A stretch of DNA of 64,000 nucleotides from Squalus acanthias (lineage: Eukaryota). The position numbers were made by a program, and so were the translations under genes. This document shows, one piece after another, positions 1 through 64,000 of this stretch. The notes below the pieces were generated by a model. It saw nothing but the letters and a program-made list of their open reading frames with translations. It made no database searches and was not told the DNA's origin. The stretch lies in contig CM059432.1 in assembly GCA_030390025.1 (NCBI GenBank), positions 26,538,001 to 26,602,000 of the forward strand. The letters are read 5' to 3'. Position 1 is the first letter of the stretch; every line of letters starts with the position of its first letter.

Positions 1-717
1 CTGTTACTTCATCAAAAAACTCAATCAAGTTAGTTCAACACGATTTGCCTTTAACAAATCCGTGCTGGATTTCCTTAATTAATCCACACTTGTCCAAGTG
101 ACTGTTAATTTTGTCCCGGATTATTGTTTCTAAAAGCTTCCCCACTACCGAGGTTAAACTGACTGGCCTGTAGTTGCTGGTTTATCCTTACACCCTATTA
201 TTGAACAAGAGTGTAACATTTGCAATTCTCCAGTCCTCTGGCACCACCCCCATATCTAAGGAGGAATGGAAGATTATGGTCAGTACCTCCGCAATTTCCA
301 CCTTTACTTCCCTTAGCATCCTAGGATGCATCCCATCCTGGTGACTTATCTACTTTAAGTACAGCCCGCCTTTCTAGTACTTCCTCTTTATCAATTTTAT
401 CATTTTTTTAACTCATCCAGTATCTCAACTACCTCCTCTTTCACTATGACTTGGCAGCATCTTCTTCTTTGGTAAAAACAGATGCAAAGTATTCATTTAG
501 TACCTCAGCCATGCCCTCTGCCTCCATGCGTAGGTCTCCTTTTTGGTCCCTAATTGGTCCCACTCCTCCTTTTACTACCCGTTTACTATTTATGTGCCTA
601 TAGAAGACTTTTGGATTCCCTTTTATGTTAGCTGCCAATCTATTCTCATACTTTCCCCCTCTTATTTCCTTTTTCACTTCCCCTCTGAACTTTCTATATT
701 CAGCCTGGTCATCATTT
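1..717 (-). mobile_element. CR1 (HER1-like) LINE ORF2 fragment, degenerate, runs off the window edge
   Basis: ORF 444..812(-) has KVFYRHINSKR...VGPIRD...LNEYFASVFT. The minus strand continues into the NYRPVSLTSVVGK and KGKSC-TNL motifs of CR1 ORF2. Confidence 0.9.
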
Positions 718-825
718 GCTTGAAAGATTAATTGTTTACAGAGCTTCCAAGCTTTTAAACAGACAATTGCCCTTACCTGTGCTGTCTTTTTCAGAAGAGA
801 AAGATTTTTCAACTGAATTTGGAGC

Positions 826-1529
826 CTTGTTCAAAAAAGGGTGTAAGGATAAACCCAGCAACTACAGGCCAGTCAGTTTAACCTCAGTAGTGGGGAAGCT
901 TTTTGAAATGATAATCAGGGTCAAAATTAACAGTTACTTGGACATGTGTGGATTAATTAAGGAAAGCCAGTACCGATCTGTTAAAGGCAAATCGTGTTTA
1001 ACTAACTTGATCGAGTTTTTTGATGTGGTAACAGAGAGGGTTGATGAGGGCAATGCGGTTGACGAGAATGATTCCAGGGATGAGGGATTTCAGTTATGTG
1101 GATAGACTGGAGAAGCTGGGGTTGTTCTCAGAGCAGAGAAGGTTGAGAGGAGATTTGATAGAGGTGTTCAAAATCATGAGGGGTCTAGACAGAGTAGATA
1201 GAGATAAACTGTTCCCGTTGGCAGAAGGGTCGAGAACCAGAGGACACAGATTTAAGGTGATTGGCAGAAGAACCAAAGGCGACATGAGGAAAAACTTTGT
1301 TACGCCGCGAGTGGTTAGGATCTGGAATACACTGCCTGAAAGGGTGGTGGAGGCAGATTCAATCGTGGCTTTCAAGAGGGAATTGGATAAGTACCTGAAG
1401 GAAAAACAATTGCAGGGCTACGGGGAAAGGGCGGGGCAGGGTGGGACTAGCTGAAGTGCTCTTGTAGAGAGCTGGCATGGGCTCGAAAGGCCGAATGGCC
1501 TCCTGTGCTGTCACCATTCTATGATTCTA
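826..1529 (+). mobile_element. 5'-truncated CR1 LINE with a large internal deletion and a 3' tail
   Basis: NYRPVSLTSVVGK...GNAVD joins directly (~1062) to TRMIPGM...RLRGDLIEVFK...GYGERAG. It ends in the CR1 tail ccattctatgattcta. Confidence 0.9.
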
Positions 1530-1530
1530 A

Positions 1531-2585
1531 GTGAAGAGGGGAGAGGCTTGTGTCATGATTAACATGTACAATGGCCAATCAAAGTGAACCTAATAATTCA
1601 AATTCAGGTTTAACCCACTCATAATATTTGGCTTTCCACTAAGAAAAGGAAATACATTTTCAATAAATAATCTTTGTTTTGCTTTCTAAATGTCAAGAGA
1701 AGAAACAACAGGATCAAAAACAGAAAAGTCTGGGGACAGTCTGGGACACTCACCAGGTCAGGTAAGGGGGGAGACACCCTAAACACCAACCCATTTGCGC
1801 CCCCCCCCTCCCCCCACCCCCGATCCCTGGAAACACTGGCACAACCATCCTACATTGCCTGCACCTACTGCCACAGAAGGAATAGCAGCTATAGTTAAGG
1901 TCAATATAATGGCTACAGGAACTGGGTGTGACAAACAGGAAGTGCGTGTTAGAATCAAGACGCTCAACAATAGATAAATGTACATCTCCTGTTCGGAGAC
2001 GGGGTAAGAAAGGGTTAAAATGTAGCTCCAGCACGCAGTGTGACACAGTGACCACAGGCAGGTTCTCTCTCTATATCAAACCACTTGAGATAAACACCTG
2101 CATCTTTATCAAAGCATGGACCATGAGAGAGAACACTGCTAGACACTAGTACTTGAGACTTAATTAAAATGGTGATCTCAGGAATGAGATAAGGAAGCTG
2201 AGAAAATTGAAAACAAAAATGATCGACTGATTCAGTCATCATCATCTCTGTCTCTCAATAGTATAACTTTACCCATTGTAGATATATCTATATATATCTC
2301 TATATATCTATGTATTATATAATCATTTAGAGAGGTAGTTGGTGTCTTATTACGACATTTAGATTCGTGATTTGTAGTTGAGAAAGCTATATAAGAGAAT
2401 AAGTAACAGGAATTTGTATATTTCGTAGGCCATGTTTCCCTGAATCATGTTTGTTTGATTTGTAAATATTTTATCTTATTTGGAGGATTAAACTTTGAAT
2501 AAGCAAAACTAGGCTTGTGAGTATATTATCTTACCATCATTGTATGAACTCAACTAAATATAACTAGCTGGCTAAAACTCCCACA
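1531..2585 (+). mobile_element. Candidate solo LTR
   Basis: ~1.05-kb non-LINE block with weakly inverted ends (gtgaagag...ctcccaca), TATATAA at ~2388 and ATTAAA at ~2487. No clean TSD. Confidence 0.35.
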
Positions 2586-2899
2586 AGTGTTTACCAGCTA
2601 AAATATAACTCATTCATTTCTAGAACCTCAAAACTGTGGAACTCGTTACTTCCCTCAGTCCTCCTTTCCTCTTGCAATCTACAAGTTTTTAAAACCCAAG
2701 TGAGAGACTCTGGGAAGGAAGGAATGATATTAATGCAATGAGTCTTGATTTCAGTGCAGTGAGATTTCTCACCGTATCTGTCAATCCATTCTCTGTAAAA
2801 ATGCATGTAATTTTCTTTGGAACCCATTAAAACTGTTCCCTTCAGTGTCCTTCGCTGGTAACTTATTTCACAACCCTATTACAGCATGCATTTATAGAG

Positions 2900-3635
2900 G
2901 GCTGGCTAAGCTTGCAATGGAGGAAATGATAGAATGTATAGGTAAAGGGAATTCAATGGATGTTGTAACAGACCTGTTACGAAAACTAAGGCAAATTGTA
3001 TAAAATAATGTAGCCCCAGTGATAAAGAGATGGCTAGGGGCAGAAAGCAAAGAGTAGTGGCAAATGGATGTTTTTTGAATTGATGGGATGCGGATAGGTA
3101 GTGGCGTGCCCAGGGATCTGTACTGGGCCTTTTTGTTTTCTACTTATTGAAATGATTTGCTCAATTTAGGCACAATTGTAATGATAATAAAGTTTACCGA
3201 AGATCCCAAATTAGGGGCATGGCAAACTGTGAGGAAGCATGCAGAAGTGTGCAGGGGTACACAGACAGCTTAACAGAGTGGGCAGATAGGTGGCAGAGGC
3301 AGTTTAGTTCAGACAAATGTGAAGTAGTGCATTTTGGGGGGAAAAAATATACCCTAAATGGTAAAATTCTTAACAGAGTGGAGGAATGGAGAGACCTAAG
3401 GGTGCAGATACATTAATCATTAAAGGTGAGCGTGTAGAGAGAAAAGAACATAACAAGGCAAATGGGATTTATCATCTTATGCATTGGGGCTTTGAATATA
3501 GAAGTAAGAAAATGAAGATGAATTTGTGGAAGACTTTGGTAAGGCCACAGTTAGCGTATTAAATGAAGATCTGGGTACTCCATTATAAGAAGCATATAAC
3601 AACTATGAAATAGGTAAAGTGAAGATTAACTGAAA
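2900..3635 (+). mobile_element. Old CR1 ORF2 (RT region) fragment
   Basis: ORF 3219..3416 has EWADRWQ..F..DKCEVVHFG. A degenerate GVPRGSVLG-like segment lies upstream. Confidence 0.8.
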
Positions 3636-3637
3636 TG

Positions 3638-4365
3638 AACATAGGAAACGGGAACAGAAGTAGGCCATTCAGCCCCTCGAGCCTGTTCTGCCATTCTGTT
3701 AGATCATAGCTGATCTGTACTAGAACTCCATTTATCCACTTTTGATCCATATCCCTTGATGCCCTTACCTAATAAAGATCTATCGATCTCAGTCTTGAAA
3801 ATTTCAATTGACCCAGCATCCACAGCCTTTTGAGGGAGAGAGTTCCACATTTTCACTAGCCTTTGTGCAGAAAAATGCTTCCTGATTTCACTCCTGAATG
3901 GCACAGCTCTAATTTTAAGATTGTGCCCTCTTTTTCTGGATTTCCTCATCTGAGGAAATAGCTTCTCTGTATCTAGTCTTTTGAATCTTTTTATCATTTT
4001 AAACACCTCAATTAGATCACCCCCAAGCTTCTGAACTCAAAGAAATACAAACCAAGTTTATGCAAACTGTCCTCATAATTTAATGTTTAAGCCCCGGTAA
4101 CATTTTGGTAAATCTGTGCTGTACCCCCTTCAAGGCCAGTATATCCTTCCTGAGGTGCGGTGCCTCAAACTGAACGCAGTACTCCAGATGGGATCTGACT
4201 AAGGCGCTGTACAACTGAAGCATAACTTCCTCCCCTTTGTATTCCAACCCTCTTGCGATAAAAGCCAACATTCTATTAGCCTTTTTGATTACTTTGTTGT
4301 ACCTGTCCACGAGCTTTCAGTGATTTGTGTACAGGGACACCTAAATCCCTTTGCTCCTCCACAGT
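3638..4365 (-). mobile_element. CR1 (HER1-like) 3' fragment
   Basis: ORFs 3704..4006 and 4080..4310 encode the CR1 ORF2 C-terminus (KKANRMLAFI, HLEYCVQF, WNSLPQ). The CR1 3' UTR is at 3640-3715. Confidence 0.9.
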
Positions 4366-4379
4366 TTCTAAATGGTACA

Positions 4380-4808
4380 TGGAACGAGAGATTACTGCTA
4401 TGAAGGAAAACTGAAAAATAAATTGGGCTTTTTTGTTGGAATGGAGAAAGTTGGGGGAGAATCTAATAGTGATTTCAAATGGTAAATAGGGAAATATCAC
4501 TTCCACAGGTTGGAGAATTGGTAACAAGGGGGTATAAACTCAGAATTATCAGGAGAAAAACAAAGAGGAAATTAGAAATGTTTCACACAAGGATCATTAG
4601 AACATGGAATGTTTTACCACAGGTAGCTACTGAGATAGAGATAGTAACATCATTTAAAAAAGAATTACATCAGTATTTGAAATGAAAGAGTACAAAAGGA
4701 TAGGGGGAACAACCAGGGAAATGGGATTAGAGTAGATAGCTCCCATATGAAGAGCCAGCACCAGTACAGGGACCTTCTTCTGTGCTGTAATTTCTATAAT
4801 TCTATGAT
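4380..4808 (+). mobile_element. Old CR1 3' end
   Basis: ORF 4479..4685 has TRGYKL...WNVLP...FKKEL. Tail is ttctataattctatgatt. Confidence 0.75.
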
Positions 4809-4898
4809 TTCCCTATGAATGAAAATATTCTGCCTGGCTCTCCTTCTTACTCCAAATGTTCTCATTTTTAGCTGAACACCCCTATTATTTAAAATAAC

Positions 4899-4976
4899 AA
4901 CAGAAAATGCTGGAAACACTTAGGTCAGGCAGCATCGTGGAGAGAGAAACAGAGTTAACATTTCAGGTCGATGACA
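4899..4976 (-). mobile_element. Penelope-type pLTR fragment (hammerhead family B, partial)
   Basis: Reverse complement of the 55067-55147 sequence (gtcatcgacctgaaatgttaactctgtttctctctccac...). Confidence 0.7.
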
Positions 4977-5184
4977 GGCCTGTTATTTAAATTCACTATA
5001 ATCAGCAATTTACCTGAGGATCAACTTTGCCAATCTCCTCCATAATTTAGCAAACTTCAATTAGACCATCTCAAAGAAAAACAGCTTTTCCACCACACGT
5101 CCAACAAAATTCCTAACTAAAGTCTCTTCCTATCACTTGGTTTACACAATCTTCTCACCTGCTCTTTCCATCCTGAGTATTGTA

Positions 5185-5420
5185 TCAGCTCAGTGAAAGG
5201 ATTCTCGCTTCTGAGTCAGAACATTGTGGGTTCAACATAATCCAGGCTGACATTTCAGTGCAGTACTGAGGGGGTGCTGCACTTTTGCAGGTGCCATCTT
5301 TCGATCAAATGTTAAACCGAGGTCCCATCTGCTTTCTCAGGTGGATGTTAAAGATCTCATGACACTATTCAAAGAGAGTTCTCCCCAGTGGCCAATATTT
5401 ATCCCTCAACCAACATTAAT
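5185..5420 (+). mobile_element. SacSINE1/DeuSINE-type tRNA SINE, 5' part (tail at ~7730-7805)
   Basis: Head ctctgagtcaga..gtgggttcaa, body cagtgcagtactgagg...tcaggtggatgttaaagatc. The 3' tail ggcgctatttaaatgcaag resumes after a CR1 insert. Confidence 0.8.
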
Positions 5421-6094
5421 AATCGTGAGAGACTTTAATCTTCATATAGATTGGACAAATCGGCAAAAATTGGCAAAAATATTTTGGAGGACGTTTTCCT
5501 AGAACATTAAGTCATGGAATCAACCAGTGAAGAGGCTATTTTAGATCTAGTCTTGTGTGATGAGACAGGATTAGTAATCTTCTGGGGAAGAATGATCATA
5601 ATTTGATAGAATTTCACATTGAGTTCAAGAGTGACATACTTAAATCTGAAAATAGAGTATTAAACACAAATAAAGTCAATTACATAGGTATGAGGGGCGA
5701 GTTGTCTAAGGTAGATTGGGAAATTAAATTAAAAGGTATGATGGGAGATAAGCAATGGCAAGCATTAAAAAAATATTTCGTATTCTCAACAAATATGCAT
5801 TCTATTGAAAAATAAAAACTCCATGGAAAAAGTGATCAATCTGTGGCTAACTAAAGAAGTTAAGGATAGTATTTGATTAAAGGAAGAGGTTTATAATGTT
5901 GCCAAGAAGAGCAGTAGGCCTAAGGATTGGGAAAGGTTTAGAAACCAGCAAAGGATGACCAAAACATTGATAAAGAGGGAGAAAATAGAATATGAGAGTA
6001 AACTAGCAAGAAATATCAAAACAGATTGTAAGAGCTTCTACAAGTATGTAAAAAGGAAGAGAGTAGTGAAAGTAAATGTGGGTCCCTTAGAGGC
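5420..6094 (+). mobile_element. CR1 ORF2 fragment (endonuclease end and linker); continues at 7536-7710
   Basis: Degenerate DFNLHIDW, ILDLVLC, SFYKYVKRKR..VNVGPL motifs, homologous to 32090-32790. Confidence 0.85.
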
Positions 6095-7535
6095 TTAGCT
6101 ACTGTGCAACGCTGTCCTGGTGGCGTTGCCAGAGGTATCCGAGGCGATGTTTGTGTGCAGGTGCGGCAATGCAACTTCCTACAGCCTCTGGAAGCAAGGC
6201 TGTGGAGCTCGCAAGGAATTGTGGGCAATAAAGAGGTCTGAGAATTAAAGGGGCTATGCACACTGAAGCAATACAAATTAAAATGAAGCGAAACAATGCA
6301 GTTTTCAGCCCTTTCTGCCTTTAAAAAATATTTAACATTAAAAAGTCCCAAATTTGAATATTCAGCTCTTAAAGCTGAATTCCCTTCGTAACCTCAAAAG
6401 ATGGGAAGAATGCCTCAGCACTAACACAAATGGCTCAGCAAACCAGGGAAGGGGCACCCAGGGTCTCGCACGCAGCACTCCAGCTTTTGAGCAGGGGGTC
6501 AACACTGCAAGACAGGCCCTCTACCCACAGGGACCTGGAGGCCCTCCAGAAAGAATGATGTGGGACCATATCACCGAGGCCGTCACTGCCAGCAGTGTCA
6601 CCCCCACCACCTGGCTCCAGTGCCCAAAGAAGCTTCATGACCTCAGACCACTGGTCAAGGTCAGTGAATGCATCTTCAAAAGCCGTCTCCTACCATCTGC
6701 ATCACTAGCCTCACACATTGCTCAATACAGGACTAATGTTGAAAGGTGAATTGGGGTTGTGGTCACTTGGACCACAGGCGATGATTCAATCCCACATATC
6801 CTGGCCAGAAAGGAGCTGCCTGAGATGCATCCTTCCATCTGCTTCCTCCACTCCTGCTTCCTCCTCTTCTGTTTCCTCCTCTTCTGTTTCCTCCTCTTCG
6901 GCTTCTTCCTCTTTGGCTTCTTCCTCTTCTTCAGTGTCTTCCCCTTCCCTCTGTGAGTGGATGCTGTCAATCTGAAATGACAGCCTAAAATGCTGGAAAT
7001 ACTCAGCTGGTCAGGCAGCATCTTGACCTGAGACGTGAACTCTGTATTTGCCTCTCCACGGACGTTGCCTCACCTGCTGAGTATTTGCAGCATTTTCTGC
7101 CTCCTCAAAGGCCTTCATTTACCATCCGAACCCTAGCAAGCGTCCAGTGGCACGCCCTGCACACTTAAAAAACTTTTTTAACATCTATTTCAGCAAGCCA
7201 CTACTTCAGTAAAATAAAATAAAACTCCAAAAGCTTAAATACAAACTTACCTGAAAGATGTGTGTGTCCCTTTAAGGTGTAGTGACGTCGCCGAATTCAG
7301 CGCTAGGGTCGAAGTTCGCATTGATGACGTTAAGTCGGTGTTGCACGCCAATTGACGTCACCACACTGCCCATTTTTTCTAGCCTGGCGCTGCCAGTTAC
7401 CAGCAACACAAAGGTAAGCATGAAAACGACGGCCGCCGTGGGACCCGTCACCAGCTGGTGAAAGAGCGGTGGCCGGCGTTTTAACGCCATTTAATGGCGC
7501 TACGGAGAGGCCCTGAGGGGAGAAATTTCTAGCCC
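6095..7535. mobile_element. PIF/Harbinger relic: Myb/SANT gene (+, 6430-6659) and acidic transposase C-terminal remnant (-, ~6745-6955); one TIR left
   Basis: MAQQTREGAPR...LYPQG...WDHITEAV...TWLQCPKKLHDL..LVK followed by donor gtcagt, homologous to 36785-37018. Glu-rich tract on the opposite strand. TIR-like aaatttctagccc at 7523-7535. Confidence 0.75.
6960..7100. mobile_element. Penelope-type pLTR fragment in inverted arrangement (family B)
   Basis: aaaatgctggaaatactcagctggtcaggcagcatc followed by an inverted partner ending cctgctgagtatttgcagcattttctg. Confidence 0.7.
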
Positions 7536-8259
7536 ACTAGATTGATTCCTGGGATGGGAGGGTTGTCCTATGAGGAGAGATTGAGTAGATTGGGCCTATA
7601 CTGTCTGGAGTTTAGAAGAATGAGAGGTGATCTCAGTGAAACATTGAAACATATAAGATTCTGAGAGAGCTTGACAGGATAGATGCTGAGAGGCTGTTTC
7701 CCCAGCTGAGGATTTTCAAAAGGCAAAAATAGTACTTCATTGGCTGTAAAGCACTTTACGACAAGGTTATGAAAAGGCGCTATTTAAATGCAAGTTCTTT
7801 CCTTTTTCTCTCTAGTATTGTCCTGCGCTATGAACCTTGGCCTTTCACACAGATTTATCAATAAAAACAATATTTAAGTGCAGCAGGAAGTTTGTGAATG
7901 ATAATGTAGATTATTATTTTTAGTAAAGTTTGTGTGGATATTCATCCATTTTACATACTCAATGCAATATAGAATTGGTGTACATTAAAGTGAATAAATA
8001 CATTTATGAACAGTTGTATAAATTCATAAAATATTAAGCTAATTTCAATCATGCTGTTTATGCTGCTCAATATGAATTCCTCAGCAACAGCATGGCAAAA
8101 AACTTTCAAAGACTCCAAGAAGACTGAGTGCTTGAGGGAGTATTACAGAAGAGAGAAAAGCTACACCAGCCACCCCTGTCAAACCACGGGCCATGAAAGA
8201 AGCAACTTTTTCTTTCCTTATTCTTGTGAATGTTATAATCATCGAGCCATAAAGTTTTA

Positions 8260-8930
8260 GGGGGTGAAATTCGGTTATGCCCCATTTGGGGGCGGTAACC
8301 GAATTATCGCCGGAGATTTATCGCCTGGCGCAGAAGTACAGCCCCGGCCACTAAATTAAGCTTACCACCCCGGTAAGGAAGCAGAGCGCTATCTCGGGCG
8401 CTCCACTTCCTCTCGGGGCGGTGTCGGCGGCGCAAACCACGGTAGCGCTGACACGTTTCAGCGCCCCTCCCCTTCCGTTAAAGGGGAGAGACGCTGCGAG
8501 CTCTGCAAGGCCTCCGATGGCTCACACTAGCCCACCAGGGCGACGCGGTGCCGGGCTGTGCGATGGTGTCCACGGACCACACCAATGGCAGCCACAGAGG
8601 GCCGACCTGGAGGTCGGCCAAAAAAAATTAAATGGCGGTGCGGGTTGCGACCCGCGAGGCTAGCGCTGACACCGCCCGCGGCAACCTCACGGGGCGCAGC
8701 CGAATTTCTGCCGTGGGGCGCTAAGGGGTCACGGCGCATGATGATGACGTCATCGCCGGCGGCGCAGCGGCCCGGGGCGCTACTGGCGGGGGAGCGGCGC
8801 TATCGGCTAGCTTCTCAGTAGCACCCTGCCGAATTTCTTGGTGGGCGCTATCCCCGCCCGGGCAATAAACCCTTTGTGCTCCGTTAGCGCCCCCCGGAGG
8901 CACTAACAGCGGGCGCAAAGGAGCCAAATT
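8260..8930. mobile_element. GC/CpG-rich Harbinger-type MITE
   Basis: Starts TTA|gggggtgaaattcgg, a terminus like that at 37319. The right end ccaaatt appears truncated. Internal repeated ccgaatttc motifs. Confidence 0.65.
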
Positions 8931-9844
8931 AGTATAAAAGGATAAAAGGAGGCCATTCAGCCCATCGTATCTGCTCTGACCTCACAGAGTACACAGACAC
9001 AGGGAATTTGGTTGATGTTGAATATATGGATTTTCATAAGGTATTTGAAAAGACTTGTAACAGAAATTAAGATAAATGATATTAAAGAAAATGCAGTCCC
9101 AATGTTAGAGAGATGGCTAAGGGCCAGAAAGCGTGAGCAGGAGTAAATTGATTTTTTTTTATATTGGTAAGATATGGATACCGGTGGAGCCATTCAAAGA
9201 TAATCTTGTTGCCCTCTCCCCAGAGCCCTGTATTTTTCTCTGTTGCAAATATTTATCCAATTTCTCCCTTAAGAGATACAATGGTCTCTGCCTCAACCAT
9301 TCCCTGCGGCAAAGCATCCCATCAAGGTGAAGGGAGTTAGGGTTTGGAAATACGAGTTTTTAGAAACATGACCAGGTCAATTATCATAATAAGTCTTTAG
9401 CGTTTTGATAAAGCTGTAGTGCTTGAGTTTTAAAAGCTTGTAGATGGTAGGAAGAAAAGACCGAAGGAGGTGAGGAGTCCCACAGTTTTGAACACATTAT
9501 TAACTATTGTTCTACTAATATCACCAACATTAATTTCTGGGCTTCTAGGTGTGTAAAGAGATGACAGTACCTCCTATTGTCAGTTGGATAAGTGTTTGAG
9601 ATGATGTGTTAAGCAATGTAACTAATTTTTCTGTGATTAGTGCCAGGGAACCATTTATTTCTCAGGTACTAACCACAGATAATAGAGGCATAACACTTTG
9701 AAGCTGGGTCTCTGTCCCCTTTATGTTGTCCCGGCATCTCCAGGGGTACCCTGAGTGGGGTGGCAGTCTACCTACATCTGCTATAAGCACAGGTCTGGAG
9801 GAAAGGGACATTCCTGGTCTTCTCACTTAAATTTTCTTTTCCTT

Positions 9845-10000
9845 TACCCTAACCCTAATGCTGACCTGAACCCTCAGCCTAAATCCAAGATGCTAACCCA
9901 GAGCCCTAACCTTAACCCTAAACCTAAACCTAATCTCAATGTGGCCAACCTCACCCCTAACACTTAAAAAACCTTGGCCCTTGTGCACCTAACCCTAACA
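9845..10000 (+). repeat. Degenerate interstitial telomere-like (CCCTAA)n tract
   Basis: accctaaccctaa, ccctaaccttaaccctaaacctaaacctaa, cacctaaccctaa. Confidence 0.6.
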
Positions 10001-10199
10001 TGGTGACCCGTAATCTTGTGCAGTTTAAGACCAACCCCACTTCCCTTAAATCGAAATGAGATGGAATAACCAGTACCTCTCCCCTCTCACTCTCCTAATC
10101 TCAGTCAGTGTAAGTGTGGGAGAGGCTGTGTTATAAACAGTATCTCTATCCTCTTACTCCACTGTTGTAGAGAGCTAGGGAGGAGAGAGCGGGTAGAGA

Positions 10200-10700
10200 T
10201 TTTATATCGCTCTCATGTGCCAAAGAATGTCTCAAGGAGGAAAAGCAGCAGTGGTCGAAAGCAAAAACAGCAAAGTTTTGCGGGGGGCGATTGCCCAGTC
10301 AAGCAGATGGATTTTGAGGAGGAATGGCAAGGTGGAAGGATCCATGGAAGGAATTCCAGAGGACAGGGGCTGAGACACTGACCATTAACAATGGAAATAA
10401 GAAGTAGGGACCAAGCAGTAACTCGGACTCAGAGGAGTGCAGGGTGTCTGCAGGGATGTATGGATGAAGGAGGTTATCAAGGGATGGTATGCAGATCCTG
10501 ATACAATTTACCAGGGCAAGGCTGGAACGGACTGGGGTGAAGGTCATACGGGAGAATGAGGGCCATGGCAGGTAGGAGAGCACTACAGAAGATAAGCCTT
10601 GAGATGATAAAGGTATGCATCAGGGTTCAGGAGCAGTAATGGAGAAGTAGTGCTGGAATGTTGTAGAGGGCTAACAATGTGGTGTTAATCAGGGACTGTA
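10200..10700 (-). mobile_element. Old L2 LINE 3' fragment
   Basis: ORF 10299..10583 has LHPYIP..TLHSS...APVLWNS, resembling the L2 3' region also seen at 25005-25440. Confidence 0.6.
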
Positions 10701-10749
10701 TTATAATCTTGTAATTTGCCATTCAGGTATTAAATCTGTTAAACTCATA

Positions 10750-10894
10750 TGGGGTAATTTTGATTTTGTACGAAAGTGTAAAATGGCTAATAGCAAATCA
10801 GCATTCCTTGAATGGGAATAAAAATCGGGAGAAATGTACAATGGGCTGCCGATTCTCTCGTCTTGCACCATCTTACAAAATCAAAATTACCCCC
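10750..10894. mobile_element. 145-bp palindromic MITE
   Basis: 20-bp perfect TIR ggggtaattttgattttgta / tacaaaatcaaaattacccc, flanked by ATA. Confidence 0.8.
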
Positions 10895-11339
10895 CATAGT
10901 GTGTGAAAAATATGGTGGGAAAAAACACCTAAGGGCCAAAATCCAACATTCAGATGAAAGCCCTGGTCAATATTTTCCATTGCTTTTGATCAGTAGCTAC
11001 TCTTGACTTACATCAGCACCTTCATCAAAGCTGTTGTATCAAAGATGGGTTAAAGGTCACTATATTGATTATCTTATTTTAATATGCCCACTTTAATTCC
11101 TGATGGAATTGATTGGCACGGTAGGAGGGAGAAGTCAGCTCACTGGCTGCTTTGTTCAAATCCTGGCGCAGAGCCTTGTTGGTGCTGTGTGAGATTTCCT
11201 ATAGACAGGCAGATCAGCAATACAGAAAAGACATGGCGTCTGCAAACACCTTTCAAGGTCGTAACGCACACCAGGCTTCCGGATTATATCACAAACTGCG
11301 AGAGTGGTTCACAGCTTCAAATCTATCCTAAGCAGTGGC

Positions 11340-11532
11340 TCGCTTGATGGCTCATTCATAAAGTCAGTGAGTAACTAGCCATGCAGAGCAGATGGTTTCT
11401 GGTTTGCTTCCTAGTCTGTGCTGAGTTAGCTAAACCGAGTCAGGGTGGTAGACAGAGTGCTGCAATTAGACCGCATGATCCTGGGCTAGTGAGGGGAAAA
11501 ATCAGGCAGAGTTACTGTCCTTGATGCTGGTT
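11340..11532 (+). mobile_element. LF-SINE-like element, 5' part (continues at ~12650-12810)
   Basis: gtctgtgctgagttagct...caatt...ctgggctag.gaggggaaaaatcag. Related copies lie at ~23120-23450, 27715-27990, 46340-46460 and 49560-49860. Confidence 0.65.
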
Positions 11533-11534
11533 AG

Positions 11535-12650
11535 TGTCAGCCTTGGCTCAGTAGTAGCATTCTTGGGCCTGAATTTGCAGTCGGATGCTTCCCGCGGGCG
11601 GATGCCTCCGACCGGCAAAAAATCTATGAACTTACCTTTTGCCTCAGAATCCATGGAGACTCGCGCTCCTGGGCCTCTATGCGTAGACATGCGTGGAGGC
11701 CCACATATCTCAGGGGCGCAGGCAGTTCGCAAGTGCCCTTGGGATCACGTGGGCCAGCCCAACGAATGACAGAAGGGAATCCCCATTCATGCTTATGGGA
11801 ATTCCGAATGGGAATACCCCAAAAAATACCTCTACACTTTAAATACATTTTTAAAAATCACGTATTTAAAATTAATTAAAATGGCATTTAATTAAATATT
11901 TAAAACAAAAATTTAATTTTTGAAAAATAAATTTACATGTTTTAAAGGGGCTAAAAATAAACTTACCTTATTTCACAGGTTTTTAAATGTATAAATTATT
12001 GAAAAAAATTTATTTTTCTGTTTGTTAAAACTCTTACGCTGGTAAAAGTAGGCCTTACACCTGCTTTTACCAAGTGTAAGAATTTCATAGGCATTCGCTG
12101 GGCAGACGTTGGACAAATACCCAACTCTCCGCCCGCGAATGCCCTTTTCCCGGGGATGCGGAGGATCTGTCAAGAAAATTCTTGACAGATCGCAAGTTCT
12201 GGGTTTTTGCGCATGCGCGGCGCATGCCTAAACACGGAACTTGCGCGGCCCTTACGGGCGTGTGCACACCTCGTACGCACCCGTAGGGGCCGCAAATTAC
12301 GGCCCCCTGAGTCAAAAGTTTGTGCGTTCAAGTCCCACTCCAGAGACTTAAGTGCATAATCCAGGCTGACACTTCAGTGCAGTACTGAGGGGGTGCTGCA
12401 CTGTTGGAGGTGCTGTCTTTCGGATGAGACGTTAAACCAATGCCCCATCTGCCCCCAGTATTTATCCCTCAATCAGCATTATTAAAAAACGACGATATGG
12501 TCATTTATCACAATTTGGCTGCCATGTTTCCTACATTACAACAGTGACTACACTTCAAAAAAAGTACTTCATTGACTGTAAAACACTTTGGAACATCCTG
12601 AGGTCGTGAAAGGCGCTATATAAATGCAAGTTCTTTCTTTTTTTTCTTTC
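11535..12650 (+). mobile_element. SacSINE1/DeuSINE-type SINE split by a MITE
   Basis: Head gtcagccttggctcagtagtagca. It resumes at ~12306 ctgagtc..gttcaagtcccactcc and ends aaggcgctatataaatgcaagttctttc. Confidence 0.85.
11565..12305 (-). mobile_element. ~740-bp Harbinger-type MITE (family M), copy 1
   Basis: TIR gggcctgaatttgc / gcaaattacggccc, GC-rich arms and an AT-rich core. Homologous to 43922-45834 and 50038-50781. Confidence 0.85.
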
Positions 12651-13304
12651 TGTTGGAAAGTAACTGTTAAATGAGGACAAGATCAAGTTTTGCTGAAATG
12701 CTGACCCTGGTGTCTGGAATTACAAGTGACCACTTGGGCAAGATACAGAAGGACTACCAGTGCCTGTGGAAATGGACCCCAGTATAGGTTAATAGCTTGA
12801 GGTGAGAAAATAATTTTCACTTGTAATAACAACATAGTTGACTTAGGTCAGAGCAAATGGATAACATCACAATTATATTTACAGAATGCCAAATACTGTT
12901 TTGCCTTTTGAAGTGACGAATATATTACTTTCTGTAGAATAGTGATTTTATAAATATTGCTAATTTATTTGCTTTCCTTTGCCAAATATTTAAAAAAACA
13001 GTTACTTATTAGGCCTCAGGCATTTTGTATTTCAAAGTGCCGAATCATCATATGATCCAGATCAAACATGACATAATCGAGGAACAGGACTCCCAGTAAA
13101 CAAATAAATAAAATAACAAAATAAAGTCTCACTAACTGGTTAGAAGCAAAATCTGGAAATCATTGCAGGATCTAAAATTCAGGCACCAGTGATGATCGTC
13201 AGGTTGCTGATGACAAGGGCGTCAACGTTGTCGGGTTGCCTGTGGTATCACCTGTCTGCTAGTGTTGCAGTTGACGTCAAAAAGACCCATCTCTCAGCCA
13301 CGTG

Positions 13305-14570
13305 AAAACAACAACATGTATTTTTATAATACCTTTAAAGTAGGAAACATGGCAAGGTGCTTCACAGATTAGAAATGGGCAGCAAGCATTAGTAGAAGAG
13401 TTAGGAGAACAGACCAAAAACATGGTGAAAATGAAGAGCTTTTGAAGGTAGGGAGAGAAGAATCAAGGCAGAGGAGTTTGGGAGGGACTGCCAACATGGC
13501 TGAAGGCTGCGTCACCAATGGTAAAGGGATGGTAGGGGATGCACAAGAGGACAGAGTGAAAGGACTGAATAGTACAAGTTGGGAGATCTGGCTGAAGGAG
13601 GTTGAAGAGTTATGGTGGGACAAGGCAATGGAGGAGATTGTAAATGAGGTTAAGAATGTTCGATTCAATTTTTTTGGGGGGGTCAGGGAGCAATTGAGAT
13701 TGTGAAGATGGATTTGGTGGGGAGGGGTGAGAGCTCGGTGAGTGAGACTCACTATGAGACATGATGCAGGCACCAGAGTTTCGGGTAAGTTAGAGCTTGC
13801 ATAAGGTGGAGTAATAGAGGCTGGAAAGAAGGGTGTTGAAGATGTTGAGTTTGGAGGTAATGAAAGTATGGATAAGGTTTTCAGTGGTGTTGGGAGTGAG
13901 GTAATGGCAAAGGCAGGTGATATAATGGCAAAGGCAGGTGATATTAGAAAGGTAGAAGTAATTTTGGTGACAATGGGTGGTTGAGATATGGGCATTTGCT
14001 GTTTAGTTCAGGATTAAAAAGAAAGAAAGACTTGCATTTATATAGCGCCTTTCACAACCACCGGATGTCTCAAAGCACTTTACAGCCAATGAAGTACTTT
14101 TGAAGTGGAGTCACTGTTGTAAAATGGGAAACCCGGCAGCCAATTTGCGCACAGCAAACTCCCACAAATAGCAATGTGATAATGAACAGATAAACAGGTC
14201 ACTAAGGTTACGGATCACAGCCAGGGTATGAAATTTCTGTCAGGAGCCAAATAACATGGCTTCAGTCTTCCCATTGCTCAACCGGAGGAAGTTCTGTGTC
14301 ATACATGACTTGATGTATGTCAGGCAACACAAAGGTGCTCATGGATTGGTAGAAAAATAGAGCTGGGTATCAGCAGCATACACATGGAAATTGGCCCTTG
14401 AATCTATGGATAATGAAACAGAGGAGCAACATAGCAACAAGGAAAAGGAAGGAAGCAAGGATGGTTCTTTGGGGTACTCTGGAGGTGACAGTGCAGAGCC
14501 GGGAGGAAGAATCCGCTGCGGAAGTAGTGATGGCCACATAGGGATAGGTAGAGAAGCGGAACCCCCGACA
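13305..14570 (-). mobile_element. L2 LINE fragments interrupted by a DeuSINE tail (14018-14195)
   Basis: Degenerate L2 RT (SRVPQ.TIL...FHVYAADTQLY in ORFs 14339/14370). The 3' end matches the L2 tail seen at 25005. Confidence 0.75.
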
Positions 14571-15094
14571 AATGACAGAAATGAGCATTTTCTGCTTTTT
14601 GTGCCATTTTTCTCAGGGTTCCGAAGTTATGGAAGGAGAACAGGAGAACTCCTGCAGAACTGCAGGGCCTAGAACCTTAAAGGGGGAATAATTAAGTTGT
14701 TCCACCAATGCAGCCCTTTATGCACTAACCTGTCAATGTCCCACCCTAAATTCAAGAGGAGACCAAATGAAAACCTTCAGCATAAGTAGAAAAAAAAGCT
14801 TTGGTCAAATTCAGGAAAAACTCTGGAATATTCCCTTATCCCCTGAGACAATCAAGCAATACTGAAGAATATGCATCCATCTTATGTCTCCGCTATTCAG
14901 CCCTGTTCCATTCTCCTCGAAACAATATTCCTCCTTTACCACAATCCAGGAACAATCATATCCCAACAAGTATTTCACCATAAAAGAGAAAAACCTGTCA
15001 GTAGTTCTTTTTACTACTTCCCCCAGTGTACATTTTGTCTGATTAAAATTCAAACAATAGCTTTGGAGAGTAAAGTTCTCTCTTCTTTGTCCCA

Positions 15095-15232
15095 TCCAGC
15101 ACTCCCATGTAGAGCATGGTTTGATGCAGAGTAAAGCTCCTCCTACACTATCTCAAGCACTCTAATATTGAGCGTGATTTGATGCAGAGTAAAGCTCCCC
15201 TATCCTCTCCCATCAAACACTCCCATGTAGAT
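15095..15232 (+). repeat. ~60-bp tandem repeat, ~2.3 units
   Basis: tttgatgcagagtaaagctcc occurs at ~15120 and ~15178, and cactcccatgtaga recurs. Confidence 0.7.
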
Positions 15233-16697
15233 TAAAATGCTTCCTCCAGTTTGACTCAATAAAGTGCCTTAGACTCCCCCTCAGAAGAGTGCTGGTGTGC
15301 CATTTCTATTTCTCACACCATCCCTCTTGTGCTTTCTCTTAGTGAGGCCAGTTAGTACTAAATTTTACAATAGTTTTATACTGTGATCTTGCAGCCTCAT
15401 AGGTACTTGATTGAAACTACCCAAAACTTATTTCACATAGATGCCTTACAGCCAACAGAAAGACTAGACTTTCATCCCATGGGCCTGCAATGGATTCAAG
15501 CCCTGGGGTAATTTTATTGACTGCTTATTGTTTCCAACTGCCTCTACTCCATCATCAGTGGTGGCACTTGCAGCTAATATGAGCCTGACCTCTGTAAACA
15601 TCTTCCTAGATACGTCTTCCTTGCTATCTTTTTTCCTGCTTTCAATAGCCTCCTCAAAATCCTTTTCTTCAACTGTGCCCTTCGTTCAACCCCCAAATTT
15701 TCCATCTTTCCTTTTTCCCCTCTTGTTTGCCATCTACGGTTTTTCTTCCATTTTATAAAGTGCTTGAGACCTCACAGTATATGTGAGAAGTGCTATAGAA
15801 ATGTGTGCTGTTGCTACTGGTGCGTAGGTGAAGTATTGTTATTGAGTTCTTTTGTTATAAGAATCATTTTAAATCTCCAGTTGCAAAAAGCTCAATAAAA
15901 GAGTGTAGTACAGCTTTAAGGGCAGGCCTTGCCTACATTAGTTCCTGTGGTAAATTAATCTTTAAAACAGAATCCAATATGATATGAATCTTATATTCTG
16001 TAGTTACACTTGGGATCCAATTCAATTTGGAATTGAATCCAATTTCTGCATTGTTTGCACTCCACCTTATCCCCAAACTGAGACACGGATGGCTCCTTTT
16101 TTTAATTAATGAGGCCTGAAAGTACCCTTCCCTGCCAGTCTGTCTGTGTTTGAGTTTGTCTGTAACAGTGATCGATAAAACCGGAATAATCTCACCTGCT
16201 TCAAGGAAAATTAATAAAACAAATAAATCAGGCAGAAGAATTTTTAAAAAGACCAGGCTTGAATTTCTGAAACTTCTGAGTCCAGGAAGAGTCAAAATTA
16301 AACTTTGCAGATAAAAAGCAAGTGCATGAAATCTGAAAATAGCAGGAACTATACGGCAGGTCTGTCAGGATCTGAAAGGCAAAAAGACTAACATTTTGGT
16401 CAAAGACCTTTCATCAATGTGTTGTCATGAATTGGCTCAAACTGAATCTTCTTTTCAGATGCTGACTGTGGAAAGAAAGAAAGAAAGACTTCCATTTATA
16501 TACGGAGTGATTACTTGCACCGCATTTGTAACTCTGTGCATGCACGCCCGCGTTTGGTACCACACCTGTACCGCATGTGGTACCGCACTCGATCCGGTCG
16601 CGCATGCGCAGTACCCAATGGCACGGCGGCTGCGGCCTGCACCGCCATGCTTTCCTTGGCTCAGTGCAGAAGGTCAGGGGATCAGATGTGGGGGGTA

Positions 16698-18149
16698 GAG
16701 AGGAGAGGCGATCGAAGGGGAGGAGAGAGGAAAGGCGATCGAAGGGGAGGAGAGAGGAGAGGCGATCGAAGGGGAGGGGAGAGGAAAGGCGATCGAAGGG
16801 GAGGAGAGAGGAGAGTGGATCGAAGGGGAGGAGAGAGGAGAGTGGATCGAAGGGGAGGAGAGAGGAGAGGCGATCGAAGGGGAGGAGAGAGGAGAGTGGA
16901 TCGAAGGGGAGGAGGGAGGAGAGTGGATCGAAGGGGAGGAGGGAGGAGAGTGGATCGAAGGGGAGGAGGGAGGAGAGTGGATCGAAGGGGAGGAGAGAGG
17001 AGAGTGGATCGAAGGGGAGGAGAGAGGAGAGTGGATCGAAGGGGAGGAGAGAGGAGAGTGGATCGAAGGGGAGGAGGGAGGAGAGGCGATCGAAGGGGAG
17101 GAGAGAGGAGAGGCGATCGAAGGGGAGGAGAGAGGAGAGGCGATCGAAGGGGAGGGGGGAGGAGAGTGGATCGAAGGGGAGGAGGGAGGAGAGTGGATCG
17201 AAGGGGAGGAGGGAGGAGAGTGGATCGAAGGGGAGGAGAGAGGAGAGGCGATCGAAGGGGAGGAGAGAGGAGAGTGGATCAAAGGGGAGGAGGGAGGAGA
17301 GTGGATCAAAGGGGAGGAGGGAGGAGAGGCGATCGAAGGGGAGGAGAGAGGAGAGTGGATCGAAGGGGAGGAGGGAGGAGAGTGGATCGAAGGGGAGGAG
17401 GGAGGAGAGTGGATCGAAGGGGAGGAGAGTGGATCGAAGGGGAGGAGAGAGGAGAGTGGATCGAAGGGGAGGAGGGAGGAGAGTGGATCGAAGGGGAGGA
17501 GAGTGGATCGAAGGGGAGGAGGGAGGAGAGTGGATCGAAGAGGAGGAGAGAGGAGAGTGGGTCGAAGGGGAGGAGAGAGGAGAGTGGATCGAAGGGGAGG
17601 AGAGTGGAGAGTGGATCGAAGGGGAGGAGAGTGGATCGAAGGGGAGGAGAGTGGATCGAAGGGGAGGAGGGAGGAGAGTGGATCGAAGGGGAGGAGAGAG
17701 GAGAGTGGGTCGAAGGGGAGGAGAGAGGAGAGTGGATCGAAGGGGAGGAGAGTGGAGAGTGGATCGAAGGGGAGGAGAGTGGATCGAAGGGGAGGAGAGT
17801 GGATCGAAGGGGAGGAGGGAGGAGAGTGGATCGAAGGGGAGGAGAGAGGGGAGTGGATCGAAGGGGAGGAGAGTGGAGAGTGGATCGAAGGGGAGGAGAG
17901 TGGATCGAAGGGGAGGAGAGAGGAGAGACGATCGAAGGGGAGGAGGGAGGAGAGTGGGTCGAAGGGGAGGAGAGAGGAGAGTGGATCGAAGGGGAGGAGA
18001 GTGGAGAGTGGATCGAAGGGGAGGAGGGAGGAGAGTGGATCGAAGGGGAGGAGAGAGGAGAGTGGATCGAAGGGGAGGAGAGTGGAGAGTGGATCGAAGG
18101 GGAGGAGAGTGGATCGAAAGGGAGGGGAGAGGAGAGTGGATCGAAGGGG
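16698..18149 (+). repeat. Polypurine minisatellite, 27-bp unit (gaggagagtggatcgaaggggaggaga) with 20-bp variant units
   Basis: Direct tandem array. The 27-bp period explains the 9-aa repetitive ORFs in several frames. Confidence 0.97.
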
Positions 18150-18249
18150 TAGCCTTGGGAAGTGATCGAATTTGGTTCTAATTGCCGATGCCGATGGCAC
18201 AACGAGCGGGCGGGAGTTCCGGGCCGGGCTGGCGGTGGGCAGGGAAAGA

Positions 18250-18648
18250 ATGAATGGTAGTATAGTGGTTATGTTACTAGACTAGTAATCCCGAGGCCTG
18301 GACTAATGCTCCAGAGACATATGAGTTCAAATCCCACCATAGCAGCTGGGGAATTTAAATTCAGTTAATAAATAAATCCGGAATAAAAAGCTAGTATCAG
18401 AAATGGTGACCATGAAACTATCAGGTTGTCGTAAAAACCCATCTGGTTCACTAATGTCCTTTATGGAAGGAAACCTGCCGTCCTTACCTGGTCTGGCCTA
18501 CATGTGACTACAGACCCACAGCAATGTGGTTGACTTAACAGCCCTCTGAAATGGTCTAACAAGCCACTCAGTTAAGGGCAATTAGGGATAGGCAATAAAT
18601 GCTAGCCTTGCCAGCGATGCCCATATCCCATGAATGAATTTTTAAAAA
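18250..18648 (+). mobile_element. Full-length tRNA-derived SINE whose 3' tail matches the second CR1-group LINE
   Basis: A box tagtatagtgg (18258-18268), B box gttcaaatcc (18325-18334). The tail from 18574 matches the LINE end 54292-54360. A partial copy lies at ~41350-41500. Confidence 0.85.
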
Positions 18649-19302
18649 AGGAACTCGGGTGGTGGGGGGGGGGGAAAGGGCAAGAACTTCGGGGGGAGGG
18701 CAGGAACTCGGGGAGGGAAGAGAACAGTGGGGATGGGGGAAGAACGTGATCCAGGTCTAAAGGGGGGAGGGATGAGAGCGTGACCGTCATCCAGATGAGA
18801 AGACCCCACCCGCACCCGCTTTACACCTGCACTGCGTTCTCCCTCTCCTCCCCTCTAGACCTGGTTGATTTCTCAGAAAGCCCGGCACATATGTGGAAAG
18901 TGACATCATTGGACTGGATGAAATTTGGAAGCCATGCCACTGTCACTATTCACTTCATACCCAATAAACCTGTTAACAACCCACACACAATGGCCCATCT
19001 GGGTGGGAGAAGGTCAAAAACTTGTTGTGGGGGGAGAAGGTCAGGAACTTGTTGTGGGGGTGGGGGGGAGGAGAAGGTCCTAATCCAGGAGGGTGAGCCC
19101 TGTCTGTTCTCTGAAAGCAGTAGCGTTAGCATTATGAGCTCTGTCTGGAGCCTGGCTGTCACAATGAATGGATCAAATTACACATTGCAAAGATTTTGAT
19201 TACTCAGGCAGGCTGGATCTAATTACACATTCCAGAAAAACTGCTGGGTGTGTCTTGTCCTCCAAGGGGACCAATCAGAACTTTGGTGTTGCAAATACAC
19301 GC

Positions 19303-19520
19303 TGCCATTTATATAGCACCTTTCATGACGTCAGGACGTCCCAAAGGGCATTACAGCCAATGAAGTATTTATGAGGTGCAGTCAATGTTATAATGTAGGA
19401 AACATGGCAGCCAATTTGCACACCACAAGCTCCCATAAACAGCAATGTGATAATGATCAGATAATGTATCTTTTAGCGATGTTGATTGAGGGGTAAATAT
19501 TGGCCAGGACACCAGGGAAA
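19303..19520 (-). mobile_element. DeuSINE 3' half
   Basis: Reverse complement of the DeuSINE body and tail. Confidence 0.8.
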
Positions 19521-19597
19521 TCTTTGAGAGGGAAGACGCACTGCATTGAAATATCAGTTAGGTAACGGAGGCAAACACACTGTAATCATAGGAGACA

Positions 19598-19845
19598 ACA
19601 TAGAAACATAGAAACATAGAAACTAGGAGCAGGAGTAGGCCATTCGGCCCGTCGAGCCTGCTCCACCATTCAATACGATCATGGCTGATCATCCAAATCC
19701 AGTACCCTGTCCCTGCTTTCTCACACAGAATCCCCACATCGAGCCTGCACCTATCCCACCCTATCCCCGTAACCCCACGTATTTAATTCCCCCTAACATA
19801 TCCCATCCTATCCCCATAACCCCACATATTTAATCACCCCCAATG
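19598..19845 (-). mobile_element. CR1/HER1 3' end with (TTCTATGT)n tail plus adjoining duplicated pieces
   Basis: catagaaacatagaaacatagaaa...ggagtaggccattcggccc. atcccaccctatcccc.taaccccac occurs twice. Confidence 0.7.
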
Positions 19846-20524
19846 ATTGCAGTGAAGGAATGGTAGGCCTTTAAAGAAGATGGACCAAACGGCTTCCCTC
19901 GTCTGTACTTACCTTGGTGATCTTTGATCAGTGGTGCTGAGTCCAGGCAGAATTGAGGAACTGGAGGTAATTTATCAGGAAAAATTACCAACAATTTTTT
20001 TTTAAATTAACAGGAAAATAACAAAGAAAATGCAGAAACTATCAAATCAGTGATGAGCCATTGCCACACCTGTCACTGATTAGAACAAGGTGTAATCAAT
20101 GAGAGAAATCATAAGTAAATATAAAGAAAAGAAAATCCTGGAAATATACAGCATATCAATCAGCATCTGAAAGGGAAAGACAGTTGTTAAAGAAATGCAT
20201 TAAGAGCAGCTAAGGTTTTTCAGTCTCAAAAAGTGATGCTTTGAGGGACTTTATGGAGGTGTGTAAAATAGTTAACGGATGGCACACTTGAAACAGTACT
20301 TTCAGATACGCCAAAGCAGAAGGACAACGGGGCACAGTTTCAAGGTTTTGAAGGGCAAGGTTAGGACTGTCGGAAGTATTTCTTTACACAGAGGTCAACA
20401 GCTGGCACGGGACAATAGACCAATTTAAAAGAAACATGAGTGTGTAATGGGAATACAGTAGGGTTGATATTCTGCAAGAATGGGACTAAAGGGAATTCAT
20501 CAAACCTTGTGGTGTCATGCTTGT

Positions 20525-20962
20525 CTCAGCAATCTCGCCTCTGAGTCAGAAGGTCATGGGTTCAAGTCTCACTCCAGAGAACTAACCACATAATCTAGGC
20601 TGACACTTCAGTGCAGTACTGCACGAGTGCTGCACTGTCGGATGTGCCGTCATTTAAATGAGACATTAAACCAAAGCCTTGTCTACAATTTCAGGTGGAC
20701 GTTAAAGATCCCATGGTACTATTTGAAAAAGAGCAGAGGAGTTCTCCCGGTAACCTGGCCAATATTTATCCCTCAACCAACACCCAGAACAGATGATCTG
20801 GTCATTTATTCATTGCTGTTTGTGGGACCTTGCTGTGTGCAAGTTGGCTGCTGTGTTTTCTACATTACAACAGTGACTACACTTCAAAAGTACTTCATTG
20901 GTTGCAAAGCGCTTTGGGACATCCTGAGGTTGTGAAAAGCGCTATATAAATGCAAGCTCTTC
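20525..20962 (+). mobile_element. Near full-length SacSINE1/DeuSINE-type SINE
   Basis: tRNA-like head with B box ggttcaagtc, central body, and L2-like tail gcgctatataaatgcaag. Confidence 0.88.
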
Positions 20963-21489
20963 TTATCTTGGTACTTTACGGATAGTCTTTCTTTCTATCT
21001 TATGGGGTTAATGTTTTTGGTAACCCTTTATCAGAACTGAATAGGCCCAGCTAAGCCACTTAGCTTTCTCTCTCAGCTATTGACAGACCTGCTGTGTACA
21101 TTCAACATTTTCTATTTTCGTATCAAATTTTCAGCATTCGTGGTTATCATTTCACCTCTACAGAATTAAATGGCTTTCCAACAGTACTTATGTAGGGCAG
21201 TAATAATTGGTGAAATGAGCTTTGTGGGCCCACAGCACCTTAATGCAGCATTAATTGGCATTAAATTACTATCATCACTCAGAAAGCAGAAGTGATAGCT
21301 CATGTAGGAAGTGGTGGAAATGTTGCACTGGTGAAGTAAAGAGCAATCTTCTGAGGTTAGGGTTGACACACATTGTCGGGGCTGAGTAGAAGGAAGTTTA
21401 CTGAGCTCAGAGTGCTTGATGTTGTCACTGGATGCCTGGAGGGAAGTGTTCCATTCCCCAGTTCTGACAATGGCAGCTGAAATTTAATG

Positions 21490-22625
21490 TGGAGAAGTGT
21501 AAAGTATTGTATATAAGAAAGAAAATGAGTAGAACATGTGATGGTGTTAAAATAGCTGAAGATGAAGTTCAAAGAGACCTAGGAGACTTAACAGTTTTGC
21601 ACTCAACGGGGTAGATCTTGATGGGGTAGAGCGGTCGGCAGCCCGCTTTACATCTCTCCGAATATTTTGTTCTAGACTTTAATGGAAATATAAATTGTGA
21701 GAGATGTAAAATGGGCAGCCGACTCACTATCACCCAATTTACACTATCACATAGCCACCAATGTAGAGCAGTATGCAACAAAAGCCAATAAGATGCTGAA
21801 CTATATAGCCAAAACAATAGAACACAAGTCAGAGGAAGTCATGACCAAACTATACTGTACTCTAGTCAGAACACACTTTGAATACCATGACCAATCTGAT
21901 CATTGAGATACCAGAGAGATTTTCCAGTGCTGGAAGCATTGCAGAGAAGAGCCAGGAGACTGTTCCCTAGAGTCAAAGGGCTTAGTTATGAGGATAGAGT
22001 GGAGAAACTTGGGCTTTTTGATGAGATATCTGTGATGCGTACCATTGGTGGCCGTGTCTTCAGCTGCCTAGGCCCCACGCTCTGGAATTCCATCCCTAAG
22101 CCCCTCTTTCTCTCCACCTCCCTCTCCTCCTTTAAAACTCCCCATAAAACTCACCTCTTTGACCAAGCTTTTGGTCACCCGTCCAAATATCTTCTTTTTC
22201 ACAGCGTCTGTTTTTGATCACACTTCAGTGAAGTGCTTTGGGGCATTTTCTATTTTAAAGGCTCAATATAAATGCAAGTTGTCTTTTTTTGTTGTTGAGA
22301 GGTGATCTTTTATGTAGGTCTGTAAGATAGTAAATGGCACAGAAAAAGCCCAGAGTAGGACAAAGGAATGCAGGTTCAAATTAGTAAAAGTCAAATATAG
22401 GATTGATATCAAGAAGTTCTTCTTCATACAATGTAATCAATACATAGAATTGCCTTCCGGATAGAATAGATAGACCCTTGAATTATTTAAGAAACAATTA
22501 GATGTTGCAATGGGCGAGGGAGTGGGGGGCAGGGAAACGGACCGACAGGCTTCCATTTCCCTCTGGATAGATAACCTAAGATGGGCCAAATGGCTTTCCT
22601 CATCTGTAACTATCCTCTGATCTTG
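21490..22625 (+). mobile_element. Old CR1 3' fragment interrupted by a palindromic MITE (~21608-21750) and an L2 3' end (~22040-22290)
   Basis: KANKMLNYI..LYCTLVRTHFEY and LEALQRRA.RL.P. The L2 segment is GGRVFSCLGPTLWNSIP..FKT..KTHLF. Confidence 0.75.
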
Positions 22626-22644
22626 TGAGGTCCCTCACCTTTAG

Positions 22645-23075
22645 GTGTCAGTCATGGCTCAGTAGCAGCACTCTCGCTTCTGAATTAGAAAGTTGTGGGT
22701 TCAAATCCCACTACCAGAGACTTGGAAAAAAATTCTAGGCTCATACTCCAAAGCTGTACTGAGGGAGAGCTGCACTGTCAGAGTTGCCATCTTTGGGATG
22801 ACACATTAAACTGAGGCATTGTTTGCCCTCTCAAGTGGACTTAAATATCCATAGCACTATTTTAAAAAAAGTGTAGGGGAGTACTCCCTGGTGACTTGGT
22901 GAATATTTATCCCACAACTAACATCATTAAAACAGATTATCTGGTAATTATCACATTGCTGTTTGTGGGATCTTGCAGTGACTACACTTCAAAAGTAATT
23001 CATTGGCTGTAAAGCACTTTTGGAATGTCCTGAAGTCATGAAAGGCTCTATATAAATGCAAGTCTCTCCTTTTTT
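22645..23075 (+). mobile_element. DeuSINE copy
   Basis: gtcagtcatggctcagtagcagcactctcgc...ggttcaaatcccact...ctatataaatgcaag. Confidence 0.85.
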
Positions 23076-24469
23076 TCTTTTTTTTGAGCACAAAATTCAC
23101 AACCAAAAATAAAACTAGTGCCTTAGTTGATAAAGACACTATCTAGTAAAGTACTAAATCACCCAAACCAAGAGATCCCAGGTTTGATTCATGTTTTGTA
23201 CTGTTAGCATATCTTAGCTGGGATAGCCATAGGGCTGAGAAAAGGGGAAAAAAATACAGATGAGATTCCAAATCTGATTGCTATCCATTGACTCCTGATA
23301 GAAATCACTTGCATACAGACAGCAGGTAAGGCTCTTCTGTAATACCCTGCATAGTCAAATACTACTTAATTTATGCATGTAGAATAGCCACTTGGGTGAG
23401 GTGATGGAGGCCTACCCATGAGTCAACATCTTCAAGGTGAGAAGGGAGAAAAATGATCCCCTCTCACCTTGAGGAGTACAAGATAAGGCTGGCTCCTCTA
23501 TTTCCTCCCCTCAATCCTCTGATTTATATGCAGGCTGAAGCTAGACCGAGCAGTTCCTTATTTACGTATTCTGCTTTGAGCCTCCCTTCTCAAATTAACT
23601 GCTTTCTGGTGCTAAGCACCTTACATTCCTCCAGGGTATTAATTCACACTCAGCTGTAGCCTACACGTTCCTGAACTAATGAATAATATTACGGGTGGAC
23701 TGAGTAAACCCCCTCCCAGCACTCCGATGTCCTGTTTTTAAAGAAATACGGTGGAGAGCATTTTTAATTAAAAATTAAACCGTCTGCTTCAGCCAACCCT
23801 TGTATACAGCTGGGCTCATTAAATACAGCAACTACGCCCCATTCTATTGAAATTTGTCAGTGCAGATCCTGCTGTAATTAAAGACACAATTAGTATTCAT
23901 ACAAGTAGAACTATTTGAGCGGCGAAGCTTTTAATCTGTGAAGCATGTAGAAGGATATTTTCCTAATTAGTCTGGAGCAGTCGTCAATAAGATGGTTTTC
24001 CGGGGGTGGGGGTGGTTGGGGGGTGGCAGAAGAGAGAGGTCCTGAAAATGCAGATAAAAGGTCAGGCTAATTGAATGGTTTTGTTTAATCATTTGTTTTT
24101 GACTTTAAATGGCTGTGCAGTCGTTTAGTAACTGATAAGCGCTACAAAAACCTCAGAGGCCCCACAGCAGAGCTGAAGCAGACACAGGCAACCCAGATCA
24201 TGTTCTGTAAGAATTCTCCCTGGATTATCATCTATAATGCAGGACGATTCTCTGCCCGGACGGCACTTAAAGCAGTCATGGTGATGAAACTGCTCATTTC
24301 CACCCCAACAACCATTCTTAAAGGGACAACACTCCATGAAAAAATGTTTAGTAAGACATTCAGCAAAATATGGCAGTTAATCCAGGCAAAGTATTCACTA
24401 TGGTGATGGGTTCAGCTACAAGTTCAAAATTAGGAGTAAGTAGGAAAAGTAAATTGTCTCACATCCTGA

Positions 24470-24870
24470 ATTCCCCAAAGCCTCTTCACCACCTGCAAGG
24501 TGCAAATCAGGTGTACATCGGAATGCAGGCCACTTGCCTGGAAGGGTGAAGCTGCAACAACACTTAAGAAGTTCGACACCATCAGGACAAAGTAGTCCGC
24601 TCGATCGGCACCACCCATTTGCCTGAACATCCACCACCGGCATACTGTGGCTGCAGTGTGTACTATCTACAGGCGCACAGCAGCACTTAGAAGATAGGAG
24701 CAGGAGTAGGCCATTCGGCCCCTCAAGCCTGCTCCGCCATTTAATGAGATCATGGCTGATAATCACTTCCCAAACCCATGACCTCCACCACCCAGAAGGA
24801 CAAGGGCAGCAGGGAACACAATCACCTCCAAGTTCCTCTCCAAGTCATACAACATCCTGACTTGGACATT
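24470..24870 (+). mobile_element. Fragment of the second CR1-group LINE, interrupted by a short HER1 3' end (~24690-24760)
   Basis: Homologous to 53805-54160 (ccccaaagcct.tccaccatctacaaggc..., cctagaaggacaagggcagcagg). Confidence 0.75.
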
Positions 24871-25004
24871 TCTCAAATTCTTCTTGCTTATGTGTATTTT
24901 TTTTAATAAATAAACCCAGAAGAGTAGTTTAACCTGTATAAAACAGTCTAATGGTGTGAATCTTCCATTATTCAGATTGACAGAAGATGCAGGGAGCATC
25001 CTAT

Positions 25005-25440
25005 GTAACAACAACAACTTGCATTTATATGGCATCTTTAACATAGTAAAGCGTCCCAAGGCACTTCACAACAACGGAATCAGGCAAAAATTGACACCGC
25101 TCCAAAGAAGGAGACATTAGGATAGGTGACCAAAAGCTTGGCCAAAGAGGTAGGTTTTGAAGAGCATCTTACAGGAGGACAGAGAGGTGGAGAGGCAGAG
25201 AGGTTTAGGACGGAATTCCAGAGCTTGGGGCCTAGAAAGCTGAAGTACAGCTGCCAATGGAGCAGTGAAGGAAGTTAGAGATGTACAAAGGGTCAGAGTA
25301 GGAGGAATGCAGAGTTCTCGGAGGGTTGTTGGGCTAGAGGAGGTTACAGAGACAGGGAGGGATGAGGCCATGGGGTGATTTAAACACAAGAACGCTAACT
25401 TTAAACTTGAGGTGTTTGGGGACCGGGAGCCAATGCAGGG
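25005..25440 (-). mobile_element. L2 LINE 3' end
   Basis: (TTG)n tail and atataaatgcaag on the minus strand. ORF 25117..25389 has LSSCKMLFKTYLFGQAF. Confidence 0.85.
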
Positions 25441-25590
25441 TGTTTTAGTGCTGGTAACTAGGAGGGGACATATATAAGCAGAGTTACTCAGGAATGCTCT
25501 AACTTGGTTTAGAATGGAGTTGGATTGGGTTTTTATTTTCGTAGTAGCTTAAGGAAGGGTAAACTTGTCACTTTCATCTTCCCATAATTA

Positions 25591-27478
25591 TGTAAGATCT
25601 TAATGATCTCTGAGTTCTTGGACAAGACACCAATAGGCAGCAGCCAGTATGTTTGAGCAATAGATCAAGATTTATTAAGCATACAGCGTAATATACCTAA
25701 TATTAGGCGATAGTTTTAACGAGTAGCTCACAGCCCTTGGTCTCTGGAACCTCTCGGACACAGATGACGTCGCCTTAAGCCTGTTCCTTTGTTCTTGCAG
25801 TATGTCTGTGTAAAGTTGTTCTTTGAGTATCGAGGTTTTAACCCTTTTCTTATCAACGGTTTGTTTGGCCAGTGTCCATATATGGTCTTTAACAAAATCA
25901 CCTTTTATAATTGGTTCTAGTGGTCAAAATACCATTGTCACTCAGACTAATGTAGCATTCGGCCTTTCCAGTATTTTTCCACCAACTTTGCCATGTTCAG
26001 TGTTATCTTGTTTATAGTTTTTCACCCCATTGGAATTTACTTTATCTCTTTCATTTCTAGCTTCCCTGGTACAAGGCCTTTATACCAAGGGCCCATATCA
26101 GCGCTGTTTCACTAGTCTTGAGGTATCCAGACTATCTCACTTTAATCTACCAGATAAATACCTTATCTCCATGATCGCTCTCATTTTATGTCCTTATCCT
26201 AATTATTTTTTAAATATCGTTGCAATTAGTTTTGGTAAGCGAATTCTAATTTCTACTTAGCATCGTAATATGTTTTTTTTTAGCAATTTAACCTTCACTC
26301 AATGATTTCAATGATTTGGATGAGGGGACTAAATGTAACATTTCCAAATTTGCTGATGATACAAAGCTAGGTGGCAGTGTCAGTTGTGAAGAGGATGTGA
26401 AGAGGCTTCAAGGAGATCTCGACAGGCTCAGTGAGTGGGCGAGAACATGGCAGATGGAATATAATGTGGATAAATGTGAAGTGATCCACTTTGGTAGAAA
26501 AAACAGAAAGGCAGAGTATTTCCTAAATGGTGAAAGATTGGGGAATGCAGATGCTCAAAGGGACCTGGGTGTCCTTGTACATGAGTCACTGAAAGTGAAT
26601 GTGCAAGTGCAACAAGCCATTGGGAAGGCAAATGGTGTGCTGGCCTTCATTACAAGAGGATTTGAGTACAGGAGTAAAGAAGTCTTACTCCAATTATATA
26701 GGGCCTTGGTGAGACCACACCTGGAGTACTGTGTACAATGTTGGTCTCCTTACCTAAGGAAGGATATACTTGCCAAAGAGGGAGTGCAACAAAGGTTCAC
26801 GAGATTGATTCCTGGGATGGCGGGACTGTCGTATGAGAAGAGATTGAGTAAACTAGGCCTGTATTCTCTTGAATTCAGAAGAATGAGAGGGGATCTCATT
26901 GAAGCATACAAAATTATTGCAGGGCTTGATAGGATGGATGCTGGGAGAATGTTTCCCTTGGCTGTGGAGTCTGGAACCAGGGGCCACAGCCTCAAGATAA
27001 AGGGTAGGCCATTCAAGACTGAGATGAGAAGAAATTTCTTCACACAGAGGGTGGTGAATCTTTGGAATTCTCTACCTCAGAGGGCTGTGGAGGCTCAGTC
27101 ATTGGGTATACTCAAAACAGAAGTCGATAGATTTCTGACTAGTAAGGGCATCAAGGGATATGGCGATAGGGCTGGTGAATGGAGTTGAGGCAGAAGATCA
27201 GCCATGATCTCATTGAATGGCGGAGCAGGCTTGAAGGGTCTACTCCTGCTCCTATTTCTTATGTTCTTATGTTCACTCGCAGTCTGTGGGTGTTTGTTAT
27301 CAAAACTTAGTCAAAACTGCTTTCGACTGTCCTTCACAGCTGCATTTTGGATAAGTCTTAGCTTTTTAGTTACCCAGGAGTAATTATGGGTAATATTATT
27401 TGGTCAATAGCTACACTTGAATTTATATGTATATGATTTATGTCTACTAAATATCTCTAAATATCAGCCTTTCGTACA
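25591..27478 (-). mobile_element. Candidate solo LTR (~0.91 kb) interrupted by a CR1 insertion
   Basis: TG...CA ends with a short imperfect inverted repeat (tgtaaga / tcgtaca). Flanks are atta/agta. Minus-strand AATAAA at 25671-25676, ~80 bp from the end. Confidence 0.6.
26301..27271 (+). mobile_element. Young 5'-truncated CR1/HER1 with TSD
   Basis: Open 290-aa ORF2 C-terminus (26316..27188, KFADDTKLGG), (TTCTTATG)n tail, TSD ttcactc at 26294-26300 and 27272-27278. Confidence 0.95.
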
Positions 27479-28245
27479 AGTAGGTTGGGAACATTCCTGA
27501 TGTTTTTATGTGGAGTTAGAGAGATCTCAGTGTTGCATGAGGTGGGCTGGTCACCATGCAAACAAGTCAAGTCAAGTCCTCATTTGAGAGACTATGATGG
27601 AGTGTAGGCCTGATGTCCAGTGCTGTAGTTGAGGAGTTTCCACAGCTCTGTTATTGGCGGATGGCTCTCTCATCAATCTGAAAGATATTATTCATGCTTT
27701 GAAAATGTTATATGGTGGCTCAGTGGTTAAGGCAGTTAGGAGCTATAGAGTTGGAATGTCCTGCTTCAAACTCAGGTCTGAGCTGACTTAGCTGTTCTGA
27801 GCTGGTGTGGAAGTAGGGAAACTACAATTGTCATCAGCAACCCTGGGTTAGGGAGATCAAAATTGGACCGGTTGCTTTTCCTGATTGCTGTCCTGTATAT
27901 GCATGAATGGCAGGTAAGTACAGCAGTGGGGTCACCTGCTAAATACCCCACCGATACTCATTGGGAAAAAAAGCCAATTGGATGAGGAATGCTTCAGACT
28001 GTATGTGACATGAATCTTGTCATTCATGTATGAAGTAATACTGGGCGGCCTGCTGCTGGCGCTGTCCAGGGAGAGTATAAATACTCGGGCATGGGCCCAG
28101 CTTGCTTAGGACATTCCTCAACAGGAACTAGTGAAGGACACAACTAGATCTCCATGTTGAAAACCAGTTGATTAAAGCTTTTTTTAATGCTTAGGCCAAG
28201 TGCCTAATAGTTTTCTTACGTCAGTATGCCAGCATAAAGTCACTC

Positions 28246-28751
28246 GGGTCAATTTTGAGTGTCCTTGCCTGGAGTCACAGCCTTACCACCCCGTTAACTC
28301 CAGTGATATGGATGGCTTCATTTTCTGCCGGGTGTCCAAAATGCCTGCCTGACCCAGGTGATAGGCCCCTTTTAATATGGAAATAGGAGTCCCATGATGT
28401 AAATAGGACCCCGATTGCCACTTAAGGTAGCAACTGGGCAGAGTCTGCGCAGTACAGGCTGCGGTCAGTTCGATGGGTGGATGGAAGAGAATAGGCCCTC
28501 TAAAGGTAGTGTTTTATTATTTTTGTTGGCCCGGAGGAGCAGGAGTGCCGCCCCAACACCCCCCTTTAACTTACTTTGCTGGCGGCAGCTCCGGCCTGAT
28601 TTTCAGGCTTCAACCTGGTGAGCTGCGTCTGGACGCCTGTTTTGGCGCCCTGCAGCTCATCTGGTGAATTTAAATGAGGCCGGAGCCTCAAAATCATGGG
28701 GGCCTCTTCGCCACTGGAATGGGTGGCCGACCAAAAGTCGAAATCTATCCT
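28246..28751. mobile_element. GC-rich MITE; same family as 46470-47061 (opposite orientation) and a fragment at ~40865-41060
   Basis: Terminus gggtcaattttgagtgtcc resembles the reverse complement of the 47061 end. Shared internal cctgattt...aatttaaatgaggc. Confidence 0.65.
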
Positions 28752-28832
28752 GCAGCCTTCAGGGGAAAAAATTTGAGGAGAAAATGACCCAAAAAAAATG
28801 TATAAAAGGGGAGTTATGTTTTTAGATTGAAT

Positions 28833-29076
28833 GGGATAATTTTCACTTTTGGCAGTGGCGGAAAACTGGCGGTAGCCAATTGGACGGCCTCTTTACACCT
28901 TGTCCAATTCTCCTTTTCACTGACTTCATTTCTATTTTTGTAGTAGCTAAAGGAAGGCGGGGACATGTCAATCCCTATACTTAATATGGGAATGCTCCAT
29001 TAACCTCAATGCAAAGGAAAATCGGGCAGGGTGTTTAATGGGTAGCCAGTTTTCCACCACCACTGAAATTACCCCC
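28833..29076. mobile_element. 244-bp palindromic MITE
   Basis: gggataatttt...gtggcggaaaactggc / gccagttttccaccac...gaaattaccccc, with TSD AAT on both sides. Confidence 0.8.
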
Positions 29077-30611
29077 AATGCGTCTGTCCTGGGCAAATTG
29101 AAGAAATGTACTTTATATTAGGGCTCACAGTCTGAGCATTAATCAAAGGAGCAGAAACATTCCTAAAACAACCACCTTACGCTCTTCAAGGATAAGCTGG
29201 TGGTGGTTAATAAAGTACAATGGGCAGGGTTTGGGGACAGATCATGAGCTGTTACTGCAGTGCACTAGAGCCCAGGAGTTCGTGATGTAGAATGGAAAGG
29301 TGAAGAGAGCCGTGCTTATTGGTGAAACTGTCTTGGAAGAGGCCTCTGAAAATCTGCTTATAATCAGATGGCTCTTTCTGCATATGGAGAGAACATGCTT
29401 ACCCCTAACATTGCCATTGAGGATTATTTTGATTAAAACAAACAAATCTGTGACAGATAATTTGCTTTTTACCTGTTAGGTCCAGTAATTCTGTACTGAT
29501 CATAATGAGGTGCGGTCTGCCTGCTCAGGTGTTTGTAAAAGATCTCAAGGAATTATTTTGATGAGAAACAGGGAGACTCCCAGTGTCCTGGCCAATCTTC
29601 CTCCCTCAACAAACACCACCAAACAGATTAGCTGGTCAAATAATCTCATTTGTTGTTTGTGGGACCCTTGCTATGTGCAAATTGGCTGCTGTATTTGCTT
29701 ATATAACAGACCAACAGTGACTACTCTGCAACACTTTTCAGACATCCTGATGATAGGAAAGGTGCAATGTAGATGCAAGTTCTTTCCTTCTTTAATGGTG
29801 ATCAGTGCTTTACGGTTCAGTTTTACTAAAATGCCACAAATTGGTAACCTCTCTCCCTTTCTTTGACTTTCAAATTAATTGTATTCTTCTAGAAAAAGCA
29901 GTGCTCTGATTTATTTAGTACTGACCTCAATAGAATGGTTACTTCGATGAGATGGCTTCCTACTGTACTTTGTTTTGAAAACTTTCTTTCAAAGCACCAC
30001 ACCAGCAGCACTTTGACGGATAGATATTACGGAACACGTGTGAAACTTGTGATTTATTTTGCCTGTCGGCCTAAGTAATTGTTTTTTCCAACTCGTCATT
30101 TGCCCAGATATCTCATGCTAATGCTTTCACTGTGCTTCAGGCTGCTCTGCCTTTAAAAAAAATAAGGGCAATTTAAACCCACTTTGTAAATAATATAATT
30201 TTAAAAGTTGTATACTTACTGGAGCTATAGAATATGGTTGTTATGTTAGGTTTTATAATGACAGAGCCCAGATGATAAATTACATAGAATCACATAGGAT
30301 TTACAACACAGGAACAGTCCATTTGGCCCATGCCGGTGTTCATGCTCCACACGAGCCTCCTATTTATTTCATCTGCCCCTATCAACATATCCTTCTATTC
30401 CTTTCTCCCTCGTGTACTTATTTAGCTTCCTCTTAAGTTGTAGTATACCACAGCATGTAGTACTGTGAGGCCACCTTAGCATTCTCTCCACTAAATAAAC
30501 GTTATTGCCACAAGGTTGCATATCTGCCATCTCCCTCCCAACAGACTATCGGGGTTTGGGCCTATACTCCTCCTTCATTACCATAGTTCCAATCACACAT
30601 AGCTGCTAAGT

Positions 30612-31493
30612 GTTTGCAGTAAGTGTTGGCTGCTCGAGGAACTCCGGCTCCGTGTTGATGAGCTGGAGTCCGAGCTTCAAACACTGCGACACATCAGGGA
30701 GGGGGAGAGTTACCTGGACTCCGTGTTTCAGGAGGTAGTCACACCAATTAGAGTAACTAATTCAGAAGTAGCCCGTGGTCAGGGACAGGAAGGTGTGACT
30801 ACGAGTGAGGCAGGTACAGGGATCCAGGAGGTAGTGTTGGAGGAGCCGCAGCCCTTGCTCTTGTCCAACAGGTTCGAGGCTCTTACTCCCTGTGTGGATA
30901 GGAGCGGGGACTGCAGGGAGGATGAGCAACCTGGCCACAGCACCGTGGTAAGGGGGGCCATTCAAGTGGGGGGAGTAAAAAGAAATGTTGTAGTGGTAGG
31001 GGATAGTATCATTAGGGGGATAGATAGGGTTCTTTGCAGCCAAGAGCGAGAGTCCCGAAGGCTGTGTTGCCTGCCCGGTGCCAGGGTTAAGGACATCTCC
31101 TCTGGGCTGGAGAGAAACTTGGAGTGGGAGGGGGAGGATCCAGTTGTCGTGGTCCATGTTGGTACCAATGACATAGATAGGACAAGGAAAGAGGTTCTGC
31201 TGAGGGAGTTTGAGCAGCTAGGTGCCAAATTAAAAAGCAGAACCTCGAGGGTAATAATCTCTGGATTACTACCTGAGCCACGAGCAAATTTGGCTAGGGT
31301 AAATAAAATCAGGGAGTTGAATGCGTGGCTCAAAGACTGGTGTGGGAAAAATGGGTTTTGCTTCTTGGGACACTGGCACCAGTACTGGGGCAGGAGAGAG
31401 CTCTTCCGTTGGGACGGACTTCACTTGGCCAGTGCTGGGACTAGTGTCCTGGCGAATCGAATAACTAGGGCTGTGGAGAGGGCTTTAAACTAA
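30612..31493 (+). CDS. CR1 ORF1, 5'-truncated: end of zinc-finger/leucine-zipper region plus SGNH/GDSL esterase domain
   Basis: In frame upstream of the listed ORF: VCSKCWLLEELRLRVDELESELQTL. Then VVVGDSII, PGA, VHVGTND and DGLHL, the SGNH blocks. Confidence 0.9.
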   Translation, partial: VCSKCWLLEELRLRVDELESELQTLRHIREGESYLDSVFQEVVTPIRVTNSEVARGQGQEGVTTSEAGTGIQEVVLEEPQPLLLSNRFEALTPCVDRSGDCREDEQPGHSTVVRGAIQVGGVKRNVVVVGDSIIRGIDRVLCSQERESRRLCCLPGARVKDISSGLERNLEWEGEDPVVVVHVGTNDIDRTRKEVLLREFEQLGAKLKSRTSRVIISGLLPEPRANLARVNKIRELNAWLKDWCGKNGFCFLGHWHQYWGRRELFRWDGLHLASAGTSVLANRITRAVERALN

Positions 31494-31531
31494 TTAGTGG
31501 GGGGGAGGTTTCAAGAGAGCAAAAAATAAAA

Positions 31532-34483
31532 ATGACAACAGAGAGGGTCATAGACATAGGTAGCAGTAGGGGAATCACAAATCAGAGCGTGGCAGGAAGG
31601 GACAGAGTGTGTGGAGTAAAAGGTAAACTGGTAAAAAGTGAAAAAGCAGGAACTAAGTGCCACAAAGCATATTTGAAAGTTCTCTATCTGAATGCACGTA
31701 GCATTCGTAACAAAATAGACGAGTTAATGGCACAAATAACTACATATGGTTATGATATTGTGGCCATTACAGAAACATGGCTGCAGGGTGACAATGCCTG
31801 GGAATTAAACATACCAGGTTATTTAACGATCAGGAAGGACAGGCAGGAAGGAAGGGGAGGTGGGGTGGCTATGTTAATAAAGGAAGGAATCACTGTAATA
31901 CAGAGTAATGATATTGGGTCAAAAAATCATGATAATGAAACAGTTTGGGTGGAGATAAGGAATAATAAGGGGAAAAAAACATTAGTGGGCGTAGTCTATA
32001 GGCCTCCGAACAGTTGCAACTCTATTGGACGGAGTATCAATCAGGAAATAGTTGAGGCATGTAATAAGGGAACATCTATAATTATGGGGGATTTTAACTA
32101 TCATATTAATTGGACAAATCAAATGGGGCAGGGCTGCCTTGAGGATGAGTTCATTGAGTGTATTAGGGATGGGTTTCTTGAGCAGTATGTAACTGAACCG
32201 ACCAGGGGGCAAGCAACCTTAGATCTGGTCCTGTGTAACGAGACAGGATTAATTAAAAATGTCCTAGTAAAGGATCCCCTTGGAATGAGTGACCATAACA
32301 TGGTTGAATTCCATATTCAATTAGAGGGTGAGAAGGTTGGATCTCAAACAAGCGTGCTAAGCTTGAATAAAGGAGACTATGAAGGTATGCGAGCGGAATT
32401 GAGTAGAGTGGATTGGGAAAATAGATTAAAGGGTAAGACGACACATGATCAGTGGTGTACATTCAAGGAGTTATTTTACAACTTCCAAAAAAAATATATT
32501 CCACTGAAAAGAAAAGGGTGTAAAAGAAAGGACAGTCATCCGTGGCTAAGTAAAGAAATTAAGGATAGTATTCGACTAAAAACAAGGGCATATAAGGTAG
32601 CGAAATCTAGTGGGAGGACAGAGGATTGGGAAAACTTTAAAAGGCAGCAAAAAATAACAAAAAGATTGATTAAGAAAGGGAAGATAGATTATGAAAGTAA
32701 ATTAGCAAAAAATATAAAAACAGATAGTAAGAGTTTTTATAGTTATATAAAAAGAAAAAGGGTGGCTAAAGTAAATGTTGGTCCCTTAGAGGATGAGACC
32801 AGGAAATTAATGGTGGGAAATATGGAGATGGCAAAAACACTGAATGAATATTTTGTATCAGTCTTTACAGTAGAGGACACTAAGAATATCCCAACACTGG
32901 ACAAACAGGGGGCTATAGGGGGAGAGGAGCTAAACACGATCAAAATCACTAAGGAAGTGGTACTCGGTAAAATAATGGGACTCAAGGCGGATAAATCACC
33001 TGGACCTGATGGCTTACATCCTAGAGTCTTGAAGGAAGTGGCGGTAGGGATTGTAGATGCATTGGTAATAATTTTTCAAAACTCCCTGGATTCCGCTAAG
33101 GTCCCGGCAGACTGGAAAACTGCTAATGTAACACCCTTATTTAAAAAGGGCAGTAGACAGAAGGCTGGTAACTATAGACCGGTTAGCCTAACATCTGTGG
33201 TAGGTAAAATTTTGGAGTCCATTATTAAGGAAACAGTAACAGGACATTTGGATAATCATAATTTAATAGGACAAAGTCAGCATGGTTTTACGAAGGGGAA
33301 GTCATGTTTGACAAATTTGCTGGAGTTCTTTGAGGAAGTAACATATAGAGTGGATAAAGGGGAACCAGTGGACGTAGTGTATTTAGACTTCCAAAAGGCA
33401 TTTGACAAGGTGCCACACAAAAGATTATTGCTTAAGGTAAAAAATCACGGGATTGGGGGTAATATTCTGGCATGGATAGAGGATTGGCTATCTAACAGAA
33501 AGCAAAGAGTTGGGATAAATGGTTCATTCTCAGACTGGCAATCAGTAACTAGTGGTGTTCCACAGGGGTCAGTGCTGGGTCCCCAACTCTTCACAATCTA
33601 TATTAACGATTTGGAGGAAGGGACCAAGTGTAACATATCAAAATTTGCAGATGATACAAAGATGGGAGGGAAAGTAGTGAGTGAGGAGGACATAAAAAAC
33701 CTGCAAGGGGACATAGACAGGCTAAGTAAGTGGGCAGAGATTTGGCAGATGGAATACAACACTGGAAAGTGTGAGGTGATGCACTTTGGCAGGAAAAATC
33801 CTAGAGCAATTTATTATCTTAATGGCAAGAAACTGGAGAGTACTGAAGTGCAAAGGGATCTGGGGGTCCTGGTGCACGAAACTCAAAAGGTTAGTATGCA
33901 GGTGCAGCAAGTGATTAAGAAGGCAAATGGAATGTTGGCTTTCATTGCTAGGGGGATAGAATATAAAAATAGGGAGGTATTGCTTCAGTTGTACAAGGTA
34001 TTGGTGAGACCGCACCTGGAATACTGCATACAGTTTTGGTGTCCTTACTTAAGGAAAGACATCCTTGCTCTCGAGGCAGTGCAAAAAAGGTTCACTCGGT
34101 TAATCCCGGGGATGAGGGGGTGGTCATATGAGGAGAGGTTGGGTAGATTGGGACTCTACTCATTGGAGTTCAGAAGAATGAGAGGCGATCTTATTGAAAC
34201 ATATAAGATTGTGAAGGGGTTGGATCGGGTGGATGCGGGGAGGATGTTCCCGATGACGGGTGAGACGAGAACTAGGGGACATAGTCTTAGAATAAGGGGC
34301 TGCTCTTTCAAAACTGAGATGAGGAGGAACTACTTCACTCAGAGGGTGGTAGGTCCATGGAATATGCTGCCACAAAAAGCTGTAGAAGCTACAACATTAA
34401 TTAAATTTAAAACAGAAATAGACAGTTTCCTAGAAGTAAAGGGCATTAAGGGTTACGGGGAGCGGGCAGGAATTTGGACATGA
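31532..34483 (+). CDS. CR1 ORF2, uninterrupted 983 aa: AP endonuclease plus reverse transcriptase
   Basis: LNARS, ITETWL, GDFN, LDLV, SDH (APE). NYRPVSLTS, QHGF, LDFQKAFD, GVPQGSVLGP, FADD (RT). Confidence 0.97.
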   Translation: MTTERVIDIGSSRGITNQSVAGRDRVCGVKGKLVKSEKAGTKCHKAYLKVLYLNARSIRNKIDELMAQITTYGYDIVAITETWLQGDNAWELNIPGYLTIRKDRQEGRGGGVAMLIKEGITVIQSNDIGSKNHDNETVWVEIRNNKGKKTLVGVVYRPPNSCNSIGRSINQEIVEACNKGTSIIMGDFNYHINWTNQMGQGCLEDEFIECIRDGFLEQYVTEPTRGQATLDLVLCNETGLIKNVLVKDPLGMSDHNMVEFHIQLEGEKVGSQTSVLSLNKGDYEGMRAELSRVDWENRLKGKTTHDQWCTFKELFYNFQKKYIPLKRKGCKRKDSHPWLSKEIKDSIRLKTRAYKVAKSSGRTEDWENFKRQQKITKRLIKKGKIDYESKLAKNIKTDSKSFYSYIKRKRVAKVNVGPLEDETRKLMVGNMEMAKTLNEYFVSVFTVEDTKNIPTLDKQGAIGGEELNTIKITKEVVLGKIMGLKADKSPGPDGLHPRVLKEVAVGIVDALVIIFQNSLDSAKVPADWKTANVTPLFKKGSRQKAGNYRPVSLTSVVGKILESIIKETVTGHLDNHNLIGQSQHGFTKGKSCLTNLLEFFEEVTYRVDKGEPVDVVYLDFQKAFDKVPHKRLLLKVKNHGIGGNILAWIEDWLSNRKQRVGINGSFSDWQSVTSGVPQGSVLGPQLFTIYINDLEEGTKCNISKFADDTKMGGKVVSEEDIKNLQGDIDRLSKWAEIWQMEYNTGKCEVMHFGRKNPRAIYYLNGKKLESTEVQRDLGVLVHETQKVSMQVQQVIKKANGMLAFIARGIEYKNREVLLQLYKVLVRPHLEYCIQFWCPYLRKDILALEAVQKRFTRLIPGMRGWSYEERLGRLGLYSLEFRRMRGDLIETYKIVKGLDRVDAGRMFPMTGETRTRGHSLRIRGCSFKTEMRRNYFTQRVVGPWNMLPQKAVEATTLIKFKTEIDSFLEVKGIKGYGERAGIWT

Positions 34484-35629
34484 GTCTAGGTTCGGATCGG
34501 TCATGGCACCACTCATCATTGTAAAATGACATTCAAACTAGTGGCATGTCTATAGATTTTAAAAGGATTGACCAATCCGGTTCTGAAATTGCAAGGTCAG
34601 CCCATATGTTGCTCTCCACCATGCTACCTGCTATACTGCATTGTATATGCCAGTTCATACAATGCTTCAAGCATCCCAATGATATAGGCGCTCCAATCTT
34701 TTGTATTTTGCATTTTGACTAATTGTTACTCTCCAACAGAAAACAACGTCAGCCATACAAATAAAACACAACCCCTTTTCTTCAACCTTGAGTATAGAGA
34801 TGCCTCAAAACTGGGTTGAGGTTTGAGGACGTATATCATGGTTCTGTTCCATTCCTTTAGGACAGTTTGATACCAAGCAATGCTCCTAAGTAGCTGCATG
34901 ATGGAACCTTTTGGGACATGACCAAGTTGCTGGTTGCTAAATCATTGTCTAACGATTGAGCATTCCTCCTTTTCTGTAGTTGATTTTATTCCTAGTAGTG
35001 GGCGCCAGCATTAACAGGTTCTTGCAGTTTCAGAGTACTATGGTGCATTGAATTTCAGTTTACTATGCCTTATTTTGTAGAAACAAAAGCATGGAAGGTG
35101 ACAATTCAACCCATTATGCCTGTGCCGGTGCTAGCATTGCCAGTTCCAATTGTCCATATCCTTTTATATTCTTCTTTTTCAAATCTATGGGTCTAACATC
35201 CCTCCTGCAGAACTGCACTGCAATATTTCAACTGTGGCCTAACCAATGTCTTGTACAAAGTCAATTCACATTCTTGCTGTTATATTCAGTACATTAAGAC
35301 CTAAAATTTAATTGGCCTTTTTATGACCTTGCCTACATGACATCCGCCTTTAAAGATCTATGTTTCTGCACCCCTAGATCTCTGCTCCTTCACTTTGGTA
35401 GTTCCTTTCACAGTTCTTTTTCCAAAAATTGCTACCTCACATTTGTCTGCATTGAACTGCATCTGCCACTTATCCGCCCACTCTGCTAACCTGTTTGTAT
35501 CTTCCTGCAAACTCTTGCATTCTTTCTCAGAGTTTGCCATCAACCTTTGATGTCTTGGCCAACATTTATCCCTCAAGTGACATAATTAAAACAGATTACC
35601 TGGTCATTTATTTTAAATAGAATTACATA

Positions 35630-37319
35630 GGCCATGAAGTTCGGTAATTTGATGAGGGAAAATGGTGGATGGCTCGCTTCCGCCCACTTCCAGTTGGTCC
35701 CGCGGTGGCCGCCATTTTGGGCAGGTCGGCACAGCGGACATTGGCTCCAAGCTCTGCACCAAGCCCCATGTAATGTTGGGCCCGGACTCTTCCATGCTCC
35801 TTGACACTGACAAGAGGCTCGTTGGCAGGCTTGCAATTGCACCAAGCATTTCTGTGTGCATGCCCATCACACTTCTTCTGAAGGCCGCTCCATCAAAGTT
35901 CTCATCGGAATCCTGTGCAGCAGAACTCGTGTGTAAAATCTCCCTCTGGGGAGCTGGCACCTGGGCTATACTTTCCCCCTGGCCTGGCTGCAGCCCAATC
36001 GTGCCCGTTGACTCACCACGTGCCGATCCTGCCTCTATAGTGCACTCTAAATTCCGTGTAGTGCCATTTTCTGACCTGGTGCCTGGGAGTGTCAGATTGA
36101 GTGATGGTGCCTCTTCTTCTCCTTCAGAACATCGGGGACAGGCTAAGCTGGTGGCAGTTCTTGAGTATCTGAAAGAAGCAAGGCACAAGGGTCAGGTTGT
36201 GGTGAGGGGGCGGGGGGGGGGGGCGTTGTTGGGAAGCAAGACGTACATGCTTACACCATCAGCAGCCTGTAAGTGAGAAGAGATTGTGGGATGAGGGGGA
36301 AGTGGGATGTGGGAAGAAGGATTAGCTATGAGCATACCATCATCATCAGCAATGCTTTCAACCTTGCCGCTCGCCACGGCCTTAGTGATGGCCCCTCCAA
36401 TTATCTCCAGCACTGTGTCCTCCAGCTCCATCAGGTTCTGAAGTCGAGCTTCCCTTCCACCCGTCTGCTACTGCTCATGACAGTTGTGTGCCACCTTTGC
36501 CTGCAAGAGAAAGGATGTGTGTCAGTGAATGTGGTGCAATGTGTTTGGGTTATGTACCTGCCATGTTTGAATAGCTGGTAGTGTGTGCAAGGTGTGAGAT
36601 GTGGGTGTGAGTCTTGCAGCAGTGGTAAGTGTGAGAGGGTGAAATGAAACTATGATTGTGAGGTATGAGTCGTGATTGTTAGAGATTGTTGGTAGGTGAG
36701 TGGTGGGGGTGTGGTGCATTGAGCAGTGTGTGAGGCTTGTGGTGCAGATGGTGGGATATGGCATTTGAAGATGCATTCACTCACCTTGACCACTCGTGTG
36801 AGGTCATTAAACTTCTTGCGGCACTGGATCCAGGTCCAGAGGACAACACTCGTAGCACTGACAGCTTGTGCTATTTCCTCCCACACCCTTCTGGCATGCT
36901 GCCTGGAAGGCTTCCTGCCCCCCTGTGGGTAGAGGACCTGACGTCGTCTGTGCACCCTCAGGTCCAAGGCTTCCGCATCAGAGAACCTCCTTGCTTTCTC
37001 TCTTCCCTGTTGGGCCATGGCTGCAGAGTGACAATGAGGTGCTTCTGCAACAAAACACCTCCCCTTTAAGTAGTGCCAAATTTTATTGATCAGCAATGCT
37101 GTCAGCCTCGCTGCTCGCCACCTCTGCACCCGATATTGGCTCCCCTGTTGAACGCTAAGCCAGCCAGCAGCACGTTTAGCGCTGAGATCAGTGCTCCAAT
37201 CATTATAATGAGCAGGCAGCATGAATTTTGCGTGCTACCTGCACCACTTTGAACGGGCGTGGGCACATCGCGCTTCGCACTCCCCGTGCCCATTTTTAAG
37301 CTTTATCCAATTTCACCCC
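35630..37319 (-). mobile_element. Non-autonomous PIF/Harbinger element carrying a three-exon Myb/SANT-like gene
   Basis: TSD ATA, termini ggccatgaagttcgg / ccaatttcacccc. Inserted in the tail of a minus-strand CR1. Confidence 0.8.
35730..37018 (-). pseudogene. Harbinger Myb/SANT-like DNA-binding protein pseudogene (exons 37018-36785, 36500-36338, 36168-~35730)
   Basis: Exon 1 (78 codons): RFSDAE...LYP...WEEIAQAVS...TWIQCRKKFNDL..VVK|gtgagt. Exon 2 after tctcttgcag: AKVAHN..*QTGG...LEDTVLEIIG, with one stop. Exon 3 after ctttcag has a stop and a frameshift. Confidence 0.8.
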
Positions 37320-39950
37320 ATATAGTCTACAGCACAGAAACAAGCCATTCGGCCCAACTGGTCTACACCGACATTTATGCTCCACAGGAGCCTCCTCCAA
37401 CCCCTCTTTATCTAACCCTATCAACATATCCTTCTATTCCTTTCTCCCTCATGTACTTATCTAGCTTCCTGTTAAATGCACCTATGCTATTCGCCTCAAC
37501 TATTCCTTGTGCTAGCGTGTCCCACATTCTTACCACTCTTTGGGTAAAGAAGTTTCTCCTGAATTAGCTATTGGATTTATCAGTGACTATCCTATATTTA
37601 TGTCCCCTAGTTTTGGTCTGCCCACAAGTAGAAAAATCTTCTCTACGTCTACCTTATCAAACCCCTTCATAATTTTAAAGACCTCTATTCTAGAGAAAAG
37701 TGCCCAGCCTGTACAGCCTTTCCTGATATGTATATCCTCTCAGTTCTGGTATCATCCTTGTGAATCTTTTTTGCACCTTCTCAAGTGCCTCTTTATCCTT
37801 TTTATAATATGGAGACCAGAACAGTACAATGTTCAATACAAGTTTAACATAACTTCTCTGCTTCTCAATTCTATCCCTCTAGAAATGAACCCCAGTGCTT
37901 AGTTTGCTTTTTTTATGGCCTTATTAACCTGTGTCGCTACTTTTAGTAATTTGTGTATCTGTACCCCTAGATCCCTTTGCTCCTCTACCCCATTTAGACT
38001 CTTAGGGCTCGATTGTAATAGCCCTGAGGAGGCAGGTTTGGAGTCGGGTCGGCAGTGAAATTGGAAAAAATGGCTTCAGACACCCAACCCGCCTCCATCC
38101 CGCCCCCACCCGATTTTCGTGAGTGTTGGGTCAGCCGCTCCCAAACTGACCCGACTGGAACCGGTGGGACAGGTAGTTAAGGCAGTTAAGAGCCTGTTAA
38201 CTGCCTTGCTATTCCTATTTTGATAGTGATTTCCCATTTTCATGCTTCTGGCTCCTGTTTCCCATCTTGTCAGAAACAGGCCAGCTGCAAGGAGACGAGT
38301 TGGTGGAGGACATGATTTGTAGTCATTGGTGCAGCACTTTAAAAGCCCTCCTGTACCATGGCTGACATTCAAATGCAACAACTTTGTTGTTGGAGGTTTG
38401 GGATAAAATTTTGCAACTCTACTGACCTTGTGACTGGTCAAGCTGACGCCCATCTGCTGCGTGACCTGATTGGAATAATTTCAGGCCACTTTGAGTGTGC
38501 GCTTACAAGTCTCTTGCCTCAACTGAAATCTATAGCAACAGGATGGGAACCATTTACATCCTCTCATCCTGGTCGTCAGATTCGGAGGAAGAGCACCGCG
38601 GCTTAGTGCTGCCGGATGAACAAGTGGCTCAGCACACAGCCTCCTCGGAGGAAGAGGACGAGGAAGAGGACAAGGAGGAGGATGAGGAGGAGAACGGGGA
38701 GTGACGCCTTGCGGTACCAGATGTGGCCAATCCAGCAGCAGGCGACCACATTGCTGGCCGTCAGGCAAGGGATGCACTCATCCATGCCAGATACCCGTAA
38801 GCTGACGCTTCAACCACAGGTGGCTGGCACATGGAGATGAATATAAGTCCGACATTCTCAAAACCCCAGGCATCATCTGTCCAATAAACGGTGGTTTGCG
38901 CTCAGTGTCACCACCAACATTCTACATGGAAATCGCTCTGAGCCCTCACTCTTCAACTTCCATTTCCCAGAACTCAGAGGCCACACTTCAGGTGATCTCA
39001 ACAGATCATTAAACCTTTTTCGACATTGAACTCATGTGCGTCTGCACACAGACGTCGAGCTCACCTCCTCAGCAATTTGCAACCAAGCTGCCTTGGCTTG
39101 CTGAGGAGGCCTCCTCCTTCTGTTTCCAGGGAAGAGGAGCTCCTGACGTCCTCTAACTCCCTCAACAAGAGCATGGAGGGTGCCCTCATTGAACCTGGGT
39201 ACAGCCTTAGTTATTGGGGCTGCCATTCCTGCAGCAGCCAGCACCTTTAAGAGAAAAAAGCATTAATATTACTAAGCAAATGATTGGAACAAATGTGGCA
39301 TCTTTTTCATTTCATAGTCAGATAATAAATTGATATATAAAAAAATTATGAATCTCTTTCTGGAATAATATGACCAGCAATTTCATTCATTAAATTTTGT
39401 TCAGGACAGGCGCTGTCAACTCCCCTTTCTATATAATACAGCACCAAGCCATCCCAATAACATTTTTTCCAAAGGGGACATGGCCCCTTTAAATGTTCAC
39501 TCAAAGAACGCGTCATCAGACGCGAGAAACTGACAGCTTCGAAGCAATTGCCTGGAGGGACCCGCACGTCAGCCGTAACGAGGTCAATCAAGCAAAAGTC
39601 GCGAGTGATGGGAGGCAGCAGCCGGGAACGAGTCGGAAAGCCGCCAAGCAGCGGGCCCGCCCTCAACCCGCCTCCATTAATAAAATCGAGCCCTTATTAT
39701 CCAAGCAGTATGTGGCCTCCTTATTCTAATATCAAAATGTAACACCTCACACTTTTCTATATTGAAATTAATTTGCCAATTACTTGCCTATTCTGCAAGT
39801 TTATTAATGTCGTCTTGTATTTTGTCGCAGTCTTCCTCAGTATTAACTATACCCCCTAATTTGGTGCCATCTGCAAATTTTGAAATTGTACTTCCAATTC
39901 CTGAAACCAAATTATTTATGTAAACTGTGAACAACAGTGGTTCCAGCATC
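37320..39950 (-). mobile_element. Older CR1 3' portion split by the Harbinger element at 38005-39693
   Basis: CR1 3' UTR at 37325-37400. ORF 39788..40021 has LLFTVYINNL..KFADGTKLGG. Confidence 0.8.
38005..39693. mobile_element. Non-autonomous PIF/Harbinger element with convergent transposase (+) and Myb (-) remnants
   Basis: TSD TTA, TIR gggctcgattgta / taaaatcgagccc. Myb/SANT remnant PRFNEGTLHALVEGV..RQELLFP...AWLQIAEEV at 39032-39226. Acidic tract at 38640-38700. Confidence 0.85.
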
Positions 39951-41810
39951 AATGCTAAATTTGTGGGATCTTGCAAATTGGCTGTCGCGTTTCCTGCATG
40001 GCAACAGTGACTACACTTCAAAAGTACCCCATTGGCTATGAAGCACTTTGGGAGGACCTGAAGCTATGAAAAGGGTTATAACATTGCAAGCTCTTTCTTT
40101 TGCATGTGGAAATCTCACCTTCAACACGTAGACAATTTGACTCAATCAATTGTGTTAACCATTGGCTTAATGCAAAGTTCAGGCTTTCTGTACCGCACCT
40201 AGCCAGGCATGATCAATCAATCTTTAAATAGCACACAGCAACTCCTTATTGTTTGAACATCATTATACTTTCAGAGTTACAGTACAATGAATTTTTTACG
40301 TTTTCTTTAAGAATTCAGGTGATATGGAAAAAATAGAAATTGCATCAACTTCTACAGTGGGAGGCGTGCCACTGGGACCCGATTATAGCAACGACAGCTA
40401 CTCGCACTTACATAGCACCTGATAGCACAGTGAGATATCCCATGGTGCTTCACACAACAGGGGAGGGACAGGGGCAACACAAACCAAAACAGGTGATAGG
40501 AAAAGAGTTAGGGGAGGTGACCAAAGCCAAGGTTTTGAGGAGAATTCTAACAGTGGGGAGAGTGGTAGTGAGGCGAAGGAGTTGAGGAAGAGAATTTCAA
40601 ACTTCTGCAACTACAAATAGTCTCGGTGTCCCAGGCTGGGAAAGAGAAAAAAACAGCCGTGGTTCCATTTCATTTTTGATATCCACTCATCCTTGCTGTG
40701 GACGTGGGGGTGAGGGCAGAATTGTGCTCATCTATGATGCTTCTCCCCCATCCTCCACCCCGCCACTCCCACCCTAATCAACCTGCTAATGCTCAGTTTA
40801 CATACTCACAAATGGAACTATACTGCTGCTAAGAGACGGGGGCTGACAGTGGTGGAGCAGCACTTCATCTCTGCTGACTATTTACGCGCCTGATTCCGTC
40901 GGAATTCCTGATGTCATTCCACCAGTCCCAACTCCTTTTTTTGGATGTCACCTTCAAAGGGAGAGAACAGAAGAAGCACCCACTTCCTCCTGCCTGAGCA
41001 AACCCCAGCACAGGCCAAATGGGACCGAGACCCAGCTCAAACCGGCCCCTGCCCAATTTCTGCTCCTGCTAGCCCCCACCCACCCCCATCTTTGGAATTC
41101 TCTACCCCAAGGGCTGTGGAGGCTCAGTCATTGAGTATATTCAAGACCGAGATCGATAGATTTTTGAATATTAAGGGAATCGAGGGATATGGGGATAGTT
41201 AAGGAAAGTGGAGATGAGGTAGAAGATGATCTTATTGAATGGCAGAGCAGGCTCGAAGGGCCAAGTGGCCTACTCCTGCTCCTATTTCTTATGCTCTTAT
41301 AGACCTGGACATTTCTAGGGCCCTGCGCCGGTGGTATAAAGGCAGCAAAGGAATGGTTGCATAGTGGTAATGTCACTGGGCTAGTAATCCAGAGGCCTGG
41401 AGTAATAACTCATGAGACGTGAGTTTAAATCCCACGTAGGAAATTTCAATTCAGTTAATTAAATAAATCTGGAATTAATAAGCTAGTATCAGTAATGGTG
41501 GTGTTCAGAGGGACCTGGGTGTCCTTGTACATGAATCACTGAAAGTTAACATGCAGGTACATCAAGCAATTAGGAAAGCAAATGGTATGTTGGCCTCTAT
41601 TACAAGAGGATTTGAGTATAAGAGTAAAGATGTCTTACTGCAATTATATAGGGCCCTGGTGAAACCACACCTGGAGTATTGTGTACAGTTCTAGTCTCCT
41701 TACCTAAGGAAGGATATACTTGCCATAGAGAGAGTGCAACATACAAAATTCTTACAGAGCTTGACAGGGTAAATGCAGGGAGGATGTTTCCCCTGGCTGG
41801 GGAGTCTAGA

Positions 41811-42988
41811 TTGAGAGGTCGCACAACACCAGGTTATAGTCCAACAGTTTTATTTTAAATCACAAGCTTTCGGAGTTACAACTCCTTCGTCGGGTGAAGT
41901 GAGGAGATACAGAATCGTCAAAGCATATATAGATAGAGAGCAATGCATGTGTAACTTACAATTGCAGACAACTGAATTCAATCAACCTGACTGTTTATCT
42001 GCCGAGGTGTGATAAAGTTAATCAGGTCAGCCAGGAAGGTACCACATCAAAGACATAGCAAGATACAACTGAGACAATGAGGTGGAATTGCATGGGGTCT
42101 AACGTGTCAAAAGCTGCCGTCTGTATGTAAAACGATTAACTTTAAAATTTTTACTTTTTTACTGGGAATCACATCTGTGAACAAGCCAACGACGACTCGA
42201 GTCCGGATCACGTCATGTATCGTGACATAAACCCAAGATCCCGATTGAGACCGTCTTCATGAGTGCGGAACTTGGCTATCAGTTTCTGCTCGATGATTTT
42301 GCGTTGTCGTGTTTTCCTAAGGCCTCCTTGGAGAATGCTTACCCGCAGATCCGAGGCTGAATGTCCTTGACTGCTGAAGTGTTCAGCAGTCAAGGACATT
42401 CAGCCTCGGATCTGCGGGTAAGCGTTCTCCAAGGCGGCCTTAGGAAAACACGACAACGCAAAATCATCGAGCAGAAACTGATAGCCAAGTTCCGCACTCA
42501 TGAAGACGGTCTCAATCGGGATCTTGGGTTTATGTCACGATACATGACGTGATCCGGACTCGAGTCGTCGTTGGCTTGTTCACAGATGTGATTCCCAGTA
42601 AAAAAGTAAAAATTTTAAAGTTAATCGTTTTACATACAGACGGCAGCTTTTGACACGTTAGACCCCATGCGATTCCACCTCATTGTCTCAGTTGTATCTT
42701 GCTATGTCTTTGATGTGGTACCTTCCTGGCTGACCTGATTAACTTTATCACACCTCGGCAGATAAACAGTCAGGTTGATTGAATTCAGTTGTCTGCAATT
42801 GTAAGTTACACATGCATTGTTCTCTATCTATATATGCTTTGACAATTCTGTATCTCCTCACTTCACCCGACGAAGGAGTTGTAACTCCGAAAGCTTGTGA
42901 TTTAAAATAAAACTGTTGGACTATAACCTGGTGTTGTGCGACCTCTCAATTTTGTCCACCCCAGTCCAACACCGGCATCTCCGCATCA
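41811..42988. mobile_element. Penelope-like element insertion: inverted pLTR pair plus a 3' extension
   Basis: 568-bp arms at 41811-42378 and 42382-42949. Both encode a GIY-YIG endonuclease-like C-terminus (HFSSQGHS..DL.VS.L...R...EQKLI.KFRT...GLNRD.GF). 13-bp TSD tggggagtctaga at 41798-41810 and 42989-43001. Confidence 0.9.
42863..42900 (+). ncRNA. Minimal type I hammerhead ribozyme motif (core variant CCGACGA); mirror copy at 41860-41897 (-)
   Basis: Stem I tcac/gtga, core CCGACGA, stem II ggagt-tgta-actcc, GAAA, palindromic aagctt stem III. Confidence 0.75.
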
Positions 42989-43921
42989 TGGGGAGTCTAG
43001 AACCAGGGGTCACAGTCTCAGAATAAGGGGTCGGTCATTTAGGAATGAGATGAGGAGAAATTTCTTCACTCAGAGGGTGGTGAATCTTTGGAATTCTCTA
43101 CCCCAGAGGGCTGTGGAGGTTCAGTCATTGAGTATATTCAAGACAGAGATCGATAGATTTTTGAATATATGGGGATAGTTCAGGAAAGTGGAGATGAAGT
43201 AGAAGATCAGCCATGACCTTATTGAATGGCAGAGCAGGCGCAAAGGGCCAAATGGCCTACTCCTGCTTCTATTTCTTATGTTCTTATAACACCAGGAGCC
43301 CTGAAGATATTTAAGAGCGATCTTTGGGAGATCAGGGTAGAAAATTGTAAAAAAATAAATTTGCACCATGATACCATTATTGGCCTACTCAGCAGAAATT
43401 TAATTGTGTCCAAAATAAATGGTTAATGCTGGTCAACCATTTCTGAAGACAAAAAAAAAACTTTTACGTAAATGGGCTTCATCCTCTTTACAACATCTGA
43501 GACCTGAGACCTGGTCTGCACATTTCAGTACTGCTCACGCTAATGGAATATGATAGGATGAAATGATCCTAACTAGGCTGTAGGGGATGTTCAGTGCCCT
43601 CCTTTAATTGAGTGTTGGTTTTAATATCCTGAAACCTCTGTATTTATTGTGACCTCTGCTGTATTGCCAGTGCCCTAGTGAGGTACAGTGTTCAGTCTAA
43701 CCTGAAAAAAATATTCAAAAGATTTAAGTGAACAGGATAAATTAGTACAGCTTCAAAACTGGCTGTAACGTATTCCATGAACGTCTCAGAATCAATATCA
43801 GCTATCTATTTTTGGTTGGTGTTAGCAACTGTTTAACTCCTTTTCTTCTTTTTCCGTATATCTGAATCTGGGGGAGATTTTCCAACACGCTGGTGGAAAG
43901 GTGATTGGCAGGCTAATGAAC

Positions 43922-45834
43922 TGTGTACGCGGTCGTAAGTGCCCCGCAAGTTCCGGGTTTCCGTGTGCGATGCACATGCGCAAAAACCCAGAACTTGCAA
44001 TCTGTCAAGTTTCAGCTTGACAGCTCACACCCATCCGCAGGAAAAGGAGATTCACTGGCGCAGAGTTGGGCTACTTGCCCAACTACTACCCAGCGAATGC
44101 ACACTAAACCCTTACGCCTGGTAAAAGCAGGCATAAGGCCTTCTTTTACGAGCGTAAGGGTTTAAATAAATATTAAAATATTTTTTTTAATGATTTAACC
44201 ATACAAAGAATGTTGAAATTAGTTTAGGTTATTTTTGGCCCCTTGAAAATTGTTTACATTTATTTTTCAAAAAATTACATTTTTGTTTTAATTTTTTTTT
44301 ATTCATTCATGAGACCTGGGCCAGCATTTATTGCCCATCCCTAATTGCTCTTGAGAAGGTGGTGGTGAGCTGCCTTCTTGAACCGCTGCAGTCCGTGCGG
44401 TGAAGGTACTCCCACAGTGCTGTTAGGGAGGGAGTTCCAGAATTTTGACCCAGCGACGATGAAGGAATGGTGATATACTTCCAAGTCAGGATGGTGTGTA
44501 ACTTGGAGGTGGTGGTGTTCCCATGCGCCTGCTGCCCTTGTCCTTCTAGGTGGTAGAGGTGGCGGGTTTGGGAGGTACTGCTGAAGGAGCCTTGGCGAGT
44601 TGCTGCAGTGCATCTTGTAGATGGTACACACTGCAGCCATGGTACGCCGGTGGTGGAGGGAGTGAATGTTTAAGGTGGTAGATGGGGTGCCAATCTAGCG
44701 AGCTGCTTTGTCCTGGATGGTGTCGAGCTTCTTGAGTGTTGTTGGAGCTGCACTCATCCAGGCAAGTGGAGAGTATACCATCACACTCCTTACTTATGCC
44801 TTGTAGATGGTGGAAAGACTTTGGTGAGTCAGGAGGTGAGATACTCGTCGCAGAATACCTAACCTCTGACCTGCTCTTGTTGCCACAGTATTTACGTGGC
44901 TGGTCCAGTTAAGTTTCTGGTCAATGGTGACCCCCAGGATGTTGATGGTGGGGGATTCGGTGATGGTAATGCTGTTGAATGTCAAGGGGCGGTGGTTAGA
45001 CTCTCACTTGTTGGAGATAGTCATTGTGTGGTGCGAATGTTACCTGCCACTTATCAGCCCAAGCCTGAATGTCGCCAAGGTCTTGTTGCATGCGGGCATG
45101 GACTGCTTAATTATCTGAGGAGTTGCGAATGGCACTGAACACTATGCAGTCATCAGCAAACATCCCCATTTTTAACCTTATGATGGAGGGAAGGTCATTG
45201 ATGAAGCAGCTGAAGATGGTTGGGCCTAGGACACTGCCCTGAGGAACTCCTGCAGCGATATCCTGGGGTTGTGATGATTGACTACCAACCACCACAACCA
45301 TCTTTATTAGTGCTAGGTATGACTCCAGCCAGTGGAGAGTTTTCCCCCCAATTCCCATTGACTTCAGTTTTACTCGCGTTCCTTGTTGCTACACTCGGTC
45401 AAATGTTGCCTTGCTGTCAAGGGCAGTCACTCTCACCTCAGCTCTGGAATTCAGCTCCTTTGTCCATGTTAAATGTTTAATTAAATTGTATTTTAATTAA
45501 TTTTGACCATGTGACGATTTCTTTTTATTTCAGTGCTGTGAAAATGTGTTTTTTAGGGATTCGTATTATGCTTATGAAGATTCCGTACGTAAATGGAATC
45601 TCCATAAGCATAATGGGAATCCCCCTTTGTGATTGGTTGGGCTGGCCCACATGATCCCAGGGACGCTTGCAAACCGCATGTGCCTCTGGGATGCATGGGC
45701 CTTTATGCCGGCGTACGCCTGCAGGCCCAGCAGCACAAGTCTTCGAAGATACAGAGGCACCAAGTAGGTGCGGAGTTTACTTGCGGGTCGGAGGCATTCG
45801 CCCACAGGAAGCCTCCGACCGCAATTTCCAGCCC
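43922..45834 (+). mobile_element. MITE family M copy 2 (left end missing), interrupted by a LINE
   Basis: 43922-44290 and 45470-45834 match the reverse complement of 11565-12305. Right TIR gcaatttccagccc. Confidence 0.8.
44290..45470 (-). mobile_element. Second CR1-group LINE family, 5'-truncated
   Basis: GVPQGSVLGPTIFSCFINDL, FADDC, WNSLP...FKKAAHHHLLKSN in ORFs 45107, 44794 and 44341. Confidence 0.9.
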
Positions 45835-46469
45835 AGTGTCTCAACCAAAAGACGGCACCTCCAACAGTGCAGCACTCACCCAGAACTGCACTGAAGTGTC
45901 AGCCTAGATTATGTGTCACTGGAGTGGGGTTTGACCCCACGACCACTGAGCCAAGGCTGGCATCCATATAATGTTAAACCTACAAGAACATATCTGAACT
46001 TCAGTAGAAGTGAAAATAGCCATCACCCTGTAGCAAAGCTGGTGATGTTAGATCGATGTAGTATCTAACTTTAGGCTATTGTGAATTTAAGGATTTAGGA
46101 AACTTCTTTTGTTTTAGCTCAGGCATGCATTGAATACTTGAACAGCAGAATAATGGCCTGAACTCTCAACGTAATTACAAATGCTAATGTCTTATAGCTC
46201 ATTTGTATTGATGCTGGATTTGTGGCTGGCAGCCCAACTCCACTTTGAACTGAATTTAAAGGTAGGGCTATTGGCTCCTACTTATGTCTCCACAGGTAGC
46301 GGATTGACTAACCCTGGGGTCCCAATACCTGGTACATGCTGCATTAGTTGACTTCACCAGGAGAACAGTAGGAGCACTAAAATTAGGCTCTGTGACCCTG
46401 GAATAGGGGGAAAAGATCAACCATGGTTCCCACTCCTGTCTATTATTCATTGCTGCTGTAGTGTACATG

Positions 46470-47061
46470 AGGGTCTACTTTGACCTTTGAATATGCTGGT
46501 TGGCCACCCATTCTGGCGGCGAAGAGTCCCCTGTGATTCTGAGACCCCAGCCTCATTTAAATCTGGTGGGCGAGCTGCAAGGTGCCAAGCAGATGTCTCG
46601 GAGCAGATCGCCAGGTTGAGGCTTCAAAATCAGGCCGAGACAAGGTTAGTTGCGGGGGAGGGGGGCTGTGATCGCAGAGGGCGTGGGTCTCAGGCCGGCA
46701 GCGGCCCAGATTATTTTTACAGCCCCGGAGGATTTTTTCTGCTCCTCCGGGGCCCACAAAAAGAATTCAACACTTACCTTTAGCGAGCCTCTTCGGTTCC
46801 ATCGCCATGAAACTGTTCGGAGATGGCACTGGCCAGGTGCCTCCCAGTTCTGACCTAAAATGGCAGTCGGAGGCCTAGTTGCACCATTGGACCTCAATTT
46901 CCATATTAAAAGGGACTTAGCAGCTGAAACAGCCAGTAGGCCCCTTTCAAAATGGAGCTGGCTGCATCGCCGGTGTTACCAGGGCGGGAAGGCTACTGAC
47001 CCCATTTTAAGGATGTTACCCCCATGTTAATGCCAGGTGAAGGCAGTCAAAATCAACCCCC
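46470..47061. mobile_element. GC-rich MITE inserted in an LF-SINE-like element
   Basis: Termini agggtctactttgac / gtcaaaatcaacccc, flanked by ATG. Confidence 0.65.
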
Positions 47062-47792
47062 ATGTGTGCAATGTCAGGTGAGGAAAGAATCAGGCACGGA
47101 TGCGATGCCTTGTCACAGTCAAATAATCTGCAGCCACTCATTATCCAGGTTCACATACGAAGAAAGACTGCTTGAAAAGTCACTGCACCTCAGCACTAGA
47201 TGTCAATCTTCAAGAGAACGAGGAGGAAAACTGGAATGGGGCAAAGCAAACAAAAAACAATCTAAGAAAGATCCTTTGTTTGTCGACTAGAGCAGACATA
47301 ATCACCAGAAATGTATCCCAAATGTACATACGTTAGTCTAATGACTGTATTTTAAATTCAAATCAATAGTAAATGTAGTTGCTAATATTGACAAATCTTC
47401 CGCAATATTCAAATCTGTCTGAAAGGGTCAATTTATCCTCAACTCTTATTTTCTCACAGACCTTTTCCCTGCACCTACTGAACTTTGGTGGTGCAGCAGT
47501 GTCAGCTGTGGCTCAGTTGGTAGCACACTCGCCTCTGACTCAGAAAGCTTGTGGGTTCAAGTCCCACTCCAGGGACTTGAGCACATAAAGCTAGGCTGAC
47601 ACTTCAGTGCAGTGCTGAGGGAGTGCTGCACTGTCAGAGGTGCCGTCTTTTGGATGAGACATTAAACTGAGGCCCTGTCTGCTCTCTCAGGTGGACGTAA
47701 AAGATCCCATGGCACTATTTCGAAGAAGAGCAGGGGAGTTATACCCGGTGTCCTGGCCAACATAATTTATATTTATCCCTCAACCAACATAA

Positions 47793-48556
47793 TGGCCCGA
47801 AAATTAGACCTAATACGCGAGAGTACGCACTGTGTACTCTCGCGTATTAGGTCTCCAATCGCCGGTTTCCTGCATGCACTGCGCATGCGCAGGAAACCGG
47901 CACTTCGTGAATTCAAAAGGGGGCGGTTCCTAAGTGAACCGCGTGCACGCTACAGGCTGTGCGCACGCAGTGCACTTAGTTATTTTTTCAGCTTTGAACG
48001 CGCAGGTAAGTGGTGAACATTTTACACATAAAGAAAGCAGGCGTAGGACCCCCTTTTTACAAGGTAAGTAGTTAATTAAGTGTTATTTTAAAAATTTTTC
48101 AACAGGTTTATCTTTTTTAGAGACTTTAAAGAAAGGTAAGTTTATTTTTATAACTTTTAAAAAGATTTTAAATTTTTCAAAAATTTAATTTTTTGTTTAA
48201 AGTGGTTAATTTATTTAACTATACTTATTGTATTAATGTGATGGCTTTTTTTTAAATTTAATTGAGGTTTAGCTGTTCTTTTGGGGGGGTATAGTATTCA
48301 TAGCTTTGACAGGTCTTCCTGTCAAAACTATGAATGAAAGATGGTGTGCTGCCATTGGCTCTAACTGAATCACGTGATCCCAGAGCTCGCACAAACTAAT
48401 TGCGTCTCTGGGTCACGCAAGCACTGCACGGTTCCAAGAGAGAGAGCCTTTCAGACTAAAGTTCGTGTGGGCCCGGAGCAAAAAGGTAGGCGCGGAGTGC
48501 GATATTGCGGGGATTCCTTACCCCCGCGGGAACCCTCACTGTTTAATTTCTGGGCC
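47793..48556 (+). mobile_element. MITE family M copy 3
   Basis: TIR ggcccgaaaatta / taatttctgggcc, flanks AAT/ATT. Closely similar to 62883-63645. Confidence 0.88.
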
Positions 48557-48569
48557 ATTAAAAACAAGT

Positions 48570-48994
48570 ACAAAAAGAAAATACTGCAGATGCTGGAAAT
48601 CTGAAATAAAAACAGAAAATGCTGGCAATACTCAGCAGGTCAGGCAATGGAAGGCAGCTGTCTTCCATTCTGCCAGCGCAATTTACACTTCATCTAGAGC
48701 CATCCTTTGTTTCTTAACCTGTCCCATTACCATCCCCTTTTGCCTTGAATATCTCTTAATGTCTCTCAATGTCTCTTCATCTCTCCTGCCTTCCAGCCTA
48801 TCACAGGCCTTCCCTTTTGTTTTTTATCCCTCTCTCCCATTTCCCAGCCACTACACTTGCTTAAAATTCTGTTCCATTTCCTGCTTTTTTCCAGTTCTGA
48901 CGAAAGTTCATCAACCTGAAACGTTAACTCTGTTTCTCTCTTCACAGATGCTGCCTGACCTGCTGAGTATTTCCAACATTTTCTGTTTTTATAA
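48570..48994. mobile_element. Penelope-type non-coding insert (family B) with an inverted pLTR piece and a hammerhead at 48892-48932
   Basis: 11-bp TSD taaaaacaagt at 48559-48569 and 48995-49005. CTGACGA-aagttcatcaacct-GAAA-cgtt. Confidence 0.8.
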
Positions 48995-49860
48995 TAAAAA
49001 CAAGTTATCTGGTCATTATCACATTGCTGTTTCTGGCAAATTGGCTGCCGCATTTCCCACATTACAACAGTGACTCCACTTCAAAAGTACTTCATTGGCT
49101 GCAAAGCGCTTTGAGACGTCCGGTGGTCATGAAAGGCGCTATATAAATGCAAGTCTGTCTTTCTTTCTTTCATATTGCATGTATGGCCTTTGCTAAGTAT
49201 ATGCTGTGGCTCTATATGTTAATAAATTCATATGAAATAGGTGGTGTGCTATTGCAGACCTCTGCAGCAACTGACAGCGAGCTGTGGAACATGGATTCAT
49301 TCATTCCCTCCCCAATCCCGCTCCCCCCCTATTATTACCACCATTGAGCTCACACTTAGCCATGTCAGTGCAAGAAGGAGTTGAGAGGATGCCAGGGAAC
49401 AGATATCTGAGGAAAGGACAACCCCTGGAGGAGAGGCTTCAGTGTGCCAACTCATGGTCAGTTCAGTGTGGAATTGATGGAGGCATTAGAGCAGGAAACA
49501 GTCTCAAAAAAAAAAGAAATCTTACCCTCTTATAGAAAATCAGGTGGTCCCCTGAAAGGCTAAGTGAGTAAAGGCACCTCCTGCTGTAGTGCAGAGATGT
49601 ACAGACAAGGAAGGTCCCCTGTCTGTTAGTTGATTTCAGCCAAGGTGAAAGAAGGGGTGCTCCAATTGGCCTCTGTCCCAAGAGTTGGAGAAGGATTCAG
49701 CCAGGGTTCTTGTCCCTCAACACTATCCAGTGACCTCTACTGGAAAGTACCTGTATGTGGACGTAGGGTGAAGACCAGATCAGACGCAGCCGTGATGCCT
49801 TCGGTGATCAAGTAGTCGGCCGACAGTCAAGCTTATATTTCACTGCTGAGGCTTACACAA

Positions 49861-51072
49861 AAGAAAGAAAGAACTTGGATTTATAAAGCACCGTTCACAA
49901 CCTCAGGACGTCCCAAAGTGCTTTACAGTCCATGAAGTACTTTTGAAGTGTAGTCACTGTTGTAATGTAGGGGAAGTGGCAGCAGCCAATTTACACACAG
50001 CAAGCTCCTACAAGCGATGTGATAATGACCAGATACTGGCCCAGATATTCCGATCGCAGGCCTCCCACGGGCTGAGGCCTGCGATCTGGAAAAATCTGCA
50101 CCCTTACCTGAGGGCTCCCGGGACGCGCACAATTCCGCTGCTGGGCCTCTCCAAACTGCAGGTGCGCAGGGCCCACGTATCCCAGAGGCACAGGTAGTTC
50201 GCAGCGTCCCTGGGATCACGTGGGCCATGGGGAGCCAATCACAGAAGGGAATCTCCCTTCATACACTTGACAGGAAGACCTGTCAAATATATGAATGCAG
50301 ATCACCCCCAAAACATAGTAAAACTTTAAATATTTTTTTTTATATCACATTTTTAAAATGACTTGAAATTACAATAAATTAACAATTTTAAACAAAAATT
50401 TAAATTTTTGAGAAAATAATTAAAGATTTTTACAGGGCTAAAAATAAACTTACCTTTTTTAAAGTATTTTTAAATGATAAATCAGTGAAAAAAATTGTTT
50501 TTTTTTACTTTTTTCTACTCTTATCCTGGTAAAAGCAGGCCTTACCAGGCGCAAGAATTGTAAGGGTTTTCTACGGGCGGAGGGTCTCCAAAAAGCGGAA
50601 CTATCTGCCCGCAGAGGCCCTTCTCCAGCGCAGCCAGAGGATCTGTCAAGACCATTCTTGACAGATCGGAAATGCCGGTTTCCAGCGCATGCGCAGTGCA
50701 TGCCTGAAACCGGCATTTCCGATGTCCTTACGGGTGGATACACAGCGCATACACACCCATAGGGATCGGAATATCCGGCCCACTATGTTTTAGTGATGTT
50801 GGTTGAGGGATAAATATTGTCCAAAACCCTGGGGAGAACTCCCCTGCTCTTCTTCAAAATATTGCCATGGGATCTTTTACGTCCACGTGAGAGGGCAGAC
50901 GGGGCCTCAATCTGACGTCTCATCCGAAAGACGGCACCTTCCGACAGTGCAGCATTCCCTCAGTACTGCACTGGCGTGTCAGCGAGATTTTGTGCTCAAG
51001 TCTCTGGAGTGGAACTTGAACCCACAACATTCTGACTCGGAGGCAAGGGGGCTACCAACTGAGCCAAGGCTA
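49861..51072 (-). mobile_element. DeuSINE inside an LF-SINE-like element, split by a MITE
   Basis: Tail at 49861-50037, body and head at 50782-51072. Confidence 0.85.
50038..50781 (-). mobile_element. MITE family M copy 4
   Basis: 18-bp TIR ggcccagatattccgatc / gatcggaatatccggccc, TSD ACT. Confidence 0.88.
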
Positions 51073-52249
51073 GCACCTAACACATGAAGAATTGCCACTC
51101 GGGCGAGTCGCTGGAGCGCAGCTAGTAATTGTGGAACTGTACCTCAACGCGTCTCAGCACCTGCAGGGAAGAACACTGGAAACTAAACGTGCAGAAGATC
51201 GGTTACAGCTTTAAGAGGAGCAGCTATTTGTAGTGCCTGTGTAGTAGCCTGAGCAGCAGCTTCCCCTGTATTAAGTGAGCAACATTAATCATCTCAGTGT
51301 CACATCATAGCAACTACTTGATTAGCCAGGCAAAGAGCAACCATGTTCCATTTATTGATGGAATCTGATTTACCATCTGAATATTTGAAGGTGGGTATTT
51401 CCATGCCCTGCAGCCAAATATAACAAGGTTAACACTCCCCATTTTTTCTCAGAGCCACATTAGCCTCTGAGTGCAGCATTTCATCATTTACTTTATGATT
51501 TAAGCTTTTTTTATTGCTTGTTCTCCATTTACAAATCCCAGATAGCATTGTTTTACAAAAAAATCTATATTGCACGGGGATCCTAATACCAGAACAGGAA
51601 CAAATCATCATGTAAAAAGGTTACAGGCTGTCATCAATATGGAATAATAGACATCTGGGAGTAAGCTATGAGTTTGTAATTCCAATGATGGGTTCAGGTG
51701 ACATCATAAATGCCAAAAATGGTTTACAAATGACTATCTGAATCTCTGAGGTCGGATTATTGTAATTACCTTCAACCCGGTAGCTATTACATAGAAGCTA
51801 CAACACAGAAACAGGCCATTCGGCCCAACCAGTCCAGGTCATCATTTAACCTCCATGTGAGCAAAAAGCACTAATCACATTGACCCACCCTGTTCCCATA
51901 TCCCTTCATCCCCTTTTCCTTCATCCACCTCCAATCTAATCTTGAATGTTGACATAGTTTTTGCCACAGTCACAAACCCTGGAAATTAATTCCACAGCCT
52001 CACAACTCTCTGTGTAAAGCAGTTTCACTTGCTCTCTGTTCTAAATCTCTTATATTTAATCTTGGGCCTCTTAATCTAGACCCCTCAACTGCTGGATACA
52101 GTTTATTTTATGATATGAGCTGCATAGTACTTTTTAAATAAAATTGATAATTTCCCTATTCTTTCAGGTCAGCCACACCAAACATGGTGAAATGAGGGGC
52201 AAGACTTAGATAAAAGGGTAATAAAGTTGACTTGCTCATTACTATTCAA

Positions 52250-52534
52250 TGTCCTGTATATAAAATAATCTGAACTGCAGTTAAACTCCAGCCTGTAATT
52301 CACTTCCAGGTATCTGTTATTCTTTATTTAAACCATCTGAACACCTCAATTAGAATCCAGCCTGTAACTCACTTCCAGAAATCCATCATTCTATATTTAA
52401 GCCATCTAAAACGCTCAATTGTATTCCAGTCTGAAGTGTTAACTCTGTTTCTCTCTCCATAGATGCTGCCTAACCTGCTAAGTGTTTCCAGCATTTTCTG
52501 TTTTTATTTATTATATAAACCATCTGAACCTCTC
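52250..52534 (+). repeat. Degenerate ~67-bp tandem repeat, resuming at ~54370-54600 after a LINE insert
   Basis: Recurrent ctgaac...tcaattaga.tccagcctgtaactcacttccag...ttattct.tatataaaccat. Confidence 0.7.
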
Positions 52535-54367
52535 AACAAGGCTGAAGCATTTGCAACCATCTTCAGCCAGAGGTGCCAAGTGGATGATCCATATCGGCCT
52601 AATCCTGAGGTCCCCACCATCACAGAAGCCAGTCTTCAGCCAATTCGATTCGCTCCACGTGATATCAAGAAACGGCTGAGCGCACTGGTTACAGCAAAGG
52701 CTATGGGCCCTGACAACATCCCGGCTATCGTGCTGAAGACTTGTGCTCCAGAACTAGCCGCGCCTCTAGCCAAGCTGTTCCAGTTCAGCTACAACACTGG
52801 CATCTATCCGACAATGTGGAAAACTGCCCAGGTATGTCCTGTCCACAAAAGGCAGGTCAAGTTCAATCCGGCCAATTACCGCCCCATCAATCAGCAAAGT
52901 GATGGAAGGTGTCATCGACAGTGCTATCAAGCGGCACTTACTCACCAATAACCTGCTCACTGATGCCCAGTTTAGGTTCCGCCAAGACCACTCAGCTCCC
53001 GACCTCATTACAGCTTTGGTCCAAACATGGACAAAGGAGCTGAATTCCAGAGGTGAGGTGAGAGTGACTGCCCTTGACATCAAGGCAGCATTTGACCGAG
53101 TGTGGCATGAAGGAGCCCTAGTAAAACTGAAGTCAATGGGAATCAGGGGGGAAACTCTCCACTGGCTGGAGTCATACCTAGTACAAAGGAAGATGGTTGT
53201 AGTTATTGAAGTTCAATCATCACAGCCCAGGAGTTCCTCAGGGCAGTGCCCTGGGCCCAACCATCTTCAGCTGCTTCATCAATGACCTTCCCTCCAACAT
53301 AAGCTCAGCAATGGGGATGTTCGTTGATGACTGCACAGTGTTCAGCACCATTCATAACTCCTCAGATAATGAAGCAGTCCATGCCTGCATGCAACAAAGG
53401 TCATGATGTGGAGATGCCGGCGTTGGACTGGGGTGGACACCTGACGAAGGAGCGACAGCTCCGAAAGCTTGTAAAATTAAATAAATCTGTTGGACTATAA
53501 CCTGGTGTTGTGCGACTTCTCATTTTTGCATGCAACAAGACCTGGATGACGTTCAGGCTTGGGCTGATAAGTGGCAGGTAACATTTGCGCCACAGAAGTG
53601 CCAGGCAATGACTATCTCCAACAAGTGAGAGTCTAACCACCGCCCATTGACATTCAATGGCATTACCATCGCCGAATCCCCCACCATCAACATCCTGAGG
53701 GTCACCATTGACCAGAAACTTAACTGAACCAGCCACAAAAATACTGTGGCAACAAGAGCAGGTCAGAGGCTAGGTATTCTGCAGCGAATGTCTCACCTCC
53801 TGACTCCCCAAAGCCTTTCTACCATCTACAAGGCACAAGTAAGGAGTGTGATGGAATACTCTCCACTTACCTGGATGAGTGTAGCTCCAACAACACTCAA
53901 GAAGCTCGACAACATCCAGAACAAAGCAGCCCGCTTGATTGGCGCCCCATCCACCACCTTAAACATTCACTCCCTCTACCACCGGCGTACTGTGGCTGCA
54001 GGTTGTACCATCTACAAGATGCACTGCAGCAAATCGCCAAGGCTTCTTCAGCAGCATCTCCCAAACCTGCGACCTCTTCCACCTAGAAGAACAAGGGCAG
54101 CAGGCGCATGGGAACATCACCACCTCCAAGTTCCCCTCCAAGTCACACACCATCCTGACTTAGAAGTATATCGCCAATCCTTCACCGTCGCTGAGTCAAA
54201 ATCCTGGAACTCCCTCCCTAACAGCACTGTGGGAATACCTTCACCACACGGACTGCAGCGGTTCAAGAAGGCAGCTCACCACCACCTTCTCAAGGGCAAT
54301 TAGGGATGGGCAATAAATGCTGGCCTTGCCAGCGACGCCCACATCCCATAAACGAATTAAAAAAAAG
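52535..54367 (+). mobile_element. Second CR1-group LINE family, 5'-truncated, frameshifted, A-rich end
   Basis: KAMGPDNIP..LK.CA.EL, NYRPI, ALDIKAAFDRVWH, GVPQGSALGP, FVDD, ...AAHHHLLKGN. Confidence 0.92.
53398..53526. mobile_element. 129-bp Penelope-type insert (same family as 41811) with a canonical hammerhead core at 53438-53474
   Basis: 12-bp TSD tgcatgcaacaa at 53386-53397 and 53527-53538. CTGACGA-a-ggagc-gaca-gctcc-GAAA-gctt. Confidence 0.85.
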
Positions 54368-55054
54368 ATACCCATTGTATATATATAAATAACCTGAACT
54401 TCTCTGTTTGTTGCCCACCTCCATTCTCAGGTATCTATTATCCTATATATAAAACATTGAGCCTCTCAATCAGCTTCCAATCTGGAACTCACCCATTATG
54501 CTGCACATAAATGACCTGAATGCCTTGATTAGATTCTAGCCTGCAACTGGCTCCCAGGGATCCATAATTTTACATTGAAATCAATTGAACTCCTTTATTA
54601 CATTATAGGGTATAATATTTCCAAGATCTCTTGAGATAAAATATCAATTGGTAATCAGCTACAAGACTTCAACAACCTAAGTCAGTGATTCATAGAAGCT
54701 GCAAGTACATTGTACCATGGCTTTTGGGGAAAGTTAGACAAGGAATTGTATGTTATCCAGCTTGTGAACCCTGGGCATATAAGGTGATTTTTATTGTGTA
54801 CGTGGGGAGATAAAATATATGCTCAAGTAAGAACCAGGACTAATATTTTGACAACGGATGCAAGTTATCATTACCTGGTCAGAAGAGGATGAAAGGTCCT
54901 GGCCTGGGGTAAAGATCCTGGAGACCTGTGACAATATGTGCCTTTCTACAGACACTGAGGTATCCCAGTCACTTAATCACTTAAACAATACAGTGACCAA
55001 TTTTGAATTTCAGCAAGAAGATATCACAGATGGTTAAGAAAGCTCTATATCCAG

Positions 55055-55186
55055 GTCTGACGAAGGGTCATCGACCTGAAACGTTAACTCTGTTTCTCTC
55101 TCCACAGATGCTGCCTGACCTGCTGAGTATTTGCAGCATTTTCTGTTTTTATTTCAGATTTCCAGCATCCGCATTATTTTGCTTTA
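55055..55186 (+). mobile_element. 132-bp Penelope-type insert (family B) beginning at a hammerhead core
   Basis: 10-bp TSD ctatatccag at 55045-55054 and 55187-55196. CTGACGA-agggtc-atc-gacct-GAAA-cgtt at 55057-55085. Confidence 0.85.
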
Positions 55187-55412
55187 CTATATCCAGAGGT
55201 CTCCTTTCAACTAAAAGTCTCCTTTCAACTTTGGAGTCTCCTACATCACCACCTGGGTTTGACTGGGGGAAAGGAAGAAGTGTAGCAAATTCACTGAATT
55301 GAAGGAGGAGAAGTGTACCAGGTTGAAATGAGATGGGGAGAACAGTTCCAATATGTGCTGGGAGGGTTGGAGGAGAACAAAGTGTCTCTGTGAAAGGTTA
55401 GGGGGTTGGATG

Positions 55413-55550
55413 AACATAAAAACATAAGAAATAGGAGCAGGAGTAGGCCATATGGCCCCTCGAGCCTGCTCCACCATTCAATAAGATCATGGCTGATCTT
55501 TTACCTCAACTCCACTTTCTCGCCCTATCCCATATCCCTTGATTCCCTTA
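55413..55550 (-). mobile_element. CR1/HER1 3' UTR fragment
   Basis: aacataagaaataggagcaggagtaggcc...gatcatggctgatc. Confidence 0.85.
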
Positions 55551-55876
55551 CAGCGTATCTCCAAAGTGGGTCTTGGGGGATAGAATGCCATTGTGAACTG
55601 AGACGATGCAGGTCTGGATGTGGAAGAATTACTGCTGTGGTAACTTTAGTTAAGTGATAGTTGAGTCGGTGTTGAAAATGCAATGACTCTTTTTCTTCAA
55701 GTTTAAAAATCGATCCGTTGTGAAATATAAAAGTGATTACAATTAACCAGAATGCTTCATTTTTGTAAAATTCTATTTTTTCCAGGGGATCTTGCCACAG
55801 GTCCCTTTAGAAATGCAATAACAATTTTATAGCTTCAACGTTTGGATTTCCCTTTTCAGGCTTTCATGTACTTATA

Positions 55877-56279
55877 GGGCTGGATTTTCATTGACCCGTG
55901 GAGGCGGGTTTGGAGGCGTGTGGGGGGTTAAAATTGCAAAAACTGGCGGGCGGGCACAAGTCCGCCTCCCGCCTCCACGCAATTTTCATTAAATCGTGTC
56001 TGCTGGTCCCGACTCTATAATGCCATTTTGAAAGGCCTTTGTGATTTTTAACCCTTGATCTATGTGAAGCACGCCTGTTCTGAACCACGATTGTGAAACC
56101 TGGCGGGAGCACATTTCGATAGCTGACTATCAGCTACAGGTCCACTATTACAACGGAGATGTGATGAAGGTAGTGTAGTATTAGGTCTGAAAGTCGCCTC
56201 TGATGCTGCTGCATTGAAGGTCTTTGGAGACTGCCTGGCCTTTTCTGTGAGAGGACCTGGATGCAAACATTTCTTTCTT

Positions 56280-56339
<60 letters not shown>

Positions 56340-56647
56340 TATCTCTCTATCTCTCTCTCTCTCGCTCTCTCTCTCTCCCCTTAGAGCTGCTGCTCATTTT
56401 GCATCCAGGTCCTCTCACAGCAAAGGCCAGGCAGTCTCTGACCTGCAATGCAGCAGCAATGATGACATCATCAGAGGCAACTTTCAGACTGAAACCACTA
56501 ATTGGTTCATGGGTTCCCACATGCTGGAACTCAATTGCCCAATTAGGTGAAAATTGCATCAATCTCCCACATCCAATTGCAGTCGGGTGGATAACACGAA
56601 ATGCAGATGACACGACCCCAACCCACCCCAGTATCAAAATCCAGCCC
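55877..56647. mobile_element. Harbinger-type MITE with an internal inverted repeat around a (CT)n microsatellite
   Basis: TIR gggctggatttt / aaaatccagccc, TSD ATA. (CT)n at ~56272-56377. Confidence 0.85.
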
Positions 56648-57874
56648 ATAGTCTTTTTCCCCCTCAAAAACAGCAAAAGAGTGTGTGTATACTTGCAGCT
56701 TAAGATACAAAGTGTGTGTGTGTTCACATCAAGGCTGTTCTTGAATTGTCAGCTGTTTTTGAAGCTACATGCATGCTAAAAGTCACATTGTGTTTCTTTG
56801 AGCAATACCTTTGAACTGATCTGAACCATGTATCTTCTGAGTCTTTATTCATTATAGACTGAAATATATTGTTTTGATTTTTCAGGGAGTCATTATCAAT
56901 CCCATAAATATGAATCAAACTTCACAGGTTGGGATGAGACAAAAGCAATGGAATGGATCATCCCAAAAATATCAACGACAGAAATGCCCAAACATAGTCT
57001 TCCAAGAGTCAAAAAAAAAGTTCTGCTACTGGCTTCCCAAAGGATTCCAAGAGGAAATGCATGGAATGTAGACTTTCATGGAGAAAGATGCCAAGCAAGG
57101 AAAGACCATCTCTTCAGGACAACAGAACCTTTACAGACACCAGTCAATTAGAGGAATGATCTATCAAAGATTTAGACTCCAGTGAGAAGAATTATTTCTG
57201 GATTTAAGCTTTTGGGGAATGCAAAATGGTAAAAACAGTTAATGCGGAAGCAGAAAGCTTTTCCTTCTCTGGAAAGATTTTCCGGTAATAATTATCATCA
57301 AATCCTTCTTTGGAGACATTTCTAGATACATCTCGAATCTGTGTAATGTCAATTGAGTTCTTCACATGGCAGTCAGTGGGCTGAAGATTCCCCTATGGAT
57401 GTTTCAAAATCACAGGACAAAATGGAAAGGCATATCTGTACTGAAGAGAAATCACATATCAAGTAATGTGGTTCATTTGATCATACGACTGAACAACACT
57501 GAAAATTTTAAAGAAACTTTGTGTCCATCCACCAATTCCAATGGGGCCTCCTTGCTCCTTTCCTTTTGGCTGGTTGACCCAAGCCAGGAGAGAGAGGAAA
57601 GATAGCAACCATCCTGGCCTCCTGGAACCCACCCCTGCCTCATCTATCAGGTCCCATAAGATTACATCCCATGATTCCTCAAGTCTTCTCCCAATCTGAT
57701 AGCTTACATGATTACAGTTCCCTACTTATTTTTTGTCTGTAGTACCGTCTCCCGTTGTGTAAGGTCCTTTAACTATGTGTCAATTATTGAACTGAATATA
57801 TAACTTTATACTTGCAAATTATTGTATGAACAGGATTGAACCATGAGTGAGATTTTGGAATATTTATATATTCC

Positions 57875-58615
57875 AGAGCCTTGAACACAAATCTAGGCTG
57901 ACACTTCAGTGCAGTACTGAGGGGGTTCTACACTGTCAGACGTGCCATCTTTCAGATGAGACATTAAACCGAGGCCTTGTCTGTCCTCTCGGGTGGACGT
58001 AAAAGATCCCATGGGACTATTTCGTAGAAGGTGTTCTCTCTGGTGTCCTGGCCAATATTTATCCCTCAACCAACACCACTAAAACAGGGCAGGATATCTG
58101 GCAAGAGCAGTTGTCAAAACGTGGCTCTCTTAAAGCTGGGCTACACGTTGCTCAAGGAAAAGTTTTCTACATTGAAAGTGACCATGATTGTAAGGATGGT
58201 AAGGAGCAAGATGTAGCTTTGGAGGTTGTGCCACATGAGATCCTTCAAAGTAGTCTGGTCCTTTTTGGAACTCAGGTAAAATCAAATGTGCACAGCATCT
58301 GAGGTAGTGTCAGCTGTGGCTCAGTTGATAGCACTCTCGTCTCTGAGTCACAGAAGGTTGTGGGTTCAAGTCCTGCTCAGAGACTTAACCTTAGTGTCCT
58401 GGCCAATATTTAGCCCTCAAACAACATCACTTAGAAATCAGATTATCTGGTTATTATCACATTACTGTTTGTAGGAACTTGCTGTGTGCAAATTGACTGC
58501 TTGTTTCCTACATTAAAACAGTGACTACACTTCAAAAGTACTTCATTGGCTGTAAAGTGCTTTGGGATGTCCTAAGGTCATGACAGGTGCTATATAAATG
58601 TAAGTTTTTTTCTTT
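57875..58615 (+). mobile_element. Two partial DeuSINE copies (57875-58085 and 58308-58615)
   Basis: Match to the DeuSINE head, body and tail seen at 20525-20962. Confidence 0.8.
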
Positions 58616-60094
58616 TTCCTGGGTTGAGGTGGAGGAGTGTGCGAATGTTACCTCACCTGTGCATAAGCTGTGGCAGCTAATGTTTAGGTTCATGGTGGTT
58701 GCCAAGTTAAATGTATTCACTCTCATCTTGGAGCAGCATCACAAAGGCAAGATGCACAGCACTCAGGCAACCATTCAACTAGGTGGCACATATCCATATT
58801 GCTGTAGGACACACTTTGTGTTTGGTATGGAAATATGCCTCTAATGCCACGCATAAATCTTACAAGCTGGAGCTATCAAGCACACTGCCAACACAAGCTG
58901 CCTGCACGCTGCATGCTCATGGATTCACTTAAGATGGATGATGCTGGGCTGAGATTTTGGATGACACTGCCTCTCCAATTCTTAATTCCGGCACATGTCC
59001 CTTTCGTATCTTCTTACAAGAGATGCCCACAGATAATATGAGAGAGAAGATGCGGACTGGAAGGGGACCTTTTAATCTCTGTTAATTCACTCCCTATGAG
59101 GCCATCCAAATTCTGTGGTCAGAGGCAATAGAGGGGAGGTTGGAGGTCTCCCCTAAACTCTATCTTTCTATCCCCTTCTCTAGGGGGTGGAAGCAATCAT
59201 AACTCCACTTTCCCCCAGCTCCGTCCCTCTGGATCATTAAATAGGCTTGAGTGAATTATCCATGTTTACCTGGTGTATAATGTACACATATAGGACTCAT
59301 GCACAAAACCCACATTGCCAGGCATGAACAAAAGAGTAAGGTGTATATGAGGATTGATATGGAACCATGCACTGCCATTTTCAATTTAATTGTTAATTTT
59401 GCATGTACAGTAAAATTACAGGGGCTGACACTAATGGGTTGAAATCACACTGTGTGATAACAGTAACAAATGTGTTAACGCGTTCAATATTGCATACCAC
59501 TGCTTTAAGTGATACAGCCCTACAGGTGATTGATTGTCAGTTTTACACAGTGTGTACGGTACCCTTGTGTCAAGGTGAAACAGTATCAAGGATAAGAAGA
59601 AACCTGTTAACGTTGGGAAAATAAGAATGTTTGCCCTTCCCCTACATTGCAATTCTCTGTGAGACATTCCACTTAGTGGCCGAGAACAGACCCAACAAAA
59701 TCCATTATAATTGAGTTTGACAGGTACAAATGTCGCTCAACCCTGGGACTTGAACTCCAGATGGAGAAACAAGCATTTTATTTACTATCTAATCAGCTCA
59801 CCACGCTCAGCCAGCATGTTTACAACATCTCTTTAAAGCAGCACTGTTTTTGTACAATACCACATGACAAAACTCTCTTTTCACTCTTCCTCATCTTCTG
59901 AAGGCACTGACTCATGTTGGGATATGACTCTACAAAGCGTCAGACACCCTTTGATATCTCGCCCAAATGGCTATTCTTATGGAAATGCTTCCCCAATGCA
60001 ACCGGGAGATTAATTCAACTGTAGCAAAAACAGAAATTGCTGGAAACAGGTCAGTCAGCATCTGTGGAGAGAATGGATGAGTTAGCATTTCAAG

Positions 60095-61915
60095 TAGAAA
60101 CATAGAAACATAGAAAATAGGTACAGGAGTGGACCATTCGGTCCTTCGAGCCTGCACCGCCATTCAATGCGTTCATGGCTGAACATGCTACCTCAGTACC
60201 CCATTCCTGCTTTCTCGCCATACCCCTTGATCCCCCTAGTTGTGAGTATTCTATCTAACTCCCTTTTGAATATATTTAGCGAACTGGCCTCAACAACCTT
60301 CTGTGGAAGAGAATTCCATAGATTCACCACTCTCTGGGTGAAGAAGTTCCTCCTCAGCTCAGTCTTAAATGGCTTCCCCTTAATCCTTAGACTGTGACCC
60401 CTGGTTCTAGTTTTCCCTAACATTGGGAACATTCTGCCCGCATCTAATTTGTCTAAACCAGTCAGGATTTTAAATGTCTCTATAAGATCCCCCCTCATTC
60501 TTCTGAACTCCAGAGGATACAAGTTCAGTTGACCCAATCTTTCTTGATATGTCAGTCCGGCCATCCCAGGAATCAATCTAGTGAACCTTCGCTGCACTCC
60601 CTCAATAGCAAGAATGTCCTTCCTTAAGTTAGGAGACCAAAACTGCGCACAATACTCCAGGTGTGCCTCACCAAGGCCCTGTACAACTGCAGCATCACCT
60701 CCCTACTCCTGTACTCAAATCCCCTTACTATGAAGGCCATCATTCCGTTTGCTTTCTTGACTGCCTGCTGCACTTGCATTCCCACCTTCAGTGACTGATG
60801 TACCATGACGCCCAGGTCTCGTTGCACCTCCCCTTTCCCTAATCTGCCACCATTCAGGTAATAGTCCGCCTCTCTATTTTTACCACCAAAGTGGATAACC
60901 TCACATTTATCCACATTGTACTTCATCTGCCATACATTTGCCCATTCACCCAACCTGTCCAAGTCACTCTGTAGCCTCCTAGCATCCTTCTCATTGTTCA
61001 CACTGCCTCCCAATTTAGTGTCATCCGCAAATTTGGAGATATTACAATTAATCCCTTCGTCCAAATCATTAATATATAATGTAAACAGCTGGGGTCCCAG
61101 CACCGAACCCTGCGGTACCCCGCTGGTCACTGCCTGCCATTCTGAAAAGTACCCATTTACTCCTACTCTTTGTTTCCTGTGTGCCAACCAGTTCTCAATC
61201 CACGTCAACACATTACCCCCAATCCCATGTGCTTTAACTTTGCTCACCAATCTCTTGTGTGGGACCTTGTCGAAGGCCTTCTGAAAGTCCAAATACACCA
61301 CATCTACTGGTTCCTCCCTGTCCACCCTATTGGAAACATCCTCAAAAAATCCCAGAAGATTTGTCAAGCATGATTTCCCTTTCACAAATCCATGCTGACT
61401 TGGACCTATCATGTCACCACTTTCCAAATGGTCTGTTATGACATCTTTAATAATTGCTTCCATCATTTTACCCACCACCGATGTCAGGCTGACCGGTCTA
61501 TAATTCCCTGCTTTCTCCCTCCCTCCTTTTTTAAAAAGAGGGGTTACATTGGCCACCCTCCACTCCATCGGAACTGAGCCAGAGTCTAAGGAATGTTGGA
61601 AAATGATCGTCAATGCATCCACTATTTCCAAGGCCACCTCCTTAAGTACTCTGGGATGCAGACCATCAGGCCCCGGGGATTTGTCAGCCTTCAGTCCCAT
61701 CAATTTCCCCAATACCTTTTCCCGACTAATAAGGATTTCCCTCAGCTCCTCCCTCTTACCAGATCCTCTGACCCCTTTTATTTCCGGCAGGTTGTGTGTG
61801 TCCTCCACAGTAAACACCGAACCAAAGTACTTGTTCAATTGATCTGCCATTTCCTTGTGCCCCATTACGACTTCCCCTGTTTCCGACTGCAGGGGACCTA
61901 CGTTTGTTTTTACTA
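60095..61915 (-). mobile_element. Young 5'-truncated CR1/HER1, RT region with one frameshift
   Basis: ORFs 60624..61865 (413 aa) and 60193..60597, (TTCTATGT)n tail. Flanked by family B pLTR pieces at 60020-60093 and 61916-61962. Confidence 0.95.
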
Positions 61916-62882
61916 ACCTGTTTTTGTTTCAGACTTCCAGCATCTACAGTATTTTGCTTTTTATTAATTCAACTGTGCTACAAACACATGTAAATAACTT
62001 TCTAACTGTAATTTTCAGACATGAATTGGCACTTTGTGGAGCTGTGTAAATTGTGATTTTTAACGTACAATGCAATGCAACAACTTGGCTCAGATGCAAT
62101 AAGATTTACTGGAGCGTGTTAAGGCAGTGGTTCAACCAAAGAAAAAATGAAGTTTGTTGATTTTCATGGATATGATATAATCAAGAGATGGGTTTTATCA
62201 TATTTCACAACTTTTTCTAAAATAGTTTACCCACAGTGCTGCATCTTATTGAATTTCCAGAGATATTGCTGATGCAACTAGTCTGAATCTGATACATCAT
62301 GGGAGAGGATAGGATTGGATAGGCTATAAGCATTAAGGAAGGACCATCCCAAAAATGTCAACAGCAGAAGGTAGTAGGAAGTCCCTGACATATTATTCAT
62401 AAATTCAGGAGTAGAAGATCACGAAAGGTTTGGTTATCTTCCATTTGGCCAGGTTCCTGCAAAGATTTTATGACTCATGTGATCTTCCAATATCCTTGAG
62501 ATTCCAACAATAAAAATGAGCTCTTTCCCGTTCTAGATCTGTACGTGGCTCACTAGGGATCTTGTTAGCCGTCTGCATCTCTCGCAGATGTGTACTCAAG
62601 TAATGAGTCATCTCTCTTAATCTGAGGATCCTTGAGGCGTACTTTTATCCCTTTCCTTTGGGATCAAGACCCATACCACAAATGCTCCACTTGGTAGACA
62701 AGTGCTGGCAATTGATTGCATTGAAACTGGAGAATATCAAACAATGACCCTTATAATCCCATCATTCAGGGTGGATTGATGATAGGCTAGTGCCTGCTAG
62801 TCGAGATAGCACTATGGAATATTTTACATCCACCTGAGAGAGCAGACAAGGCCTCGGTTTAACATCTCATCCGAAAGACGAT

Positions 62883-63645
62883 GGCCCAGAAATTCGGCCG
62901 AATACGGGAGAGTACGCACTGTGTACTCACCCGTATTCGGTCCCGAAGTGCTGGTTTTCTGCATGCACTGCGCATGCGCGGGAAACCGGCACTTCCGATA
63001 TTGCGAAGGGGGCGGTTCCTAAGTGAACCGCGTGCGCACTACAGGCTGTGCGCACGCAGCACACTTAGGTTTTTTTTCAGGTTTGAACGCGAGGGTAAGT
63101 ATGGAAGATTTTACACATGAAAAAAGGAGGCGTAAGACCCCCTTTTAACAAGGTAAGTAGTTAATTAAGTATTATTTTAATTTTTTTTCAACAGGTTTAT
63201 CTTTTTTAGAGACTTTAAAGAAAGGTAAGTTTATTTTTATAACTTTTAAAAAGAATTTAAATTTTTGCAAGAATTAAAATTTTTGTTTAAAGTGGTTAAT
63301 TTATTTAACTATAGTTATTTTATTAATGTGATGGTTTTTTTGAAATTTAATTGAGGTTTAGCTGTTCTTTTGGGGGCAATTTGTATTCATAGTTTTGACA
63401 GTTCTCCTGTCAAAACTATGAATGAAAGATGGTGTGCTGCCATTGGCTCTCCATGACCCACGTGATCCCAAAGGTCGCATCGAACTAACTGCGCCTCTGG
63501 GACACGCACACACTGCCCGCCGGCACCAGGGAGAGGCCCGGGACCCGAAGTTCGTGTGGGCCCAAAATAGAACGGCAGGCGCGGTAGGTAAGATCACGCG
63601 CGATCCTTACCCCCGCGGCAAGCCGGAGAGGCCAATTTCTGGGCT
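62883..63645 (+). mobile_element. MITE family M copy 5, inside a minus-strand DeuSINE (62810-63787)
   Basis: TIR ggcccagaaatt / aatttctgggct, TSD GAT at 62880-62882 and 63646-63648. Confidence 0.88.
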
Positions 63646-64000
63646 GATATGTCCAACAGTGCAGCACTCTCTCAGTGCAGCACTGGAGTGTCAGCCGAGA
63701 TTATGTGCTCAAGTGTCTGAAATGGCACTTGAACTCATAACTTCCTGACTCAGAAGAGAGAGTGCTACTTACTGAGCCACAGCTGATACTCCACCCACCC
63801 ATGCAGGCTAACCAGAAATAAAGCTGGAAATTGTGGCTTTTACATTTTTATCTGTTGTTGCTCATTGCTGTGGAATCTGCCCGCCCCCCACTGCCCACCC
63901 CACCACCCCCCCGCACACCCCCCCCGCACACCCCAAGTAAATGGGATGAATTCCACAGCACTAGGATTCCAAAATACTACAGAAAAACCTCTGTAGCTTT

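What the first reader, a model, noticed from the sequence alone, without database searches (positions are those of the whole stretch)
11565..63645. All five copies of MITE family M sit in or abut DeuSINEs: possible SINE-targeting DNA transposon
Seen: copies at 11565, 47793, 50038 and 62883 each split a SacSINE-type SINE, and the intact end of the fifth (45834) abuts one. The sites fall in three zones of the SINE: the tRNA head, near atccgaaagacggcacc (two copies), and near caacatcactaaaacagat (two copies). These SINEs occupy only a small share of the window. Established: Harbinger elements can have extended target-sequence preference. Inference: this family may target the SINE as a safe harbour, or its chromatin.
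Basis: partly seen in the sequence, partly recalled or inferred. Interest (0 to 1): 0.7.

Follow-up and report, generated by a model that had tools for sequence, protein, structure and literature searches.

The report
Harbinger MITEs nested in shark SINEs
Four of five copies of a small cut-and-paste transposon in this stretch of shark-type DNA really did land inside copies of one short retroposon, but each at a different spot that fits a landing motif already known for such transposons, so true homing to the retroposon is possible but not shown.

Summary
The window has exactly five copies of a ~750-bp non-coding Harbinger-type MITE (63-84% identical; 12-bp TIRs; 3-bp duplications, perfect in 2 of 4). 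Four split a tRNA-headed SacSINE1-like SINE. The fifth is cut in two by a LINE and touches a SINE with one end only. SINEs make up 7-11% of the available DNA, and 0 of 9 other Harbinger-type elements lie in one.

The five sites are five different SINE positions (35, 146, 165, 284, 296) in both orientations, so Dada-like site targeting is out and the 'three zones' are not significant (p = 0.16). The sites fit the palindromic Harbinger landing motif (A at -4 in 7 of 9 ends, pyrimidine at -1 in 9 of 9). That motif enriches the SINE only 1.1- to 1.6-fold, so an excess remains (P for at least 4 of 5 = 2e-4 to 4e-3). A scan over hundreds of windows can produce that by selection.

The decisive genome-wide flank count could not be run: no genome is held, and the read-laying was swamped by SINE copies. 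Most likely this is ordinary Harbinger target choice in a lucky window (0.55). Real SINE or Pol III-chromatin homing stays open (0.2).

The parts
11565..12305 (+). MITE copy M1 (741 bp; its strand defines +); flanking triplets ctt / cct (2 of 3 alike); same orientation as its host SINE
11531..12647 (+). Host SINE of M1 (11531-11564 and 12306-12647), split at consensus position ~35, between the A and B boxes; 6 nt are missing at the site against the consensus
43870..44303 (-). Second half of MITE copy M5, ending in a diverged TIR at 43870; its outer flank is not SINE
44319..45470 (-). LINE fragment inserted into M5 (88-95% like the LINE at 53024-54325)
45469..45834 (-). First half of MITE copy M5; intact TIR at 45834
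45835..45962 (-). SINE 5' part (head to consensus position ~165) that stops at the M5 TIR; its 3' part is missing
47497..49169 (+). Host SINE of M2 (47497-47793, 48557-48570, 48996-49169), split at consensus position ~284
47794..48556 (-). MITE copy M2 (763 bp); flanking triplets aat / att; opposite to its host SINE; 84% identical to M4
48571..48995 (.). A second, unrelated repeat with inverted ends, inserted in the same SINE 14 bp from M2
49856..51080 (-). Host SINE of M3 (49856-50037 and 50782-51080), full length, split at consensus position ~296
50038..50781 (+). MITE copy M3 (744 bp); perfect duplication act / act; opposite to its host SINE
62793..63792 (-). Host SINE of M4 (62793-62882 and 63646-63792; positions 4-235 only), split at consensus position ~146
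62883..63645 (-). MITE copy M4 (763 bp); perfect duplication gat / gat; same orientation as its host SINE

Best explanation
Family M is a non-autonomous PIF/Harbinger-type (PHIS) MITE. It is moved in trans by a transposase plus a Myb/SANT protein of an autonomous relative (inferred; no partner identified). It cuts and pastes, duplicates 3 bp, and chooses sites by a short, loose palindromic motif around the duplication: A four bases out and a pyrimidine next to it, on each side (shown here). The SINE is very abundant and carries such half-sites slightly more often than other DNA (shown, 1.1- to 1.7-fold), so M lands in it somewhat more than its share. The rest of the 4-or-5-of-5 pattern is the tail of a small sample in a window picked because it showed the pattern (inferred). 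No device that seeks the SINE is needed.
For: Shown: 12-bp TIRs and 3-bp flanking triplets. Two neighbours with the same TIR class encode Myb_DNA-bind_5 above the Pfam cut-off. M ends have A at -4 in 7 of 9 (p = 0.003) and Y at -1 in 9 of 9 (p = 0.002); the 15 ends of nine other Harbinger-type elements, none in a SINE, have 13 of 15 and 11 of 15. A matrix built only from those non-SINE ends ranks the four M sites at the 90th, 87th, 98.5th and 99.9th percentile of the window. One M4 half-site matches the Harbinger3_DR half-site 6 of 6 (consensus from PMC3016246). The five sites differ and both orientations occur. There is no MITE-SINE homology (best p = 0.03 of 5 tests, in an A-rich tract), and the top repeated MITE words are absent from the SINE consensus. 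Expected windows with at least 4 of 5 inside by chance: 0.05-1.2 per 185 windows and 0.3-6.7 per 1000, for a SINE share of 0.087-0.2; this genome has at least 185 windows with notes.
Against: The motif explains little of the excess: weighted SINE share is 0.10-0.14 against 0.086 raw, and a Harbinger3_DR-style matrix gives no enrichment (0.3- to 1.1-fold). If the fifth copy counts, P(5 of 5) is 4e-6 to 2e-4, or only 0.001-0.06 expected per 185 windows. Other Harbinger-type elements with the same motif are in SINEs 0 of 9 times (Fisher p = 0.005 for 4 of 5, 0.0005 for 5 of 5; the comparison is post hoc and those elements were delimited by eye). Five of the nine head-bearing SINE copies in the window carry or touch an M. 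Two of the sites rank only 70th and 257th of 465 on the SINE consensus.
Confidence: 0.55

Rival explanations
1. Region-level homing: the transposase-Myb complex of family M is tethered to a host factor or chromatin state on tRNA-headed SINEs (TFIIIC/TFIIIB or Pol III-opened chromatin) and then picks the nearest site that fits the short Harbinger motif. This gives scattered sites within about 250 bp of the B box.
For: 4 of 5 inside and the fifth abutting, against a share of 8-18%. The motif accounts for only 1.1- to 1.6-fold. Other Harbinger-type elements 0 of 9. All five hosts keep the tRNA head, and all sites lie in the first 300 of ~470 bases. Scattered, non-identical sites are what protein-tethered targeting gives in TRE5-A and Tf1 (PMC3706591 section 13).
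Against: n = 5 in one selected window. 'All in the first 300 bases' has P = 0.10. Hosts (82-93% to the window consensus) overlap non-hosts (82-91%) in divergence (the consensus includes the hosts). There is no fixed distance to the B box (-25, +86, +105, +224, +236). One site splits the promoter between the A and B boxes. I saw no DNA-transposon precedent in the listings.
Confidence: 0.2
2. Family-specific sequence or DNA-shape preference: M has a sharper or longer target than 9 half-sites can define (for example A-C/G-A-pyrimidine half-sites), and the SINE consensus spells several good sites. This gives a real three- to five-fold genome-wide enrichment at a few fixed SINE positions, with most copies still elsewhere.
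For: 6 of 9 M half-sites end in A-C/G-A-pyrimidine. Two sites rank 4th and 14th of 465 on the SINE consensus under the independent matrix. The top 0.1% of sites under the M-derived matrix are 21-23% SINE (circular). Unchecked notes report such motif-made hot spots in CR1 tails, a Penelope repeat and satellites of this genome (e1-7940590, e1-7805368, e1-7940088; leads only).
Against: None of 13 simple motif variants raised the SINE share above 0.15, and in non-host SINEs the fold was at most 1.7. No SINE position was hit twice.
Confidence: 0.2
3. Strict site-specific targeting (Dada-like), or one SINE+MITE composite copied as a unit.
For: Only the nesting itself.
Against: Five different positions, both orientations, 3-bp rather than 6-7-bp duplications, copies 63-84% identical, and different hosts (Dada features from PMC8869645 and PMC3706591).
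Confidence: 0.03

Closest known systems
Harbinger3_DR / Harbinger3N_DR of zebrafish (PMC3016246 and PMC2836001, passages read; the primary paper PMC2290759 is not held)
   Same: Short TIRs, 3-bp duplication, palindromic preference extending about 6 bp on each side. M half-sites match its half-site at 29 of 54 positions against 16 expected.
   Different: M triplets are act, gat, aat/att and ctt/cct, not CWG. The motif is looser. M is non-coding and no partner is identified. No SINE bias is mentioned in the passages read.
Tourist-like MITEs such as mPing, and the PHIS groups of Han et al. 2015 (PMC2836001, PMC4482050, passages read)
   Same: Non-coding, TIRs starting with G or A, 3-bp duplication. 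The triplets end in T, and three (act, aat/att, agt) fit the ANT of the Pangu group.
   Different: About 750 bp, longer than the 100-500 bp quoted for MITEs. gat and ctt/cct do not fit ANT. The group cannot be fixed without a transposase.
Dada DNA transposons targeting tRNA, snRNA and 5S genes (PMC3706591 passages and section 13; PMC8869645 passages)
   Same: A DNA transposon found inside multicopy Pol III-type sequences.
   Different: Dada inserts at fixed nucleotides with 6-7-bp duplications; M uses five different positions with 3-bp duplications.
Protein-tethered retrotransposons TRE5-A and Tf1 (PMC3706591 section 13); Ty elements near Pol III genes (PMC5911963, search listing only)
   Same: What the rival reading would work like: scattered sites near a class of promoter.
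   Different: These are retrotransposons, with shown host-protein contacts; nothing of the kind is shown for M.
SacSINE1 Deu-SINE of sharks (PMC5499810, passages and section 7), as the host repeat
   Same: About 470 bp (copies up to 463 bp in the paper), A and B boxes in the head, tail shared with an L2-like 3' end in the window.
   Different: No reference consensus could be aligned here, so the name and the Deu domain rest on architecture and recall.

Membership tests
PIF/Harbinger (PHIS) non-autonomous element | Short terminal inverted repeats beginning with G or A | tested here: met
   12-bp imperfect TIRs on both ends of four copies; one intact and one diverged end on the fifth
PIF/Harbinger (PHIS) non-autonomous element | 3-bp target-site duplication | tested here: met
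   Perfect in 2 of 4 (act, gat), 2 of 3 bases in the other two; not present for the fifth
PIF/Harbinger (PHIS) non-autonomous element | Extended palindromic target preference | tested here: met
   A at -4 in 7 of 9, Y at -1 in 9 of 9; sites at the 87th-99.9th percentile under a matrix from other elements
PIF/Harbinger (PHIS) non-autonomous element | No coding capacity | tested here: met
   Four ORFs of 108-116 aa that overlap four copies gave no Pfam match; the other overlapping ORFs were not scanned
PIF/Harbinger (PHIS) non-autonomous element | Autonomous partner with DDE transposase and Myb/SANT gene sharing its ends | tested here: inconclusive
   Two neighbours with the same TIR class encode Myb_DNA-bind_5, but no DDE domain was found in the frames scanned and no link to M beyond the TIR
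PHIS subgroup (PIF/Harbinger, Pangu, NuwaI, NuwaII) | Group-specific duplication (ANT, CWG, C|TNA|G) and transposase clade | tested here: inconclusive
   Three sites fit ANT, two do not (definitions); no transposase to place
Dada-type target-specific DNA transposon | Insertion at a fixed nucleotide of the target | tested here: not met
   Positions 35, 146, 165, 284, 296
Dada-type target-specific DNA transposon | 6-7-bp duplication | tested here: not met
   3 bp (Dada value)
SINE-targeting or Pol III-tethered element | Genome-wide enrichment in the target above sequence expectation | not testable with these tools
   No genome held; no match in three contig collections; read-laying uninformative
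SINE-targeting or Pol III-tethered element | Contact between element protein and a host Pol III factor | not testable with these tools
   No partner protein of M identified
SacSINE1-type Deu-SINE (host) | tRNA-type head with A and B boxes | tested here: met
   Boxes at consensus positions 17 and 60 (recognised by recalled box consensus); ARAGORN and Rfam give no hit
SacSINE1-type Deu-SINE (host) | 3' tail shared with an L2 LINE | tested here: met
   Consensus 395-478 aligns with the end of a repeat at 22042-22295; that this repeat is an L2 end is recalled
SacSINE1-type Deu-SINE (host) | Deu domain, by alignment to the reference | not testable with these tools
   Supplement of PMC5499810 not readable; resemblance recalled only

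The most novel reading that the evidence does not exclude
A very abundant shark Harbinger MITE family is steered to tRNA-headed SINEs as a class, by tethering to Pol III factors or their chromatin, and uses the ordinary short motif only for the final choice of base. This would be a cut-and-paste transposon that treats a SINE as its safe harbour, the DNA-transposon counterpart of tRNA-gene-tethered retrotransposons.
Probability: 0.2. Interest if true: 0.75.

Novelty: new member of a known kind. Interest (0 to 1): 0.33.

Why it matters
If the best explanation holds, this adds one more shark Harbinger MITE family with a known kind of target motif, and a caution about small nested counts in repeat-rich genomes. 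If the rival holds, it would be a DNA transposon directed to a repeat class by host Pol III machinery rather than by a fixed sequence. In the papers I read, that mode is described only for retrotransposons, and Dada is the site-specific DNA case. It would matter for transposon ecology and for safe-harbour delivery tools. One repeat-masking run on the assembly decides between them.

Tried and rejected
Genome-wide test: no genome is held. A degenerate MITE motif and a SINE motif found nothing in the metagenome, viral and prokaryote contig collections, as expected for vertebrate DNA.

Contigs of 4 of the 24 runs listed (X1, X19, X22, X13) were laid on 47440-48572 at 80% likeness. The tables were filled by SINE copies: 15 of 1313 joints and 24 of 2548 loose ends were shown, none at a MITE end. 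As a rough control, a 9-bp insertion private to this SINE copy showed as only about 460 loose ends in X1, against a SINE depth some 300,000 times that of the flank. Junction detection is thus far too weak, and the missing MITE-SINE joints say nothing either way. The summed depth over the MITE in X1 (3e4 to 2e6, against 16 in the flank) suggests a very abundant family, but the tool warns that this is no copy number. Bins 47934-48009 had no cover in the other three runs, which may mean a lineage-restricted subfamily but is not proof. 43 X1 contigs ran over the ends of the stretch; this cannot be read.

Shared-motif tethering (the Myb protein binding a word present in both MITE and SINE) was rejected: no significant local alignment, and the most enriched repeated MITE words are absent from the SINE consensus. 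A recalled Myb-binding motif could not be found in print, and the primary paper is not held, so it is not used.

'Three zones' was rejected (p = 0.16). Preference for younger SINEs was not seen. A sixth copy was not found. A possible TIR remnant at 58088 in another SINE is ambiguous and was not counted. Two short SINE-profile hits (22222, 25012) were dropped from the SINE share as LINE tails. The element at 28246-28750 was left out of the control half-sites because its ends are ambiguous. Rfam and ARAGORN gave nothing. Look-ups of earlier notes by the sequence of M4 and M3 gave nothing.
Full report
Setting. The window is repeat-rich vertebrate DNA of shark type. That label is my inference from its repeats, and it agrees with unchecked notes on the same genome. 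No whole genome is held for it.

The MITE. Self-comparison and a profile search give exactly five copies: M1 11565-12305, M2 47794-48556, M3 50038-50781, M4 62883-63645, and M5 in two halves, 45469-45834 and 43870-44303, separated by a LINE fragment. They align end to end over about 750 bp at 63-84% identity; M2 and M4 form one subfamily. The ends are imperfect 12-bp inverted repeats. The flanking triplets are act/act, gat/gat, aat/att and ctt/cct; M5 has no matching pair. Four overlapping ORFs have no Pfam match. Other elements in the window have ends of the same class, and two of them (35630-37319, 38005-39693) encode a Myb/SANT domain above Pfam's cut-off, the second gene of PIF/Harbinger elements (PMC2836001 and PMC4482050, passages). 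M is therefore a non-autonomous Harbinger-type element; its partner and PHIS subgroup are not fixed.

The SINE. A profile from ten window copies gives a ~470-bp element with A and B boxes at 17 and 60 and a tail shared with an L2-like 3' end. This fits SacSINE1 as described in PMC5499810 (passages and section 7). The supplement with the alignments could not be read, so the name and the Deu domain are by architecture and recall. It covers 6.9% of the window, 8.4% of non-Harbinger DNA and 11.2% once young LINEs and the satellite are removed.

The nesting. M1-M4 each have SINE on both sides, continuous in consensus coordinates apart from 6 nt missing at M1, so the MITE came second. M5 touches a SINE that ends at position 165, but its far flank is not the rest of that SINE. 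A later deletion would explain this, but it is inferred. The positions are 35, 284, 296, 146 and 165; three copies run with the SINE and two against it. Two pairs within 20 bp occur by chance with P = 0.16, and all five within the first 300 bp with P = 0.10. Site-specific targeting of the Dada kind, with fixed nucleotides and 6-7-bp duplications (PMC8869645 passages, PMC3706591 passages and section 13), is not met.

Target motif. The nine M half-sites have A at -4 in 7 and a pyrimidine at -1 in 9; fifteen half-sites of nine other Harbinger-type elements give 13 and 11. This confirms here the motif of an earlier unchecked note (e1-7807215) and resembles the palindromic 15-bp target of Harbinger3_DR (PMC3016246, passage; the primary paper is not held). 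A matrix made only from the non-SINE ends puts the four full M sites at the 87th to 99.9th percentile, and two of them are the 4th and 14th best of 465 sites on the SINE consensus; the other three rank 70, 89 and 257. So M obeys ordinary Harbinger site choice. But the motif favours the SINE only weakly: the weighted share is 0.10-0.14 against 0.086, and at most 0.15 for 13 motif variants. This result goes against my preferred reading and leaves an excess.

Size of the excess. P(at least 4 of 5 inside) runs from 2e-4 at a share of 0.084 to 4e-3 at 0.18, and P(5 of 5) from 4e-6 to 2e-4. None of the nine control elements is in a SINE (Fisher p = 0.005 or 0.0005); they were delimited by eye and one sits 21 bp from a SINE piece. 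The window was chosen because of the pattern. Treating every window as holding five copies, chance gives 0.05-1.2 windows with at least 4 of 5 per 185 windows and 0.001-0.06 with 5 of 5. 185 is only the number of windows with notes in this genome, the number read is unknown to me, and other family-host pairs multiply the chances. The four-of-five pattern is therefore within reach of selection; the five-of-five pattern is less so, but it rests on the unproven fifth case. A strong genome-wide bias in so common a family should have been noted in other windows. None appeared in the rows shown, which is weak evidence because only 8 of 20, 37 and 133 fitting notes were shown in the three genome look-ups.

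Genome-wide attempt. Contig collections held no match. Contigs of four runs laid on the SINE plus M2 were swamped by SINE copies and could not show MITE junctions.

Mechanism. Shown: cut-and-paste anatomy, 3-bp duplication, short palindromic site choice, insertion after the SINE. Inferred: mobilisation by a transposase-Myb pair, a mild SINE bias from motif content, and chance for the remainder (0.55). Rivals: a sharper family-specific motif making real SINE hot spots (0.2), and tethering to Pol III factors or chromatin on SINEs, as TRE5-A and Tf1 do for their targets (0.2). No homology and no shared enriched word links MITE and SINE.

Print. Searches listed no paper on a DNA transposon that homes to SINEs in sharks; I saw listings only for most hits, and subscription journals and Repbase are not covered. 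Passages of PMC8151067 and PMC10468316 added nothing on this point.

Verdict. Real nesting, known kind of element, targeting unproven and cheaply testable. Interest 0.33; novel case 0.2 likely, 0.75 if true.

Noticed in passing
window 41799-42961: Near-perfect inverted repeat: two 580-bp arms, 98% complementary, 3 nt apart, in LINE-like sequence. Unexplained.
   Followed up: no
window 30603-34483: CR1-type LINE with two open frames: 296 aa with a GDSL esterase domain and 1004 aa with endonuclease and reverse transcriptase; looks young.
   Followed up: partly
window 35630-37319 and 38005-39693: Harbinger remnants with Myb/SANT frames and perfect 3-bp duplications (ata, tta). Both sit in LINE sequence; the first is in the short-repeat tail of a CR1-like element, 21 bp after a SINE piece.
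   Followed up: partly
SINE consensus 284-310; window 48571, 5424, 35609, 58103: The AT-rich stretch that holds M2 and M3 also takes an unrelated insertion (48571-48995) and is where three other SINE copies stop, so it may be a general insertion or breakage zone.
   Followed up: partly
all five M copies: The word CTTAC/GTAAG occurs 3-6 times per copy (4.4-fold over the window), like 5' splice sites, and a GCGCA-rich palindrome is conserved near one end.
   Followed up: partly
window 16555-18150: Purine-rich tandem array with a 27-bp period.
   Followed up: no
window 9840-10000: Short run of degenerate telomere-like repeats.
   Followed up: no
window 58088-58098: An 11-bp stretch like the M3 end begins at SINE position ~295, where that SINE copy soon stops; it may be a remnant of a lost copy or chance.
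   Followed up: partly
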